64,000 nucleotides of DNA from an uncultured Bacteroidales bacterium (GTDB lineage: Bacteria > Bacteroidota > Bacteroidia > Bacteroidales > B18-G4). Position 1 is the stretch's first letter. Each line of letters opens with the position of its first letter. The notes under the pieces are model-generated. The model had not been told where the DNA came from. It did not search any database and saw nothing but the letters and a program-made list of their open reading frames with translations. This document shows, in pieces, positions 1 to 64,000 of this stretch. The stretch spans positions 1,050,575 to 1,114,574 of the forward strand of contig CAVWAP010000004.1 of NCBI GenBank assembly GCA_963753055.1, given 5' to 3'. A program made the position numbers and the translations under genes.

Positions 1-887
1 TATTACTTGCAGTTGCATTCTTATTGTGCGTGGTAGCTGTTAGCGCTGGTGATGATGAGGTACAATATGCACCATACTATTCTGTGGCGAAAGTGCAGGG
101 GACGGTTGAAGAGGTCCGTCAGGATGTTGTCGTAGCCCTCGAACTACAAGGCTTTGAAGTGATAGGGGAGTATCATCCCGGCAATAATGATAACTTGTAC
201 ACTATATGTTACACCAGGCAGGACCTGAGTGATATCGCACTGAAATTCGAAGACAGAGGTGCCCTGGCAAGTGTTCTCAAGATTGGATTATTCAAGGAAA
301 ACGGGCAGGTTGAGATTAGCATGATTAATCCTATGTACCTGTTTTATGCCTATCTCCTTGACGGTATGGAGAACTATGAAAAGAGCCTCATAGCTATTTC
401 AGATGACTGCATAGATGCAATGGCAACTTTAAGTACTGAGCTGGTTTCATTTGGTGGATTGGAGACCAAAGAAGATCTCCAGAAATATCACTATAAAATA
501 ATGATGCCCTATTTTACAGATCCTGAAGAACTTAAAGAGTTCAACTCATTTGAAGAAGGGCTGACAACCATAAGGAAAAATCTTGAAGCAAAAAAAGGAA
601 ATACTGTAAAAATATACGAGCAGGTCTATGAGGGTGAGAAGGTAGCCGTATTTGGAGTTGGACTCCTTGATGAGGGAAAAGGTGAGGGGCACTTTTTACC
701 AATTATAGGTGAGCGTAATGTTGCGGCAATGCCATATGAGATCATACTTCAGGGTAATGAAGCGACTATGTTGCACGGAAAATTCCGGATTGCACTTCAT
801 TGGCCGGAACTAACCATGGGTACCTTCATGAAGATCATGGGTACACCTGGAGATATTGAAGATACGATGGAGTTGTTAACTGAATAA
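1..887 (+). CDS. Exported conserved hypothetical protein, possibly DUF302-like; 5' end lies outside the window
   Basis: Frame is open from the window start with a hydrophobic signal-like stretch (LLAVAFLLCVVAVSA). Two related halves (ISMINPMY.. and AAMPYEIIL..). Confidence 0.6.
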   Translation, partial: LLAVAFLLCVVAVSAGDDEVQYAPYYSVAKVQGTVEEVRQDVVVALELQGFEVIGEYHPGNNDNLYTICYTRQDLSDIALKFEDRGALASVLKIGLFKENGQVEISMINPMYLFYAYLLDGMENYEKSLIAISDDCIDAMATLSTELVSFGGLETKEDLQKYHYKIMMPYFTDPEELKEFNSFEEGLTTIRKNLEAKKGNTVKIYEQVYEGEKVAVFGVGLLDEGKGEGHFLPIIGERNVAAMPYEIILQGNEATMLHGKFRIALHWPELTMGTFMKIMGTPGDIEDTMELLTE

Positions 888-891
888 GGGC

Positions 892-921
892 AATCCCTCG
901 ATTACCGGGGGATTTTTTTTT
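892..921 (+). terminator. Intrinsic terminator between convergent genes
   Basis: aatccctcg-attac-cgggggatt stem followed by a T run. Confidence 0.7.
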
Positions 922-922
922 A

Positions 923-1378
923 TCATTTAAAGAAAAACCTTGCCCCGATACCTCCATTAAAATGGAAGTATGTGCCCGGGAACAGGTTCAGAACAGGGAC
1001 AATCTCTACGAATATATCGACCGGAGCACCTTCAAACATATAATTCAACCCGACAGGTACACGGGCTCCTATCCAAAAGTCGTTTCCGATACCAATGCTG
1101 GCTCCAGGTCCTACATATAAAGGTAATTTCCCTTTTATGACCGGAATTACATCAAAATGCCAAACATAATCGGCAGTTACATTGAAAAAACCAGCCTTGT
1201 AAAATGACCATGATACTGATGCATCCACGGCATTGACATCATTTATCCAGCCTTTTATGCTGATGCCCGTCGGATCACCAATTACCATACCGATTCCAAA
1301 GCCGGAATCCTGGGCATTAACCTGGGATGATATGAGAAAAAGGGCCATTATGAGCCCCAAAAAATACTTTTTCATCAA
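923..1378 (-). CDS. Small outer-membrane beta-barrel protein (DUF3996-like)
   Basis: Signal peptide, GxGxxxGxPTG motif, alternating hydrophobic strands, terminal GARFFFK. Confidence 0.7.
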   Translation of the reverse strand: MMKKYFLGLIMALFLISSQVNAQDSGFGIGMVIGDPTGISIKGWINDVNAVDASVSWSFYKAGFFNVTADYVWHFDVIPVIKGKLPLYVGPGASIGIGNDFWIGARVPVGLNYMFEGAPVDIFVEIVPVLNLFPGTYFHFNGGIGARFFFK

Positions 1379-1432
1379 CTACACTAATTTGAACCACTAT
1401 ACTAACTTAATATATAGCCAATTTAGTATAGT

Positions 1433-1460
1433 AAAAAAAACCTCCCGTCAGACGGGAGGC
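1433..1460 (-). terminator. Intrinsic terminator (minus strand)
   Basis: cctcccgtc-a-gacgggagg inverted repeat with an 8-T tail on the minus strand. Confidence 0.75.
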
Positions 1461-1695
1461 TTCCATAAAAAAATATCTAGCACAGCTTTCCTATCTCACA
1501 TTATAGGGGATAGAAAAACTCCACCAGAAAATATTTGAATTTAACGTATGCATCATTTACAAAAATAGGGCATTGATCCTCAGAAACAAGAAGAGGCAGC
1601 GAAAATAGGTAATTTTACCTACTTATAGTTTTTTTGAAGAAATATTTCTATTTTGCGGTCACTGATAAAATGATTATTCACTAAAAAGCAAAAAA

Positions 1696-2721
1696 ATGCG
1701 AAAATTTACCCTTAAAATTACTATGGTTTTCATCACTATGATGATTACCTTAGGTGCTTATTCTCAGCACCTGATGTGTGTTGACAGAGATGGAAGTGCA
1801 TACTCTACCAGTTTTTCAGATGTATGGCCCAAGTTCCAGGGGGCACTGGATGCTAATCATTATACCTATACTTATTTTGAAGTTTTAGAACCGGAGCTGA
1901 GCGGACCTGATGCTGCTGCTATGGCAGAGCACGACGCTGTTATCTTTTTTACAGGAGAGACCTGGACGGAAGGTCAAACCATGTCGGCTGATGATGAGTT
2001 TAATTTATTGCTCTACCTAACTGTTTCCGGTGGGAAACTATTTCTTTCTGCACAGGATTATTTATGGGATAGATATCCAAATGCTGGAGTTCTGGGAGAG
2101 ACTGAATTTCCAAACAGTGCTCTTGGCCTGGAAGAAGTCAGCCAGGACGTTTGGAGCTTTGCAACACCTGATACCATGGGGGTATACGGGATAGCAGGAT
2201 CTCTTGCAGAAGGTATGGTCTTTGGAGTACAGGATGTCTATTCGACCGAAAAAGAAGGTTTGTTTATAGACCAATTGCTTGCTCATAGGGGAACAGATCT
2301 GTTTAATATGAATTTACCGGGTGCTGACAGCTCTGCAGCTTTCCAGTATGAAGGGGATAATTACAAGTCTGTATTCTCAACGCTTTCATTTGGCGCTATC
2401 ATCGATACAAACGTCAGAACTGAGCTTATGAGCAAGATTGTTGCCTGGCTTCTCGGTACAACCGGAACAGTCGAGATCACAAGTAAGGAGAAGCTCGATA
2501 TCCTTCTTTATCCAAATCCAGCCCGTGATAATTTAAAAATTGGTATGCTGGAAGAGATGAATGATATCAAAATATTTAATAATACAGGTCAGTTGGTTTA
2601 TCATAAGCAGGCAGACAATAACAGTGTTACTGTCAATGTCAGTTCGTTCAGGCCAGGTATGTATATGGTACAGGCAAGGACAGAAAATGGTATCATAACT
2701 GAGAGATTCCTGAAGGAATAA
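1696..2721 (+). CDS. Secreted protein with T9SS type A C-terminal domain
   Basis: Signal peptide; C-terminal LYPNP...GMYMV...RFLKE. Confidence 0.85.
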   Translation: MRKFTLKITMVFITMMITLGAYSQHLMCVDRDGSAYSTSFSDVWPKFQGALDANHYTYTYFEVLEPELSGPDAAAMAEHDAVIFFTGETWTEGQTMSADDEFNLLLYLTVSGGKLFLSAQDYLWDRYPNAGVLGETEFPNSALGLEEVSQDVWSFATPDTMGVYGIAGSLAEGMVFGVQDVYSTEKEGLFIDQLLAHRGTDLFNMNLPGADSSAAFQYEGDNYKSVFSTLSFGAIIDTNVRTELMSKIVAWLLGTTGTVEITSKEKLDILLYPNPARDNLKIGMLEEMNDIKIFNNTGQLVYHKQADNNSVTVNVSSFRPGMYMVQARTENGIITERFLKE

Positions 2722-2741
2722 CAGGTGCTGTTTGCACGTTG

Positions 2742-2769
2742 AAAGGAGCTGATTCCAGCTCCTTTTTTT
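2742..2769 (+). terminator. Intrinsic terminator
   Basis: aaaggagctg-attc-cagctccttt followed by a T run. Confidence 0.8.
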
Positions 2770-2865
2770 GTTGGGACAGTGTTATAGTATCTTGCCTTAT
2801 AAACAATAAATATATAAATTTCCCTTTTTAGAACAATTCATAAATCATTAAAATATAATAAATTA

Positions 2866-2896
2866 TTGACTTATTAAAAAATATTGTATATATTTG
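2866..2896 (+). promoter_or_regulatory. Bacteroidota sigma-A promoter of the integrase
   Basis: TTG at 2866, 20 nt spacer, TATATTTG at 2889-2896. Confidence 0.6.
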
Positions 2897-2921
2897 TGTA
2901 TTCAAATGTGTATACTAATAT

Positions 2922-4160
2922 ATGGCTACTGTTAATATTATCCTTTTAAAGATTAAGCGGCTAAAGGACGGAAGGCACCCTGTCGTTTTGCGATTTACAC
3001 AACGCAGGAGACGGCATTACATCACGACTGGTTATGCTTGTTTTGCGCATGACTGGAATCAGCAAACAAATCTATTTCAAACAACGGTTGAGAACCACGA
3101 TATGAAAAATCTTGTGGTTCGGGGTTGGTTGGAACAAGCAAAAAAAATAATAAATGAATATGGATACAGAAGTGAAGAATTGAATTTTGATATATTCAGG
3201 CAGGAATTTCGTAAGGCTATTTTTAAGCGAGCAACAATTTCTAATTATTTTCATGAAGCGATAAGCCAGTATAGAGAGAATGGCCAATTAAGCAATGCCG
3301 GGATCTATAAAAACACTCATCAATTCCTTATGAGGTTTACCCGTGGCCATGATCTGTTGTTTTATGACCTCAATAAGACATTTCTAAATGATTTTAACTC
3401 TTTCTTATTAGAGCAGGTAAACAGAAAAGGGGAAAAAATCAGTGGATTCACCATCCAGGCTTATTTCAGGACAATCAGGGCGCTTTTCAATAAGGCTATT
3501 GACGAGGGTTTGGTTGCGCAGGATGCATATCCATTTGCGAATAAGTTGAACCCGGGAGGTTTTGAGATAATTAAACCGACCATAAGAATTAAAAAGAAGG
3601 CACTTAGCAAGGAGCAGGTGGCTCAGATCATCGAGTTCAACGCCATACCAGGCACCTCCTTCTTCCATACAAAGAGTTATTTTGTTTTTTCATACCTGGC
3701 CGGGGGCATGGACTTCCAGGACCTTGCTTTATTTACATGGCGTAATGTACATGGAGAACGGTTTGAGTATACAAGAGCCAGGACCGGGAAGACTTATTCT
3801 ATCAGGATCAACAAAGAGATGAAGAGAATTATGGACTACTACTGGAACCACAAGGCGAAATATGTTTTTCCAATATTGGCTGATGATATGTATGACACCG
3901 CACGGCAGGTCACCAGAATCCGTTCAGCCAGGAAGCAGTTTAATGAAAATATTACTGAAATAGCACGTTCTCTTGGAATCAATATGCAAATAACATCAGG
4001 TATGATTCGTCATACTTTTGCAAGTGTGTTATACCGGGAAGGCGCTCCATTGCCTGAGATCAGTATGGCGCTGAAGCACAATAATGTACTGGAAACCAGG
4101 GCTTACCTGCAGGACATCGAGCTGCAGGTGAGGGATAGGTTGCAGGATATGCTTTTGTGA
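2922..4160 (+). CDS. Tyrosine recombinase/integrase (arm-binding, SAM-like and catalytic domains)
   Basis: N-terminal KDGRHPVVLRFT arm-binding pattern; C-terminal IRHTFAS...LKH...TRAYL motifs. Confidence 0.9.
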   Translation: MATVNIILLKIKRLKDGRHPVVLRFTQRRRRHYITTGYACFAHDWNQQTNLFQTTVENHDMKNLVVRGWLEQAKKIINEYGYRSEELNFDIFRQEFRKAIFKRATISNYFHEAISQYRENGQLSNAGIYKNTHQFLMRFTRGHDLLFYDLNKTFLNDFNSFLLEQVNRKGEKISGFTIQAYFRTIRALFNKAIDEGLVAQDAYPFANKLNPGGFEIIKPTIRIKKKALSKEQVAQIIEFNAIPGTSFFHTKSYFVFSYLAGGMDFQDLALFTWRNVHGERFEYTRARTGKTYSIRINKEMKRIMDYYWNHKAKYVFPILADDMYDTARQVTRIRSARKQFNENITEIARSLGINMQITSGMIRHTFASVLYREGAPLPEISMALKHNNVLETRAYLQDIELQVRDRLQDMLL

Positions 4161-4162
4161 TG

Positions 4163-4318
4163 CAGGCTTCAAGCTTCAGGCTTCAAGCTTCAGGCTTCAA
4201 GCTTCAAGCTTCAAGCTTCAAGCTTCAAGTAACTTGTAACCTGAAGCCTGTAACCTGTAACTTGCAACTTGCAACTTGCATCTTGAAACTTGCAACTTGC
4301 ATCTTGCATCTTGCAACT
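4163..4318. repeat. Heptamer tandem array (caagctt/caggctt, then gtaacct/gcaactt/gcatctt)
   Basis: About 22 units of period 7, starting 2 nt after the integrase stop. Confidence 0.95.
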
Positions 4319-4340
4319 AATATTTCATTATCATTGCATT

Positions 4341-5030
4341 ATGATCAGGTTTAGGTTGTGGATTATTATTTTATTGTTCGGGCAAATGAGTATTGCCCAG
4401 ATAATTGACACAAATAGAATTAAAGTTAAGATACAGGCAGAAATGAATTTTCTTGAATACCTGCCACGCGGGTACATGCATGAAGGAAACTGGCCGTTGA
4501 TACTGTTCCTGCACGGTTCAGGAGAAAGAGGAGATGATCTCAGCCTCGTTAAAAAGCATGGCCCTTTAAAAGTTGCCCAGGAGATGCTCCTGCCTTTTGT
4601 GATCATCGCTCCACAATGCCCTGATGGGCAAAGCTGGTCTGCAGAATTGCTCAATGCCTTTCTTCTTACCATATTAAATGGGTATTCAATAGACCCGGGA
4701 CGGGTTTATGTTACAGGCCTTAGCATGGGCGGAACCGGCACATGGGAGGTGGCGAAAAGAAACCCGAAAATAATCACAGCGATAGCGCCAATATGCGGGA
4801 GAGGCTCTGTCATGAATATATGCAAGCTCAAAGATATGCCTGTCTGGGCTTTTCATGGCGCTAAAGATGAAATTATACCATTACACTATTCTACCAATAC
4901 AGTAAACGAATTGAAAAAGTGTGGTGGTAACGCACGCCTCACCATCTACCCTGATGCCACCCACGATTGCTGGACAGAAACCTACGAGGACTACAAACTC
5001 TACGAATGGTTCCTTGAACAGAAAAAATAA
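4341..5030 (+). CDS. Alpha/beta hydrolase (predicted peptidase/carboxylesterase)
   Basis: LFLHGSGERG, GLSMGG nucleophile, FHGAKD, HDCW. Start placed at ATG 4341 because the longer ORF begins inside the repeat. Confidence 0.85.
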   Translation: MIRFRLWIIILLFGQMSIAQIIDTNRIKVKIQAEMNFLEYLPRGYMHEGNWPLILFLHGSGERGDDLSLVKKHGPLKVAQEMLLPFVIIAPQCPDGQSWSAELLNAFLLTILNGYSIDPGRVYVTGLSMGGTGTWEVAKRNPKIITAIAPICGRGSVMNICKLKDMPVWAFHGAKDEIIPLHYSTNTVNELKKCGGNARLTIYPDATHDCWTETYEDYKLYEWFLEQKK

Positions 5031-5081
5031 CTCCCCTACACTCTTCACTCTTTAATGAGTTGTAAACTTTTTATTAATTAA

Positions 5082-5113
5082 TTGTTAACTCATCATTAAT
5101 TTCATTATATTTG
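5082..5113 (+). promoter_or_regulatory. Sigma-A promoter of the susC operon
   Basis: TTG at 5082, 21 nt spacer, TATATTTG at 5106-5113. Confidence 0.6.
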
Positions 5114-5216
5114 TAATAACCATATATCTAGCCGCGGATAATGTATTACGAGGACGGCCTTACTTTTGTGATCTACCTGATTTAGCTCATAAACATATAT
5201 ATAATAAAAGTCCGAT

Positions 5217-8200
5217 ATGAAAAGTCTATACAAAGGAGCAGGTATCCTTTTATTGATCTTTACAATCACTCTTGCCGCCAACTCTCAAACCATAACTGGG
5301 AAAATTACTGATCAGGATGGAAATGAAATTCCAGGCGTATCTGTCTACCTCAAAGGCACAACGATTGGAACAATTTCTGATGTATTTGGTGACTATACCT
5401 TAATCATCAGAGCTGAAGATGCCATTGGCGAGACCGATACCATAGTATATTCATTTATTGGTTTCAGTAAGCAGGAATTCAGTGTGCCTGCTGATCCGGA
5501 TGCAACATATACGCATAATGTTGTTCTACTGGAAGAGGCTGAGCTGATGAAAGAATTGGTGGTGGTTGGTTATGGCGTGCAGCGAAAAAGTGATATAACA
5601 GGAGCCATTTCTACAATTAAAACACAGGATATCGTTAACCTGCCTGTTGTCAGTGTCGACCAGGCTTTACAGGGGAAGGCTGCCGGAGTCCAGGTAAGCC
5701 AGACGAGCGGGGCTCCCGGAGAGCAGATAAAAGTCAGGATCAGGGGACTGGGTACCATCAATAACAATGACCCCTTATATATAATAGATGGTGTACCCAC
5801 CAAGAACGTTACTGATATTATCAACCCGGAAGATATCGAGTCGATGACGGTTCTTAAGGATGCAGCCTCAGCCGCCATCTATGGCTCAAGGGCAGGAAAT
5901 GGTGTGATCATCATCAAGACAAAAAAGGGCACTGCAGGCAAGACAAGGTTTAACTTTAACTCCTATGTCGGCATGCAAACCCATGGCAAGCTGACACCTA
6001 TGTGCAATACACAGGAATATGTCAGCATTTATAATGAAGCAGCTGCCAATGATGAGAGAGAGCCTATACCGGATGATATCATCCCTCAATTATCCAATAC
6101 CAATTGGATGGAGGAGATCTTCAGGCCCGCAATGATGCAAAATTACCAGCTTACGGTCAGTGGTGGTGATGCTAAATCCAGCTTCCTGATCGGTGGAGGT
6201 TACCTGAAACAGGAGGGCATCATCCTTAATTCTGATTACAGCAGGATAAACTTCAGAACTGCAGTGAGTACCATGGCAGCTGATTGGGTTAAGGTTGGAA
6301 CCAACCTGAACTTTTCATATTCAAATAAAGATATTATCGGTGCCTCAGGTGATGGCTATGGCGGTAACGGAGGAAGTGTGATCCGCTATGGTTATTTCAG
6401 GGCCCCTCCTGTCCCTGTTTATGAGCCCAGTGGCGCCTACAGTGACCTGCCAATGTTTGAGGGGTATCCCAGGGCAAGCCTAAATACCTGGTTTGGAGAT
6501 GGATACAACCCTGTTGGCCTGGCCAATAAATACGACTGGACTGCCGATATCTACCGGTTATTTGGAAATTTCTTTGCCGAATTTAAGATCATTGAAGGAC
6601 TTGATTTCAGGACTGATTTTGGTGTTGACCTGCCGATTACTGCAGAAAAACGCTTCAATGAGAACTGGGGTACTGATGGACGAATCAATAGTCCAAATAA
6701 TATGACCAGTGGGGTTAAAAATTCCTTTACATGGAACTGGACCAATACCCTGACCTATCAGAAGACATTCAGCGAAAAGCATTACACAACTTTTCTGGGT
6801 GGTGTTGAAGCCATCAAGAATTCATTCCATGAGCAGATAGGCACAGATCAGGATTTTCCTGATCAATCAGCATACCTGAGGTACCTTGGCAATGGCCTAA
6901 CCTTATACAAAGGTGCCAATGAGCTGGCATCTTCATGGTCACTGTTTTCAGTATTTGCACGTGTTAATTATAACTATGACAATAAAATTATCCTTGAAGG
7001 CGTAATCCGCGCCGATGGATCATCAAGATTTTCTGAAGAGAATCGATGGGGCCTGTTTTATTCTGGCTCTGCCGGTTGGAACATGCACAACATGAGCTTC
7101 ATGCAGAATGTGTCCTGGATCTCACAGCTTAAGCCCAGGGTAAGTATTGGTCAGACAGGTAACCAGGAAATAGGCCTGTATAACTACCTGTCACTTATTG
7201 GAAGTGACTATAATTACCCAATTGGTGGTACAGCCAATTTTGGATCTGCCGTTAATTCCTTTGGTAATATCAATACCACCTGGGAAACTACAACCATGTA
7301 TGATATTGGACTCGATATGGCATTCCTTGATAACCGCCTTACAGTTGTTACTGATTACTATTGGCGTTATACTACTGATATGCTTATCCCTGTACCCTTG
7401 CCTCCCAGCGGAGGAACCGCTGACCCACCATTCATTAATGCAGGTGAAGTGCTCAACAGGGGATTTGAGTTTGAGCTGTTCTGGAGAGAGAAGAAAACAA
7501 ATTTTGAGTATGAGATAGGAGGAAACTTCGCCACACTATTTAATAAGGTGTTAGAGCTTAGTGGTGGACGGCCAATTGCTGCAGGTAGGATCGATAACGG
7601 TGTTTTTGCAACGCTGACTGAAGAAGGCTATCCAATCGGGTCTTTTTATCTGTATGAAATGGAAGGTATCTTCCAGAACGAGTTTGATATCTTCACTCAT
7701 GCCTACCAGGGACCGAATATTGCTCCGGGAGATGTGAAGTTTAAAGACCAGAATGGAGATGGCAAGATCGATGAAAAGGACAGGACGCATGTTGGCAGTC
7801 CTATTCCCAAGTTCACGTATGGCCTGACAGGTAATTTTTCATATAAAGGCTTCGAGCTCTCGCTTTTCTTCCAGGGCGTTTATGGCAATGAGTATTACAT
7901 GCAGGTCAATCATGATATCGAAGGGTTCTACAGGGGATTTAACGTGACCAAGCGATTATATGATAATCACTGGACAGGAGATGGATCAACGGACGAATAC
8001 CCCAGGGTATCATGGAAGGGTGCATCGAATAATAAGATAGCTTCTACAAGGTTCATGGAACCGGCAAGCTATTTCAGGATGAGGAACCTTACATTTGGAT
8101 ATAGCTTCAAAATGAAGGAAACTTCTGCTCTTACATCTGTAAGATTATATTTCAGCGCACAGAACCTGTTTACCATAACCAAGTATCCCGGGCTCGATCC

Positions 8201-8327
8201 TGAGATGTATGACAGCAATAACCTGAATAGTGAAACAGTGAAAAATGTTGACCTGGCAGCTGGTATTGACTGGGGAACATACCCTACACCTAAGATCTAT
8301 ACGCTGGGAATCAATTTGATTTTTTAA
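5217..8327 (+). CDS. susC: SusC/RagA TonB-dependent transporter
   Basis: VVVGYG, plug motif LKDAASAAIYGSRAGNGVIIIKTK, C-terminal YP..IYTLGINLIF. Confidence 0.97.
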   Translation: MKSLYKGAGILLLIFTITLAANSQTITGKITDQDGNEIPGVSVYLKGTTIGTISDVFGDYTLIIRAEDAIGETDTIVYSFIGFSKQEFSVPADPDATYTHNVVLLEEAELMKELVVVGYGVQRKSDITGAISTIKTQDIVNLPVVSVDQALQGKAAGVQVSQTSGAPGEQIKVRIRGLGTINNNDPLYIIDGVPTKNVTDIINPEDIESMTVLKDAASAAIYGSRAGNGVIIIKTKKGTAGKTRFNFNSYVGMQTHGKLTPMCNTQEYVSIYNEAAANDEREPIPDDIIPQLSNTNWMEEIFRPAMMQNYQLTVSGGDAKSSFLIGGGYLKQEGIILNSDYSRINFRTAVSTMAADWVKVGTNLNFSYSNKDIIGASGDGYGGNGGSVIRYGYFRAPPVPVYEPSGAYSDLPMFEGYPRASLNTWFGDGYNPVGLANKYDWTADIYRLFGNFFAEFKIIEGLDFRTDFGVDLPITAEKRFNENWGTDGRINSPNNMTSGVKNSFTWNWTNTLTYQKTFSEKHYTTFLGGVEAIKNSFHEQIGTDQDFPDQSAYLRYLGNGLTLYKGANELASSWSLFSVFARVNYNYDNKIILEGVIRADGSSRFSEENRWGLFYSGSAGWNMHNMSFMQNVSWISQLKPRVSIGQTGNQEIGLYNYLSLIGSDYNYPIGGTANFGSAVNSFGNINTTWETTTMYDIGLDMAFLDNRLTVVTDYYWRYTTDMLIPVPLPPSGGTADPPFINAGEVLNRGFEFELFWREKKTNFEYEIGGNFATLFNKVLELSGGRPIAAGRIDNGVFATLTEEGYPIGSFYLYEMEGIFQNEFDIFTHAYQGPNIAPGDVKFKDQNGDGKIDEKDRTHVGSPIPKFTYGLTGNFSYKGFELSLFFQGVYGNEYYMQVNHDIEGFYRGFNVTKRLYDNHWTGDGSTDEYPRVSWKGASNNKIASTRFMEPASYFRMRNLTFGYSFKMKETSALTSVRLYFSAQNLFTITKYPGLDPEMYDSNNLNSETVKNVDLAAGIDWGTYPTPKIYTLGINLIF

Positions 8328-8345
8328 TGTGAATATTCAAAGATC

Positions 8346-9848
8346 ATGAGAAATAAAAAATACATACTTGGCCTTTTTATATCGCTGGCCATTCTTCTTT
8401 CCCCGGGTTGTAAAAAATTCCTGGATGAAGAATTAAAAGGACAGCGCTCCGACCAGCAGTCCTTTGAAACTGCTGATGATGCAGAGGTGTTCTTAACGGG
8501 GGTGTATAACCTACTGACATATGCTGATGCCGACAACCGTTTATGGGTTTTTGGCGATGTAGCTTCTGATGATGCGGCGAAGGGTGGTATAGAGGGTGAC
8601 CAGGCTGACATAGGTTTGATTGATGATTTTAATGTTAATACAGATAATGGGAATCTTGAGACTGTCTGGGCAATCTATTATGAAGGTGTTTCAAGAGCCA
8701 ATAAGCTCCTTGATAACATAGATGGTATTAATATGGATGAAGAGCGCAAGAACCAGATTATTGGCGAAGCGAAGTTCCTGCGTGCCTATTTTTATTACTG
8801 GCTAACCAATATCTTCGGTGATATACCCGTTCATACTACCACTCCTACACCGGAAGAAATGCAAAAAGCAGCTACGCCAATCTTATCAATTCAAACCAAC
8901 GTGATCATCCCTGACCTGATTGATGCATCACAAAGGCTTCCCGAAACCTTCACTGGCGCCGATTTAGGAAGGGCAACAAAATTTGCTGCACTTTCCTTAT
9001 TGGGAAAGATGTACCTGTTTGTGGAAGATTGGAGTAATGCTAAGGACGCCTTCGAGCAGGTAGTCGAGTCTCAGTTGTTCGAGCTTGAGAATGTTTACCG
9101 TTACAATTTTGAATTTGCTACCAAAGATAACCCTGAGATCATTTTTGCTGTGCAGCATCTCTCAGGCCAAAGTCCCTGGCTTGGTAACAGGCTGAACCAA
9201 TGGTTTGCCCCCAGGGCAGAAAATGGCTATGGATTTAATGTTCCAACACAAGATTTTGTGGATGAATTCGAAATGACTACCGACAGCGTGTATGATCCCC
9301 GACTGGATTATACTGTCGGAAGGGAGGGACAAACATGGTTCAATGATACAGTATATTTTGACCCTGAATGGTCATCAACAGGCTATATGCAGAAAAAACA
9401 CCTTCAACCACTATCAGAAACACCTGTTGAGTTGAAAGCTGATGGACAATTAAACTATACATTCATCCGGTATGCTGATGTCCTCTTGATGCTTGCCGAA
9501 GCTTTGAATGAAAGTGGTAATTCAGGAGCTGCCGTTGACTATGTGAATATGGTCCGCACACGTGCCAGGGAATCATATTTGTATGATGATGAGCTTCCTG
9601 GATTTGGAAGCATTCCACCAGGCTTACTTCCACCGATTGCAGGAGGTGGACAGGCACAGGTCAGGGATGCCATCAGGCATGAAAGAAGGGTTGAACTGGG
9701 ATTTGAATTCCACCGGTATTTCGATGTAATAAGGTATGGTTCTGATTATGCCAACCAGGTTTTCCAGGATAAGCCCAATTTCAACTACGAAAAGGATAGA
9801 CATTTTCCAATTCCGCAAAGTGAATTGGATACAAATTTTGAATTATAA
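8346..9848 (+). CDS. susD: SusD/RagB lipoprotein
   Basis: Lipobox (PGC), GEAKFLRAYFY, IRYADVLLMLAEA, ERRVELGFE. Confidence 0.97.
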   Translation: MRNKKYILGLFISLAILLSPGCKKFLDEELKGQRSDQQSFETADDAEVFLTGVYNLLTYADADNRLWVFGDVASDDAAKGGIEGDQADIGLIDDFNVNTDNGNLETVWAIYYEGVSRANKLLDNIDGINMDEERKNQIIGEAKFLRAYFYYWLTNIFGDIPVHTTTPTPEEMQKAATPILSIQTNVIIPDLIDASQRLPETFTGADLGRATKFAALSLLGKMYLFVEDWSNAKDAFEQVVESQLFELENVYRYNFEFATKDNPEIIFAVQHLSGQSPWLGNRLNQWFAPRAENGYGFNVPTQDFVDEFEMTTDSVYDPRLDYTVGREGQTWFNDTVYFDPEWSSTGYMQKKHLQPLSETPVELKADGQLNYTFIRYADVLLMLAEALNESGNSGAAVDYVNMVRTRARESYLYDDELPGFGSIPPGLLPPIAGGGQAQVRDAIRHERRVELGFEFHRYFDVIRYGSDYANQVFQDKPNFNYEKDRHFPIPQSELDTNFEL

Positions 9849-9896
9849 ACAACTATTAATTATTTATTCACTTAAGTAAAATTTAAATTTAATGTT

Positions 9897-10973
9897 ATGA
9901 AAAGAATGAAGCTTTTAACATGGTTATTGATCTTTCCACTGATTGCAGGAATGTTATTAACATCTTGTAAAGATGATGATGAAGATGATACAACACCTGT
10001 GAATTTCACAACGTTGGATGCTACAATCACTGATGCACAGGATATGCATGATGCGGCAGTAGAAGGCACCAATATTGGTGAGTATGAGGCTGGATCCAAG
10101 GCTGACTTGCAGACTGCAATCGACCTGGCTACAGCAGTACGTGGCACCACTGGAGTAACTCAAGCACAGGTTGATGCTGCAGTAGTAGCATTGGAAGCCG
10201 CAATGGTTACCTTCGAGTCGAAAAAGATCGAACAGATCGCTCCGGAAAACCTGGTAGCCAACTGGCTGTTTAATGGCGATGCAACAGATGCCAGCGGAAA
10301 TGGCCATGATGGAACAATTGAAGATGGCTATGTATTAAATGGTAGCGGATCAATTGTATCCACAGAAGACCGCCTTGGTAACGCAGACTACGCCTATATG
10401 TTTGAAGGTGGTGGTAACATTGTCGTTGCCCAGGATCCTGCCTTGAACCCAGCTGAAATGACCATCGTGACCTGGATCAAAATTGGTGATGATGGTTGGG
10501 CTCACAGATATTTCCTTTCCAATGATATCTGGAACTGCTGGAAATTCCAGGTACAGGATGCCAACAAACCTTTCTTTACACGTAAGATCTTGAAAGATGA
10601 TGGCTCTGGAGAGAATGCATGGATAGACAAGGACAGCAATACAGGTGTTCTTGAAAATGATATCTGGACGCATATTGCTATGGCATTTAAGAGCGGCGAG
10701 ATGTGGTTTTATATCAATGGTACAGAAGTTGCGTACTGGAATGACTTCCCAACAGGTACACCGGTTGAACCGAATGCAATGGTTGATATCTGTATAGGAC
10801 AGGCTCTTCCAACAGGAGTATACTCTGATGTTCCCGGAGATCCTTACGAGTGGAAAGAATGGCTGGGATACATGAAAGGCTGTCTTGACGATCTGAAAAT
10901 TTATAACAAGGTACTTACAGGAACTCAGGTGAATCAAATTTATACCTGGGAGAAGGACAATGTTAATGAATAA
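9897..10973 (+). CDS. Surface lipoprotein with helical spacer and LamG/ConA-like domain (glycan-binding candidate)
   Basis: LTSC lipobox, W.FNGDATD, WTHIA, LDDLKIYNKVLT; directly downstream of susD. Confidence 0.85.
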   Translation: MKRMKLLTWLLIFPLIAGMLLTSCKDDDEDDTTPVNFTTLDATITDAQDMHDAAVEGTNIGEYEAGSKADLQTAIDLATAVRGTTGVTQAQVDAAVVALEAAMVTFESKKIEQIAPENLVANWLFNGDATDASGNGHDGTIEDGYVLNGSGSIVSTEDRLGNADYAYMFEGGGNIVVAQDPALNPAEMTIVTWIKIGDDGWAHRYFLSNDIWNCWKFQVQDANKPFFTRKILKDDGSGENAWIDKDSNTGVLENDIWTHIAMAFKSGEMWFYINGTEVAYWNDFPTGTPVEPNAMVDICIGQALPTGVYSDVPGDPYEWKEWLGYMKGCLDDLKIYNKVLTGTQVNQIYTWEKDNVNE

Positions 10974-10989
10974 TTAGATTAAACCTCAC

Positions 10990-11035
10990 AAAAGGCTGTC
11001 TTAAATTATACTTAATTTTATGACAGCCTTTTTTT
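10990..11035 (+). terminator. Stem-loop / terminator
   Basis: aaaaggctgtc...gacagcctttt followed by a T run. Confidence 0.7.
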
Positions 11036-11041
11036 ATCATT

Positions 11042-12340
11042 ATGTATCCTGTGAAAAGTATATTACATTTCCTGGCTTTCTTTTTGTTGATCATGCTTGC
11101 CATTACATCATGCCAGAGATCCGGTAATGGCGGGGAAATGCTGTTCTGGTCCTCCAATAATGCACAGGAGATAACTTTTACCAGGCAACTGGTAGATGAT
11201 TGGAATAGAGATCATCCTGACAGGCTTATCAGGCACCAGCCCATTCCTGAAGGACAATCCAGTGAGGAGATCATCCTGGCAGCTGTGGTAGGCAAGACCA
11301 CGCCTGATATTTACGCCAATATGATGCAGGGAACTTCAGAATTGTATGCCAATGCCGGGGTACTGGTTCCTTTAGATACCCTGGATGGTTTTATTGAGTT
11401 CATCCGTGAACGTTGCTCTGATGAGGTGATTGAAGAGATCACATCCACAGATGGACATATCTACCAGGTGCCATGGAAAGTAAATCCTATCATAACTTTG
11501 TATAATGTTGATGTTATTGAAAATCTTAACCTGGAAGGATTGCCCGATACATATTCCACATACCTCGAGGCAGCCAGGCAGATCCAGAAGGACACGGATG
11601 GAGATGGTTATGTGGATCAGTGGATCGGGAATACATCTGTGCTCCCGGTCTGGTATCAGAGGTTATTTAATTTCTATCCTTTGTACCTGGCAGCATCAGG
11701 GGGAGCGAAACTCATAGAAAATAACAGGGCTGCCTTCAATAATGAATATGGAATCAGCGTTTTCAAGTTCCTTCAGGAGCTGTACGAAAAGAATTACTTC
11801 ATCAGGCAAAGAATGTCGGGGGTTCAGGACCCATTCATGCTTAGAATGATATATACCCAGTTTACAGGACCCTGGCAGATCAGGTTCCTGGATAAATTTA
11901 AACCTGATAACCTGAACTACGCCTTTTTCCCCATACCTGTCCCTGATGATCATCAAGGCCCTGTTTATACCTATGGTGACCCTAAAAACCTTGTTCTCTT
12001 TAACACCTGCAAAGATCCTCAGGCCGCCTGGGAATTCATCAAGACCATGATAAGCAAGGAAGGGGACCTTGAGTTGATCAGGATAACCGGCCAGTTTCCG
12101 AGGAGGAACAACATTTCTGAGGATGAATTTTTTCAGGAAATTATACAGGAAAGTCCTCATTACAAGGTGTTTGCCAAACAGGTTAATCATATCAGAGGAC
12201 TGGATAACCACGAGCTCATTGTTGAAGTGCTGGATATCATTTCACAGGAATATGAAGCTTGTGTGATTTATAGCAAGAAAACTGCTGAGGAAGCCCTTGC
12301 TGATGCTGAGAAAGCAGTAAATATCCTGCTCAGGGATTAG
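11042..12340 (+). CDS. Carbohydrate ABC transporter substrate-binding lipoprotein
   Basis: ITSC lipobox, DGHIYQVPW, TGPW, AAWEFIK typical of SBP_bac_1/8. Confidence 0.9.
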   Translation: MYPVKSILHFLAFFLLIMLAITSCQRSGNGGEMLFWSSNNAQEITFTRQLVDDWNRDHPDRLIRHQPIPEGQSSEEIILAAVVGKTTPDIYANMMQGTSELYANAGVLVPLDTLDGFIEFIRERCSDEVIEEITSTDGHIYQVPWKVNPIITLYNVDVIENLNLEGLPDTYSTYLEAARQIQKDTDGDGYVDQWIGNTSVLPVWYQRLFNFYPLYLAASGGAKLIENNRAAFNNEYGISVFKFLQELYEKNYFIRQRMSGVQDPFMLRMIYTQFTGPWQIRFLDKFKPDNLNYAFFPIPVPDDHQGPVYTYGDPKNLVLFNTCKDPQAAWEFIKTMISKEGDLELIRITGQFPRRNNISEDEFFQEIIQESPHYKVFAKQVNHIRGLDNHELIVEVLDIISQEYEACVIYSKKTAEEALADAEKAVNILLRD

Positions 12341-12352
12341 GGCTGGGCTTTC

Positions 12353-13456
12353 CTATCGTATTACCTGTTCTGTTTTTTTATCAAAAAATTGCATTTTAGA
12401 AATATCAATGAAAATGTCCACCTTATCTCCGGCAGAAGCCCGGGTGTCCGGTGCTAACCTTGCGATAAGCTGTTTGTTGCCAAGGGGGGCATAGATAAGC
12501 ATTTCATTTCCCATCTGCTCTATGGCATTGATTACAATTGGAAATGCCTGGGTCTTACGATCAATATTAGGTGATGAAGCAAGGTCTTCCGGCCTGATCC
12601 CCATTACCACATCTTTCCCGACATATTCACTCAATCCCTCAATCACATAATCACTTAATAACTTAAAGCGAATACCTAAAGTCTCGTTTACAAAAGTCAA
12701 TCCATGTTCATCCCGGATCATTCCTTCAATAAAGTTGATAGGTGGTGAACCGATGAAGCCAGCCACAAACATATTATCCGGCTCATTGTACAGTTCCATG
12801 GGGGAACCGATTTGCATGATATCACCGTCTTTCAATACCACGATGCGGTCACCCAGGGTCATGGCTTCGGTCTGGTCATGAGTAACATAGACCATGGTTG
12901 TTTCCAGTCGCTGATGGAGCTTTTGCAATTCTACCCTCATTTGCACCCTCAGCTTTGCATCCAAATTACTCAGGGGCTCGTCAAAAAGAAAAACTTTGGG
13001 ATCGCGGACGATGGCCCTTCCTATGGCAATCCGTTGCCTTTGTCCCCCCGACATTGCCTTCGGCTTACGCTCCAGCAACTCGGTAATCTCCAGGATTTCA
13101 GCTGCTTTCCTGACTCTCTTGTCAATTTCTACCTTACTTACTTTTTTCAGTTTCAGGCCAAATGCCATATTCTGATAAGAGGTCATGTGTGGGTATAAGG
13201 CATAGTTTTGAAAAACCATAGCAATGTTCCGGTCTTTGGGGGGAAGGTCGTTAACCCTGGTCTTGTCGATATACATATCTCCTTTGCTTATCTCCTCAAG
13301 ACCGGCAATCATTCTCAATAAAGTGCTTTTACCGCATCCGGAAGGTCCGACCAGAACCATGAATTCCCCTTCGTTGATCTCAAAGCTTGCATCTTTGATG
13401 ACAAAAACCTTCCCATCATAGGTCTTGGCAATATTTTTTACGCTTACTGTAGCCAT
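12353..13456 (-). CDS. Sugar ABC transporter ATPase (MalK/MsmX/UgpC family)
   Basis: GPSGCGKST, MSGGQRQR, FLFDEPLSNLDAKLR, C-terminal TOBE-like region. Confidence 0.95.
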   Translation of the reverse strand: MATVSVKNIAKTYDGKVFVIKDASFEINEGEFMVLVGPSGCGKSTLLRMIAGLEEISKGDMYIDKTRVNDLPPKDRNIAMVFQNYALYPHMTSYQNMAFGLKLKKVSKVEIDKRVRKAAEILEITELLERKPKAMSGGQRQRIAIGRAIVRDPKVFLFDEPLSNLDAKLRVQMRVELQKLHQRLETTMVYVTHDQTEAMTLGDRIVVLKDGDIMQIGSPMELYNEPDNMFVAGFIGSPPINFIEGMIRDEHGLTFVNETLGIRFKLLSDYVIEGLSEYVGKDVVMGIRPEDLASSPNIDRKTQAFPIVINAIEQMGNEMLIYAPLGNKQLIARLAPDTRASAGDKVDIFIDISKMQFFDKKTEQVIR

Positions 13457-13480
13457 CTCTGTAAATGTATAAAAAAAGCA

Positions 13481-14605
13481 TCAAAGGCCAAAATATGATT
13501 TAGGAATATGAGTGATCCGGCAGGCCAGGTCCAGCTCACCGGAAGCAACGATAAAATAATCCCCTGCATCGATGATGCCTGTGGTAAAAACAACATTATG
13601 TAAATAAATCTGATCCTTGATATCAGCTGTAAGCTCAGCCTGGAATTCCAGCAATGGAACTTTATCTTCCATGAATATTACCCTGTTTGGGTCATCCTGA
13701 TCAAGCAAGGCCCAGTAGGTTCTGTAAATACCAACTTCACCACTGGTCTCAACCCCGTGGAATAATTCCAGCCAGCCCCTGGAGGTCAGGATAGGAGGGG
13801 TGCCACCCCCGATTCGGTTTGTGAAGCCTGAATCCTTCCCTGATCTGATGAATGGGTGGTCTGTTGGCTTCCAGTGTAAAAGATCGGGTGATACAGCCAG
13901 GTTAATGGATGGTCCTGCGTAATATTCTGATTTATCCCCGGTATCAAAATAAAGCATTCCCAATGGCCTGGTCATTGCATAATACATATTGCCTATCTTA
14001 GCTTCAAAGATTAGCATGTCCTTATTTTGATGATCCAGCACTATCCCTTCAAAATGATAATCCAGCCCATTATCGCTTGAAAATAAAGTCGTTGCATGTC
14101 TTTCAGAACTTACCGTGCAGGTAGTCATATAGTATTTCCCATCTATAAAGGAAATCCTGGCATCCTCGATCCCATACTCCTGGCTTGTTCGGTCCGGAGA
14201 TATTATTTTATCATAATGGATATTTATCACCTCCAGGCCGTCCGGACTCAACTCCACAGGCAGCAACCATGATAATGAAGTCAGTGCGTAAACTAACGTC
14301 GGTAGGTATTTTTTCAAAATGAACTTCCGGGGGTCATCTGTGATCACCTCATCAAGGGGAAAAGCTTCAAGCCTGTATCCTTCCGGTCCCCAGCCGATGG
14401 CATGTATCTTATCCCCAATAGCAGGGTTCTTCAAAGCTTCTGCTACCCTCACCATGATAAGCAGGTTCCCGCCTGGAAGCCTTGTCAGGCCAGGGTTAAA
14501 AGCCCCAAGGACATAAGTCTCAGCATCCAGGCTTTTACGCAAAGGAGAATACCTTAGATCTACATCGTCAGGAGAAAAGATTAGTTTGTCTACTTCAAAA
14601 TTCAT
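13481..14605 (-). CDS. GH130-family glycosidase/phosphorylase
   Basis: GAFNPG, EYGIEDARI, NKD, IGGGTPP, NVVFTTG. Confidence 0.85.
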   Translation of the reverse strand: MNFEVDKLIFSPDDVDLRYSPLRKSLDAETYVLGAFNPGLTRLPGGNLLIMVRVAEALKNPAIGDKIHAIGWGPEGYRLEAFPLDEVITDDPRKFILKKYLPTLVYALTSLSWLLPVELSPDGLEVINIHYDKIISPDRTSQEYGIEDARISFIDGKYYMTTCTVSSERHATTLFSSDNGLDYHFEGIVLDHQNKDMLIFEAKIGNMYYAMTRPLGMLYFDTGDKSEYYAGPSINLAVSPDLLHWKPTDHPFIRSGKDSGFTNRIGGGTPPILTSRGWLELFHGVETSGEVGIYRTYWALLDQDDPNRVIFMEDKVPLLEFQAELTADIKDQIYLHNVVFTTGIIDAGDYFIVASGELDLACRITHIPKSYFGL

Positions 14606-14624
14606 ATCCTCGTATATTCATATT

Positions 14625-14696
14625 CAACTTACAACCTACAACCTATAACTTATAACTTATAACCTATAACCTATAACTTATAACCTATAACCTATA
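14625..14696. repeat. Heptamer array (ataacct/ataactt) overlapping the stop of the upstream GH130
   Basis: About 10 units of period 7; same family as the reverse complement of 53137-53187. Confidence 0.95.
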
Positions 14697-15788
14697 TTGG
14701 GGAATTCCGGATAATGGATCCTGTGGAAAACGCTTACACAATTCAACCAGCACATCCTCATGCGTAATCCCCAGGTTCATCACGGTGTCATTTCCTCCAT
14801 AATAAATATAGACGCTGCCATCATCATTGCGTATCGCACCGCATGCAAAGACAACATGTGGGACGTGGATGTATGCGGATTCATCTACCTTGCAATCAGC
14901 TGCCGATGGGAAAAGTATGGGGATATTTGATACTTTGAGTTTTTCCGGATCGTTCAGGTCGTGTATGGCTACCCCGAGAACATATGGGTTACCATCCATT
15001 GTGTTGCGAACACCATGGAAGATATTTATCCAACCATGATTAGTTTTTATGGGCGGAGCACCCGGGCCTATCTTGTCACCGAAGGAGCTGGGGCCTCCTG
15101 CCTGTTTCATGATTGGGCGATTGTCGATTTTCCATTGTCGATGTTCGATTTTACCTGTAGTACCGATTAAAATCTGTTTAAAAATGCCGCCTGTATGATC
15201 CTGGGTGTGATCGTTAGGCCTGAAGAGAGCATAATACTTTCCATTTATCATTTCCGGAAAGATAACTACATTCCTCATATCCACATCCAGCAGGGGGCCG
15301 TGCCTGGTGAATGTCTTGAAGTCTTCTGTCGTCGCCAACGACACCCTGACCCTGTCCTTTTCTAATCCGTGATAAGCACTGTAGGTGATATAATAGATTC
15401 CATCAATCCTGGTAATTCTTGGGTCTTCCACTCCGCCTGCTTCATCTTCATTTTCCGGTACCATAGCTGGCTTTTCATCAACGGTCCAGTCAACCCCATT
15501 CATGCTTCTGGCTAAACCGATAATAGAGATCCCATTGCGTAAATGGGAACGAAATAGCATTATAAACTCATTATTGTACATTGTTACCCCGGCATTGTGA
15601 GCTGTGATTACCTGCTTCCCGGGAGAAGTCCAGACTTTATTTACATCCCGGGGGGAGAGGATGGGGTTTCCCGGCCACCTGAACACAGGATTATTAAGGT
15701 CGACAGTGAAATCGATATCCTTGATACTGATCTGTCTTTCAACGTTTTTCATATACTTTATTGATGTCTGCAACAGGATGATTTTCAA
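14685..15788 (-). CDS. GH130 beta-mannoside phosphorylase-like protein (true start probably ~15752)
   Basis: NPIL, GGVEDPRIT, KIGPGAPPI, HVVFACG, YYGGND. Confidence 0.9.
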   Translation of the reverse strand: MKIILLQTSIKYMKNVERQISIKDIDFTVDLNNPVFRWPGNPILSPRDVNKVWTSPGKQVITAHNAGVTMYNNEFIMLFRSHLRNGISIIGLARSMNGVDWTVDEKPAMVPENEDEAGGVEDPRITRIDGIYYITYSAYHGLEKDRVRVSLATTEDFKTFTRHGPLLDVDMRNVVIFPEMINGKYYALFRPNDHTQDHTGGIFKQILIGTTGKIEHRQWKIDNRPIMKQAGGPSSFGDKIGPGAPPIKTNHGWINIFHGVRNTMDGNPYVLGVAIHDLNDPEKLKVSNIPILFPSAADCKVDESAYIHVPHVVFACGAIRNDDGSVYIYYGGNDTVMNLGITHEDVLVELCKRFPQDPLSGIPQYRL

Positions 15789-17025
15789 TAGCTTGTAATG
15801 TCAGGAGCGCTTCAATGCTTGATTCAGCCCCAGAGTTCAGGTTCACTTCATCTTCTGAAACGATTCCATCAAAGCACCTTCCGGTATTAGGATCATACAT
15901 CATCCTGCCTGCTGGATTATTGCCTGAAAACCAGGATGCTGCCTGTTCGCCCAATCGAATATATTTCTTGTCACCTGTAACATCATAGGCTTCCAGGCAG
16001 GCATAAACAATGGGCCTGATTCCATAAGCAATCTGTGGAAACAACTCATATTCATAGGGGGTGAGTTTTTCTTCAGCATACTCAATATAGAAATGATGTG
16101 CTATTCCCTCATCGAGTAAGTATGGGTAGAAATAATCAATCTCATGCAGCGCACTCCTGATATAGTCCTCCCTTTTAAGCAAATCGCCTGCTTTTAGCAT
16201 AGCATATGCCTGAATATTACCATAGGAATGCCAGAGGTTATTCCAGCTCAGAAATGCATTATAGGGAAAATGTAAATCGTCACCCAACTGCGTCAGCATC
16301 AGGCCGTCGGCAAACTTTTCCATAAGAGCCAGTACACGTTCATCCTGTTTGATATTATTATGGTAGGCTATCATGGCCATAACCAGGATAGCTGACTGAT
16401 CATATGCAGTACCAAGAGGAAACCAGTTAGGAAGGCTTATTCCTTTATAGTTAATTGTGTCTTCGGGTTGGTTGAGATAGCTGTCGATGACCACTGAAAT
16501 AAGATCTCCACATGACTTTCTTGCATTATCTTCCAGGTCTCCCGATAGATGAGGGTATGCCTCTGCCAGGGCCCACAGGGCACGCCACGACCACCAGTTG
16601 GGTTCAGGAAGCGATGTCCTGTAAGTTTTATTTATGGACATGTCACCCCAAAGAAAATTATAGAAATATCCATTTTCGGCCTGCATCTCAAGGATGAAAT
16701 GTGTCATTCCCCTAATCATTGGTTTGATGTCACTCTTTTTTGCGAGATTATCATCAATAGATAATAATACCAGTGCCCTGGCAACATCATCAACACAGGT
16801 GTAACCTTCATCAGGCTCTATAGTAAATTGATAATCAGGATATTCGCTGTAAATATGCACAATACCGACCTCGCTGCCGTTTTTTAATGTGGCACTTGTA
16901 TACAGATGTTTCAGGTGGTCCAGGTTTAGGATTTTTTGACTTTGATCACCATGGTTTGTGTTGCAGGCAATCAATACCAGGACAAAAACAAACAAGAGGA
17001 AGCTAATGATCTTTTTACCTTTCAT
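15739..17025 (-). CDS. Lipoprotein with probable (alpha/alpha)6 six-hairpin glycosidase-like fold
   Basis: LIAC lipobox; YTCVDDVARA, WF.GNN, GRCFDG, NLNSGAES resemble the domain fused to GT4 proteins next to GH130 genes. Confidence 0.65.
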   Translation of the reverse strand: MKGKKIISFLLFVFVLVLIACNTNHGDQSQKILNLDHLKHLYTSATLKNGSEVGIVHIYSEYPDYQFTIEPDEGYTCVDDVARALVLLSIDDNLAKKSDIKPMIRGMTHFILEMQAENGYFYNFLWGDMSINKTYRTSLPEPNWWSWRALWALAEAYPHLSGDLEDNARKSCGDLISVVIDSYLNQPEDTINYKGISLPNWFPLGTAYDQSAILVMAMIAYHNNIKQDERVLALMEKFADGLMLTQLGDDLHFPYNAFLSWNNLWHSYGNIQAYAMLKAGDLLKREDYIRSALHEIDYFYPYLLDEGIAHHFYIEYAEEKLTPYEYELFPQIAYGIRPIVYACLEAYDVTGDKKYIRLGEQAASWFSGNNPAGRMMYDPNTGRCFDGIVSEDEVNLNSGAESSIEALLTLQAIENHPVADINKVYEKR

Positions 17026-17162
17026 TGTAAGTACGAATATATTAACTTATTCCTTTATATTAATATTATTTCTATATTGCATATTAATTTTGAAACAGAA
17101 ACCCTCCCGGGAACGTTAAAATATGTACCTGGGACGATAAATTATCAAATCTCTGACCAGCA

Positions 17163-18638
17163 ATGCAAGTTACAGTTAACCGAACGGATATTAAATTTCC
17201 ACCCGATCCCAACAGGGTGATAGCCCGGTTTTTTTATCTCACTGATGAAAGAAGCGCAAATATCATTCGCAGGGTACTTACCTTATCAGATGAGCAGGTC
17301 AAAATTGCATTGAGCCAGGTGCTCAGGGGCTATACCAAACGCCACAGGAATATTTCAAAAATCTTTGAAAAACATTTTAATAAGCTTACCGATATTTTTC
17401 AGCAAATGAAAATTGATCCCAATTCGATCAATGATCGTATGAAATTGCTTATCGGATCTTATTTCACTATGGAATATTCAATTGAATCGGCTGCTATTTT
17501 TAATCCATCGATCGTTGAACACCCTGATCAGACTGAGCTTGCCCCAGGAGAGAAAAGGGTCATTATAAGTTTCAGGGCAACAGGTGAAGGCCATATTTCT
17601 TCCATCGTATTCCGTTCCGGCGTCATTGATAAAGAAGATAACCTCATTTTTGAGTCTGCAGGAAACATGCTTGATGAACCTGAAAGGATACAAAAGTATA
17701 TTTATGATAAAGAATCATTCATTCAAAAACTGAATGAAATGCAGACTTTCAATAATCTCTTGCCATTAAGGGAGATATTGAAACCCTGTGGAGATCAGTT
17801 CAGCTATGGGGAATTGAAATTGTGCATAAGCGAGGCAAAAAGCAAACTTAAACTTTCGCTTGCCAAGGAGATGTTATTGAATGAAATTATATGGCTAGCA
17901 TCATCCCATTATGAGATTGAGTTTTCGCTTGATACAGCCACATCTGAGAGGGTCATTTTCCCTATTGCCCGTACCGAGAAAAGTGGTATTGAGGATGCCC
18001 GTTTTGTAAAGTTTACCGATGATGATGGAGAAATTACTTATTATGCTACTTATACGGCATATGATGGGATCACCATTTTGCCTAAGTTTATTGAAACCAA
18101 GGATTTCTATAATTTTAAAGTTAGGCCTGTGCATGGTGAGATTGCGGAGAATAAAGGCATGGCCCTATTCCCGAGAAAGATCAATGGCAAGTTTGCCATG
18201 CTTTGCAGGATTGATAATGAAAATAATTATATCGCCTTTTCTGACCAGATCAACTTGTGGCGGGAGGCAAAGATCATTCAGGAACCACAATACCATTGGG
18301 AGTTCATCCAGATTGGCAATTGTGGTTCACCCATTGAGACCAAAGACGGATGGCTTGTGATCACTCATGCTGTAGGGCAAATGCGTGAATATGTCCTTGG
18401 AGCCATTTTGCTCGACCTGGATGATCCATCTAAAGTTATTGGTAAGCTGGAAACTCCCCTGATGATACCTAATGCAGAAGAAAGGGAAGGCTACGTGCCT
18501 AATGTCATTTATTCCTGTGGATCAATGATCCACAACAATAACCTTGTGATACCCTATGCTATGTCGGATTATGCTTCCACATTTGCCTATGTCAATGTTG
18601 AAGAGCTTTTAGGAGAGCTGAAAAGTCCGAAAAAATAA
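17163..18638 (+). CDS. GH130-family protein, long form with N-terminal helical extension
   Basis: RVIARFF, YSIESAAIFNPS, GIEDARFV, NKGMALFPR, GNCGSP, REGYVPNVIYSCG. Confidence 0.88.
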   Translation: MQVTVNRTDIKFPPDPNRVIARFFYLTDERSANIIRRVLTLSDEQVKIALSQVLRGYTKRHRNISKIFEKHFNKLTDIFQQMKIDPNSINDRMKLLIGSYFTMEYSIESAAIFNPSIVEHPDQTELAPGEKRVIISFRATGEGHISSIVFRSGVIDKEDNLIFESAGNMLDEPERIQKYIYDKESFIQKLNEMQTFNNLLPLREILKPCGDQFSYGELKLCISEAKSKLKLSLAKEMLLNEIIWLASSHYEIEFSLDTATSERVIFPIARTEKSGIEDARFVKFTDDDGEITYYATYTAYDGITILPKFIETKDFYNFKVRPVHGEIAENKGMALFPRKINGKFAMLCRIDNENNYIAFSDQINLWREAKIIQEPQYHWEFIQIGNCGSPIETKDGWLVITHAVGQMREYVLGAILLDLDDPSKVIGKLETPLMIPNAEEREGYVPNVIYSCGSMIHNNNLVIPYAMSDYASTFAYVNVEELLGELKSPKK

Positions 18639-18649
18639 TCCCTGTTGAT

Positions 18650-19498
18650 TTATTCTTTTAAACCTGTTGATGCCATACTCTGGATAAAGTATTTCTGGAA
18701 GAACAGGTAGGTGATGATGATTGGTGCGGCCAGGAACACCGCTGAGGCTAGTTTAACACCAATTTGGGCTTCTGAGCGGCCACCGACCGCAAATAAGGTA
18801 ACCAGCTGTGGCAGGGTCATCAGGTTTTCCTCCCTGATGACGATCAATGGCCATAGGACCTCATTCCAGGAACCCATAAATGCCAGGATCCCAACCATGA
18901 TGATCGTAGGTTTGATATTTGGCCAGAGTATTGTAAAGACTATCCTTAGTTCGCCACACCCATCAATGCGGGCTGCATCGATCAGGGCCTGTGGTAAGCC
19001 CATAAATGCCTGCCTGAACATTAGTATGGCAAAAGCATTGATCATAAAGGGAACAGTGAGGCTGAGGTAGGTGTCAACCCAGCGAAATTTCACCATTAGT
19101 ATATAGTTGGGTATCAGGGTGATCAGGAATGGCAGGGTCATAGTGAAAATAATGATGAAAAAGATAAGACTCCTGCCTTTGAACTGCATCCTGGAAAGGG
19201 CATAACCAACCATGGAAGAAAAAACCAATGAAAAACCGGTATTTATTAAGGAAACAAAAACACTATTGAACAAAGCCCTTCCAATAGGGATCTTGCTGAT
19301 CATGTTCCGGTAATTATCAAAAGTGAACTCGGAAGGGAATAAGACCAGGTTACCTACTTCGGCATTAGGAGTTAAGGAAGCCATTATCATCCATATAAAA
19401 GGATAGATGAAACTCAGTGCAGCAGCTGTGAGTACCGTATATAGAATTATCCTCTTAATCATCCCTTTCAACATATTTCTTTTGAATAATAACGACAA
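18650..19498 (-). CDS. Carbohydrate ABC permease (MalG-like)
   Basis: About six TM segments, LIDAARIDG EAA motif, WNEVLWP. Confidence 0.93.
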   Translation of the reverse strand: MSLLFKRNMLKGMIKRIILYTVLTAAALSFIYPFIWMIMASLTPNAEVGNLVLFPSEFTFDNYRNMISKIPIGRALFNSVFVSLINTGFSLVFSSMVGYALSRMQFKGRSLIFFIIIFTMTLPFLITLIPNYILMVKFRWVDTYLSLTVPFMINAFAILMFRQAFMGLPQALIDAARIDGCGELRIVFTILWPNIKPTIIMVGILAFMGSWNEVLWPLIVIREENLMTLPQLVTLFAVGGRSEAQIGVKLASAVFLAAPIIITYLFFQKYFIQSMASTGLKE

Positions 19499-20318
19499 GC
19501 ACGATCAAAAAGGCAAAGAACACACCCAGCGTGGCAGAGTATCCCATGTGATAATATTCAAATGCCTGTTTATATATGTAAAGGACCGCCGAGAGTGTGC
19601 TGTTCAAAGGCCCACCCTGGGTCAGAATATATGGTTCAATGAACAATGAAAATCCACCTATGGTGGAAAGGACCACCACCATAAAAATGGTAGGGTTGAT
19701 CATTGGTATTGTTATATGAATGAACTTCTGCCAGTGTGTAGCCCCTTCAAGATCAGCAGCTTCATAGTACTGCCGTGGAACTGTTTGTAGTCCAACCAGG
19801 AACAGAATAACGTACAAGCCCACATTCTTCCAGGTGGCCATGATGGCGATGGAGACCATGGCGACATCCGGATCGATGAGCCATCCCACTTTCCCGAAGC
19901 CTATAAAAACCAGCAGGCGGTTAAACAACCCAGTTTCATAATTGAAAAGTTGTTGCCACATCATGGTAATGACAACACCTGAGATAACAACTGGTAGGAA
20001 GAAGGCCGCCCTGAAGAAGCCCCTTAATATGATTTTCTGGTTAAGCACTTCGGCCAGCAGAAGTGCAAACACGAGCTGTAAGGGGATGTGTATGATAAGA
20101 AACTTCAGGGTATTCAGGATGGCTTTCCAGAAGAGCCTGTCGTTAAAGAGTTGATGCCAGTTGCCCAGGCCAGTCCACTCCATAGGTCCGATGATATTCC
20201 ACTTATAAAAGGTCAGAAAAAGTGAAAACAGTACGGGGAATGTTGTAAAGACAAGCAGGTGCGTCAGGTAGGGTGACACCATGAAGTAGGGGAGAAGCCG
20301 TTTTCTGACCTTGCTCAT
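19455..20318 (-). CDS. Carbohydrate ABC permease (MalF-like)
   Basis: YYEAADLEGA motif, LTQGGP, MGYSA. Confidence 0.93.
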   Translation of the reverse strand: MSKVRKRLLPYFMVSPYLTHLLVFTTFPVLFSLFLTFYKWNIIGPMEWTGLGNWHQLFNDRLFWKAILNTLKFLIIHIPLQLVFALLLAEVLNQKIILRGFFRAAFFLPVVISGVVITMMWQQLFNYETGLFNRLLVFIGFGKVGWLIDPDVAMVSIAIMATWKNVGLYVILFLVGLQTVPRQYYEAADLEGATHWQKFIHITIPMINPTIFMVVVLSTIGGFSLFIEPYILTQGGPLNSTLSAVLYIYKQAFEYYHMGYSATLGVFFAFLIVLVVIIQKKYVERDD

Positions 20319-20330
20319 TATCTGCTTTAA

Positions 20331-21440
20331 TTAAAGTTTAATCGCTTTATTTTCAGCTGTTTCAGCCATAAGCAGTGAGGTGTATCCATTCTCTCCGGAA
20401 ATCTTTCGCTTATGTTCCGGGTCTTTGATCCATTGTACCTGGTCTGCAAACATGTCTGTCACCATCTCAAAATACCTTTCTTGCTTTTGAACACCCTCAC
20501 CGGCTGTGAGGATGATCTCCTTATCCGCCTGAAATTCTTTGAACCGGCCTGTGAAATTACCCTGGCCTTTCTCAAACGATTCACAGACATCTATTTCTGC
20601 ATCCGGAAAGATATCTTCCAAAGCATGCAGGTGTTCATCTTTAACCAATCCATGGATGATGATCCGTGTAGGTATCCATTCAAAGAGTGTAACGTCTCCC
20701 CGTTCAAACTGGAGTCTCAGTTCCTGCCTGTCCATTTTCAAGGCCTGGTTGAATCCATGATAAAAATTTACGAGCCCACCGGCATATTTAACAATTGCCT
20801 GTACCCTGGACCAGTAAGGCTTATCCATGCCAGGACGTTGCAGCTTCTGGGAAGAAACAACCTTGCCTTCTCCAAGCCAGCCTTCGAAGAGATCAAAAAA
20901 GTGCACAGCATGCTCGATGAAGATACCTCCGCTCAATGTTTGTTTCCACATCCAGTGCTCGGGATTGAGTCCTTCATCCGCGGCATAGTTTTCAAAATAA
21001 CCATGCAGGAAATCACCAAGGATTTGTCCTTCAACAATTTTTTGAACTTGATCATAGAGAGGATTATATCGTTGCATGAGGTTGACCGCATAGAGCAATT
21101 GCTTTTTGTGTGCGATATCAACCAGTTCCTTTGCCTCAACAGCCTTGAGGGCAGCCGGCTTTTCGCATATGACATGCTTTCCGGCCTGTAATGCCTTTTT
21201 CGTTTGTTCGTAATGCAGAAATGGAGGAGTTGCGATATAGATTAGATCGACCTCTTTAGACTTCAGCAATTCATCGAGGCTGGTAAATACTTTTCCATCG
21301 AATTTATTTTGAAACTCCTGGGCTCTTTCCTCATCAGTGTCGTATACACCAGCGACTTTCGCTTCACCTGATTTAAGAAATGCCTCCACTGAAAACAGTG
21401 AAAACCCACCTGCACCGATAACTCCAATATTGAGTATCAT
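20331..21440 (-). CDS. Gfo/Idh/MocA NAD(P)-dependent oxidoreductase
   Basis: GVIGAG, IATPPFLH, HVICEKP, EHAVHFFD. Confidence 0.92.
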   Translation of the reverse strand: MILNIGVIGAGGFSLFSVEAFLKSGEAKVAGVYDTDEERAQEFQNKFDGKVFTSLDELLKSKEVDLIYIATPPFLHYEQTKKALQAGKHVICEKPAALKAVEAKELVDIAHKKQLLYAVNLMQRYNPLYDQVQKIVEGQILGDFLHGYFENYAADEGLNPEHWMWKQTLSGGIFIEHAVHFFDLFEGWLGEGKVVSSQKLQRPGMDKPYWSRVQAIVKYAGGLVNFYHGFNQALKMDRQELRLQFERGDVTLFEWIPTRIIIHGLVKDEHLHALEDIFPDAEIDVCESFEKGQGNFTGRFKEFQADKEIILTAGEGVQKQERYFEMVTDMFADQVQWIKDPEHKRKISGENGYTSLLMAETAENKAIKL

Positions 21441-21442
21441 AA

Positions 21443-24400
21443 TTAGTATAAAATTAGTTTATTCTGAAAACTACCTTGTTTATTTGTAATGAAATAAATA
21501 CCAGCCGGCATACTACTGACGTCAATGCTCATATCGTATTGCCCAGGGCTGGTGTGATCTACTCTCCATTCCTTTACTGTCCTGCCATACGAATCATATA
21601 ATTCAAATATCTGATATCTGATATCTGATATCCGATATTTGAGGTATACCGAGTTTGTGGCTGGATTCGGATAGATTTGCAATATTTCCTGCTGATCATC
21701 AGATTCCACAATACTGGATATCTCCTCCTCATATATCTCTTTCACCTGCTCATAGGATATTCCGTAATTATAGATCCTGAGGTTGTCCATAGCACCGTTA
21801 TAGTTAAATCCTGACTGTGATGGGAGTGACTGTCCCAGGATCAGGTCGTAGTTCGTGGTGTTGATCTGTCCCTGGTAGGCCTTCACTGCATCCAGCTCAC
21901 CGTTAAGCAGCAGCTGGCAATCCGTCCCATTGTAAAGGGCAACAACGTGGTACCATGTATTTAGTTCCAGCGACGCTTCAGAATCAACATCGATGATTCC
22001 ACCACTACCGTTTAAGGTAAAGCGCAGGCGTTCGTCACTAATAGAGATCTTCCACCTGGTGGTCCAGTTTCCATGAGAGATAGGATACGCTTCCCGGTCA
22101 TAATGCTGGGCGATATTTAGCCAGAAGCAAACTGAGATGCCATCCAGGAAATTTAATTCATTTGTGTTATCTACTATAACATTACTGCTGGTTTGATAAA
22201 ATCGTACAGCACTTTCTGGTTCATCGTGCATGTCATTGACATACATGATGTTAAATGGTGTTCCGTGATTATCATAACCACTGAAGTCCCAGACCGAGTT
22301 ATTAAATTCGTATTTTAATACAAGATCACCGCTTTGTCCCTGTTCAGGGTCTTTAACCAGAACAAGCAAACTATCAGTGCTAGAGGCGTTATCTACATCC
22401 GTGACAGTACAAATAATATAATAGTTTCCCTGTGTGGCCGGAGCCTGATAAACTGCCATACTATCTGTTCCATTGATCTGCCCGGATTGTGCCGTCCATG
22501 AAAAGGTGAGCTCATCATCATTTAGATCATAGGCCTGGCAAATTAATTCACTGCTTTCATTGATGTTCATGATCCTTGGGTTGGCACTGATACTGTTAAT
22601 AACCGGTGGGTAGTTTATTTTATCAACAACCCTTACTGCGAGAGCGGCAGAATCTGACAGGTTTCCCTCATCTGTAATTTTACATGAAATTACATACTGG
22701 CCTGTATCTTCCGGTGAATTCCAGTCAAGGATGGCATCCCCTTCAACCGGAATACCATTAATAGCCCAGAAATAGTTAAAATCTTCGCTTTCACGGTCCA
22801 CTGCTGTGCAATAAATAGTTGAAATAGTATCCTGAATTATTAAGGTGTCATTTGTAGCCAGGGACTTTATCCTGGGCGGATAATTCTCCACATTCTCACC
22901 TGTATTGAAATCAATTATTATATCATTTACAAAAGCCCTATTTAATTCAAATGTGATATTTGATCCATTTGGTATCAAAACTACCATTACAGGTTGCTTT
23001 GAAGGGATTGATATTGAGGTAGTTGAGCTGATGTTGGTAGCGATGATTTGGTTGAGGATGCCATCCCATATATCCCATACACCGGAAGGCATTGATATCT
23101 CTACGTTATGGGACTGATCGTGGGGGTTAAAATATAAATATGAGTCATAGGCATCAGTACCATAATAATCAGTAGCCAGCAGGTCCAGTTGAAGGATCCC
23201 GGAGATATTTGTCTCTCGGATTAAAGCACCAAGTATTCCGACGTGCGATGAGCCATACAATCCCAGGTTAGTTTGCGCCCATCCTCCACCCATGGCATCT
23301 CCGGTACCATAAGGGCCGGCCATTTGCTCTCTCAGCGCTTCATAGGCAATGACATATTCAGGATCGTAAACTCCTGTCCAGTCCTCATTATCCTGCATCT
23401 CATCGCTTAGAAAGCCTGAATAATAGAGTCGTGAGGCATTGGCCAGGTTGAGCATCCATTTACCAATAGCCTTTGCAAACCTGTCGTCGTACCTTGTCAT
23501 AGGTACGAGGGCCCCGGCGTGCTCAAAACCATTCATATTGAACGCGTAGTCAGGAAAGTCTTCACGAGCTTCGCCTACGAGGCCGGAGACATCATTTCCA
23601 CCCCAGTTACCAACAATGGTACCCCATCCGCGCAGGTCGCCTACATCGAAACACCAGTTTAACATCTTCTCCACGTCGTAATCGGTTCCCAGGATTGCAT
23701 TCATCCTGGCCGCCATGTAGACCCCATAAGGAAGCTGTATTTCATAGGAGGGATTATCATTCCAGCTACTAAGAAATTCAAGGCACCACTCTGCGCCAAT
23801 CCGGTATTTTTCGTGACCTGTTTCCGTATAGGCATTATATAGAATCCATGCGAGTGCACCGGCTGCTTCAGGCTGCTTGACACCTGATTCGAGCGGGGCC
23901 ATATCACTGAGAATGAATGCCCTGTAATTCATATATGGTTTTTCCCAGGGCGTATTGCCTCCACCCATTGCCTTGACGGCCTGTAACCACCGGTCGGCAA
24001 TCGTAATAAATTGATAATCGAAATCACCAGTGTGTGGATAAAGATAGTTTAGCTGGTAGAAGAAGACATTGGGCATGGTTTCGTACCACCAGTCATGACC
24101 TGAGGATGAATTGGGCCCATTCAGGTAGACATTCTCAGACGGTCTTCGGTTAAAATACTCTTCGCAGTACAAAGCCCAGTTATGGCCAAATTGGTTTGAC
24201 TTGTCAATTCCGTTTAGTGAAGCACCGACAACAGATGCCAAAACATTTATTGCTTCTATGCCCGGCGGGTTATTGGTCCCAACATAGGATTGAATGCCAA
24301 AAGTAGGGTGGGTGGGATAATTATTTGTACTGCTGACTATCGTCGTAAGTGGAAGGTGGGTTCCTGTTGAATTCAGGTCAAATACAAGTGAATCATATTG

Positions 24401-24544
24401 TTGGGCTACCTGTTTCCAGTCCCTCATCTCATATGGTTGTGGAAAATCAGGCATCTGATCCACGCGAGGTATATCAATTTGTTGTGAGTAAAGTGTTTGT
24501 AGCAGAAAAAAAGACAGGCATATGGCGATTAGCTGACGTTTCAT
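21443..24544 (-). CDS. Large secreted protein: unassigned N-terminal catalytic-like domain, Ig-like repeats, LamG, T9SS CTD
   Basis: Signal peptide from MKRQ (24544); ~550 aa Trp/Glu/Asp-rich domain; two PP.I.S Ig modules; LamG (WYHVV, MDNLRIYN); IYPNP CTD. Confidence 0.8.
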   Translation of the reverse strand: MKRQLIAICLSFFLLQTLYSQQIDIPRVDQMPDFPQPYEMRDWKQVAQQYDSLVFDLNSTGTHLPLTTIVSSTNNYPTHPTFGIQSYVGTNNPPGIEAINVLASVVGASLNGIDKSNQFGHNWALYCEEYFNRRPSENVYLNGPNSSSGHDWWYETMPNVFFYQLNYLYPHTGDFDYQFITIADRWLQAVKAMGGGNTPWEKPYMNYRAFILSDMAPLESGVKQPEAAGALAWILYNAYTETGHEKYRIGAEWCLEFLSSWNDNPSYEIQLPYGVYMAARMNAILGTDYDVEKMLNWCFDVGDLRGWGTIVGNWGGNDVSGLVGEAREDFPDYAFNMNGFEHAGALVPMTRYDDRFAKAIGKWMLNLANASRLYYSGFLSDEMQDNEDWTGVYDPEYVIAYEALREQMAGPYGTGDAMGGGWAQTNLGLYGSSHVGILGALIRETNISGILQLDLLATDYYGTDAYDSYLYFNPHDQSHNVEISMPSGVWDIWDGILNQIIATNISSTTSISIPSKQPVMVVLIPNGSNITFELNRAFVNDIIIDFNTGENVENYPPRIKSLATNDTLIIQDTISTIYCTAVDRESEDFNYFWAINGIPVEGDAILDWNSPEDTGQYVISCKITDEGNLSDSAALAVRVVDKINYPPVINSISANPRIMNINESSELICQAYDLNDDELTFSWTAQSGQINGTDSMAVYQAPATQGNYYIICTVTDVDNASSTDSLLVLVKDPEQGQSGDLVLKYEFNNSVWDFSGYDNHGTPFNIMYVNDMHDEPESAVRFYQTSSNVIVDNTNELNFLDGISVCFWLNIAQHYDREAYPISHGNWTTRWKISISDERLRFTLNGSGGIIDVDSEASLELNTWYHVVALYNGTDCQLLLNGELDAVKAYQGQINTTNYDLILGQSLPSQSGFNYNGAMDNLRIYNYGISYEQVKEIYEEEISSIVESDDQQEILQIYPNPATNSVYLKYRISDIRYQIFELYDSYGRTVKEWRVDHTSPGQYDMSIDVSSMPAGIYFITNKQGSFQNKLILY

Positions 24545-24555
24545 GTTGTAAATAT

Positions 24556-24694
24556 AGTGATTAAGTGATTGAGTGATTAAGTGATTAAGTAAATATGTAT
24601 ATTTGATATTCATTGAAACTGATACTAGTCACAAACTCACTCAATCACCTAATCACTCAATCACTCAATCACTCAATCACTTAATTACTTAATC
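24556..24694. repeat. Inverted pair of octamer arrays (agtgatt[a/g])n ... ([c/t]aatcact)n
   Basis: Left arm 24556-24591, right arm ~24635-24694; attaagtgattgagtgatt has an exact reverse complement in the right arm. Confidence 0.92.
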
Positions 24695-24702
24695 CCTTAC
24701 AA

Positions 24703-25062
24703 ATGAAAACACACATCATAAGTCTTATCAACGCACTGGTGCTTATTGCACTGGGACTCTGGGGTTATTTTGGATCAGATACAGCATCCTTTACAGCCTT
24801 GATTCCGGTAGCTGTCGGCATAATACTTGTATTGTTGAATCCTGGTCTGCGGAAAGAAAAAAAGCTTGAAGCCCATATTGCTGTGGTTTTAACATTTCTT
24901 GTTGGCCTTGGTTTGATAAAGCCACTTCTTGGCGCTTTGGAAAGAGATGATACCATGGCTATTGCAAGGGTAGGAGTGATGATGTTATTTACATTAATCG
25001 CATTGATCTATTTCATTAAGAGTTTTATTGCTGCCAGGAAGAATTCGGGAAAGGCGGGCTAA
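24703..25062 (+). CDS. Small four-TM membrane protein
   Basis: Four hydrophobic helices, SFTALIP motif. Confidence 0.8.
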   Translation: MKTHIISLINALVLIALGLWGYFGSDTASFTALIPVAVGIILVLLNPGLRKEKKLEAHIAVVLTFLVGLGLIKPLLGALERDDTMAIARVGVMMLFTLIALIYFIKSFIAARKNSGKAG

Positions 25063-25082
25063 TATTGTAACCTGTTCAAGAC

Positions 25083-25763
25083 TTAGCCACTCTTGCTTAT
25101 TTGTTCTAGTAATTTCTCATTGAGGATCTTGATTTTCCTTCCATCCAAACTGATGATATTGTCAGCATCAAATTGCACAAGGACACGACTTACACTTTCA
25201 CGGGAAGCACATATCATATCTCCAAATTCATTCCTGGTTAAAGGGATGGTGAATTCGTTACTTTCAAAAATAGCCTGGGAAAAGTTTAATAATGTATCAG
25301 CAATACGGCCAGTTAACTGCTTATGTTTATGATTGACGCATTTGTGCACGCTATCTAATTCTTCCTTGCAGAGATTAATAATTATCTCATAGGCAAACAT
25401 GCCATTTTTATAGATAAAGTGCTTGAAGGCATCTAGATCAATAAAGCATGCAATCGTATCATCAACAGCAGTTGCAGAATACTGGTTAATCTTATCTGCG
25501 AAAGTGGTTGGGAGGCCAAGGAAAGTCGGTCCTTTAGTTACCTTGATGATTTGCTCTTTGCCCATTACTGTCAGGTGCACCTTGACCAAACCAGTTTTGA
25601 TGTAGACAACATTTGATGAAAAAGCATCCTGCTTGAATAATATCTCACCTTTCTTAAATTCAACCTGGGCACATTTGGATTCAAGAATACCTAACTCGCT
25701 TTCATCCAAGATAGCAGCAGCAGAAGATATGAAATTGCAATTTTTACACGGAGTTTTTTCCAT
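25083..25763 (-). CDS. Crp/Fnr family transcriptional regulator
   Basis: N-terminal CKNC, cNMP-binding fold, HTH LTRNEFGDMICASRESVSR. Confidence 0.93.
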   Translation of the reverse strand: MEKTPCKNCNFISSAAAILDESELGILESKCAQVEFKKGEILFKQDAFSSNVVYIKTGLVKVHLTVMGKEQIIKVTKGPTFLGLPTTFADKINQYSATAVDDTIACFIDLDAFKHFIYKNGMFAYEIIINLCKEELDSVHKCVNHKHKQLTGRIADTLLNFSQAIFESNEFTIPLTRNEFGDMICASRESVSRVLVQFDADNIISLDGRKIKILNEKLLEQISKSG

Positions 25764-25799
25764 CTTACATCGTAGTTACAATAATTAACACCCAGAGCC

Positions 25800-25815
25800 T
25801 GTGATATGCATCACA
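25800..25815. promoter_or_regulatory. Crp-type operator TGTGA-N6-TCACA
   Basis: Perfect palindrome tgtgatatgcatcaca between the Crp/Fnr gene and the divergent dsrE operon. Confidence 0.85.
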
Positions 25816-25890
25816 GTTTTTTGTTCATGATCCCATATGGTTTTGTGGTGAGCATAACAGCAAAAAGTATCTACTAAAGGGACCACTCCA

Positions 25891-25898
25891 TAGCTTTG
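25891..25898 (+). promoter_or_regulatory. -7 promoter element of the dsrE-tusA-hdr operon
   Basis: TAGCTTTG matches TAnnTTTG, about 50 nt upstream of the ATG. Confidence 0.55.
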
Positions 25899-25949
25899 TG
25901 TTAATTAATTAACAAATATAATTTATTAATACCTAAATAGTGTAAAAAC

Positions 25950-26372
25950 ATGGAAAAAAAAATGTGTTTAGCAATGTTCTCCGGTGGGATTGACCGGCTA
26001 ACTGCAGCAGGAGTTGTAATTAGCGGTGCCGCTGCAGACGATATGGATATTGATATTTATGTTCTATTAATGGGCGCGAGAGCATTCATGAAAGACAATG
26101 CATCAGATGTGGATAAACTTGAGCTTAGTGAATATCAAGACCTGAAAGAGGATTTTCTTAATTCAGCTAAACAACTGAATGTTAAGCCCTGGCTTGACTT
26201 TTTTAAGGAAGCCAAGGAACTGACCAATGTAAAGATCCATATCTGCGGACTGGCAGGAAAATTATGGGGAGGGGAAAAATTAGAAGACTTCGTAGATATT
26301 GCCGATGACATTGTTGGAATTAACGAATACATTACCGCTGCACAGGAAGCAGACATTCATTTATTTATATAA
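25950..26372 (+). CDS. DsrE/DsrF/DrsH-like (DsrE2-type) sulfur-relay protein
   Basis: FSG..D, VKIHIC, IVGI..Y......D..LFI pattern. Confidence 0.8.
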   Translation: MEKKMCLAMFSGGIDRLTAAGVVISGAAADDMDIDIYVLLMGARAFMKDNASDVDKLELSEYQDLKEDFLNSAKQLNVKPWLDFFKEAKELTNVKIHICGLAGKLWGGEKLEDFVDIADDIVGINEYITAAQEADIHLFI

Positions 26373-26391
26373 ACTTAAAACAATTAAAATC

Positions 26392-26643
26392 ATGTCAACA
26401 GATGAATTAAATCAACTCACTGTTAGTAAGGTCGTTGATGCTCGCGGAACTGCATGTCCAGGACCCTTGCTAGCTGCAAAGAAAGCTATTGGAGAAATAA
26501 ACTCAGGAGAAATTATGGAGATACTGTCTGCCGATGAAGGAACAAAAAGAGATGTTCCCAAATGGGCCAATAAAAAGGGTCATGAGTACCTGGGTACCGT
26601 TGAAGAATCCGGGTTTTTTAAAATTTATTTAAAGAAAGCTTAG
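26392..26643 (+). CDS. tusA: TusA-family sulfur carrier
   Basis: VDARGTACPGP motif, 83 aa from ATG 26392. Confidence 0.92.
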   Translation: MSTDELNQLTVSKVVDARGTACPGPLLAAKKAIGEINSGEIMEILSADEGTKRDVPKWANKKGHEYLGTVEESGFFKIYLKKA

Positions 26644-26670
26644 ATCACATGGAACCGAACATTTACATCT

Positions 26671-27054
26671 ATGGATCCTAAAATCCTGGTTTTTTCAACA
26701 GAAAAGATATCCGATCCTGCTATTGATCTTAGCAGGATTACTGAAAAATGCATTATCCACCAACAGTTTATACCATTAATTCTGCCATGCTCAAGTGCCA
26801 TAAAGATCAGATGGATACTGCATGCTTTTGAAAAGGGATTTGATGGTGTTTTTATTGCTGCTGATGGTACAGATTGTTCATATAGTGAAATTGTTCCACG
26901 AAAGAACAGGGAATATTGTGACGAGGGCGCACGAGAATGATGAAAGAAAAAGGGATTGAACCTTCCAGACTAAAAATGGCAGCAATTTGTTCGGTTTGCT
27001 ACCGAACCTTTTGTGAAGCATATGAAAAGTTTTATCGCTGATCTGGCAGAATAG
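26671..27054 (+). CDS. mvhD: MvhD/FlpD-like iron-sulfur subunit, broken by several indels
   Basis: Pieces across frames: PKILVFS, HYPPTV, PCSS, AFEKGFDGVFI...DC, GIEPSRLKMAAICSVC.EPF. Confidence 0.8.
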
Positions 27055-27077
27055 CAAATGTTAACTGGTTTGAAACC

Positions 27078-28416
27078 ATGCGCAATAAAGTGATTAATCT
27101 ACCTAAATACCTTATAACACAGGAAAATCAAATGAATATGATACTCTTGTAATAGGAGGAGGCATTGCCGGAGAGGAAGCAGCTTTGAATATGGCCAATC
27201 TCGGGTATAAAGTTATACTTGTAGAGAAAGACTATTCTCTGGGAGGGAAAATGATACATTTGAGTAAAGTTTTTCCAACCCTCGATTGCGCTGCATGCAT
27301 CACTACCCCTAAAGTATCTGAAACAGCCACGACACCCAAACATAACAATATTATACATATTCTGATCATTGAGCAATTGAAAAGCATTCAGAAAATGATT
27401 TTACGGCAGATCTTGTTGAAAAGCCAAGGTATGTTACAGAGGAATGTACCGGTTGTCAGATTTGTGAAAATAATTGCCCGGTGGTGGTTGAAGACCAGTA
27501 TCAATACAACCTGGTTGGCAGAAAAGCATTTATGTGCCATTTCAGCATTGCCAATCCACGAATTGCAGCCATAGATATTGAAAACTGTATACTTTGTGGA
27601 TTATGTGAAAAAGTATGTCCTGCCAATGCCATTGATTTTACACAGGAAGAAAAACGAACCCGTATTTATTTGAAGTCAATCATCTTCGCAACCGGCTATA
27701 ATCTATTTGATCCGACTTTGATTCCAAGATACGGTTTTGGAAAGTTCCAGAACGTTATTACATCCATGCAGATGGAACGACAGCTGGTACCTACCCGGCC
27801 ATTTAATGCAGTATTGCGTCCAAAAGATGGTAAAATGCCGGATAACATTGCCTATGTACTGTGCACAGGTTCCCGGGATGAAACAATTGGTAATCCCATC
27901 TGTTCCCAGGTGTGTTGCATGTATTCTACCAAACAGGCACAACTATTATTGGGTGCTTTGCCCATGGCAGATGTAACCATTTATTATCTTCATATCAGGG
28001 CATTTGGGAAAGGTTTCTGTGAGTTTTACCAGCAATCTAAAGCGATGGGGGTTGAATTTGTAAAAGGCAAGATTGGAAGAATAGCTGAGAAAGAGAATGG
28101 CAACTTCTTGCTCAGGTACGAAGATTTTGAGGATGGAAAAGTCAAGGAAGCGGAACATGACCTGGTGGTTCTCTCAGTTGGAATATTGCCGAATACTGAT
28201 TATTCAGAAATGTTTAAAAAGGAAACGATTGATGAGGATCATTAATTATATAAACAAGTTGATGAATTGTGCTGCCCTGCTAAAACAAACATAGACGGGA
28301 TTTTTGTAGCAGGAACAGCCTCAGGGCCTATGGATATTCCGGATTCAATTTTATCAGCCGGCGCTGCATCATCAGAAACAGCAAGTTATATAAGGGGAGG
28401 TGAAAATGAAAAATAA
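27078..28416 (+). CDS. hdrA: HdrA/QmoA-like flavoprotein, copy 1 (frameshifted)
   Basis: LVIGGGIAG, KVFPTLDCAAC, ferredoxin motifs, CTGSRD..CSQVCC, GIFVAG..SGP.DI; split over several frames. Confidence 0.85.
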
Positions 28417-30340
28417 AATAGGTGTTTATATTTGTCATTGCGGGTCGAATATTTCTGATTATGTGGACGTTGAGAAAGTAAATGATATCATCAAAGAGAT
28501 TGATGGGGTTGGACTGTCAAAAACAACCATGTTTGCATGCGCTGATCCGTCGCAGCAGGAGATCGTCAGTGATATCCAGGATAAAAACCTTGATGCTATT
28601 GTTGTAGCTTCATGCTCTCCCAAGCTTCATTTGTATACATTCAGAAATGTTGCCATACGGGCAGGACTTAATCCTTATAATTATGTCCAGGTAAACATTC
28701 GGGAGCAATGTTCATGGGCACATTCAGATAACCCGGAGAAGGCCACAGAAAAAGCCATTCAACTGATCAAAAGCGGTATCGCCAGGGCTAAGTATTCTGA
28801 AGCCCTCAGCTCCAATTTCATCTCGGCTGAGAATGTTGTAGTGGTTGTTGGGGCAGGAATAGCAGGTATGCGTGCGGCTATTGAACTTGCAGATATGGGT
28901 TCCTATGTGTATTTATTAGAACGTGAATATTTTGTAGGGGGTAGGGCAGCTCAATGGAATGAATTGTATTCAACCAATGAAACAGGAAGGGAAGTGATTA
29001 CAAAGTTGTATCATAAGATCAAAGGGTATGATAAAATCACACTTTTTACTGGTGCGGAAATAATATCAAATACTGGGATGGTTGGCAATTTTGATATTAC
29101 GGTTAAAGTAAAAGCCAGACATATTAAGCCGGATTGCAAACTTGACTGGGAGAAATTCCAAAAGGCTGTTGAAGTGTGCCCGGTTGAAATCGATGATCCT
29201 TTTAATTTTGGCCTGACCAAACAAAAAGCGATCTATAAAAACTATCCCAGCGAATTTCCCGAAATTCCTGCTATCAATACAGACGCATGCACCAGGTGTG
29301 GGGCCTGTGTGGATATCTGTGAGAACATTGACCTGGACCAGCAGGATGAAATCATAACCATTAAAGCAGGCGCTTATGTATTAAGTACAGGCTTTGATCC
29401 CTATGAGCCTCAACAGGGTGAGTTTGGATACAAGGAAATTGATAATGTGATTACACTTCAGCAGTTAAAAAGACTGGTTGAATTAAGTGAAAAGGAGTTA
29501 ATATTTCAAGGGAAAAAGATCAAAGATATTGCCTTCATATATTGTGTTGGAAGCCGGCAGCTTGATGGAGAGAATAAATATTGCTCGCGTTATTGCTGCA
29601 CTTCAGCAATACATACATCAATCCTGTTAAAAGAAAGGTTTGACGATATCAACAGCTTCCACTTCAACAGGGGGATCAGGACATATGGGAAGCAGGAGGT
29701 ACTTTATAAACAATCGTCAGAAAACGGGGATATCTTCCTTCAATCATTTGAAGAAGAACCACCTACAGTTGAAAGGCGAAGAGATAAGACATTCGTCAAG
29801 ATTAATGATTACCTGACCCTTGGTAAAGAGATTGAAGTCATGGCAGACCTGGTCGTACTGGTTACAGGGATGGTACCCAGGGATGAAAATGCTATTGGCG
29901 GTATTCTAAAAGTACCCCTGGGAAGGGATAAGTTCTTCAATGAGATACATCCCAAGCTAAGACCTGTTGAGACTGTGATAGATGGCATATATATTTGTGG
30001 TGCCAGCCAGGGCCCTAAAAATATAACTGAATCAGTTAATTCAGCATTATCTGCAGCATCAAAAGCGAATTCTCTCCTTAACAAAGGTAAAATTGAACTG
30101 GAGCCTACACTTGCCACCATAGATCAATCCCTCTGTACATCATGTAATAAATGTTCCGAGGAATGTCCATTTGATGCAATCAATGTATCCAAACAGGATG
30201 AACATACCGTGACCCAGGTTGATGAATCCAGATGTAAAGGATGTGGAATATGCCTTCCTGTATGCCCTGAGAACGCAATACAGCTAATAGGTTACACAGA
30301 CCAGGAGATTGAAAGTATGATAGAAGCACTTATGGCTTAA
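28406..30340 (+). CDS. hdrA: HdrA-family flavo-iron-sulfur protein, copy 2
   Basis: IGVYICHCG.NI, NIREQCSW, VVGAGIAG, CVGSR...YCSRYCC, two C-terminal CxxCxxCxxxCP. Confidence 0.93.
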   Translation: MKNKIGVYICHCGSNISDYVDVEKVNDIIKEIDGVGLSKTTMFACADPSQQEIVSDIQDKNLDAIVVASCSPKLHLYTFRNVAIRAGLNPYNYVQVNIREQCSWAHSDNPEKATEKAIQLIKSGIARAKYSEALSSNFISAENVVVVVGAGIAGMRAAIELADMGSYVYLLEREYFVGGRAAQWNELYSTNETGREVITKLYHKIKGYDKITLFTGAEIISNTGMVGNFDITVKVKARHIKPDCKLDWEKFQKAVEVCPVEIDDPFNFGLTKQKAIYKNYPSEFPEIPAINTDACTRCGACVDICENIDLDQQDEIITIKAGAYVLSTGFDPYEPQQGEFGYKEIDNVITLQQLKRLVELSEKELIFQGKKIKDIAFIYCVGSRQLDGENKYCSRYCCTSAIHTSILLKERFDDINSFHFNRGIRTYGKQEVLYKQSSENGDIFLQSFEEEPPTVERRRDKTFVKINDYLTLGKEIEVMADLVVLVTGMVPRDENAIGGILKVPLGRDKFFNEIHPKLRPVETVIDGIYICGASQGPKNITESVNSALSAASKANSLLNKGKIELEPTLATIDQSLCTSCNKCSEECPFDAINVSKQDEHTVTQVDESRCKGCGICLPVCPENAIQLIGYTDQEIESMIEALMA

Positions 30341-30374
30341 GTACAGCTATTATTGAGCGTTGTTGGAATAACAA

Positions 30375-30662
30375 TTGAACACTAATGACATGGAAAAAAC
30401 GATTGACCAGATTAAAAAGAAAAGAGTAGTCCCTGAAGAGGTAAAAAACAAGGTCAAAGAGTTTAACAGGACAAAAAAAGCAATACTGAACGCCCTTAAA
30501 ACGAATCCGCGATCCATTCCTGAGATTGCTGCGGAGACAGGGTTGCCAATTGACAAGGTCACTTACACCTTGATGACCCTGCGAAAATATAACGAGATAA
30601 AAGTTGATAAGATTGACGACATGGACGAGTATTTTTTCTATCAATTATCAAATGAGGATTAA
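30375..30662 (+). CDS. Small winged-helix protein
   Basis: ILNALK..PRSIPEIAAETGL HTH pattern. Confidence 0.75.
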   Translation: MNTNDMEKTIDQIKKKRVVPEEVKNKVKEFNRTKKAILNALKTNPRSIPEIAAETGLPIDKVTYTLMTLRKYNEIKVDKIDDMDEYFFYQLSNED

Positions 30663-30664
30663 AG

Positions 30665-31810
30665 ATGTCACAGGTAAACACTAGTTTTTCGCACGAACTT
30701 ACCAAATATGGAGCCATAAATTTTAACGCATGTTATAATTGTGGCAATTGTACGGCTGTGTGTTCACTTTCGGATGAGGAAAACTCTTTTCCGAGAAAAA
30801 TGATACGCTATAGCGTTTTGGGTTTGGAAGATGATATCCAGGCCTCTGTCGACCCATGGCTATGTTACTTCTGCGGCGAATGCAGCGAAACATGTCCGGA
30901 AGGCGCCAACCCGGGAGAGTTGATGATGTCATTGCGCCGATATTTGACGGCTAAGTATGACTGGACAGGCCTGGGCCATAAAATGTACACATCGAAAGTA
31001 TGGGAGTTTGGGGCCATTATCATCCTGGCTATAGCCATCCTGGTTCTATTCATTCTGTTCCATGGGCCAATGACAACTGATCTGACACTTGAAGGCGGCG
31101 TAAAACTAAACACTTTTGCTCCCTGGAAACAGATTGAGATCGGCGACTGGATCATGGCAGCTATTTTGTCATTTTTCCTCCTGACCAATGTTTTTAATAT
31201 GTTCATGAAGTTGATTGTAAGGCAGAAAGACATTAAAGTGCCAATTAAATTGTACTTCACCGAGTTCTGGAAGATTATTGTTCATTTTATCTCACAATGG
31301 CAATTCTCAAAATGTGATAAACTTGAAAGTGGTAAAACAATCAATTTCAGCACCTATTGGATCGTCCACTGGTTATTAATGACCAGTTATGTGATTATGT
31401 TCACCATGATTGTCGTATTCCTGGGATGGTTTCAAACAGAAAATATTTACGCCTGGTATCACCCGCAAAGGTTACTTGGATATTACGCAACGGCGGGCTT
31501 AACGATTGGTGTGATCTATTTCTTTATTGAGAGGATCAGGCGAAGTAATGAAAAGAGCAAGTATTCACATATAACTGACTGGACATTCTTAGTCTTGCTT
31601 TTTTTAACCACCATATCTGGAATCTTAGTCCATTTGTTTCGCATCAACGGACTCCCAATGGCAACGTACTACACATATGTCTTCCACATCATGGTACTTT
31701 TCCCGATGTTGATGATTGAAGTCCCGTTCTCCAAATGGTCGCATTTAGCTTACAGGCCTTTTGCTATTTATTTCAATAATGTGATCACCACTGCCAGGAA
31801 AGCGCCATAG
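30665..31810 (+). CDS. QmoC-like protein: HdrC-type 2x[4Fe-4S] domain plus membrane (heme b-type) domain
   Basis: CYNCGNCTAVC, WLCYFCGECSETCP, about six TM helices with His residues, PFSKWSH. Confidence 0.85.
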   Translation: MSQVNTSFSHELTKYGAINFNACYNCGNCTAVCSLSDEENSFPRKMIRYSVLGLEDDIQASVDPWLCYFCGECSETCPEGANPGELMMSLRRYLTAKYDWTGLGHKMYTSKVWEFGAIIILAIAILVLFILFHGPMTTDLTLEGGVKLNTFAPWKQIEIGDWIMAAILSFFLLTNVFNMFMKLIVRQKDIKVPIKLYFTEFWKIIVHFISQWQFSKCDKLESGKTINFSTYWIVHWLLMTSYVIMFTMIVVFLGWFQTENIYAWYHPQRLLGYYATAGLTIGVIYFFIERIRRSNEKSKYSHITDWTFLVLLFLTTISGILVHLFRINGLPMATYYTYVFHIMVLFPMLMIEVPFSKWSHLAYRPFAIYFNNVITTARKAP

Positions 31811-32185
31811 TGAACACTCCCGATAACTATCGGGACTGAACAGAAATAATTCATTGTCCCTGCCTTCGCTCCGCTTCGGCAGGCAAGGCATTCTAGATTC
31901 TACATTCTACATTTCACATTTATCTTGTGTCTTGCATCTTGCATCTTGCATCTTGTGTCTTGCATCTTGTGTCTTGTGTCTTGCATCTTGTGTCTTGTGT
32001 CTTGCGTCTTGTATCCCGCTGGCGTAGGAGATTTCTCCCCTGATATTCATCAGGGTCGAAATGACAAGGTATCATTGGTATTATATGTAGTATCGATTCT
32101 TACTGGAGCCCAACAGTATAACAATATAACAGTTTTCACTAATCACCAACCACTAACCACCCTTGCCTTCACAGGGGCAAGCCTG
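31811..32185. repeat. Composite repeat block: REP-like hairpins plus 7/8-mer arrays
   Basis: tcccgataactatcggga; cctgccttcgctccgcttcggcagg; (cattcta)n; (tcttgYR)n; ggagatttctcc..gtcgaaatgac; (aacaatat)n; (aaccact)n. Confidence 0.9.
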
Positions 32186-32218
32186 CATCCAACTCATTGT
32201 TAGCTCAATCCCGGTTAA

Positions 32219-34069
32219 TTACTTAAAATCAATTTTAAAGTCATCGATTTGAATTTTGGCAGGGCTATTATCTTTGGAAGGCAACCATACATAAATACTT
32301 AAATGTGCCGAAGTATCGATATTTGCTGGTAACTCCTTATTTATGGTTATTTGATTCCACTTATCTATATTTTTATGCTCAGTGCAAATTCCAACTGATT
32401 CCCAGTACAGTGAGATCTCCTGCTTCTCCACGGATACAAATACTGAAGCATTGTTAATCTCAGAATACCTGAAAAACAAGGAAACAGATACTCTCCTTTT
32501 ATAATCAAATTCTCGTAATGGCCTGTTTATTCCAATACTGAAAGGAAACATTGAATCAATCTGGCAGGAGTAATCAGCGCTAGTATAATTAACGCTATTC
32601 AAGGCTTCTGGCATGATGTCTGCTGTATAAGTATCAAAATTATTGAAATAAGTGATTGTTGTATCTGATAGGTTTATTTCTTTGCTTATCCTCCAAAATT
32701 TAGCCTGTTTCATTTTCCTGCCAATTGGCAACCCTCCTGTATGCAAATAACCTGGAATCTTTATATTTTAATGCTTGTTCTATCTTACTCTTTTTGGACT
32801 GTAAAGAATTTGTTGGATAATATTCTTTTGCCAGGGCGATGTGATATAAAAAGCCTGAGAATAATAGTAAGACAGCAAGCCTCTTCCAGATTAGTTTCTT
32901 GAATAGTGGTTCCAGGCAATAAAAAGAAAACCAGAAAGAAATTGGTAACAGGATATAAAAGGTGTGTGAGGCCACATCTCTAACAACAAAAAGATAGCTG
33001 GTGAATACCAGTAGAATAGAAGCAATTGTAAACAGCTTAACATACCTGACCCCGGCATGTGGACTTTTTTTAAAGAAATAAACGATATAATAGATGGTTT
33101 GAGATATACCGATTAGAAATAATAAAATGATAAAAGGGGCTGCCCATAAATTGTTCAGGAGCAATGCTTTTGTACCTATCCACCCTCACGGAGATGAAGT
33201 AGCGTGCCTCAAAAGTACTGAAATGCAATGAAGCGTGTAAGTACATCGATGTTCATTAAATTAGAAAAGTTTACAACAATGTTTGATTCTGTACCCCCGG
33301 TAATTAAACCATATTTAATAATTGTCGGAATGAATGTGGACATGATAACAATAAAACCTAAACTGAAAAATAGCATCCCAAATAAAATGTTTCTGCGGTT
33401 TTTAGTTTTTAGAAGGACAAACAATGATAGAAGAATATAAAAGGGTAGTAAGACCCAGGACATATGTATTTGTAAGATCCAGCCTAATGTAAAACCCATA
33501 ATGAAAAATGAAAGATTAATTGAAAAAATCTTTTCTTTATAAAAAGGCAATATTTCGAAAACACTTACAAAAAAAAGAATAGCCGGAGCCAGAACATAAG
33601 ATGGGTTAATTATTGTTGTACTGTAGTTTAAGGTCCATGGAGCCGTAAGCAACCAAATATATATAAACCACTTTGGTATGCCCGCAAGTCTTTTTGAAAG
33701 ATACCATGCAAAAAATGCCAATGAAAACGTTGATAATAAGTTCAACAATAAAAATGGAGCTTCGGGTATTGCTGAAAGATAAAAAGGTAAACCAACCAAA
33801 AGGCCCTGTAAAGCTCCGGGGATCTGCGAGGATGTATAAGTAATATCAGGTCCCCAGAAAGGCCAGATACCTGTAGTATAAAATTTCAGTCCGATTAAAT
33901 ATATTTGTGTGTAGTCCTGCAAATACAAGGTATCAAGCTCTGAGAAGTTAATACACATTCCATAGAATGTCCTTAACACATAAGCCAGAAGAACAACCAA
34001 TAATATGCATCTGTTGCGTTTGAGATTCTTAAAAAAGAAGAATAGTATACTCGCTATTGCCTGGTACAT
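32219..34069 (-). CDS. Polytopic membrane protein, GT-C/ArnT-like glycosyltransferase candidate, in three frameshifted pieces
   Basis: ORFs 33209-34069, 32700-33164 and 32219-32746 abut in different frames; many TM helices; GPDI..IPG, QIH.S motifs; AT-rich. Confidence 0.6.
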
Positions 34070-34138
34070 GCAGTTTTAGTTAAAGGCTCATCTTTTGCAC
34101 GATTAAATATATGAAATATTGTCCACGTGACCTGAACT

Positions 34139-34582
34139 GTCACCCCGAGCGCCGCGCCGTCGGCAAGCCTTTGGCGGCCGATGGAAGTCGAGGGATCCGG
34201 TATCCGGCATCTTGCATCCCGCTGGCGCAGGAGATTTCTCCCCTGATATTCATCAGGGTCGAAATGACGAGGTATCGTTGATATTATATGCAGTATCGAT
34301 TCTTACTGGAGCCCAACAGTATAACAATATAACAATATAACAATATAACAGTTTTCACTAGCCACCCCTGCCTTCGCTCTGCTTCGGCAGGCAAAGCATT
34401 CTAGATTCTACATGCTACATTTCACATTTATCTTGTGACTTGCGTCTTGCATCTTGCGTCTTGCGTCTTGTAGCTTGCGACCTGAATCATAGAGACCCAT
34501 AGAATACCCATAGAAAACCCATAGAATACCCATAGAAAACCCATAGTACCATATATCTCAATACTTAATACTTAATACTGTA
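34139..34582. repeat. Composite repeat block sharing two segments with 31858-32141
   Basis: 34216-34360 matches 32013-32141; 34366-34470 matches 31858-~31960; also contains (catagaaWacc)n and (aatactt)n. Confidence 0.9.
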
Positions 34583-34611
34583 TTTACTATTGGCTATTTT
34601 CTATTTGCTAA

Positions 34612-36521
34612 TTATTGTTTGACCACAACAAGTTTATGTGTGGCAACTTGTTCACCAGCCTGTACCCTGATGTAATACATCCCTGCTGATAAATCATTCA
34701 TATCAATCTCGATTTCATGTTCTCCAGGCATCTGCATTTCATCGATCAATCGTTTAATCTTAATTCCTGAAATCGAATATAAATCACATTTCAGATTTCT
34801 GATATCATGAATCAGATATCGCAGACGTGTAACGTCTGCACAGGGATTGGGAGAAATCTCAAGAATCAACTGATCATTTTTGACATAATTTTCTTCATCA
34901 ATAGCATCCATGCAAATGGCCATTTTAGGTACTGAAGCATAAATGATCCTGTTATCCTGATAACTATGGGTTCCATGAACGGCAGCAAGACCTGGTGTTT
35001 CATCAGTTTGATAGATATAATGGATGTTATCATCTGAGGATGAGGCCAGAACAGGGTATATGCATTCATCGTAAAGATGTGCAACATCGCTTGTCAGATG
35101 GATGAAATCACGCCATTCACCACTAGCAGAAAGCCTCTGGCCCAGATGTGTTTGTAATTAGAATTTCCGGTACTCATATCGTTTCAGTTGTTGATGAAAA
35201 AAGTACATAGATCTCATCTATACTCACTGATCATTATAGTTGGCATGGTTGAAGGACTCGAAGAGTTTCTTCGTAAAAGAACATCTCTGTATTCAGATCA
35301 ATGGTCCCGTTACCATCCACATCCTGCATCCAGCCGATGTAATTATAATCTTCAAGCATTTCAGAGTTAGTATAACCGTATCCCAGGAGGAGCAAGAGCT
35401 TGATAGATCATTGGAAAAGGTTTCCATATTCCTCGTTCCAGTAGCCAATACCATCGCAGTAGAGATCAGGTAAGATCTCCATGGACCAGGAGTATCTTTC
35501 ACTATATTGGATATGCTGAACACAACATGGGCACTGCCCTCGGCATCAAGGGCTATATTGGCTGAACCAGCAACACAGAAGAAGGTATCTGTAACTGGTA
35601 TTTGTATTGTAAAAGGGATATGGATGTTCCCAGATGAATAGTTTTTTCCCAGGTATCACCATCATCTGTTGTTTTCATCATAAACATGTCATGGCAAGAT
35701 GATATTGGCGTATAGTAGTGCGATAGTGCCATTCTTCTCATCGGCCCAGACATAGTTATCCATCCAGATTGCTTTGTAATAATCTGAACCAGTGCCTTCA
35801 AGGATTACTGTTTTCAATATTCCAGGTCGTTCCGCCATCCTGTGAACGGGAATAAAAGAGGGCAGCTTCTTGTCCCATGATATGGCACCGTATGGATACG
35901 GCTACTATATGAATAGAATTATGATTCGGACCTGCTGTTATCATTCTGGGGCAGGCCAATACTGAAGGACCATTGCTATAGTTATAAGGTGTTTCAGTCC
36001 AGTCTCCGGTACCTTTTACTGATCTTGTTATGATATAAAGTTTTTTTATTGCAAAATCATGACATACAACAATTTCTCCTTCCTGGCCCGAGAGGAGCAT
36101 AACTTGGCCACCCAGATCTGAAGTTTTCAATACTGATTTGCAGGGGGTTGAACCCCATGCAGTTGCCATCATAATAATTATATCCTGTTCCTCTATCAGG
36201 GAAATATGGAGGTGCTTCAACCCCCCTGGTCCAAACAGCACCAATAGTACCATCTTCATGACGATAAATTCTGTTTTGCAACATCCTGTTTGATTGCATG
36301 TCATAGCTGGTATTCCCGATCTCATGCTCATTGGAGGCCAGGCCGTGCATGTTCATGGGAGCTTCAGGAGCTTGGATTGATGTATTGCTTTGGGTCTTGT
36401 TTGCATCCAGGCAAACCTTGACTCTTTTGTTCAAAACCTCTTCAGGCAGGTTTATCCTGATCTGTGAGAGCCCTGTCAGGGTTAATGAACAGATAATAAT
36501 ACTAAGTAGAATATTTTTCAT
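34612..36521 (-). CDS. Secreted T9SS protein (BNR/propeller-like), heavily frameshifted
   Basis: Signal peptide at 36521; fragments with YSRSQDGGTTW and KTTDDGDTW Asp-boxes; CTD in 34612-34923. Confidence 0.7.
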
Positions 36522-36658
36522 GGCTTTTTTTCTTTAAAGTTACCATATCTGCATGTCAAAGTCTACCAGAAATGTTTCAATTGATGCAAGAAATGTTGCA
36601 GCGGAGCGAATCCGGCATCCGGCATCCGGTATCTGGTATCTAAATATGTAAAAATCAC

Positions 36659-36666
36659 TATATTTG
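36659..36666 (+). promoter_or_regulatory. -7 promoter element
   Basis: TATATTTG 26 nt before ATG 36693, just downstream of an (atccggc)n array. Confidence 0.55.
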
Positions 36667-36692
36667 CAAAAACATAAATCAAAACTTCACTT

Positions 36693-37973
36693 ATGAGAAC
36701 TCTTATTGTATCAATAACCACATTCTTTGTACTGGCGATAGGTTCATTTCTATTAATGGCAAGCTTTTCAAGTCCTGCAGAAAAAAATGGCAATAGATCC
36801 ACCTCCAGTGGTGAGCTGTCGTTTACCATCAGGACCGTTACTGCAAACGGAACTTATTCTCCGAAGCATGTTCTGGCAATCTGGGTAGAAGACATTGACG
36901 GCTTTGTCAAAACCAGGAAGGCCATGGCCAGTCAGCGGAAACAGTATTTATACACCTGGGCAGCTGCCTCTAACTTCAATACGGTAGATGCCATAACAGG
37001 TCCTACGCTCACCAGCCACCAGACTCATACAGTTACCTGGGATTGCACAGACCTGGGTGGAAATATTGTTCCGGATGGTGATTATGTAGTATATGCGGAA
37101 TTCACCGATAAGCATGCTCAGGGGCCTCTGTACTCAATGACTTTTACAAAAGGGCCGAACCCGCTGTTTTTAACTCCTCCGGATGAAACATATTTCAAGG
37201 ATATTGTGCTGACATTCACTCCCTACGTCTGCGATTTCACTGCCAGTGAAACAGATGTATGTCAGGGCGAAATAGTTGTTTTTACCGATGAATCTGTAAA
37301 CGCAAGTTCGTGGGAATGGGATTTTGGTGAAGGCGCTGTTCCTGCAACATCCAGCACACAGGGACCACATGCGGTTAGCTATTCCACTCCGGGAATAAGA
37401 ACAGTCTCACTGACCATCAACGGGAACCTCACAGAAACCAAAGATGACTTCATGACTATTCATGATGCTATGGAAGCTGGTTTTGAGTACGGGGGCAGTG
37501 ATCTGACGGTTGAATTTACAAATGCTTCAATTAATGCCACAACATATTTATGGGATTTTGGCGATGGTAATACCAGTGCGGAAACCGATCCTGTTCACAT
37601 ATATTCCAGCGCAGGAAGCTATATGGTAAGTCTTATTGCAACTAATTCATACTGCGAGGATACTGTTAGCCATGAAATTTCGGTTCCGCTTGTGGGACTG
37701 GAAGAAATCTACAGCGAGAATTTAGTTCAGATCTATCCAAATCCGTGCTCAAGCACTGCACGCTTGAGATTAACGAATCACGAACAACGATATCTGATAT
37801 CTGATTTATATATGATTTCGGGAGAAAGAATTAAGAGATTGGTGAATGAAGTAGTACCAGCAGGAATCCATGAAATCGAGATTGATATGAGTGATTTGCC
37901 TGCAGGGATGTATTACATCAGGGTGCAGGCTGGGGAGCAGGTTGGTGTTGGGAAGATTGTGAAGATAGACTAA
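36693..37973 (+). CDS. DUF2271-like domain, two PKD domains and T9SS CTD
   Basis: YSPKHVLAIWVED..GFVKT, VDAITGPT, two W.WDFG PKD motifs, IYPNP CTD. Confidence 0.8.
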   Translation: MRTLIVSITTFFVLAIGSFLLMASFSSPAEKNGNRSTSSGELSFTIRTVTANGTYSPKHVLAIWVEDIDGFVKTRKAMASQRKQYLYTWAAASNFNTVDAITGPTLTSHQTHTVTWDCTDLGGNIVPDGDYVVYAEFTDKHAQGPLYSMTFTKGPNPLFLTPPDETYFKDIVLTFTPYVCDFTASETDVCQGEIVVFTDESVNASSWEWDFGEGAVPATSSTQGPHAVSYSTPGIRTVSLTINGNLTETKDDFMTIHDAMEAGFEYGGSDLTVEFTNASINATTYLWDFGDGNTSAETDPVHIYSSAGSYMVSLIATNSYCEDTVSHEISVPLVGLEEIYSENLVQIYPNPCSSTARLRLTNHEQRYLISDLYMISGERIKRLVNEVVPAGIHEIEIDMSDLPAGMYYIRVQAGEQVGVGKIVKID

Positions 37974-38000
37974 GGCTGTCAGGTAGAAAAGCGAAACAAC

Positions 38001-39350
38001 TCACTCATCCTTGAGACACCGAACCGAACGTCCCATTAATTTAGAATTGTATGAACGGGAAAGTCGTGTCTCCCAATATTCAACAAACCGGTACCAGGAT
38101 CCCATGCTGGTAACTTTTGTAGAGGACCACATGCTGGTGTATTTGACCTCATTTACGAAAGTACCACCGGGGATGCAGCAGCCGGTACCCAGAGCGGCAA
38201 AACCAAAATAATCATTTCCAGTACTACTAGGCATCCAAAGTCGCGTAGCTTTTAATCTTTCACCAACATCGAATCCTCTATAACCCGCACTATCCCAAAT
38301 AGGGTCAGGGTATCCGTAATAACTGTCGACTGTTCCTTCTAATTGTTTCCATTCTTCATCAGTAGGTATATGCCACCCAGGAGGACATATGCCTTGTATA
38401 CCTTCAACAGTATCATATTTCATTATCTCATCCCATTGGTATAATCCCCCATACATATCACAATTTGTCGTGTAATTATTAAAGCAGTATTTTTCTATAA
38501 TACCATTGTCAAACTGAGGCTGGATTCCGGGTATCATTGTTCCTACATTCAGGTTTTCTTTGAACCAGCATTGGGTTCCAATCTGAACTGTTTTGTAATC
38601 ACGAAATTGGTAATTTACTATAGGAATATCTATACATGGTATCCCTTCTGTAATATCAAATAAGTAAGATTCAGAATTTTCCGGGTTATCCTCAATAAAA
38701 TCACTGCCTCTTATCAATGCTTTTGTTTCTGAATATCCAATGTATCTCAGCGTATCACCATAATCAAACGGGAAGCCACCATCATTGAAAGACTTTAGGT
38801 TTCCTACATATTGTTCATAACCCATATATGCCAGTTTGCATTCTTGCTTTGCAGATCCCAGGCTGGCCATCTTAATGCTTCTTGTCAGCCCTTGATACGA
38901 CACAGAAAAGATATAGAAATTTGCTTTGCCCGGACAAAATGTAAATGTATGTTTCCCGGCATCTAAAATATCTTCATATGCTGCATGTTGCCGGCCTGCC
39001 AGATCAAAGATGCGGATTGCAATATCATCCCTTTTTTCGATGCAAACATTAATATATGTTTGATCCACAATCGGATTGGGATAATTCTGTGATACCGAAA
39101 AACTGTTTGCCCTGAGTTGATCTTGTAAAATTGGCATAATACTATCTTCAATATATAATATCAAGACTGTATCTGGCCAGTAGAGCATGGTATCTGCATC
39201 CTTAGTAAGGTTCATGATCAGGATACTGTCTATGACAACATGCTGGCCTTTGTTCTGAGCTGTGAAATCAAGCACAATAGTATCGTCACCAAATGTATTC
39301 AGGGTAAATCCTATGATCAGGATAGCGATAAGGTAAATTGTTTTTTTCAT
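38001..39350 (-). CDS. FISUMP (Fib_succ_major) domain protein, paralog 1
   Basis: YKTVQIGTQCWFKENL, YGGLYQW, GICPPGWHIPT, GRSVRCLK. Confidence 0.9.
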   Translation of the reverse strand: MKKTIYLIAILIIGFTLNTFGDDTIVLDFTAQNKGQHVVIDSILIMNLTKDADTMLYWPDTVLILYIEDSIMPILQDQLRANSFSVSQNYPNPIVDQTYINVCIEKRDDIAIRIFDLAGRQHAAYEDILDAGKHTFTFCPGKANFYIFSVSYQGLTRSIKMASLGSAKQECKLAYMGYEQYVGNLKSFNDGGFPFDYGDTLRYIGYSETKALIRGSDFIEDNPENSESYLFDITEGIPCIDIPIVNYQFRDYKTVQIGTQCWFKENLNVGTMIPGIQPQFDNGIIEKYCFNNYTTNCDMYGGLYQWDEIMKYDTVEGIQGICPPGWHIPTDEEWKQLEGTVDSYYGYPDPIWDSAGYRGFDVGERLKATRLWMPSSTGNDYFGFAALGTGCCIPGGTFVNEVKYTSMWSSTKVTSMGSWYRFVEYWETRLSRSYNSKLMGRSVRCLKDE

Positions 39351-39504
39351 AATGATTAGGTTTAGCGCTAAGCGCGGAGAGCAAAGCGCTAAGCGTTAAA
39401 ATATTACGCTTTGCGCCCTGCGCTTTGCGCTTTGCTATCTAACAATCAATTTTCGCACTGCTACTACATTTCCAGTCTGGAGTCGGATAAAATAGACACC
39501 CGCC
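39341..39504. repeat. Direct repeat copy 1 (CTD tail, stop, heptamer hairpin, start of next gene)
   Basis: Co-linear and highly similar to 42587-42750. Confidence 0.95.
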
Positions 39505-42500
39505 GGCAGTCCACTCATATCAATTTCAATCTCATGCTCACCAGGCATTTGTTCTCCCTCAATAACTCTCCGAATCATCCTTCCATCAATCCTATATAAA
39601 TCACATATCAGATATTTAATATCATGAATCAGATATCGAAGACGTGCAGCGTCTGCACATGGGTTCGGAAATAATGCCAGCTCATCAGCCAGGTATATTT
39701 CCTTGACAGACAGGGTGTCACAGGACTCCAAAACCTCTTCCGAGCTGTTGCATCCGGGGGCATTGTCATGAATCGAGACTGTTCCATTTGGACTTGCTAG
39801 GTAATCACAAATACTGCGAACTTCACAGGTCGATAACAATGAGTTTTCATAAATTCTCAAATTGGTGATTGAACCAGCACTAACATTGTCCAGTCCGGTT
39901 AAACTGGTCAGGACATTGTTTTTGCTAATTCTAAGGTAACCCCCAATGGAAGTTAATCCTTCCAATCCTGTGAGATTTGTTAATAAAGGATTTCCTGTTA
40001 GGCCTAAACTCCCATAAGGGTCACCGATAAAAAGGTCTGCATCGATTGAAGTGATAACACTTAATCCATTCAAATTAGTAATATCATCCCCACTTATATA
40101 TACACTTCCCTTCAGTTCTGTACAGCCCGGATAATGAAACTGGAAATTATCAACATCGGCCTGGCTGGTGAAATAGTAGTTTCCTTGTGGCAGGCAGGGC
40201 ATTTGAAAACCACATTCATTTGCGATTTCAGCGGGGGTGTTGCAGCCGGGCGCATTACTATGAATATAAATTGAGGCAGATGGGCTGGCCAGGTAATCGC
40301 AAATGCCCTGGGCTTCGCAGGATGACAGGGAACTGTTTCCAGAGATCCCTAAATTTCTTATTGAACTTGCATTCAGGTTGTTTAAACTCAGGATATTGTC
40401 CAGAACCGGGTTGTCTATTATCAACAAATCCACCCCCACGAAGCTCAGGTTTGCCAAAGCATCCAGGTTGTTCAACGAATCGTGTCCCAATATGTAGAAA
40501 TTGCCTCCAATATAGTCCAGGCTATCCAGCCCGGATAAATCAGGCAGGCATGGATTCGAAGGCGAAGGATAATACCAATAAAAAGGGATTCCTAACCACA
40601 GGTCTCCCCTGATGGTATCCAGGTTACTCTGTGGGAAAAGGTTGACAAGGGAATCATTTGAACCAATCCAAAGTCCACCTCCAACGAATGTAATATTATG
40701 CAAACCGGTGAGGCTTTTAAGGGATGGATTGCAAATGACAGCCAAAGATCCTGCAATTGAAGTCAGGTTACTCAGGCTGCTTATATCATTCAATGAATAG
40801 TTGCCCATGGTGCATGTCCAGGAAGCATTACCATCAAGATAACCGATGTGTAAGTCTCCCCCGAGGGATGCCAGGTTTTCAAGTCCTGAAAGACTCGTCA
40901 ATGAATTATTCCCTTTAATAATAAGGTCTCCTCCGATGGAATCCAATTGCTCCAGGCCACTTAAATTGATAAGGGAATTGTTGAACCATACAATCCCAAG
41001 ATCTCCCCCTATGGAAGTTACATTTTCCAGTCCCTCCAAGCTGGTCAGGGCATTATTACCTTGAATCCAAAGGTTTCCCCCTATGAAAGTCACATTATTC
41101 AGGCTGCTTATACTGGTAAGGGAACTGTTAGCATAAATGTCAACTCCCCCTATGGAGTTCAATTGCTCCAGGCCACTTAAATTAGCCAGGAGAGGGTTAT
41201 CCCTGATACTAAGAGTGCCAGCCACTGATGTCACTGCAGCTAAACCACTTAAATTAGAAATATCGTTTCCATTTATAAGGACATCACCCTGTAAATCAGT
41301 GCAATTCGGGTAATAGGCCGGGAAACTGTCGATTTCAGCCTGGCTGTTAAAATAGTAGTTTCCATATGGCAGACAGGGCAGGGTGATCCCACAGGTATTC
41401 GCTATCTCAATGGGACTGTTACAACCAGTTGCATTGTTATAAATATCAATTGAGCCCGAAGGGCTGGCCAGGTAGTCACATATGCCCTGTGCTTCACAGG
41501 ATGACAGAGATTGATTGTTAATAATCAACAGGTCACCCCCGATGGATATCAATCCCTCCAATCCCGCCAGGCTGCTCAGGGCATGATTTCCACCATAATA
41601 ATAATCCTGGCCAATAATAAGACTTCCGCCGATGGTAGTCAATCCCTCCAATCCGGTCAGGCTGGTCAGGGAATTGATACCATTGATATAAAGGTCCCCC
41701 CCGATGGATGTCAGATTTTCCAAACTCTCAAGACTGGTTAGGCCAGAATTTTCAATTTCCAGGTTTCCCCCAATCGAGTCCAGTTGATCGAGACCACTTA
41801 GATTAACCAGGTCAGGGGTGTTTCTAATACTTAGGCTGTCAGCTACAGAAGTTACATTAGACAATCCATTTAAATTGGTAATGTCATTTCCACTTATGGT
41901 AACATTTCCCTCCAGTTCTGTGCAATTCGGGTAATGGGCGGGGAAACTGTCTATTTCAGCCTGGCTGTTAAAATAGTAGTTTCCATACGGCAGACAGGGC
42001 AGGGTGATTCCACAGGTATTCGCTATCTCAATGGGACTGTTACAACCAGTTGCATTGTTATAAATATCAATTGAGCCCGAAGGGCTGGCCAGGTAGTTAC
42101 ATATGCCTTGTGCTTCACAGGATGACAGGGAATTGTTGTCGAAGATTGTCAGGTTTGTGATAGAATTGGAATTCAGGTTGTTCAAACTCATGATATTGGT
42201 CAGGACAGAATTTTCCATTATCATAAGATCCCCTCCGATAGATGTTAGATTTTCCAGTCCTGAAAGATCAGTTAATCTAGGAGTATCTTCAATAATAAGA
42301 TCTCCTCCAATGGATGTCAGATTTTCCAAACCTGCAAGACTGGTTAGGGAAGAAGGTCCAATTTCCAGGTTTCCCCCAATTGCCGTTAACATGCTTAATC
42401 TATCGAGATTTGTTATGTTTCCTGAGAATGATACATCCCCTTCAATCTCTGTACAATTAGGATGGTTAGTTTGGAAATTGTCAATCTGTTCCTGGGTTGT

Positions 42501-42596
42501 GAAAGTAATGCCTTCCGGCAGGCAGGGCTGCGCCAGACAGTGAACACTGAACAGTGAACACTGAACAGTGATTAGTAGGATAATTATTTTTTTCAT
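39435..42596 (-). CDS. Receptor-L-domain / leucine-rich-repeat secreted protein with T9SS CTD
   Basis: Repeated L.GLENLTSIGGDL.I..N units in four Cys-capped modules; LFPNP CTD. Confidence 0.9.
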   Translation of the reverse strand: MKKIIILLITVQCSLFSVHCLAQPCLPEGITFTTQEQIDNFQTNHPNCTEIEGDVSFSGNITNLDRLSMLTAIGGNLEIGPSSLTSLAGLENLTSIGGDLIIEDTPRLTDLSGLENLTSIGGDLMIMENSVLTNIMSLNNLNSNSITNLTIFDNNSLSSCEAQGICNYLASPSGSIDIYNNATGCNSPIEIANTCGITLPCLPYGNYYFNSQAEIDSFPAHYPNCTELEGNVTISGNDITNLNGLSNVTSVADSLSIRNTPDLVNLSGLDQLDSIGGNLEIENSGLTSLESLENLTSIGGDLYINGINSLTSLTGLEGLTTIGGSLIIGQDYYYGGNHALSSLAGLEGLISIGGDLLIINNQSLSSCEAQGICDYLASPSGSIDIYNNATGCNSPIEIANTCGITLPCLPYGNYYFNSQAEIDSFPAYYPNCTDLQGDVLINGNDISNLSGLAAVTSVAGTLSIRDNPLLANLSGLEQLNSIGGVDIYANSSLTSISSLNNVTFIGGNLWIQGNNALTSLEGLENVTSIGGDLGIVWFNNSLINLSGLEQLDSIGGDLIIKGNNSLTSLSGLENLASLGGDLHIGYLDGNASWTCTMGNYSLNDISSLSNLTSIAGSLAVICNPSLKSLTGLHNITFVGGGLWIGSNDSLVNLFPQSNLDTIRGDLWLGIPFYWYYPSPSNPCLPDLSGLDSLDYIGGNFYILGHDSLNNLDALANLSFVGVDLLIIDNPVLDNILSLNNLNASSIRNLGISGNSSLSSCEAQGICDYLASPSASIYIHSNAPGCNTPAEIANECGFQMPCLPQGNYYFTSQADVDNFQFHYPGCTELKGSVYISGDDITNLNGLSVITSIDADLFIGDPYGSLGLTGNPLLTNLTGLEGLTSIGGYLRISKNNVLTSLTGLDNVSAGSITNLRIYENSLLSTCEVRSICDYLASPNGTVSIHDNAPGCNSSEEVLESCDTLSVKEIYLADELALFPNPCADAARLRYLIHDIKYLICDLYRIDGRMIRRVIEGEQMPGEHEIEIDMSGLPAGVYFIRLQTGNVVAVRKLIVR

Positions 42597-42750
42597 AATG
42601 ATTATGTTTATCGCTAAGCGCGGAGAGCAAAGCGCTAAGCGTTAAAATATTACGCTTTGCGCCCTGCGCTTTGCGCTTTGCTATCTAACAATCAATTTCT
42701 GCACTGTAATCTCTTGTCCAGCCTGTAGTCGGATAAAATAGACACCCGCC
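42587..42750. repeat. Direct repeat copy 2, containing an orphan T9SS CTD tail
   Basis: Minus strand 42749-42681 reads AGVYFIRLQAGQEITVQKLIVR* with no parent gene. Confidence 0.93.
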
Positions 42751-42788
42751 AACAGAACTGTATTTTTAAAGCTGAAATATCATATAGT

Positions 42789-44147
42789 TTAATTATTCCT
42801 CAAACACCGAACCGAACGTCCCATATTATTAGGGGCAGCTGTACGACATGACCCCACATCCTGGTTTTGCAAATATCGATACCAAACAAAAATTCCACCA
42901 GAGAAATTAGAAGTCCAGAAGCTAGTGTAATTGTACACACTCCAGAAAGTACCATCGACGAAGCGACTACCTGTGGCCAGAGCAGAAAAGCCGTAATCAT
43001 TAGTCCCATTGGGATCATACCAGGTGTCGGCTGATTTTAATCTTGTCCCCACATCGTAGCCCCTCCACCCGCCTTGGTCCCAAACAGTGTCAGGATAGCT
43101 GTAATAGGTATCAACTGTTCCTTCCAACTGTTTAAATTCTTCATCAGTAGGTATATGCCAGCCTGGTGGGCATATGCCCCGTACGCCAGGATACATGCTA
43201 TAATTCATCGCTTCATTCCACTGGTATAACCCTCCATATTTTTCACATAAGTCAAGATCATTAGAATAACAGTATTTTTCTAATGTGTCGTTGTCAGTCT
43301 GCTCCTGGACTCCAGGAACCATTGTCCCTATTCTCAGGTTTTCTTTAAGCCAGCATTGTGTCCCTATTTGCACAGTATTGTAGTTCTCTCCTTCGTAATG
43401 TACAGTGGGAATATTCACGCAGGGGACTCCCAATGAAATGTCAAACTGATAATGTGCAGTATTACCAAACTCTGGAATGTCTTCAATAACATCACTTCCC
43501 CTAACTCCAAAATTCCCAGCCGGAGCCCATGCATATCCGATATATCTCAGGTTATCACCCTGTTCAAATGGGAAACCACCATCCTGTTGAGACTTTAGGC
43601 CTACGGCATGATGTCCATAACCCTTATATGCAAGTTTACAATACTGCCTTGCGGATTCCAGGTTAACAATCTTAATGCTTCTTGTCAGCCCGTGATATGA
43701 TGCAGAAAAGATATAGAAGTCTGCATTGCCAGGATAAAATGTGAATGTGTGTTTCCCGGCATCTAAAACGCTTTTATATGATGCATGTACCCGGCCGACC
43801 AGGTCATAGATCTGGATTTCGATATTATCCCTCTTCTCAATGCTGACATCAATAAATGTATTGTCAGCAATAGGATTGGGATAGTTCTGTGAGACTGAGA
43901 AACGGTTCGCCGCGGATGGATCAAGGACGTTCATACCACCACTATCTATGTGTAATATCAAGACTGTATCTGGCCAGTAGAGCACAGTATCTCCACCCTG
44001 GGTCAGGTTCATGATCAGGATACTGTCCAAAGACAGATGCTCCTCATCATAATTAGCCGAAAAAGTGATTTGTGTGGTGTCCTGCGCAAAGGTATTCAGG
44101 GTGAATCCTATGATCAGGATAGCTGTAAGGTAAAGTGTTTTTTTCAT
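42789..44147 (-). CDS. FISUMP domain protein, paralog 2
   Basis: Full-length paralog of 38001-39350 with the same motifs. Confidence 0.9.
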   Translation of the reverse strand: MKKTLYLTAILIIGFTLNTFAQDTTQITFSANYDEEHLSLDSILIMNLTQGGDTVLYWPDTVLILHIDSGGMNVLDPSAANRFSVSQNYPNPIADNTFIDVSIEKRDNIEIQIYDLVGRVHASYKSVLDAGKHTFTFYPGNADFYIFSASYHGLTRSIKIVNLESARQYCKLAYKGYGHHAVGLKSQQDGGFPFEQGDNLRYIGYAWAPAGNFGVRGSDVIEDIPEFGNTAHYQFDISLGVPCVNIPTVHYEGENYNTVQIGTQCWLKENLRIGTMVPGVQEQTDNDTLEKYCYSNDLDLCEKYGGLYQWNEAMNYSMYPGVRGICPPGWHIPTDEEFKQLEGTVDTYYSYPDTVWDQGGWRGYDVGTRLKSADTWYDPNGTNDYGFSALATGSRFVDGTFWSVYNYTSFWTSNFSGGIFVWYRYLQNQDVGSCRTAAPNNMGRSVRCLRNN

Positions 44148-44322
44148 GGCTGAATTTGTTAGAAATTAGCTGTGCATTAAATTAATAAGAGAAAAAGGTA
44201 ATGGCTATCAGAATTGTATCAAATCATGCCAGAATTGTAACATGGAATTTGATATTCAATTAAATATTCCGTATTTTTATACAGAGTCAGCACCATCATA
44301 ATAAATATCAACAATAAGCGTA

Positions 44323-47300
44323 GTGAGGTTTTGTAAAGCATTACCAGGCTTCTTAAATATTTATGTGAGAAAGACCACCATTCTTTTACCCATATTTTTC
44401 ATGGGATACTTTCACAGCTTTGCCCAAAAATCAATATCAGGAACAGTTACTGATGCTGAAAAAAATGAACCTTTATACGGTGTCTCTGTTTCCGTAAAAC
44501 ACACAACCATCGGAACCAGCACGGAAACAGATGGAAACTATATGCTTAGCGTTCCTGATAATGCTGAAGTACTGGTATTTTCATTTGTTGGGATGGTCAC
44601 CAGCGAAATAGACATTGGTGAAAAGACTAGGATAAATGTGACGCTCAGTCGCGACACTCTTTTGATTGATGAAGTGGTGGTAACTGCCATTGGAATCACA
44701 AGGGAGAAAAAAGCACTGGGCTATGCGGTACAGGATTTGTCAAGCCACGAAATGACTGTCGTTCCCAACAACAACCTGATCAATTCCCTTGCGGGTAAAG
44801 TGGCTGGTGTTCAGGTTACAAGCTCATCCGGCAGTCCGGGTGCCTCAGCTTATATAACCATCCGGGGAGCGGCTTCAATTGTCGGAGATAATCAACCATT
44901 ATTCATCGTTGACGGAGTTCCTGTAAGTAATGAAGTATCATACTGGCAGGGTCCTTCAGGTGTTGACCTGACAAGCCGTATCACGGATATTAATCCAGCT
45001 GACATTCAATCGGTTTCTGTATTGAAGGGTGGGGCGGCAACAGCTTTGTACGGGATAAGGGCAGCCAACGGTGCGGTTATTATTACTACGAAAGGCGGTA
45101 GCAAAACGGAAGGCAGCAAGTTGAATATTTCCTTACAATCCTCTGTTTCAATCGATCGTGCATCACAACTTCCTCCACTCCAGACAAAATACGGACAGGG
45201 ACTTAACGGGAATTGGTATTCGGGCAATTTTGCATCCTGGGGCCCGCGACTGGATACCTGCTCATATTCGAAAAATCCTGATGATTGGATCTATCCGGAG
45301 TATGATGTTGACGGTGCTATTGTCGGTAAGAATAGTGAATTTGCTACGGGTGACCCGGTCAACATATACGATCATTATAGCTTTTTGCAAACGGGTGTTT
45401 CAACAAGCAATACGCTCAGTCTTTCGGGAGGAAGTGATAAGGCAACATTTTATACTTCTGCCTCTTATACCAGCAATACAGGAGTAGTTCCCAACAGCAG
45501 CTGGAAAAGGTTTTCGCTAAAAGTATCCGGTGATGCAAATCTTTCAGATAAATTTAAAATATTGGGAAGCCTTACATATATGAATACGGGAGGAGACCGT
45601 ATGCAAAAGGGGCTCAACTGGTCTGGTATTATGGAGGGAATGCTGAAAACACCTCCTACATTTGATAATGGCGCCGGATATGAGTTAACAGATACGATCC
45701 AACGTAATTACATGCATGGTAGTGGTTATGATAATCCGTATTGGTCGGTGAACAAGAATCTGTTTCAGGATGATGTAAACCGTGTATTAGGGTATGTTGG
45801 ATTTAACTGGATTCTAACCAAATGGATGAAGGTTGATTATAAGCTGGGTGGTGACTTTTTTAATACATATCATAAAAACTATTGCGCAATAGGATCAAAT
45901 ATCATTCTCTGACGGATGTGTATATGTGCTAAACTCAAACCAAAGGGATATAAATTCGGACCTGATCCTTCAGTTCGATCATCGCTTTAATAAGCACTGG
46001 GCAACCAGGCTGAGAATAGGCCATAATATTTATGAAACCTACGTTAAAAGTGTTGATAGTAAGGCATTGGGAATAGAATTGCCAGGCTTTTACAACCTTA
46101 GTAATTCCAATGATGTCAGTTCAAGAGAATACAGTTCTCAGATCAGACGGGCAGGTATATATGGCGATTTAGAACTCTCATATGACCAAATGCTCTATCT
46201 TACACTGACTGGAAGAAATGACTGGTCGACAACTCTTCCTGAAGCCAACAATTCATTTTTTTATCCTTCAGCAAGTATTGGTTGGATATTTACCGAGCTA
46301 AACTTCCTGAAAGGAAACAAAATAATTCCTTTCGGAAAACTTCGCTTCTCTGTTGCCCGGATTGCAAATGACCCTTTCCCGCATCAAACAGTCACAGGTT
46401 ATGATCGTGCTGAAGTATGGAATTACCCTACTTATTCCTCCAACCTGTCTTTTCCATTGCTGGGTAAAGCAGGTTTTACCCTGTCCAATTCCCTGGGCAA
46501 TCAGGAACTGGAGCCTGAACTGACCACTTCCTGGGAAATTGGTATTGATTTAAAGTCTTTGAATAACAGGATATCTGTTGATTTCACCTATTTCAACAAT
46601 TACAGTGATGGCTTGCTTTTGCCGGTTCAAATGTCAGGAGCTTCAGGGTACTATGAAATAAACCTGAATGCCGCCGGAATGTCAACAAAAGGGATAGAAG
46701 CAATCTTATACGGAAATCCTATTCAAAACAACAATTGGCATTGGGATCTTATTTTCAATTTTACAAGATACAAAAACAGGGTGGAGAAAATTCCGGATAA
46801 TATGGAAGGTTTTCGCCTGGCATGGGGAGATCCGTGGGTTATGGCAAAGGAAGGTTATCCCTATCAAAGCTTTTTTGGATATGACTGGTACCGGGATGAA
46901 AACGGGAATGTGCTTATTGACGATGATGAAGAGAGTATGAGCTATGGCTTCCCGCTTGGTTACGATACGGAAGAACTGGTTTATCTGGGCAAGGTCAATC
47001 CGGATTGGATACTGGCATGGAGCAATAACCTTAGATGGAAAGATCTAAGCTTTACTTTTTTATTGGAATATAAAAAGGGTGGCAACATGTATAATGGCAC
47101 CAGAGGATCGCTGTACTATTTTGGTGCTCATAAAGACCAGGAAAACAGAGAACCCGGAGATGAGGTTGTTTTCGAAGGGGTAAAGGCTTCGGACGGATCA
47201 CCGAATGATATCAGTGTGATTAAAGGACAGAACTGGTACTTCCAGGGATCGGGAAGCACAATTACAGGGATGGGGTCACCATACATAGAAGATGCCGGTT

Positions 47301-47536
47301 GGATCAGGTTGCGTGAAGTAGCATTGACCTATAGCCTTGGTAGAAAGGTACTGAAAGATGGTTTTATAAAGGGTCTGGATATTTATATTGCCTGTAAGAA
47401 TTTATGGTTACAAACTAAGTATTCCGGAATAGATCCGGAAACAAGCCTGTATGGGGCTACCAATGAACAAGGAATCGATTATTATAACATGCCGGGCATT
47501 AAAAGTTATACCCTTGGTCTGAGGGCCTCATTTTAA
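44323..47536 (+). CDS. susC: SusC/RagA transporter with one frameshift near 45905
   Basis: VVVTAIGI.RE, LKGGAATALYG.RAANG in 44323-45912; barrel continues in 45926-47536, ending GLRASF. Confidence 0.9.
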
Positions 47537-47538
47537 AT

Positions 47539-48930
47539 ATGATTAAAAATAGCAAATATCTGTTGATTATTCTGTTAGCTGTCCAGGTATTTTTTAGTTG
47601 TAAAAAATGGATTGATCCTGATATCAATATCGATCCAAACCAGCCATCAGAAGTTACCATGGGCACCCTGTTGCCGGCTATTGAAGCACAATTGGCTTCC
47701 GTCATTGCCGGGGGCAATGATGTTATTGGTTACCCGGCCATATGGATGCAGCAACTGGATGGAGTAGCACGGGAATCGTTGACCTATAGTAATTACATAC
47801 TGCTACCGACCTCTGTGGGATGGTTTTTTGATGGAGCCTATTCAGACCCAATGATGGATGCTTCAGTTTTAATTGATCTTGCTGATGAAAATAACTCACC
47901 CCATAACATAGGTGTGGCAAAAATTTGCCAGGCCATCTGCCTGGGACAATTGACAGATGTTTTTAATGACATACCTTGGTCTGAAGCCCTACAGGGAATT
48001 TTAAACCCAACCCCTGCCTACGATTCACAGGAATTTATTTATGAAGAAATTCAACGTTTACTTGATGAAGCTATAACTAATCTGTCAGAAACAAATGAGC
48101 CCATAGGTATTGATGGGGATTATTTTTATAAAGGGGATCCTTCCCTGTGGATTAAAGCAGCACATGCGCTGAAAGCCAGGTATTATCTCCACCTGAGCAA
48201 ACGAAAAGGGAACCAGGCCTATCAAAATGCCTTATCCGAATTAGACCTTGCTTTTACTTCCAATATGGATGACATGCAGTTTAACTATGGCTCCGAGGCT
48301 TCAGAATCAAATCCACTGTACAGGTTTGTGAACGACTGGGATGATATAAGGATGGGTGACTATTTCATTAATATGTTAAAAGATTATGATGATCCGCGAC
48401 TTTCAGTATATGCATATCCAGATGATAATGGAGAATATACAGGATCTGCACCGGGCTCAGGAAATACAGCGGCTTCAAGGCCGGGATCTGCAGTCGCCAA
48501 TGCAGAATCTCCAACATTCCTGATTACCTATGTTGAACAATTGTTTATGAAAGCTGAAATCATTTATCAGATCAGCAATGATGAAAACCAGGTTAAAGAT
48601 GTTTTAATCCAGGCAGTTACGGAATCCTTGGATAAATTTTCTGTTTACAACGAAAGCTGGCTAATAGCATATACTTCCTCAATCGAAGACCTGCAGGGCA
48701 ATGATTTATTTGAAGAGTTGATGACGCAAAAATATATTGCAACATTTTACCAGCCTGAAGTTTACCACAGCTGGAGAAGAACAGGTTATCCCGTTATTCC
48801 ACCCAATCCTCTGGGAGCAGAAGCTGAGATTCCAAGAAGGTTTCCCTATTCCGGTTATGAGTTGGTCTTTAATAAGGAGAACGTGCCTCAAGGTGTTACT
48901 ATAACCGATAGAGTATGGTGGGATGAGTAG
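47539..48930 (+). CDS. susD: SusD-like lipoprotein
   Basis: FSC lipobox, IN.DPN, LTDVFNDIPWSEA, WRRTGYP, VWWD. Confidence 0.93.
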   Translation: MIKNSKYLLIILLAVQVFFSCKKWIDPDINIDPNQPSEVTMGTLLPAIEAQLASVIAGGNDVIGYPAIWMQQLDGVARESLTYSNYILLPTSVGWFFDGAYSDPMMDASVLIDLADENNSPHNIGVAKICQAICLGQLTDVFNDIPWSEALQGILNPTPAYDSQEFIYEEIQRLLDEAITNLSETNEPIGIDGDYFYKGDPSLWIKAAHALKARYYLHLSKRKGNQAYQNALSELDLAFTSNMDDMQFNYGSEASESNPLYRFVNDWDDIRMGDYFINMLKDYDDPRLSVYAYPDDNGEYTGSAPGSGNTAASRPGSAVANAESPTFLITYVEQLFMKAEIIYQISNDENQVKDVLIQAVTESLDKFSVYNESWLIAYTSSIEDLQGNDLFEELMTQKYIATFYQPEVYHSWRRTGYPVIPPNPLGAEAEIPRRFPYSGYELVFNKENVPQGVTITDRVWWDE

Positions 48931-48936
48931 TTCCGG

Positions 48937-51900
48937 CTATTTAAACTCAGAGGGGCGCAAACCGAATTGTTTACGGAAACATTCTGTGAAATATGAAGGG
49001 CTGTTAAATCCAACATCATAGGCAATTTCAGCAACCGTCCCACTTTGTTTCCTGATCAATTGGGCTGCTGCATTCAACCTGTAGGTACGGATAAATTCTC
49101 CCGGGCTATGCCGGGTAAGAGCACTGATCTTTCGATGCAATTGCATCCTGCTCAGGCCAAGCGCCTTGCTGAATACATTTGAGTTAAATTGTGAATCAGC
49201 ATAATGCTTCTCCAGTATTTTGAACACATTCTGCAAAAACTGTTCATCCATGGAGGTAATTCCACTGTCCTCAAAATCCAGTTTTATGTCGGCATCGCTT
49301 TTTTGTATTTTTCTCTGCAGAATTGCACTTATTCGCTTTCGTTGATCAATGAGATTTTTCACCCTCACCTGTAATTCCTCTCCATCAAAGGGTTTGGTAA
49401 TAAAATCATCAGCTCCTGTTTCAAGCCCCTCAATCCGGCTTTCTTTAGATGTACGGGCAGTAAGCAGAATAACAGGAATGTGGCTGGTGCGTTCTTCTGT
49501 TTTTATTTTTCTGCAAAATTCATTTCCATCCATATTGGGCATCATCACATCACTGATGATAATGTCGGGGATATTTTCAATGGACTTTTCGTAGCCATCT
49601 GCACCGTCAATAGCTTCGATGATATGAAACTCTTTTTCAAAATACCTCCGGATATATGAACGCATATCGGCATTGTCTTCTGCAATAAGTAGAATTGGTT
49701 TGTCTGTATCAAATTCAGTAGTGGTTTCAGTTGACAGTCTGACGGTTGATCAGTTGACAATTCATGTTCCATGTTCCAATTATTTTCTCTTTTCGCTTCT
49801 CTCCCCGCCTTCGGCGGGATGTCCCTCGGCTTTGCCTCGCTCCACTTCTCTCTTTTCTCTTCTGGGGACAGATGCGCATCTCCCAACGGAAGTACAATTT
49901 CAAATCTGCTCCCTGCTCCTCCGTCATCCTGACGAAGGTCAGGACCACTGCTCACCGATATGGTCCCATGATGAAGTTCTACCAGTTCTTTGGTCAATGC
50001 CAGTCCAATTCCTGTTCCTTCGTAATAGCTGCTGTTTTCATGTTCCACCTGGTAAAATCGATCGAAAATATGTTCTGATATGTTCGGATGAAATGCCATG
50101 TCCGGTGTCGGAGATGGAAATTGATTACATTTTCGATTGTCGATTGTCGATTGTCGATTTTCGACTTTAATTGCTGACTGCGACTAACTTGTATGCTAAT
50201 TCTGCCACCTTCATCCGTAAACTTAATTGCATTCGAAAGCAAATTATTCAACACCTGCTCAAATTTTTCCCTGTCGATAAAGGCTTTAAGCTCCTTCTTT
50301 CAGGTTTGAATTGTAAGTCAATATTTTTTTGATTTGCAAACGATTCGAAAGCCTGGAGATAAGTCCTGATAAGTTTAACGATATCAATCTCAGAAGCACG
50401 CAACTGCAGTTTACCGGATTCAAGTTTTGAAATTGCAAGTAGATTGTTGATCATGTCATGTAGTTTCCCGGCATATTTTCTTGCAATAGCAAGTTCCTTT
50501 ACATCATTATTATCTTCAGCTTTTGAGAGTAGCTTTTCCAGTGGCCCCATGATCAATGTGAGCGGGGTACGGAATTCGTGGGATATGTTGGCGAAAAACC
50601 GTGATTTTAAATGGTCGAGTTCTTTGAGTTTTTCTGATTTAACACGTTCAAGTTCAAGGGCATATTGTGCCCTTGCCTTTCTGCTGCGGAAGAAAAGGAT
50701 TGCCCCAAGGATAAGGATCGATGCAAAGGCGCCTAGACCATAAATGTAGATTTTTGACTTCTTTAAGGTCAGGTTTTGAACTTCATTCTCCTTTTCCAGA
50801 ATGGAGATCTGGCTTTTGCTGATTTCCATTTCATAGTCTGCCTGTATCATAGCCACTTTCTTCCAGGCCTGTTCGTTATTGACACTGTCTCTCCAGGCTG
50901 TAGCCAGCTTAAAATGCTGAAGTTCAGCGTTCTTATCCTTTAATACTAATATCAAGATGGTAGTATAAGCGATATATTTTTTCCATGTATTCTTTCAGTA
51001 AAACGCCAAATTCCAGCTTTTCATTTAAGGACTCATATATCTGATCATCATATTTTGACAGGAAAGTCCTGCACATCTCAAGCGATAAATCGAGGTACTC
51101 CCTTGCTTCATTATATCTGCCTGTGGAAATCTTCAATTCTGCCATCCCGTAAAACCATCTCAACTGATTATGTGCATCTCCGTATGTCCCGTTTTAACAT
51201 ATTCAAAACTTTCCTGAAGGTATTTTTCTGCTTCCGCATTATATTCTGGTCCTGACTGCCAGATAGGTTTCCGCAAGAAGTAGACTATTGGTTGTTAGTC
51301 GCCGAAATCCTTCTAATTCCCAGATGTTTCTGGCTTCCATATATAAAATAAATGCTGGAATCAAGCAGATAGCCATGGTAAGACTTGCCCAATCCTTCAT
51401 AATGCCAATACAATGGACCAGGTTTGCCCTGACTCATCAGCCATAACAAGGTGCTTTTTCAAAAGTTTTCCTGGCAAGGATGGTATCACCTGCATCCAGG
51501 TATGATTCTCCGAGGTAATTCAATGACATTGATTATAGCAACAGTGTCCTGCAATTGTATGAAGACATGTAAAGCTTGCTGATGATATTTGCATGCCATT
51601 TCATGAGATCCGGCATAGGTATGTATGCTGGCAATCTGCGACAATAAATTACCCACTTCAAGCTGCATGCCAAGTGAATCAAATATTCGAAGAGCGGTAA
51701 GCTGGTTTACCAGGGCGTCAGTATAATTATTCAATACATACTGGCTGTTTCCCATGCTGTAATGAGCCATAGCCCTGCCTGCCGGATAATCTTCCAATTT
51801 AGCCAGCTCAAGGGCTTTCTCCGAATAATGGAAGCTTTTCACATCATCATTCAGTGAATAGGCAAGTGCCAGCCTGGTGTATGCATCAATTAATGACGTA

Positions 51901-52998
51901 CCTGAGAGTTCAGGCAGGATTTGAGACAGGCTGTCGACATTGATGAATTCCAATCTGTTAAAAATCTGGACACGGATAATTCTATGACGGGGTTACAATA
52001 TTTTCTCTTTCCCAACTTTCAGATTCAGTACGAGAGGTCGTTGCATATCCGGATCCAAACTCACCACCATACCATATCCGGTAGACTGAATCCTGTTTTA
52101 TCACCCTCGGATAGAACACGTTAGCATCCCATTCCCCTTGCTTACCTGCTTTCAGAACCGGATTTTCAGGCGACTTGGTCCACCGGACTCCATCCTCAGA
52201 TGTTGCCAGACCAATTTCAAATTTTATCTGGTTAAAGCCGAAGTACCACATTTCTTTCAGGGATTTGTTGGTGGTAACACTATATCCTACCACCCAATGG
52301 TCATCCCAGGTTCCTGGCTCACCACGTTTTAAGACAGGATTGGCAGGGTGTTTGGTCCAATGGATCCCATCTGTTGAGGTTGCATATCCCATACTCAATA
52401 TTTTTGGGATCCGGTTTGGGAAACCTGCGTACCACATGTGGTAAATTTTTCCATCGAAAATGACGTTGGGATTTGTAACTCCAGAATCATCCCATGAGCC
52501 TCCTTTGCCTGGTTTCAGGACAGGTTCCGGATGCGCATTCCAGGTCTTGCCATTTTCTGACCATGCAAATCCAATCCCGTAGGAGCAGGACGGATCCTTT
52601 GATTCGGCTGTAAACCACATAAGATACATAGAATCTTTCCTGATAACATTAAATGTCCAGAATTCAACAACCCAATCAAGATTGTCATCATTGAAATCCA
52701 GGGGATTACCAGGGTATTTTTCCCAATGGATACCATCAGAGGATGTAGCGAACCCAAACTTCCACCTTTGATCATCAGAAGACATCCCCTCATACCACAT
52801 GTGGTATTCATTGTTTTCAAACAAGATATTGTAGTCTAATGTAAACTCATCCCATTCACCATGTGTACCTCTCAAGAAACCTGTATTACCGGGATATTTG
52901 TACCAATTGGTCTGGGCAGCAGTAAAATGGCAAACACCCGCCAGTAGGATTAAGACTGCGAGTACAAAATAAGACCGGATAAGCATCTTAACTGTCAT
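48937..52998 (-). CDS. Hybrid two-component sensor/regulator (beta-propeller, TPR, TM, HisKA, HATPase, REC, AraC), frameshifted
   Basis: Fragments in order: W.K.P.NPVL propeller, TPR helices, [45 protein letters not shown]. Confidence 0.8.
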
Positions 52999-53059
52999 CT
53001 TGGGACATGCAATTAATTGAGAATAGTAAATATAGGGAATTTCAGTGACTTGGTCAATT

Positions 53060-53278
53060 GTTTCAGTGAACACTGAACGCTTGCGCTTTAGCTGCAGCGT
53101 TGGCGCATCACTGAACACTGAACAGACAAAAAATTAATAGTTATAAGTTATAGGTTATAGGTTATAGGTTGTAAGTTGTAAGTTGAAATCTAATATCAGA
53201 TACAGCGTCCGCCGAACAGGCGGATCATGAATCACGAATCAGATATCATCCTGCATCCTGTATCCTGCATCCTGCATC
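53060..53278. repeat. Composite heptamer block
   Basis: (tgaacac)n, (Rgttata)n, tcatgaa/tcagata units with a nested tccgcc..ggcgga hairpin, (atcctgY)n. Confidence 0.9.
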
Positions 53279-53327
53279 AATAACTTCTCTATATTTGTAC
53301 TTTCCAACCACAAATCCACTATTGATC

Positions 53328-53654
53328 ATGAATACAAAGATATTCTTCGCAGTCTCAGCCTTATTTCTGATCCTTGGCCAGTCGCTGCAGGCCCAGGACC
53401 TGATCATTAAAAGGAACCAGGACACGATTTATTGCGATATCTAGGAAATGGGGACCGAGAGTGTTAAATACCTGCTGCCCGATTACCCGGATGATGTGCT
53501 CTTTGCCGTAGAAAATGACAAAGTGTTGAAAGTGGTATTTGAAGACGGAAAGGAAAAGTTTTTTTTTACCGAAATGCAAAACCCGGTGCCAGCATTGAAG
53601 GCACCTTTGGGATTATCGGGCTCCGGGTCGGGTACCTGTTTAAATAGTGATTAG
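53328..53654 (+). pseudogene. Remnant of an exported Bacteroidota hypothetical protein
   Basis: Signal peptide plus QDLIIKRNQDTIYCDI, in-frame TAG at 53442, continues to 53654 and ends in the repeat array; TATATTTG at 53290. Confidence 0.65.
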
Positions 53655-53710
53655 TGGTTAGTGATTAGTGGTTAGTGGTTGGTGATTGTCAACTGTCAAC
53701 TGTCAACTGA
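53645..53710. repeat. Composite array (tagtgRt)n-(gtcaact)n, copy 1
   Basis: Same unit order and junction (ttagtggttggtgattgtcaactgtcaactgtcaa) as 57192-57301. Confidence 0.93.
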
Positions 53711-55753
53711 TCATCGAACGATCAATTTCCGCACTGCAATATCTTGCCCAGCCTGCATTTTAATAAAATACAATCCTGCAGGCAAATCACTTACATCTAT
53801 CTCAATCTCATGCTCACCAGGCATTTGTTCTCCCTCTATAACTCTCCGAATCATCCTTCCATCAATCCTATATAAATCACATATCAGATATCTGGAACCT
53901 GTCCCGAGTACTTCGGCTTTGCTCAGTATAAACTCCGTCGAGGGATCATGAATCAGATATCTCAAGCGTGCAACGCTTGAGCAGGGATTTGGATAAAGTT
54001 GAAATTCAATGAATGAACTAATGGGATCGGTAACAGAAACCCAGCCTGTTGCATCTTCCGAGCTGTAGTTCAGGTACTGGTCGTAGGCATAAACCATTAC
54101 TTCTGTACTCGTACCAACCTCAAGGGTGTCCAGGTCGAGATAAAAATCCTCGAAATTATTAATGACAATCTGGTTCAGGTAAACACCGTCGACTGCTACT
54201 TCAACCTTGTTGACCTCCTCATCCACCGACAGGGAGAGGTGCAATTGATCGTCGACAACTTCACATAAAAGTACCTCAAAATCAGGTGCTTCAAAATCAT
54301 CATACTTAGACAATGCACCGCTATCAAAAATATCAAAGTCTTTTTTCTCATCTCCAACCTTGTTCCCATTTACCCTGATCAAACGTGCATCACAGCAGCC
54401 CATGGAATCATTGTGCAAGGTAAAGATATGAGGGATTAATGCCGGGTCATGACCGGTTAGCAGCGATGCTATGTCATCAACTGCAACAGGGTCCTTTCCA
54501 GCCAGGATCAATCGCATATTCATCTGATCATCAGCTAACTGTGAAGTGGTATTCGTGCTTACAGGGCCATTTTGAACGCTTTGAAGCCCGTCCATAACGA
54601 CAAAATCGACAGGCCTGCACATATAATAATCATGGATAAAGTAGTGAAGGTTTGTCCGAGGCAGATTATGATCAATACCAAATCTTAGCAAATTTGGGGG
54701 ATCATCAGCATATATAGTTGGTGGAGTAGCTCCAATTCCCACATTCTTAATGCTGCCTGTATTACCTGTATAGCAATGGTTTTTCAGAACAGGTACTGAA
54801 ATAAGCACATCCGCATTATAATATAGTTTATGCATCCAGTAGCGGTTGTTTGCACCATTATATAAGGCTTTACCGGATGGCAGTGAAACACACTGCAGAT
54901 AAACAGAGTTAGTGTCTCCCCATGCTCCACTGACATCCTCAAGGGGAACAAGGCTGTCAATGCCGGTTATCATGTCATATTCCAGGATATCCATGTTAAT
55001 AGACGTGATGCCATCGGCAGAACCTTCCAGCACATAAATCTCTCCAGAGGGATTGATCTCACGTACAATATTGACGACTGCCTGCATGACCCGGTAATCA
55101 GTGGTTATACCATTGACTTCAGGTAATAGTGTTTGTGCAGCAGCAGTCCCGTCAACCGTAACAACCAGATTTGGCTTCAATACAACTGTATCTCCATCGC
55201 TGACAATACCTTCAAGTCCTCCTGCTTTTTCAATCGCTTCAGCAACCATAGATTCTATTTCATCGAATTCGATATCCTCTGCCTGGGCCTGGATTGATTT
55301 TACTATCCCGACATAGGCAGCAGGCTCTACAACCATGCTGTTTTCTTCTGTAAAATATTGGATTGCAGGGAGCTGATTCCCCAGTATCTTATTGGTAAGG
55401 ACATAAGCCTTTGCCATCAGGGGCGTTTGTTTTAATGAAGTGGAGGTGACCATGAAAACTGCCATGGCCAGGGAGAATAAAGCGATGGCGATCACATATT
55501 TTGAACGGCGCCACTTGCTTTTTGCTTTGACGAATATCAAGCTGGATGTTAGTATTCCGGTGAGCCAGATCACAAAAGCTGATGCTAAAGGGAAAGCTGC
55601 CTGCTGGCAGGGATATGCTGCGCGGCTGGGTTTGGGTATAACCCGGACCAGGAACCAGATCAATGCTACCAGGCCAATAAAGAACAGTATAACCGTTTTG
55701 AGGTTCTTAGAACTTAAGTTAGTTCTGTTGAAGATGCTGTTAATCTTTTTCAT
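53711..55753 (-). CDS. DUF362 domain protein with T9SS CTD
   Basis: RVIPKPSRAAYPC, VVLKPNLV, LISVPVLKNH, D.VAVD, LYPNP CTD. Confidence 0.85.
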   Translation of the reverse strand: MKKINSIFNRTNLSSKNLKTVILFFIGLVALIWFLVRVIPKPSRAAYPCQQAAFPLASAFVIWLTGILTSSLIFVKAKSKWRRSKYVIAIALFSLAMAVFMVTSTSLKQTPLMAKAYVLTNKILGNQLPAIQYFTEENSMVVEPAAYVGIVKSIQAQAEDIEFDEIESMVAEAIEKAGGLEGIVSDGDTVVLKPNLVVTVDGTAAAQTLLPEVNGITTDYRVMQAVVNIVREINPSGEIYVLEGSADGITSINMDILEYDMITGIDSLVPLEDVSGAWGDTNSVYLQCVSLPSGKALYNGANNRYWMHKLYYNADVLISVPVLKNHCYTGNTGSIKNVGIGATPPTIYADDPPNLLRFGIDHNLPRTNLHYFIHDYYMCRPVDFVVMDGLQSVQNGPVSTNTTSQLADDQMNMRLILAGKDPVAVDDIASLLTGHDPALIPHIFTLHNDSMGCCDARLIRVNGNKVGDEKKDFDIFDSGALSKYDDFEAPDFEVLLCEVVDDQLHLSLSVDEEVNKVEVAVDGVYLNQIVINNFEDFYLDLDTLEVGTSTEVMVYAYDQYLNYSSEDATGWVSVTDPISSFIEFQLYPNPCSSVARLRYLIHDPSTEFILSKAEVLGTGSRYLICDLYRIDGRMIRRVIEGEQMPGEHEIEIDVSDLPAGLYFIKMQAGQDIAVRKLIVR

Positions 55754-55791
55754 GGCTCTACTTTTTATATTTTGATAATAAAAGAATGCGT

Positions 55792-57077
55792 TTAATGGAC
55801 AATAAGTATCTTTCCGACTTTGCTCTTATTTCCTACCTGTAAGCTGATAAAGTACAATCCAGCTGGCAGGCCACTCACATCAATCTCCAACTCATATTCA
55901 CCCGGCATCTTCTCTTCTTCAATCAGTCTCTCAATCCTAACTCCATCAATCCTATATAAATCACATATCAGATATCTGATATCATGAATCAGATATCTCA
56001 AGTGTGCTACACTTGAGCACGGATTGGGATATACTGTGAGTGCATTTGTTTCTTGAACAAGATATTCATTGTTTCCGATCCAAAAGTCATCATGCATCAC
56101 TGAATCTAAAAAGTACATTCCCGCTGCCAGGATTTCATCCGAAAGGACGTGGCCATCATCAGTGGTAAGGAATTCATATTTTAAACCTAATTCATCCAGG
56201 GTGTCAACGAAACAGACATTCGTTGGATGGAAGTACAGGAAATCGTTAATGCCGCATCCAATAAATAGTCCCGGATGATATGGAACAGTGTCTAGCCCTT
56301 TTACAAGCCTTGAGCAATCATATTCTTTCCATTTTTTCTTTACACTATCTACTATAATACCCATAGTATCGTATGGGAACTCGACCTGGTAAGGAAGTAT
56401 ATTTAAGTTGGGAGAGAAGCCACCTGCACCGGTAAACAATAAACCTGTAAAAACCCCTGCAGTATACTGGTAATGATGGGGAGGTCCCGGGTTTTCAAGA
56501 ATAACCTCTGGTAACCATAAAACCATTGTGGTATCAAATTGCAAGGGGCCATTATATGATGCGACTCCTGCAAATTGTTCATAATATTTGATAGCAAATT
56601 TCATGGAACCATAACCACCCATGGCGAAACCCATGATGCATCGATAATTCGGCGAGTTTTTTGTTCTTAATAAAGATTCGGCAAAGGGAATAGCTTCCTG
56701 CATGATATAGTCTTCATAGTTGCCATAAAGCACAGAGTTGGTGTACATGCTACCTGCAAATGGGTCGCATTGCCCGTCTAAGCCTACCACAAGCATGGGA
56801 TGAATATAACCTGTATCGATCATGTTCTGCAATGACTCTAAATATTCGGTTACTTCAAGTATGAGCCCGTTGCACCATGCATGTAATAAACAATAGGGTA
56901 GGAGATCGTATCAAAGTAGTACCCCGGGGGCAGGTAAATTCTCATGCTTTTAGTTTCGTCCAGGATAGGACTGTGAAAGGAAGTGTCAAAATAATCATAT
57001 CCCTGACCTGATGTAATATGATTAAATGCAATCACTGCAATCATTGCAACGGCCAGAGACTTAAGTCTGGTTACCAT
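55792..57077 (-). CDS. Putative esterase (alpha/beta hydrolase) with T9SS CTD; one frameshift near 56845
   Basis: RIYLPPGY...YPIVYYMHG in 56850-57077; GFAMGGYG and DDGH in 55792-56832. Confidence 0.8.
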
Positions 57078-57191
57078 GTCTCTACTTTTTAAGTTAATTA
57101 ATAGTGTCAGTAGAGTATCTGGCAGGTAGGACGTATATCAAGAACAACAAAGAGTCTTATAAAGATAATGAATTTCAGTACATTAGTCAAT

Positions 57192-57301
57192 AGAGTGATT
57201 AAGTGATTAGTGGTTAGTGGCCTGCCCCTGCGTAGGCAGGGGTTAGTGGTTAGTGTTAGTGGTTGGTGATTGTCAACTGTCAACTGTCAATTGTCAACTG
57301 A
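57192..57301. repeat. Composite array (tagtgRt)n-(gtcaact)n, copy 2, with nested hairpin
   Basis: cctgcccctgcgtaggcagg sits inside the array; the last units encode the decarboxylase C-terminus QLTIDS*. Confidence 0.93.
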
Positions 57302-58707
57302 CCAGCAATACCTTGTATCAAGCTCCATGCTTCATCCACATGCCTCTCTTCCAACCTCGTATTTGCTGCTACCATACGAAGTGTGTATTTACCTTTTAGC
57401 TTGGTATGGGTGAGGTAGATCTTTCCTGTTTTGTTGATCTTATGAAGAAGATCCTGGTTGATCTTGTTAAGCTTTTCCTCATCATCTATCCCTTTTGGAT
57501 GGTGGCGGAAGCATACCAGGTTAAGGGAAACCGTTGCCAGAAGCTCAAAATCATCGCTCTGGATAATCTTAGTGGCGATCTTGTTAGCCAGGTTGATGTG
57601 CAACAGTATTTTTTCCTTCAGTCCTTCCACACCGTATGTCCTTATGACGAACCAGAGCTTTAAGGCACGGAAGCGGCGACCCAGCGGGATGCCCCAGTCA
57701 CAGTAATCATTCACTTTTCCCTGTTGACCTGTACGGAGGTATTCAGGGACGATCTGAAGTGTGTTCAGCAGTGCAGTCTTATCCTTCACAAAATAGGCCG
57801 AACAATCGAAGTTGGTGAACATCCACTTGTGCGGGTTGAAAACAAAGCTGTCGACATCCTCGATACCATCGATCATCCAGCGGTAGTCTTCCAGGAGCAT
57901 GGCATTTCCTGCAAATGCCGCGTCCACATGTAGCCAGATATTGTGTTTCCGGGTTACTCTGGCGATATCTGCCAGCGGATCGATGGCGGTCGAACCGGTC
58001 GTGCCAATGGTGGCGACCACGCACATGGGTTGGAAACCTGCTTCAATATCTTTCTTGATGGCTGTCTCCAACGAATTCACATTCATGGCAAACTGATCAT
58101 CAACATCTATCTTAACCAGGTTCGTACGGCCCAGGCCGGCGATCTTCACCGCCTTTTCTATGGATGAGTGGGTTTCTTCCGAGGCATATACCCGCAATTT
58201 CTTCTGGTTTGTAAAACCATTTTCATTTACCCGGTAATTACTCATCTTTTCCCTCGCGGTCAGCAAAGCAACAAGTGTCGCCGTGGATGCTGTATCCTGG
58301 ATGACGCCATGGAAATTCCCGGGGATGCCGGTCATCTGTTTCAGCCAGTTCATCACCATCTCTTCCAGTTCCGCTGCGGCAGGGGAGGTCTCCCATTTCA
58401 TGCATTGGGCACCAAGTGTGGCCGTAAGCATTTCAGCCAGGACTGAGGGGTAGCTTGAGTTGGCCGGGAAGTAAGCGAAGAAGTTGGGACTCTGCCAGTG
58501 GGTGATCCCGGGCATGATGATCTGCTCAAAATCCCGGAAGATATCATCCATAGATTGACCTGTCGCAGGTGGTTCGGTGGGCAAGCGGCCATAGATCTCG
58601 CCCGGCTCCACCTGTGATTTCACGGGGTACTGCTCGATATTCTCTATGTAATCCGCCATCCAGTCGACAAATGAATGCGCCTTTTCTCTGAATTCCTTTG
58701 CGTTCAT
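57280..58707 (-). CDS. ddc: PLP-dependent aromatic-L-amino-acid decarboxylase (group II)
   Basis: PGITHWQSPNFFAYFP, HSSIEKA, LHVDAA, FNPHKW, GRRFRALKLW. Confidence 0.92.
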   Translation of the reverse strand: MNAKEFREKAHSFVDWMADYIENIEQYPVKSQVEPGEIYGRLPTEPPATGQSMDDIFRDFEQIIMPGITHWQSPNFFAYFPANSSYPSVLAEMLTATLGAQCMKWETSPAAAELEEMVMNWLKQMTGIPGNFHGVIQDTASTATLVALLTAREKMSNYRVNENGFTNQKKLRVYASEETHSSIEKAVKIAGLGRTNLVKIDVDDQFAMNVNSLETAIKKDIEAGFQPMCVVATIGTTGSTAIDPLADIARVTRKHNIWLHVDAAFAGNAMLLEDYRWMIDGIEDVDSFVFNPHKWMFTNFDCSAYFVKDKTALLNTLQIVPEYLRTGQQGKVNDYCDWGIPLGRRFRALKLWFVIRTYGVEGLKEKILLHINLANKIATKIIQSDDFELLATVSLNLVCFRHHPKGIDDEEKLNKINQDLLHKINKTGKIYLTHTKLKGKYTLRMVAANTRLEERHVDEAWSLIQGIAGQLTIDS

Positions 58708-58747
58708 GAGTTAATAATTTATGAAGACAAGTTAGCAATAATGTCGT

Positions 58748-59665
58748 TTACTTTGGTGCTACTTCAAATGCCTGAATGGTTTTCGCAAACTCTATACCCA
58801 GGTCAATAAAGCCTTCGCTGTCATAATGCCAGGGATCGGAATAATTGTAATCTTTGGTGCTACGGACAATGGTTGCGTTTCTGTCTTCTCTGGCAAATTT
58901 CTCCTGGGCTTCCTGGACCACTTCAAGATAATCCCAGACTTTTCCATCTTCAGCTTCACCCGAATCCGATATTTTCCCAATAACGACAGGCAAATCATCG
59001 ACCAATAAAGCTGCTCTGATAAGATCCATCAAACGTTTTAAATGGTAATAATATCTGCCCGCAATTTCTTTATCTTCCCTGGCATCACTCTCTCCTTGCA
59101 TCCAGATGATACCCTGCGGGATCAATATGTCATCCCTGCCATCACCATCGATATCCCGGATCATTTGTGCATTCCTGATGGTTGTTAGAAAGTTATCATA
59201 CTGATTAATGCCGGTAGTACCTTGATAATCAGGATCCCAGCAACCGGCCTCAGATGCCAGACTGTCTAAGGAAGTGGCGCCCTGGGAATATTTTATAATG
59301 GCTATTTTTTCGTTCGGGTAAAAATGATGCAGCCTGGACGCAAAGGATAATTCTACGCCAAACCTGTCAGAAAGAATATTATCTTCATCGCTGAAGCTGA
59401 AGTAGGCTCCATGGCCAGGTTTTAATTTTGACCATTTGCCAAGACCACCATTTAATTTATTATCCCCAACAGGATTCCCATGGAAAATCCAGACATTGTC
59501 AAATGTAATATTCAATGAGTCAGGCAGTTCAGCAACGTAACCGCATCCATCCATATTTGACTGTCCGCCCAGGTAATACAGTCGGATGGTATCTGCTTGA
59601 TAGTGTTGACTGTAAATCGTTAATGATAAAAATACAATTGAAATAATTCCTGTTAAATGCTTCAT
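58748..59665 (-). CDS. SASA-family carbohydrate acetylesterase (SGNH)
   Basis: GQSNM, WMQGESD, DPWH. Confidence 0.88.
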   Translation of the reverse strand: MKHLTGIISIVFLSLTIYSQHYQADTIRLYYLGGQSNMDGCGYVAELPDSLNITFDNVWIFHGNPVGDNKLNGGLGKWSKLKPGHGAYFSFSDEDNILSDRFGVELSFASRLHHFYPNEKIAIIKYSQGATSLDSLASEAGCWDPDYQGTTGINQYDNFLTTIRNAQMIRDIDGDGRDDILIPQGIIWMQGESDAREDKEIAGRYYYHLKRLMDLIRAALLVDDLPVVIGKISDSGEAEDGKVWDYLEVVQEAQEKFAREDRNATIVRSTKDYNYSDPWHYDSEGFIDLGIEFAKTIQAFEVAPK

Positions 59666-59886
59666 AATTACGATCGTTTAGGTTAAAGCAGCAATCCCAT
59701 CCCTCACTGCATGAAAACAACTTCTATTTCAAATATACTTCTTTCCTTTAAGGCTGAAAACGGACACTTGATTTTTCAGCACTTTTTTTCCAATCGAATA
59801 TGTTGTACTTTTATGTATGAGAGGTATTAATGGGTGATGTTTGATATAACACCTGGATGAAAGAGTCAAAATAAAACTTAGGCATT

Positions 59887-60765
59887 ATGAAAAAATCAAT
59901 TCAAGCAATTCTGAACAACAATATAAACTCAAGGCTAGTCATTATCATCTCCTGCATATTACTCTGGTCTACTCTCAGCTCCCAGGTCATTTATACTGAT
60001 ATTAATGATACCATCCTCACTTTTCCAGAACAGATAACAGGGATATTGGATGATTCGACCAATTATTTTTATTTTGATCTGGACCGGGACGGTGTCGACG
60101 ACTTTTACTTCTATGCACATTACTGGGAGGAATGGATGAGTCCTTCTGCTCCTGAATACCCGTTCAGGGTTATGCAACTGGAAGCGATTGAGGGTTCAGG
60201 AGTACCTTGGTCAGATGGATGTGCAGTAGATTACGGCTTGGACGATGCTATTCAGTCGGAAGAATGGTTCGAATATGGCTTGCTTTTTTTGGATGTTTTT
60301 GGAGCTTCAACCAATTGCAACCTTCCATTTCAGGACCGTTATATCGGACTAAGGCTGGAAGAAGGTACGGATTACTTTTATGGTTGGATTAGACTTGATG
60401 CTAGCAGAGACACCCTCATTTTTAAAGACTTTGCATATAACAGCGAAGCCAATGCTATCATTCTTGCAGGGCAGACAGGTCCGGCAGGCTTTTCTGAAAT
60501 GAACAATACTGAAGAGCTATTCTGTATTTTTCCAAATCCAGCTATTGCGACAGTTACATTAGAGTATCAGATGCTTAATAAGGCCTGGGTAAAAGTATCG
60601 TTACTGGATTTAAGCGGACATACAGTTAAGAACTTATTTTCAGGATATAAAAACCAGGGAATGCAACAGTTTGTTTTAGATTGTAATGACCTTGAGGCAG
60701 GAATCTATCTTATTAGATTACAATCAGATAAAGAAATTCTTACAAAAAAGCTGGTAGTGCAATAA
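59887..60765 (+). CDS. Secreted protein with T9SS CTD
   Basis: Signal peptide, DLDRDGVDDF, YGWIRL, IFPNP...KKLVVQ. Confidence 0.85.
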   Translation: MKKSIQAILNNNINSRLVIIISCILLWSTLSSQVIYTDINDTILTFPEQITGILDDSTNYFYFDLDRDGVDDFYFYAHYWEEWMSPSAPEYPFRVMQLEAIEGSGVPWSDGCAVDYGLDDAIQSEEWFEYGLLFLDVFGASTNCNLPFQDRYIGLRLEEGTDYFYGWIRLDASRDTLIFKDFAYNSEANAIILAGQTGPAGFSEMNNTEELFCIFPNPAIATVTLEYQMLNKAWVKVSLLDLSGHTVKNLFSGYKNQGMQQFVLDCNDLEAGIYLIRLQSDKEILTKKLVVQ

Positions 60766-60871
60766 AATCATAGAGGACACAAGAGACACATTGAGACGCA
60801 TAGAGGCTCAAAGAGGACACATATAACCATATATCATAAATCGTAAATCGTAAACTGTAAACTGTAAATCC
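60766..60871. repeat. 10-11-mer and heptamer arrays
   Basis: catagaggac-type units then (taaatcg/taaactg)n; resembles 34485-34580. Confidence 0.75.
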
Positions 60872-60937
60872 ATCCGGCATTCTGCACTTACAGATTATGA
60901 AAGAACAGCTCCTAAATATTATTGTATATTTGCTTTA

Positions 60938-62239
60938 ATGAATACGCTGCTACCAGACTCATCACCTCATCACTCCATCACCTCATCACTCCAGCCGTCA
61001 CGTTGTAGATTTGTAATATTAATTGTTTTATTAGTAGTCTCTGTCTCAAATCTACAAGCCCAAATCCCCGGCTGTACCGACCCCCAGGCCAACAATTACA
61101 ATTCCATGGCAACCATAAATAATGGTTCATGTACCTACGATCAAACTTCTTATACTCCTGCAAGCTTTTTGCTTTTGCCCCAGGAGGTTCATGAATCATC
61201 GGGTTTGATATTTTATGATGGTGCCATCTGGACTCATAATGATTCAGGAAATGATGCAATAATTTATAAGATAGATACCTTGAGCGGGGATATTCTTAAA
61301 GAAGTTATTATATCAAATTTTAACAATATTGATTGGGAAGAGATTTCTCAGGATGATGATTTTATTTACATAGGTGACTTTGGTAATAATGATGGAACCC
61401 GGCAGGATCTTAGGATTCTGAAAGTATTGAAATCAGATATAGGAAGTAAATATTATGATACAGTAAATGCAGTGGCATTGTATTACAATTATTCAGACCA
61501 GAATAGTTTTCCTTCAATGCCCAATAGTAATAATTTTGATTGCGAGGCGATGATATGTGTGGGCGATAGTATTTTCCTGTTTTCTAAAAACTGGCAAAAC
61601 AATAAAACAAAATTGTATGCACTTCCCAAAGCCCCAGGAAATCATACTGCAATCCTGATTGACAGTTTAAATGTCTCAGGATTGATAACAGGTGCTTCTT
61701 ATAATGCTAACAATGAGACTCTTGTTCTGTCAGGATATTCTTCATATGTTCCCATGTTGTGGATATTGTTTGATTATAATCAAGGGTTTTTTTCGGGGAA
61801 CAAGAGAAGAATAGATATGCCTGGAATATTGGGCTCGCAAACAGAGGGCATCTGTTTCTATGATGATGATAATATTTATGTGAGCACAGAAGATACCAAG
61901 ATCTTCTCTCAGAGAGCTTTTTCTATACCTGTTTCTCAATGGCTCTATTCTGCCCCCTCATATGTATACCAGGTTATTTATGATGAAGAGATTAGTATTG
62001 TCCCCAATCCTGCAAACAATAAGGTTAGCGTTGAATTAATTGGAAATCAGAAAGCAGAACCTGTGGTGGAAGTTTTTGATCAGATGGGAAATTCATGTGA
62101 TCTGTATTATTCAGTATTTACTCCCACGGAACAAGGTTGTTCGGTTTCTATCAATGTAGATCACCTTAAATCAGGATTTTATATTATGAAAGTTACCACA
62201 GGAAATCGTATTAAAGTAGCCAAACTTATAATAGATTGA
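60938..62239 (+). CDS. Secreted beta-propeller-like protein with T9SS CTD
   Basis: GCTDP.A.NY motif, ESSGL, HNDSG, DWEEI, GDFGNN, FDCEA, IVPNP CTD. Confidence 0.85.
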   Translation: MNTLLPDSSPHHSITSSLQPSRCRFVILIVLLVVSVSNLQAQIPGCTDPQANNYNSMATINNGSCTYDQTSYTPASFLLLPQEVHESSGLIFYDGAIWTHNDSGNDAIIYKIDTLSGDILKEVIISNFNNIDWEEISQDDDFIYIGDFGNNDGTRQDLRILKVLKSDIGSKYYDTVNAVALYYNYSDQNSFPSMPNSNNFDCEAMICVGDSIFLFSKNWQNNKTKLYALPKAPGNHTAILIDSLNVSGLITGASYNANNETLVLSGYSSYVPMLWILFDYNQGFFSGNKRRIDMPGILGSQTEGICFYDDDNIYVSTEDTKIFSQRAFSIPVSQWLYSAPSYVYQVIYDEEISIVPNPANNKVSVELIGNQKAEPVVEVFDQMGNSCDLYYSVFTPTEQGCSVSINVDHLKSGFYIMKVTTGNRIKVAKLIID

Positions 62240-62517
62240 ACCGATCTGGTGTGCTCACTTTACTCCGTTTTCAAGTGTTCAGTTTGACCGGAATTTTCAA
62301 TTTGACATCCACTTTTCAGTGTATTTCCGATTTGGAAGTACTTATAGTCCTTGGGAATATGGCATTGAGATGATTGTACTCTTCGATGATCTGATCATGT
62401 GATCTGCCAGATTAATTGTTAATAGTTTTTTTGCTAATTCTGATACTCTTTTAATTTTATTCAGAAAGTATTAGAATCTAAATATTTGGATTATTTTTAT
62501 ACAAAACATTCTATCCA

Positions 62518-63381
62518 ATGATAAAAGAAAATATATACTACATCATCTTTGTTGTGGGGACACTGCTTATTGCAATTATTCTTTCCGTTGTTTTTAGAAA
62601 AATTGTTAACATCACGGTAAAGAAATATTCAAAAGTTATAAGGACTGACCCGACAAATTTTTCATTTTTGAAAAACGCGATTCCCTTTATTATTTTTACA
62701 ATCGCCTTTATTTTCATTTTCTATAAAATCCCTTTTCTTAAATCCCTGGGAACGGCTTTATTTGCAGGAGCTGGAATATTCGCTGCCATTTTAGGATTTG
62801 CTTCTCAAAAAGCATTTTCCAACATTATTAGTGGCATTTTCATTCTAATGTTCAAACCCTTCAGGGTTGGTGATACGATTGAATTAACAAATAGCAAGAA
62901 AGGGATTGTAGAAGAAATCACATTGAGACATACTGTGATTAGAGATTACGAGAACAGAAGGATAATAATACCTAATAGCCAAATAAGTGATGATGTGATT
63001 ACTAACAGCACTATTAGCGATGAATTAATAAGGAAACATATTGAGTTTGGTATTAGTTATGATTCTGATGCGGATAAGGCCATTCAGATCATTCAGGAAG
63101 AAGCAATGAAACACCCATTTTATATTGATCACAGAACTCATGAAGAAAAATCCAAAAACATTCCATCAGTGTTGGTAAGGATGGTTGGTCTTGGTGACTT
63201 CACAGTAAACCTGCGAGCCTATGTTTGGGCTTCAGGTAATGACAATGCATTCTCATTACAATGTGATTTACTTAAAAATGTTAAAAAACGATTTGATCAT
63301 GAAGGTATCGAAATCCCATTCCCCTATCGCACCATTGTCTATAAAAAAGATATTGAAGAGGAGTCAACCAAGCATAACTAA
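62518..63381 (+). CDS. mscS: MscS-family mechanosensitive channel
   Basis: GFASQ..FSNIISG, KPFRVGD, IIIPNS, GIEIPFP. Confidence 0.92.
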   Translation: MIKENIYYIIFVVGTLLIAIILSVVFRKIVNITVKKYSKVIRTDPTNFSFLKNAIPFIIFTIAFIFIFYKIPFLKSLGTALFAGAGIFAAILGFASQKAFSNIISGIFILMFKPFRVGDTIELTNSKKGIVEEITLRHTVIRDYENRRIIIPNSQISDDVITNSTISDELIRKHIEFGISYDSDADKAIQIIQEEAMKHPFYIDHRTHEEKSKNIPSVLVRMVGLGDFTVNLRAYVWASGNDNAFSLQCDLLKNVKKRFDHEGIEIPFPYRTIVYKKDIEEESTKHN

Positions 63382-64000
63382 AAAGGTTGGATTACACCCT
63401 GGGGCTATTGTTTATACAGGAAGCCCTAAAGAAAGGAAAACTGGGATATCCCTCTTGCAGTACGATGACAAAGAAAGTGAATTCTTCGAAACATTTAGTT
63501 TTCCTGACATTAACGAAAAGATAAACCCTAATTTGGTGAATTGGATCAATTTTGATTCTCTTCACGATATTGACTTGATTACGCTAGCGGGAAGTCATTT
63601 TAACATTCATAATCTGACTTTAGAAGATATAGTCCATGTTGGTCATATGCCTAAAATAGAAGAGTATGAAAATTACCTCTATTTCACCCTGAAAATAATC
63701 AAACCCAATTTTGAGGATGGATCTTTTAATATCGAACATGTCGGTTTTGTAATTATTAAAAATATATTGATCTCTTTTCAGGAAAATAAGGATGATCCAT
63801 TTAATAATATCAGGGACAGGATCAAAACCGGAAAAGGAAAGGCACGCGGACGAGGCTCTGATTATCTTTTATTTTTATTGTTGGATGCGATTATTGACCA
63901 GTACCTACTTTCCATTGAAGCCGTAAACAAACAAATTGCAGATCTGGAAATTGAAATATTTGAAAACCCAAATGAAAAAATTGTTGCTAGAATCATTGAG
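63353..64000 (+). CDS. corA: CorA magnesium/cobalt transporter, running off the window (absent from the ORF track)
   Basis: From TTG 63353: KKVGLHPGAIVYTG..., WINFDSLHD, FNIHNLTLEDI..., ISFQE. Confidence 0.88.
   Translation, partial: MKRSQPSITKKVGLHPGAIVYTGSPKERKTGISLLQYDDKESEFFETFSFPDINEKINPNLVNWINFDSLHDIDLITLAGSHFNIHNLTLEDIVHVGHMPKIEEYENYLYFTLKIIKPNFEDGSFNIEHVGFVIIKNILISFQENKDDPFNNIRDRIKTGKGKARGRGSDYLLFLLLDAIIDQYLLSIEAVNKQIADLEIEIFENPNEKIVARIIE

Follow-up and report, generated by a model that had tools for sequence, protein, structure and literature searches.

Ordinary duplication and recombination, in a genome saturated with repeats, fit the three gene-bracketing repeat pairs of this region better than a new gene-cassette system does. 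The window analyzed was a stretch of 64,000 nt (CAVWAP010000004.1, positions 1,050,575 to 1,114,574, forward strand) from the 3.85-Mb genome of an uncultured sediment Bacteroidales bacterium (B18-G4; assembly GCA_963753055.1, 94% complete), and plain coordinates are those of the window. An earlier note had proposed that surface and secreted genes move in and out as cassettes bounded by composite repeats, with each pair of repeats differing from the others. All three pairs were real, at about the positions described there, and each was unique or nearly so in the genome. The three composites were distinct, although a CCACTAA/TTAGTGG array was common to pairs 1 and 3, in inverted relative orientation.

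Pair 1 surrounded a gene for a GT-C/ArnT-like membrane protein (32219 to 34069, minus strand), which was present as three ORFs and had an atypical GC content of 34.5% (z = -2.4). The "GT-C-like" label of the earlier note was matched by an Atlas look-alike, ArnT/PMT_2 (score, 0.98), which was its sole basis, but searches of Pfam and NCBIfam gave no match. Removal of 1-nt differences at 33188 and 33220, detected against runs X2 and X3, joined two of the ORFs into one of 455 aa. The modules were ordered A-B-gene-B-A, all direct, within a full geometry of A-B-C-gene-GC hairpin-B-A. On the left, module A (31858 to 32012) consisted of a hairpin, CATTCTA heptamers, and a TCTTGYR heptamer array; module B (31997 to 32141) ran from a small hairpin through a 24-nt core to an octamer array; and CCACTAA heptamers with a hairpin (32142 to 32190) ended the composite in A-B-C order. 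On the right were a GC-rich hairpin module of the GTCAC...GTCGAGGG type (34130 to 34195) and the second copies of B (34200 to 34360) and A (34366 to 34484). The B copies were 93% identical over 135 nt (31997 to 32131 versus 34200 to 34334), with a BLAST core of 95.8% over 119 nt, and the A copies were 90% identical (31858 to 31976 versus 34366 to 34484). BLAST detected five genome copies of the A family and no additional full copies of the B composite in the genome; hairpin A itself and the B core each occurred 4 times, and the 39-nt 5' hairpin of B occurred exactly twice. The A-B-C order was found again at G000:C9:321250-321470. An orphan T9SS C-terminal sorting domain (CTD), a gene remnant in a 103-aa ORF, lay at 34612 to 34923 (minus strand).

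Pair 2 surrounded the gene for a 1,053-aa T9SS cargo protein (39435 to 42596, minus strand), in which Recep_L/LRR domains and a T9SS tail were identified. The setting was an LRR/Fib_succ paralog array, with the Fib_succ_major genes A (38001 to 39350) and A' (42789 to 44147), both on the minus strand, sharing 58% amino acid identity. The repeat copies (39331 to 39509 and 42577 to 42755) were 90% identical and contained an 84-nt hairpin spacer (39351 to 39434 on the left) with 97.6% identity between the two and a predicted fold of -37.1 kcal/mol (z = -4.6). The left copy comprised the start of gene A, the spacer, and the final 75 nt of the CTD of the LRR gene, and the right copy comprised the LRR start codon, the spacer, and a 66-nt CTD-tail remnant (42690 to 42755) that was part of no gene and matched CTD profile positions 55 to 78. 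A third copy of the spacer was present at G000:C4:826271-826354 (96.4%), and a paralogous LRR-spacer-Fib_succ locus occupied C4:822137-828871. The spacer was 96 to 98% identical in its three copies, whereas the adjoining genes were 41 to 68% identical. Because the repeat ended at an arbitrary point within the CTD coding sequence and lay in a paralog array, pair 2 fitted duplication, deletion, and gene conversion better than a site for cassette recombination; the array and the secretion-tail remnant in the upstream copy pointed to the same processes.

Pair 3 surrounded two T9SS cargo genes on the minus strand that were identified by domain searches, a DUF362 gene (53711 to 55753) and an esterase gene (55792 to 56832), and T9SS tails were confirmed in both proteins. 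Judging from the sequence, the esterase ORF probably extends upstream to ~57077 through a frameshift. The common part of the pair spanned ~51 to 66 nt (53651 to 53713 versus 57242 to 57304; 96% over 51 nt), with no homology between the copies past the ~66-nt composite and no additional full copies in the genome by BLAST. The left copy (53645 to 53713), which abutted the DUF362 stop codon, consisted of a TTAGTGG array, a unique junction, and a TGTCAAC array. The right copy (57192 to 57304) had an additional hairpin and more heptamers, and its array provided the final codons and stop of a PLP-dependent decarboxylase gene (57280 to 58707, minus strand; GC content, 49%) that was present in 3 of 20 relatives searched. 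The 24-nt junction had exactly two genome occurrences.

TRF analysis of the whole genome detected 2,757 tandem arrays, 930 of which had a period of 7. Arrays with a period of 7, 14, or 21 were present in 420 of 1,665 intergenic regions (IGRs), and 853 of the 1,258 such arrays sat in IGRs, which make up ~10% of the genome. There were 222 different heptamers in the arrays of the genome, and three units of TTAGTGG or TGTCAAC gave 91 and 64 genome matches, respectively. With up to 3 mismatches, hairpin C and the core of the GC hairpin family had 37 and 38 genome matches, whereas module B and the pair 2 spacer were low-copy. The same load was detected in a relative of the same family, G011 (868 arrays per Mb in an 800-kb sample). 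No Rfam family was matched, the sole match (E = 0.07) being spurious. The modules were present in every type of IGR and in either orientation with respect to genes, and so behaved as dispersed repeats rather than directional signals; a role as terminator or promoter was rejected, as they were only mildly enriched in convergent spacers (53% versus 30 to 35%) and followed no orientation rule.

Sharing of repeats of at least 50 nt at 85% or more was compared between IGRs. Among 1,656 adjacent IGR pairs, 24 shared direct and 4 shared inverted repeats, and direct sharing was ~40-fold commoner between neighboring than between distant IGRs, falling from 14.5 to 7.3 and 3.7 per 1,000 pairs at separations of 1, 2, and 3 and then to ~0.3. 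Inverted sharing reached 2.4 per 1,000 pairs at separations of 1 to 2, an ~8-fold enrichment, and the direct-to-inverted ratio was 6:1 at a separation of 1 and near 1:1 at long range. In G011, the same trend was seen at separations of 1 to 3 (6 direct and 1 inverted in 1,140 pairs). The bracketing pattern recurred across the genome, with 1 to 3 genes flanked in direct orientation at ~21 independent loci when ~1 was expected, and T9SS cargo was enriched among the bracketed genes (12/50 versus 190/2,927; odds ratio, 4.8). Simple arithmetic on 1,665 IGRs and 2 to 3 copies per composite gave an estimated chance per adjacency of ~0.001 to 0.004; the concern that flanking pairs might arise by chance from abundant repeats was not borne out: the composites were specific, and only their component blocks were abundant. 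Paralogous genes flanked the repeats at 7 of the ~21 loci, including pair 2, but not at the other 14, which included pairs 1 and 3, and simple tandem gene duplication consequently fails to explain those 14.

Adjacent T9SS genes with unrelated bodies had the CTD and the downstream IGR in common, as in C4:818674-819237 and 821805-822368 (564 nt at 96.6%), and the CTD profile detected 21 CTD-like pieces in IGRs. A shared signal-peptide module as a second homology arm was rejected, only 21 of 190 CTD genes having a 5' stretch in common with others, mostly upstream arrays. In the portions available of two published accounts, T9SS cargo of Tannerella forsythia, the KLIKK proteases, has unrelated catalytic parts and near-identical CTDs (PMC4404884), and gingipain/adhesin surface genes of Porphyromonas gingivalis diversify via domain rearrangement and homologous recombination (PMC5266723). 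The present genes resembled both in that clustered cargo had unrelated bodies and near-identical C-terminal sorting regions, for which recombination is invoked. Unlike the cases as described in those portions, identity here ran on through the downstream spacer (up to 564 nt, 96.6%), and junctions were marked by orphan tail remnants.

Integron cassette arrays carry attC/VCR-type sites with the inverse core pair RYYYAAC ... GTTRRRY. This pair had no match in any of the six repeat copies on either strand, in agreement with the earlier note, which had also correctly reported the absence of an adjacent transposase: none was present anywhere in the window, and no recombinase or transposase adjoined the pairs. 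The window's single tyrosine recombinase (2922 to 4160) lay 28 kb off and had an Arm-DNA-bind_5 architecture. Pair 2 was like a chromosomal integron in that one gene had a structured, imperfect palindrome on each flank, with both copies in direct orientation and immediately 3' of an ORF; it was unlike one in lacking attC cores and an adjacent integron integrase with attI/Pc, in the presence of its spacer in only 3 copies, and in the coding remnants within the repeat. Furthermore, the three pairs used different composites rather than one site family after every cassette. A diversity-generating retroelement was rejected, RVT_1 having no match and reverse transcriptase being absent in the 94%-complete genome.

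BIMEs are intergenic mosaics of chained short palindromic units and other motifs. The present modules shared with REP, BIME, and REPIN-RAYT systems, as far as the available text of PMC3116915 and PMC3337134 describes them, the chaining of palindromes and motifs, tens of copies, and occurrence in any type of IGR. The genome also held four Y1_Tnp matches (RAYT-like) flanked by REP-like palindromes that recurred elsewhere. In contrast to those descriptions, the palindromes beside the Y1 genes differed from the hairpins of the three pairs, the modules were interleaved with long heptamer arrays, and specific composites were locally duplicated in direct orientation. In an IS200/IS605-type element with cargo, a Y1 transposase acts on subterminal hairpins at the two ends; here the hairpins of pairs 1 and 2 were directly oriented, the left copy of pair 3 had none, and the window contained no Y1 gene. 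The arrays resembled the TAACTGA heptamer LSSRs of PMC4679880 in the dominance of period 7, location at gene boundaries, ability to supply stop codons, and lineage-wide occurrence, but here there were 222 heptamers, not one, and they were combined with hairpin modules. Composites common to neighboring spacers are not treated in the available part of that paper, which cites Mrazek 2007.

Empty sites and circles were sought in relatives and in short Logan contigs of sequencing runs. At the DNA level, none of 30 relatives had synteny with the region past the Fe-S gene; the closest had 70% DNA and 79% protein identity (30 relatives; best of 156 metagenome loci), too distant to reveal an empty site. 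The short contigs confirmed neither an empty site nor a circle junction, and the claim that the genes move in and out was not upheld. A back-joint from 34477 to 31924, present in all four runs, was rejected as a circle junction since it corresponded to a paralogous locus elsewhere in this genome (C9:279237-279305). An X1 contig joining 32066 to 34321 was rejected as an empty site, one side being just 29 letters long, and the remaining joints had sides of 21 to 33 letters within arrays. The stretch from 32669 to 34002 was without coverage in X1 and X5, which does not count as absence. One X2 contig, with a side of 44, placed the LRR start (42596) next to a point upstream of A' (44173), the two being separated by 24 diverged letters; this suggests that strains differ at pair 2 on the scale of a gene.

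We consider it somewhat probable that the brackets are local duplicates of REP/BIME-like mosaic modules and heptamer arrays made by general recombination. The modules, chains of REP/BIME-like hairpins and of heptamer or octamer arrays prone to slippage, saturate the intergenic regions of this lineage, and general recombination in this flexible, T9SS-rich region would copy intergenic DNA to a neighboring gene junction in direct orientation, at times with the final codons of a secretion tail included. The process that we infer behind each pair may be unequal crossing-over or tandem duplication, gene-body deletion, or gene conversion between neighboring CTD-plus-spacer modules, possibly with replication template switching at arrays. 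Existing repeats would then serve as substrates by which the genes they enclose are later lost or duplicated, and no dedicated cassette machinery would be involved. Gene conversion does not readily account for pair 3, which lacks homology past its ~66-nt composite. For pair 1, a circle integrating at B would be a one-step explanation, whereas local duplication would need at least two steps. The atypical GC content of the GT-C-like gene and the X2 joint at pair 2 also count against local duplication, as does the fact that no recombination event was directly observed. If local direct duplication is general, repeat-saturated spacers would not be passive junk but would set the sites of gene-sized gain, loss, and duplication. 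Secreted surface proteins would be especially affected, which would help to explain why T9SS cargo turns over fast in uncultured Bacteroidales of sediments, and the direct-to-inverted excess between neighboring spacers would provide a simple statistic for recombination-prone regions in other genomes.

Movement of repeat-bounded cassettes by RecA-type recombination, with no integrase, seems unlikely; a circle with the gene and one repeat copy would pop out, and either this circle or transforming DNA that shares its ends would re-enter at another copy of the composite. The specific direct composites around 1 to 3 genes at ~21 loci, the T9SS cargo enrichment, and the nonsyntenic region in relatives are what such a process would leave, and to this extent the cassette reading of the earlier note stands. 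Pair 1 could likewise stem from one integration event, at module B of an A-B-C composite like that at C9:321250-321470, and the X2 joint also speaks for this reading. However, the LRR side of that joint was mostly heptamer array and the start of a signal peptide present elsewhere in the genome as well, with reads matched at 88% likeness; the four-run back-joint was paralogous, with no empty site or circle confirmed; the B and pair 3 composites had no further full copies as landing sites; and pair 2 favored duplication, deletion, and gene conversion. The sole distant single-gene duplicate (C1:343959-345188 versus C2:269070-270302; 93.9%) was rejected as a translocated cassette, its boundaries lying away from shared repeats. 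In a bolder and distinctly improbable version, composite spacers, often with the last T9SS sorting-domain codons, act as portable homology through which individual genes for surface proteins leave as circles and insert again. The layout A'-remnant tail-spacer-LRR, a circular permutation of tail-spacer-A, is the expected product of such a circle, and this version, if true, would describe an integrase-free functional analog of the integron for T9SS cargo in a Bacteroidales lineage.

It is rather doubtful that the genes are static and that small REP/MITE-like nonautonomous modules re-insert preferentially near their source, perhaps moved by Y1/RAYT-like transposases. The ends of modules A and B are defined by their families, whose members are dispersed, recurring palindromes flank the four Y1_Tnp matches, and inverted neighbor pairs are enriched as well; against this are the 6:1 direct excess at a separation of 1 compared with near parity far off, the lack of an orientation rule relative to genes, the coding remnants in pair 2, the nature of pair 3 as a junction of two arrays rather than an element with ends, and the different hairpins adjacent to the Y1 genes. 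That the duplications are assembly artifacts of a long-read metagenome bin is highly improbable. Single-base indels relative to independent-run contigs did split genes in the window (33188, 33220, and 45901/45903), but X2 and X3 contigs matched the window at the end of left B (32133) and at the junction of right B and right A (34355 to 34361), an agreement that is not fully independent, since the source sample may be among the runs. Besides the gene at 32219 to 34069, genes that read as split, although perhaps not truly broken, lay at 44323 to 47536 and 48937 to 53118. In addition, the repeat copies differed by 2 to 10%, and the same pattern was present in G011.

All three direct-repeat pairs claimed in the earlier note, bracketing a GT-C-like gene (pair 1), a 1053-aa LRR gene at 39435..42596 (pair 2) and DUF362 and esterase genes (pair 3), were present at their places in the window and were non-random. 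Pair 2 is the most informative on origin. Its copies (39331-39509 and 42577-42755) were 90% identical, and each comprised a start codon with its A run, an 84-nt spacer and the final 66 to 75 nt of the coding sequence for a T9SS tail. The spacers, which were 97.6% identical to each other, were predicted to fold as a long hairpin (-37.1 kcal/mol, z -4.6). The tail piece in the upstream copy was part of no gene, and this copy broke off at an arbitrary point inside the coding sequence of the C-terminal sorting domain (CTD). Paralogous Fib_succ_major genes, A (38001-39350) and A' (42789-44147), were 58% identical. A third spacer copy, the last in the genome, was detected at 826271-826354 of the same contig (C4) within a second locus (C4:822137-828871) having the order LRR gene, spacer, Fib_succ gene, LRR gene. 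Across the three copies, identity was 96 to 98% in the spacer, about 85% in the CTD tails and 41 to 68% in the gene bodies. A GTGAACA/CTGAACA array (42538-42570) encoded part of the signal peptide of the LRR protein.

Similar structures were found elsewhere in the genome. Three T9SS genes at C4:816-822 kb whose bodies were unrelated had the CTD and the whole downstream spacer in common (564 nt at 96.6% identity; about 430 to 450 nt at 87%), and an LRR gene at C4:1120169-1121989 was bracketed by a 199-nt tail-plus-spacer copy with 98% identity. Six-frame translation of spacers detected 21 CTD-like pieces, several being the last third of the domain only. Both the pair-2-type structures and the CTD pieces in spacers are what would be expected to remain in cargo arrays that had repeatedly undergone duplication, loss of gene bodies and gene conversion. 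They match published cases in which T9SS cargo proteins have sorting regions in common (PMC4404884, PMC5266723).

Pair 1 had an A-B-gene-B-A layout with every module direct. Module A (a hairpin with heptamer arrays) lay at 31858-31976 and 34366-34484 (90% identity), and module B (a small hairpin, a 24-nt core and an octamer array) at 31997-32141 and 34200-34360 (93 to 96%). Five copies of A were present in the genome, four of them in two local direct pairs and the fifth on its own; the B core had four copies and a 39-nt hairpin part of B exactly two, with diverged B-type units at C4:501750-501850 and C9:301233-301330 (C9 being another contig). The A-B-C order of the left spacer, where C denotes CCACTAA heptamers with a closing hairpin, was found again at C9:321250-321470. 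Judged from sequence, the most economical account of pair 1 would be a circle of B, closing hairpin, GT-C-like gene and GC hairpin that integrated once at B into an A-B-C-type composite. An 11-nt tandem array (CCCATAGAAWA type) followed module A at 34497-34552, and a like run followed the A copy at C9:392650-392690.

The pair 3 composite (approximately 51 to 66 nt) consisted of a TTAGTGG array, a 24-nt junction with exactly two occurrences in the genome, and a TGTCAAC array. One copy directly adjoined the DUF362 stop codon, and in the other the TGTCAAC array (57280-57304) formed the last codons and stop of a PLP-decarboxylase gene that was present in 3 of 20 relatives searched (E up to 1e-50). 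In the DUF362 protein, the T9SS tail was 94 aa rather than ~78; the extra stretch (53893-53940) also occurred in the tail of the protein encoded at C3:45662-47710 (79.8% identity over 94 aa).

The source genome (3.85 Mb in 9 contigs, 41.5% GC) contained 2,757 tandem arrays detected by TRF, including 930 of period 7, and 420 of 1,665 intergenic regions (IGRs) of at least 40 nt had a period-7, -14 or -21 array. Three-unit arrays of TTAGTGG and TGTCAAC had 91 and 64 genome matches, respectively, and two hairpin modules had 37 and 38. The building blocks are abundant and the composites specific: the latter or their diagnostic parts numbered two to four copies, which disposed of the refuting case named in the earlier note, that of flanking pairs arising by chance through sheer abundance. 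The spacers are mosaics drawn from a limited module vocabulary.

IGRs were compared all against all by BLAST. They were delimited by crude gene calling, in which the longest ORFs of at least 100 aa that did not overlap were kept, and the repeats scored as "intergenic" include some coding remnants and frameshifted genes. Among 1,656 neighboring IGR pairs, 19 direct and 4 inverted repeats of at least 60 nt and 85% identity were detected (about 0.3 and 0.2 expected). Direct sharing of at least 50 nt fell from 14.5 per 1,000 at separation 1 to 7.3, 3.7 and 3.4, and inverted sharing from 2.4 per 1,000 at separations 1 and 2, to the same baseline of ~0.3 per 1,000 (beyond 20 IGRs for direct sharing). 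Our grouping of the listed local pairs gave ~21 direct and 4 inverted loci; flanking genes were paralogous at 7 of the direct loci and not at ~14. Genes with a T9SS tail made up 12 of 50 genes bracketed at a separation of up to 2 versus 190 of 2,927 ORFs in the whole genome, an odds ratio of 4.8 (Fisher P = 5e-5, from genes that are not mutually independent). Modules were present whether the spacer was convergent, divergent or tandem, and took either orientation with respect to genes, behaving as dispersed repeats and not as directional signals. As no orientation rule applied, the excess of direct repeats between neighbors reflects copy-making and not selection on orientation. The local direct-repeat pattern is general in the genome, and an 800-kb sample of a family relative (G011) had a similar array load (694 arrays, 236 of period 7) and 6 direct and 1 inverted repeats among 1,140 pairs at separations 1 to 3, versus ~0.3 per 1,000 at long range, and long heptamer and octamer arrays also occurred in a metagenome relative.

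The repeat pairs claimed in the earlier note stood, and its integron-like inference was not supported. The repeat copies had no attC-type cores when searched with the attC consensus, and the sole tyrosine recombinase in the window was ordinary and 28 kb away. A Pfam scan of 40 window ORFs detected no transposase, no Rfam family matched, and the genome contained no reverse transcriptase. Four Y1 (RAYT-like) matches had palindromic flanks recurring elsewhere in the genome, but these palindromes differed from those in the three pairs; some hairpin families were probably spread by a REP-RAYT-type process. One Y1 gene (C4:627988-628569) had the same palindrome on both flanks and at 10 or more sites, and a 202-aa Y1_Tnp (RAYT-like) gene adjoined ~8 tandem copies of a 59-nt unit with a small palindrome (C9:391551-391995). 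Beside another local direct-repeat pair, a 387-aa ORF (C9:314191-315354) is a putative IS4-family transposase, judged from its N-terminal sequence.

The explanation that we favor, with modest confidence, is that REP/BIME-like mosaic spacers and heptamer arrays were duplicated locally by general recombination in a flexible region rich in T9SS genes. The window contains SusC/SusD pairs and numerous T9SS sorting domains. Cassette traffic through homologous recombination is unlikely but was retained as a live rival because of the misfits of pairs 1 and 3, whose flanking genes exhibited no paralogy, and the low GC content of the GT-C-like gene (34.5%, z -2.4). Pair 1 would be most economically explained by one circle integration, and comparison of the pair 3 copies past the composite detected no further homology. 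The relatives were too distant from the source genome to show empty sites; among 19 sequencing runs listed, the best share of the query's sampled words was 0.34, none reaching half, and four runs were compared as short contigs at 88% likeness. A back-joint present in all four, a candidate circle junction, was rejected as a paralogous locus of the same genome (C9:279237-279305). In one contig of run X2 (depth 7.4, side 44), the start codon of the LRR gene was linked to sequence lying upstream of A'. The 24 intervening letters resembled a diverged A' leader, and the LRR side was mostly common heptamer array and recurring signal-peptide start. This joint shows some strain variation at pair 2, not excision. 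Local reinsertion of mobile modules was judged more doubtful still.

Contigs of independent runs were one base shorter at 33188, 33220 and 45901-45903. With the extra bases at 33188 and 33220 deleted, two of the ORFs in the GT-C-like gene joined as one of 455 aa, and 45901-45903 was the split point of a SusC-like gene (44323-45912 and 45926-47536). The assembly probably contains single-base indel errors, and "pseudogenes" here need to be treated with care. The tyrosine recombinase (2922-4160; Arm-DNA-bind_5, SAM-like and catalytic domains) lay upstream of a cluster of SusC/SusD, GH130 and ABC-transporter genes at 5-24 kb. A T9SS gene was duplicated singly with ~60 to 100 nt of flank on each side (C1:343959-345188 and C2:269070-270302; 93.9% identity), one copy adjoining a putative 3' end of a tRNA gene. 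Four ORFs at 48937-53118 (242, 235, 155 and 378 aa) matched successive parts of one 1340-aa protein (C4:829116-833138), representing a large regulator gene either broken or misassembled, with response-regulator/AraC, HisKA, TPR and GH130-like domains among its parts.
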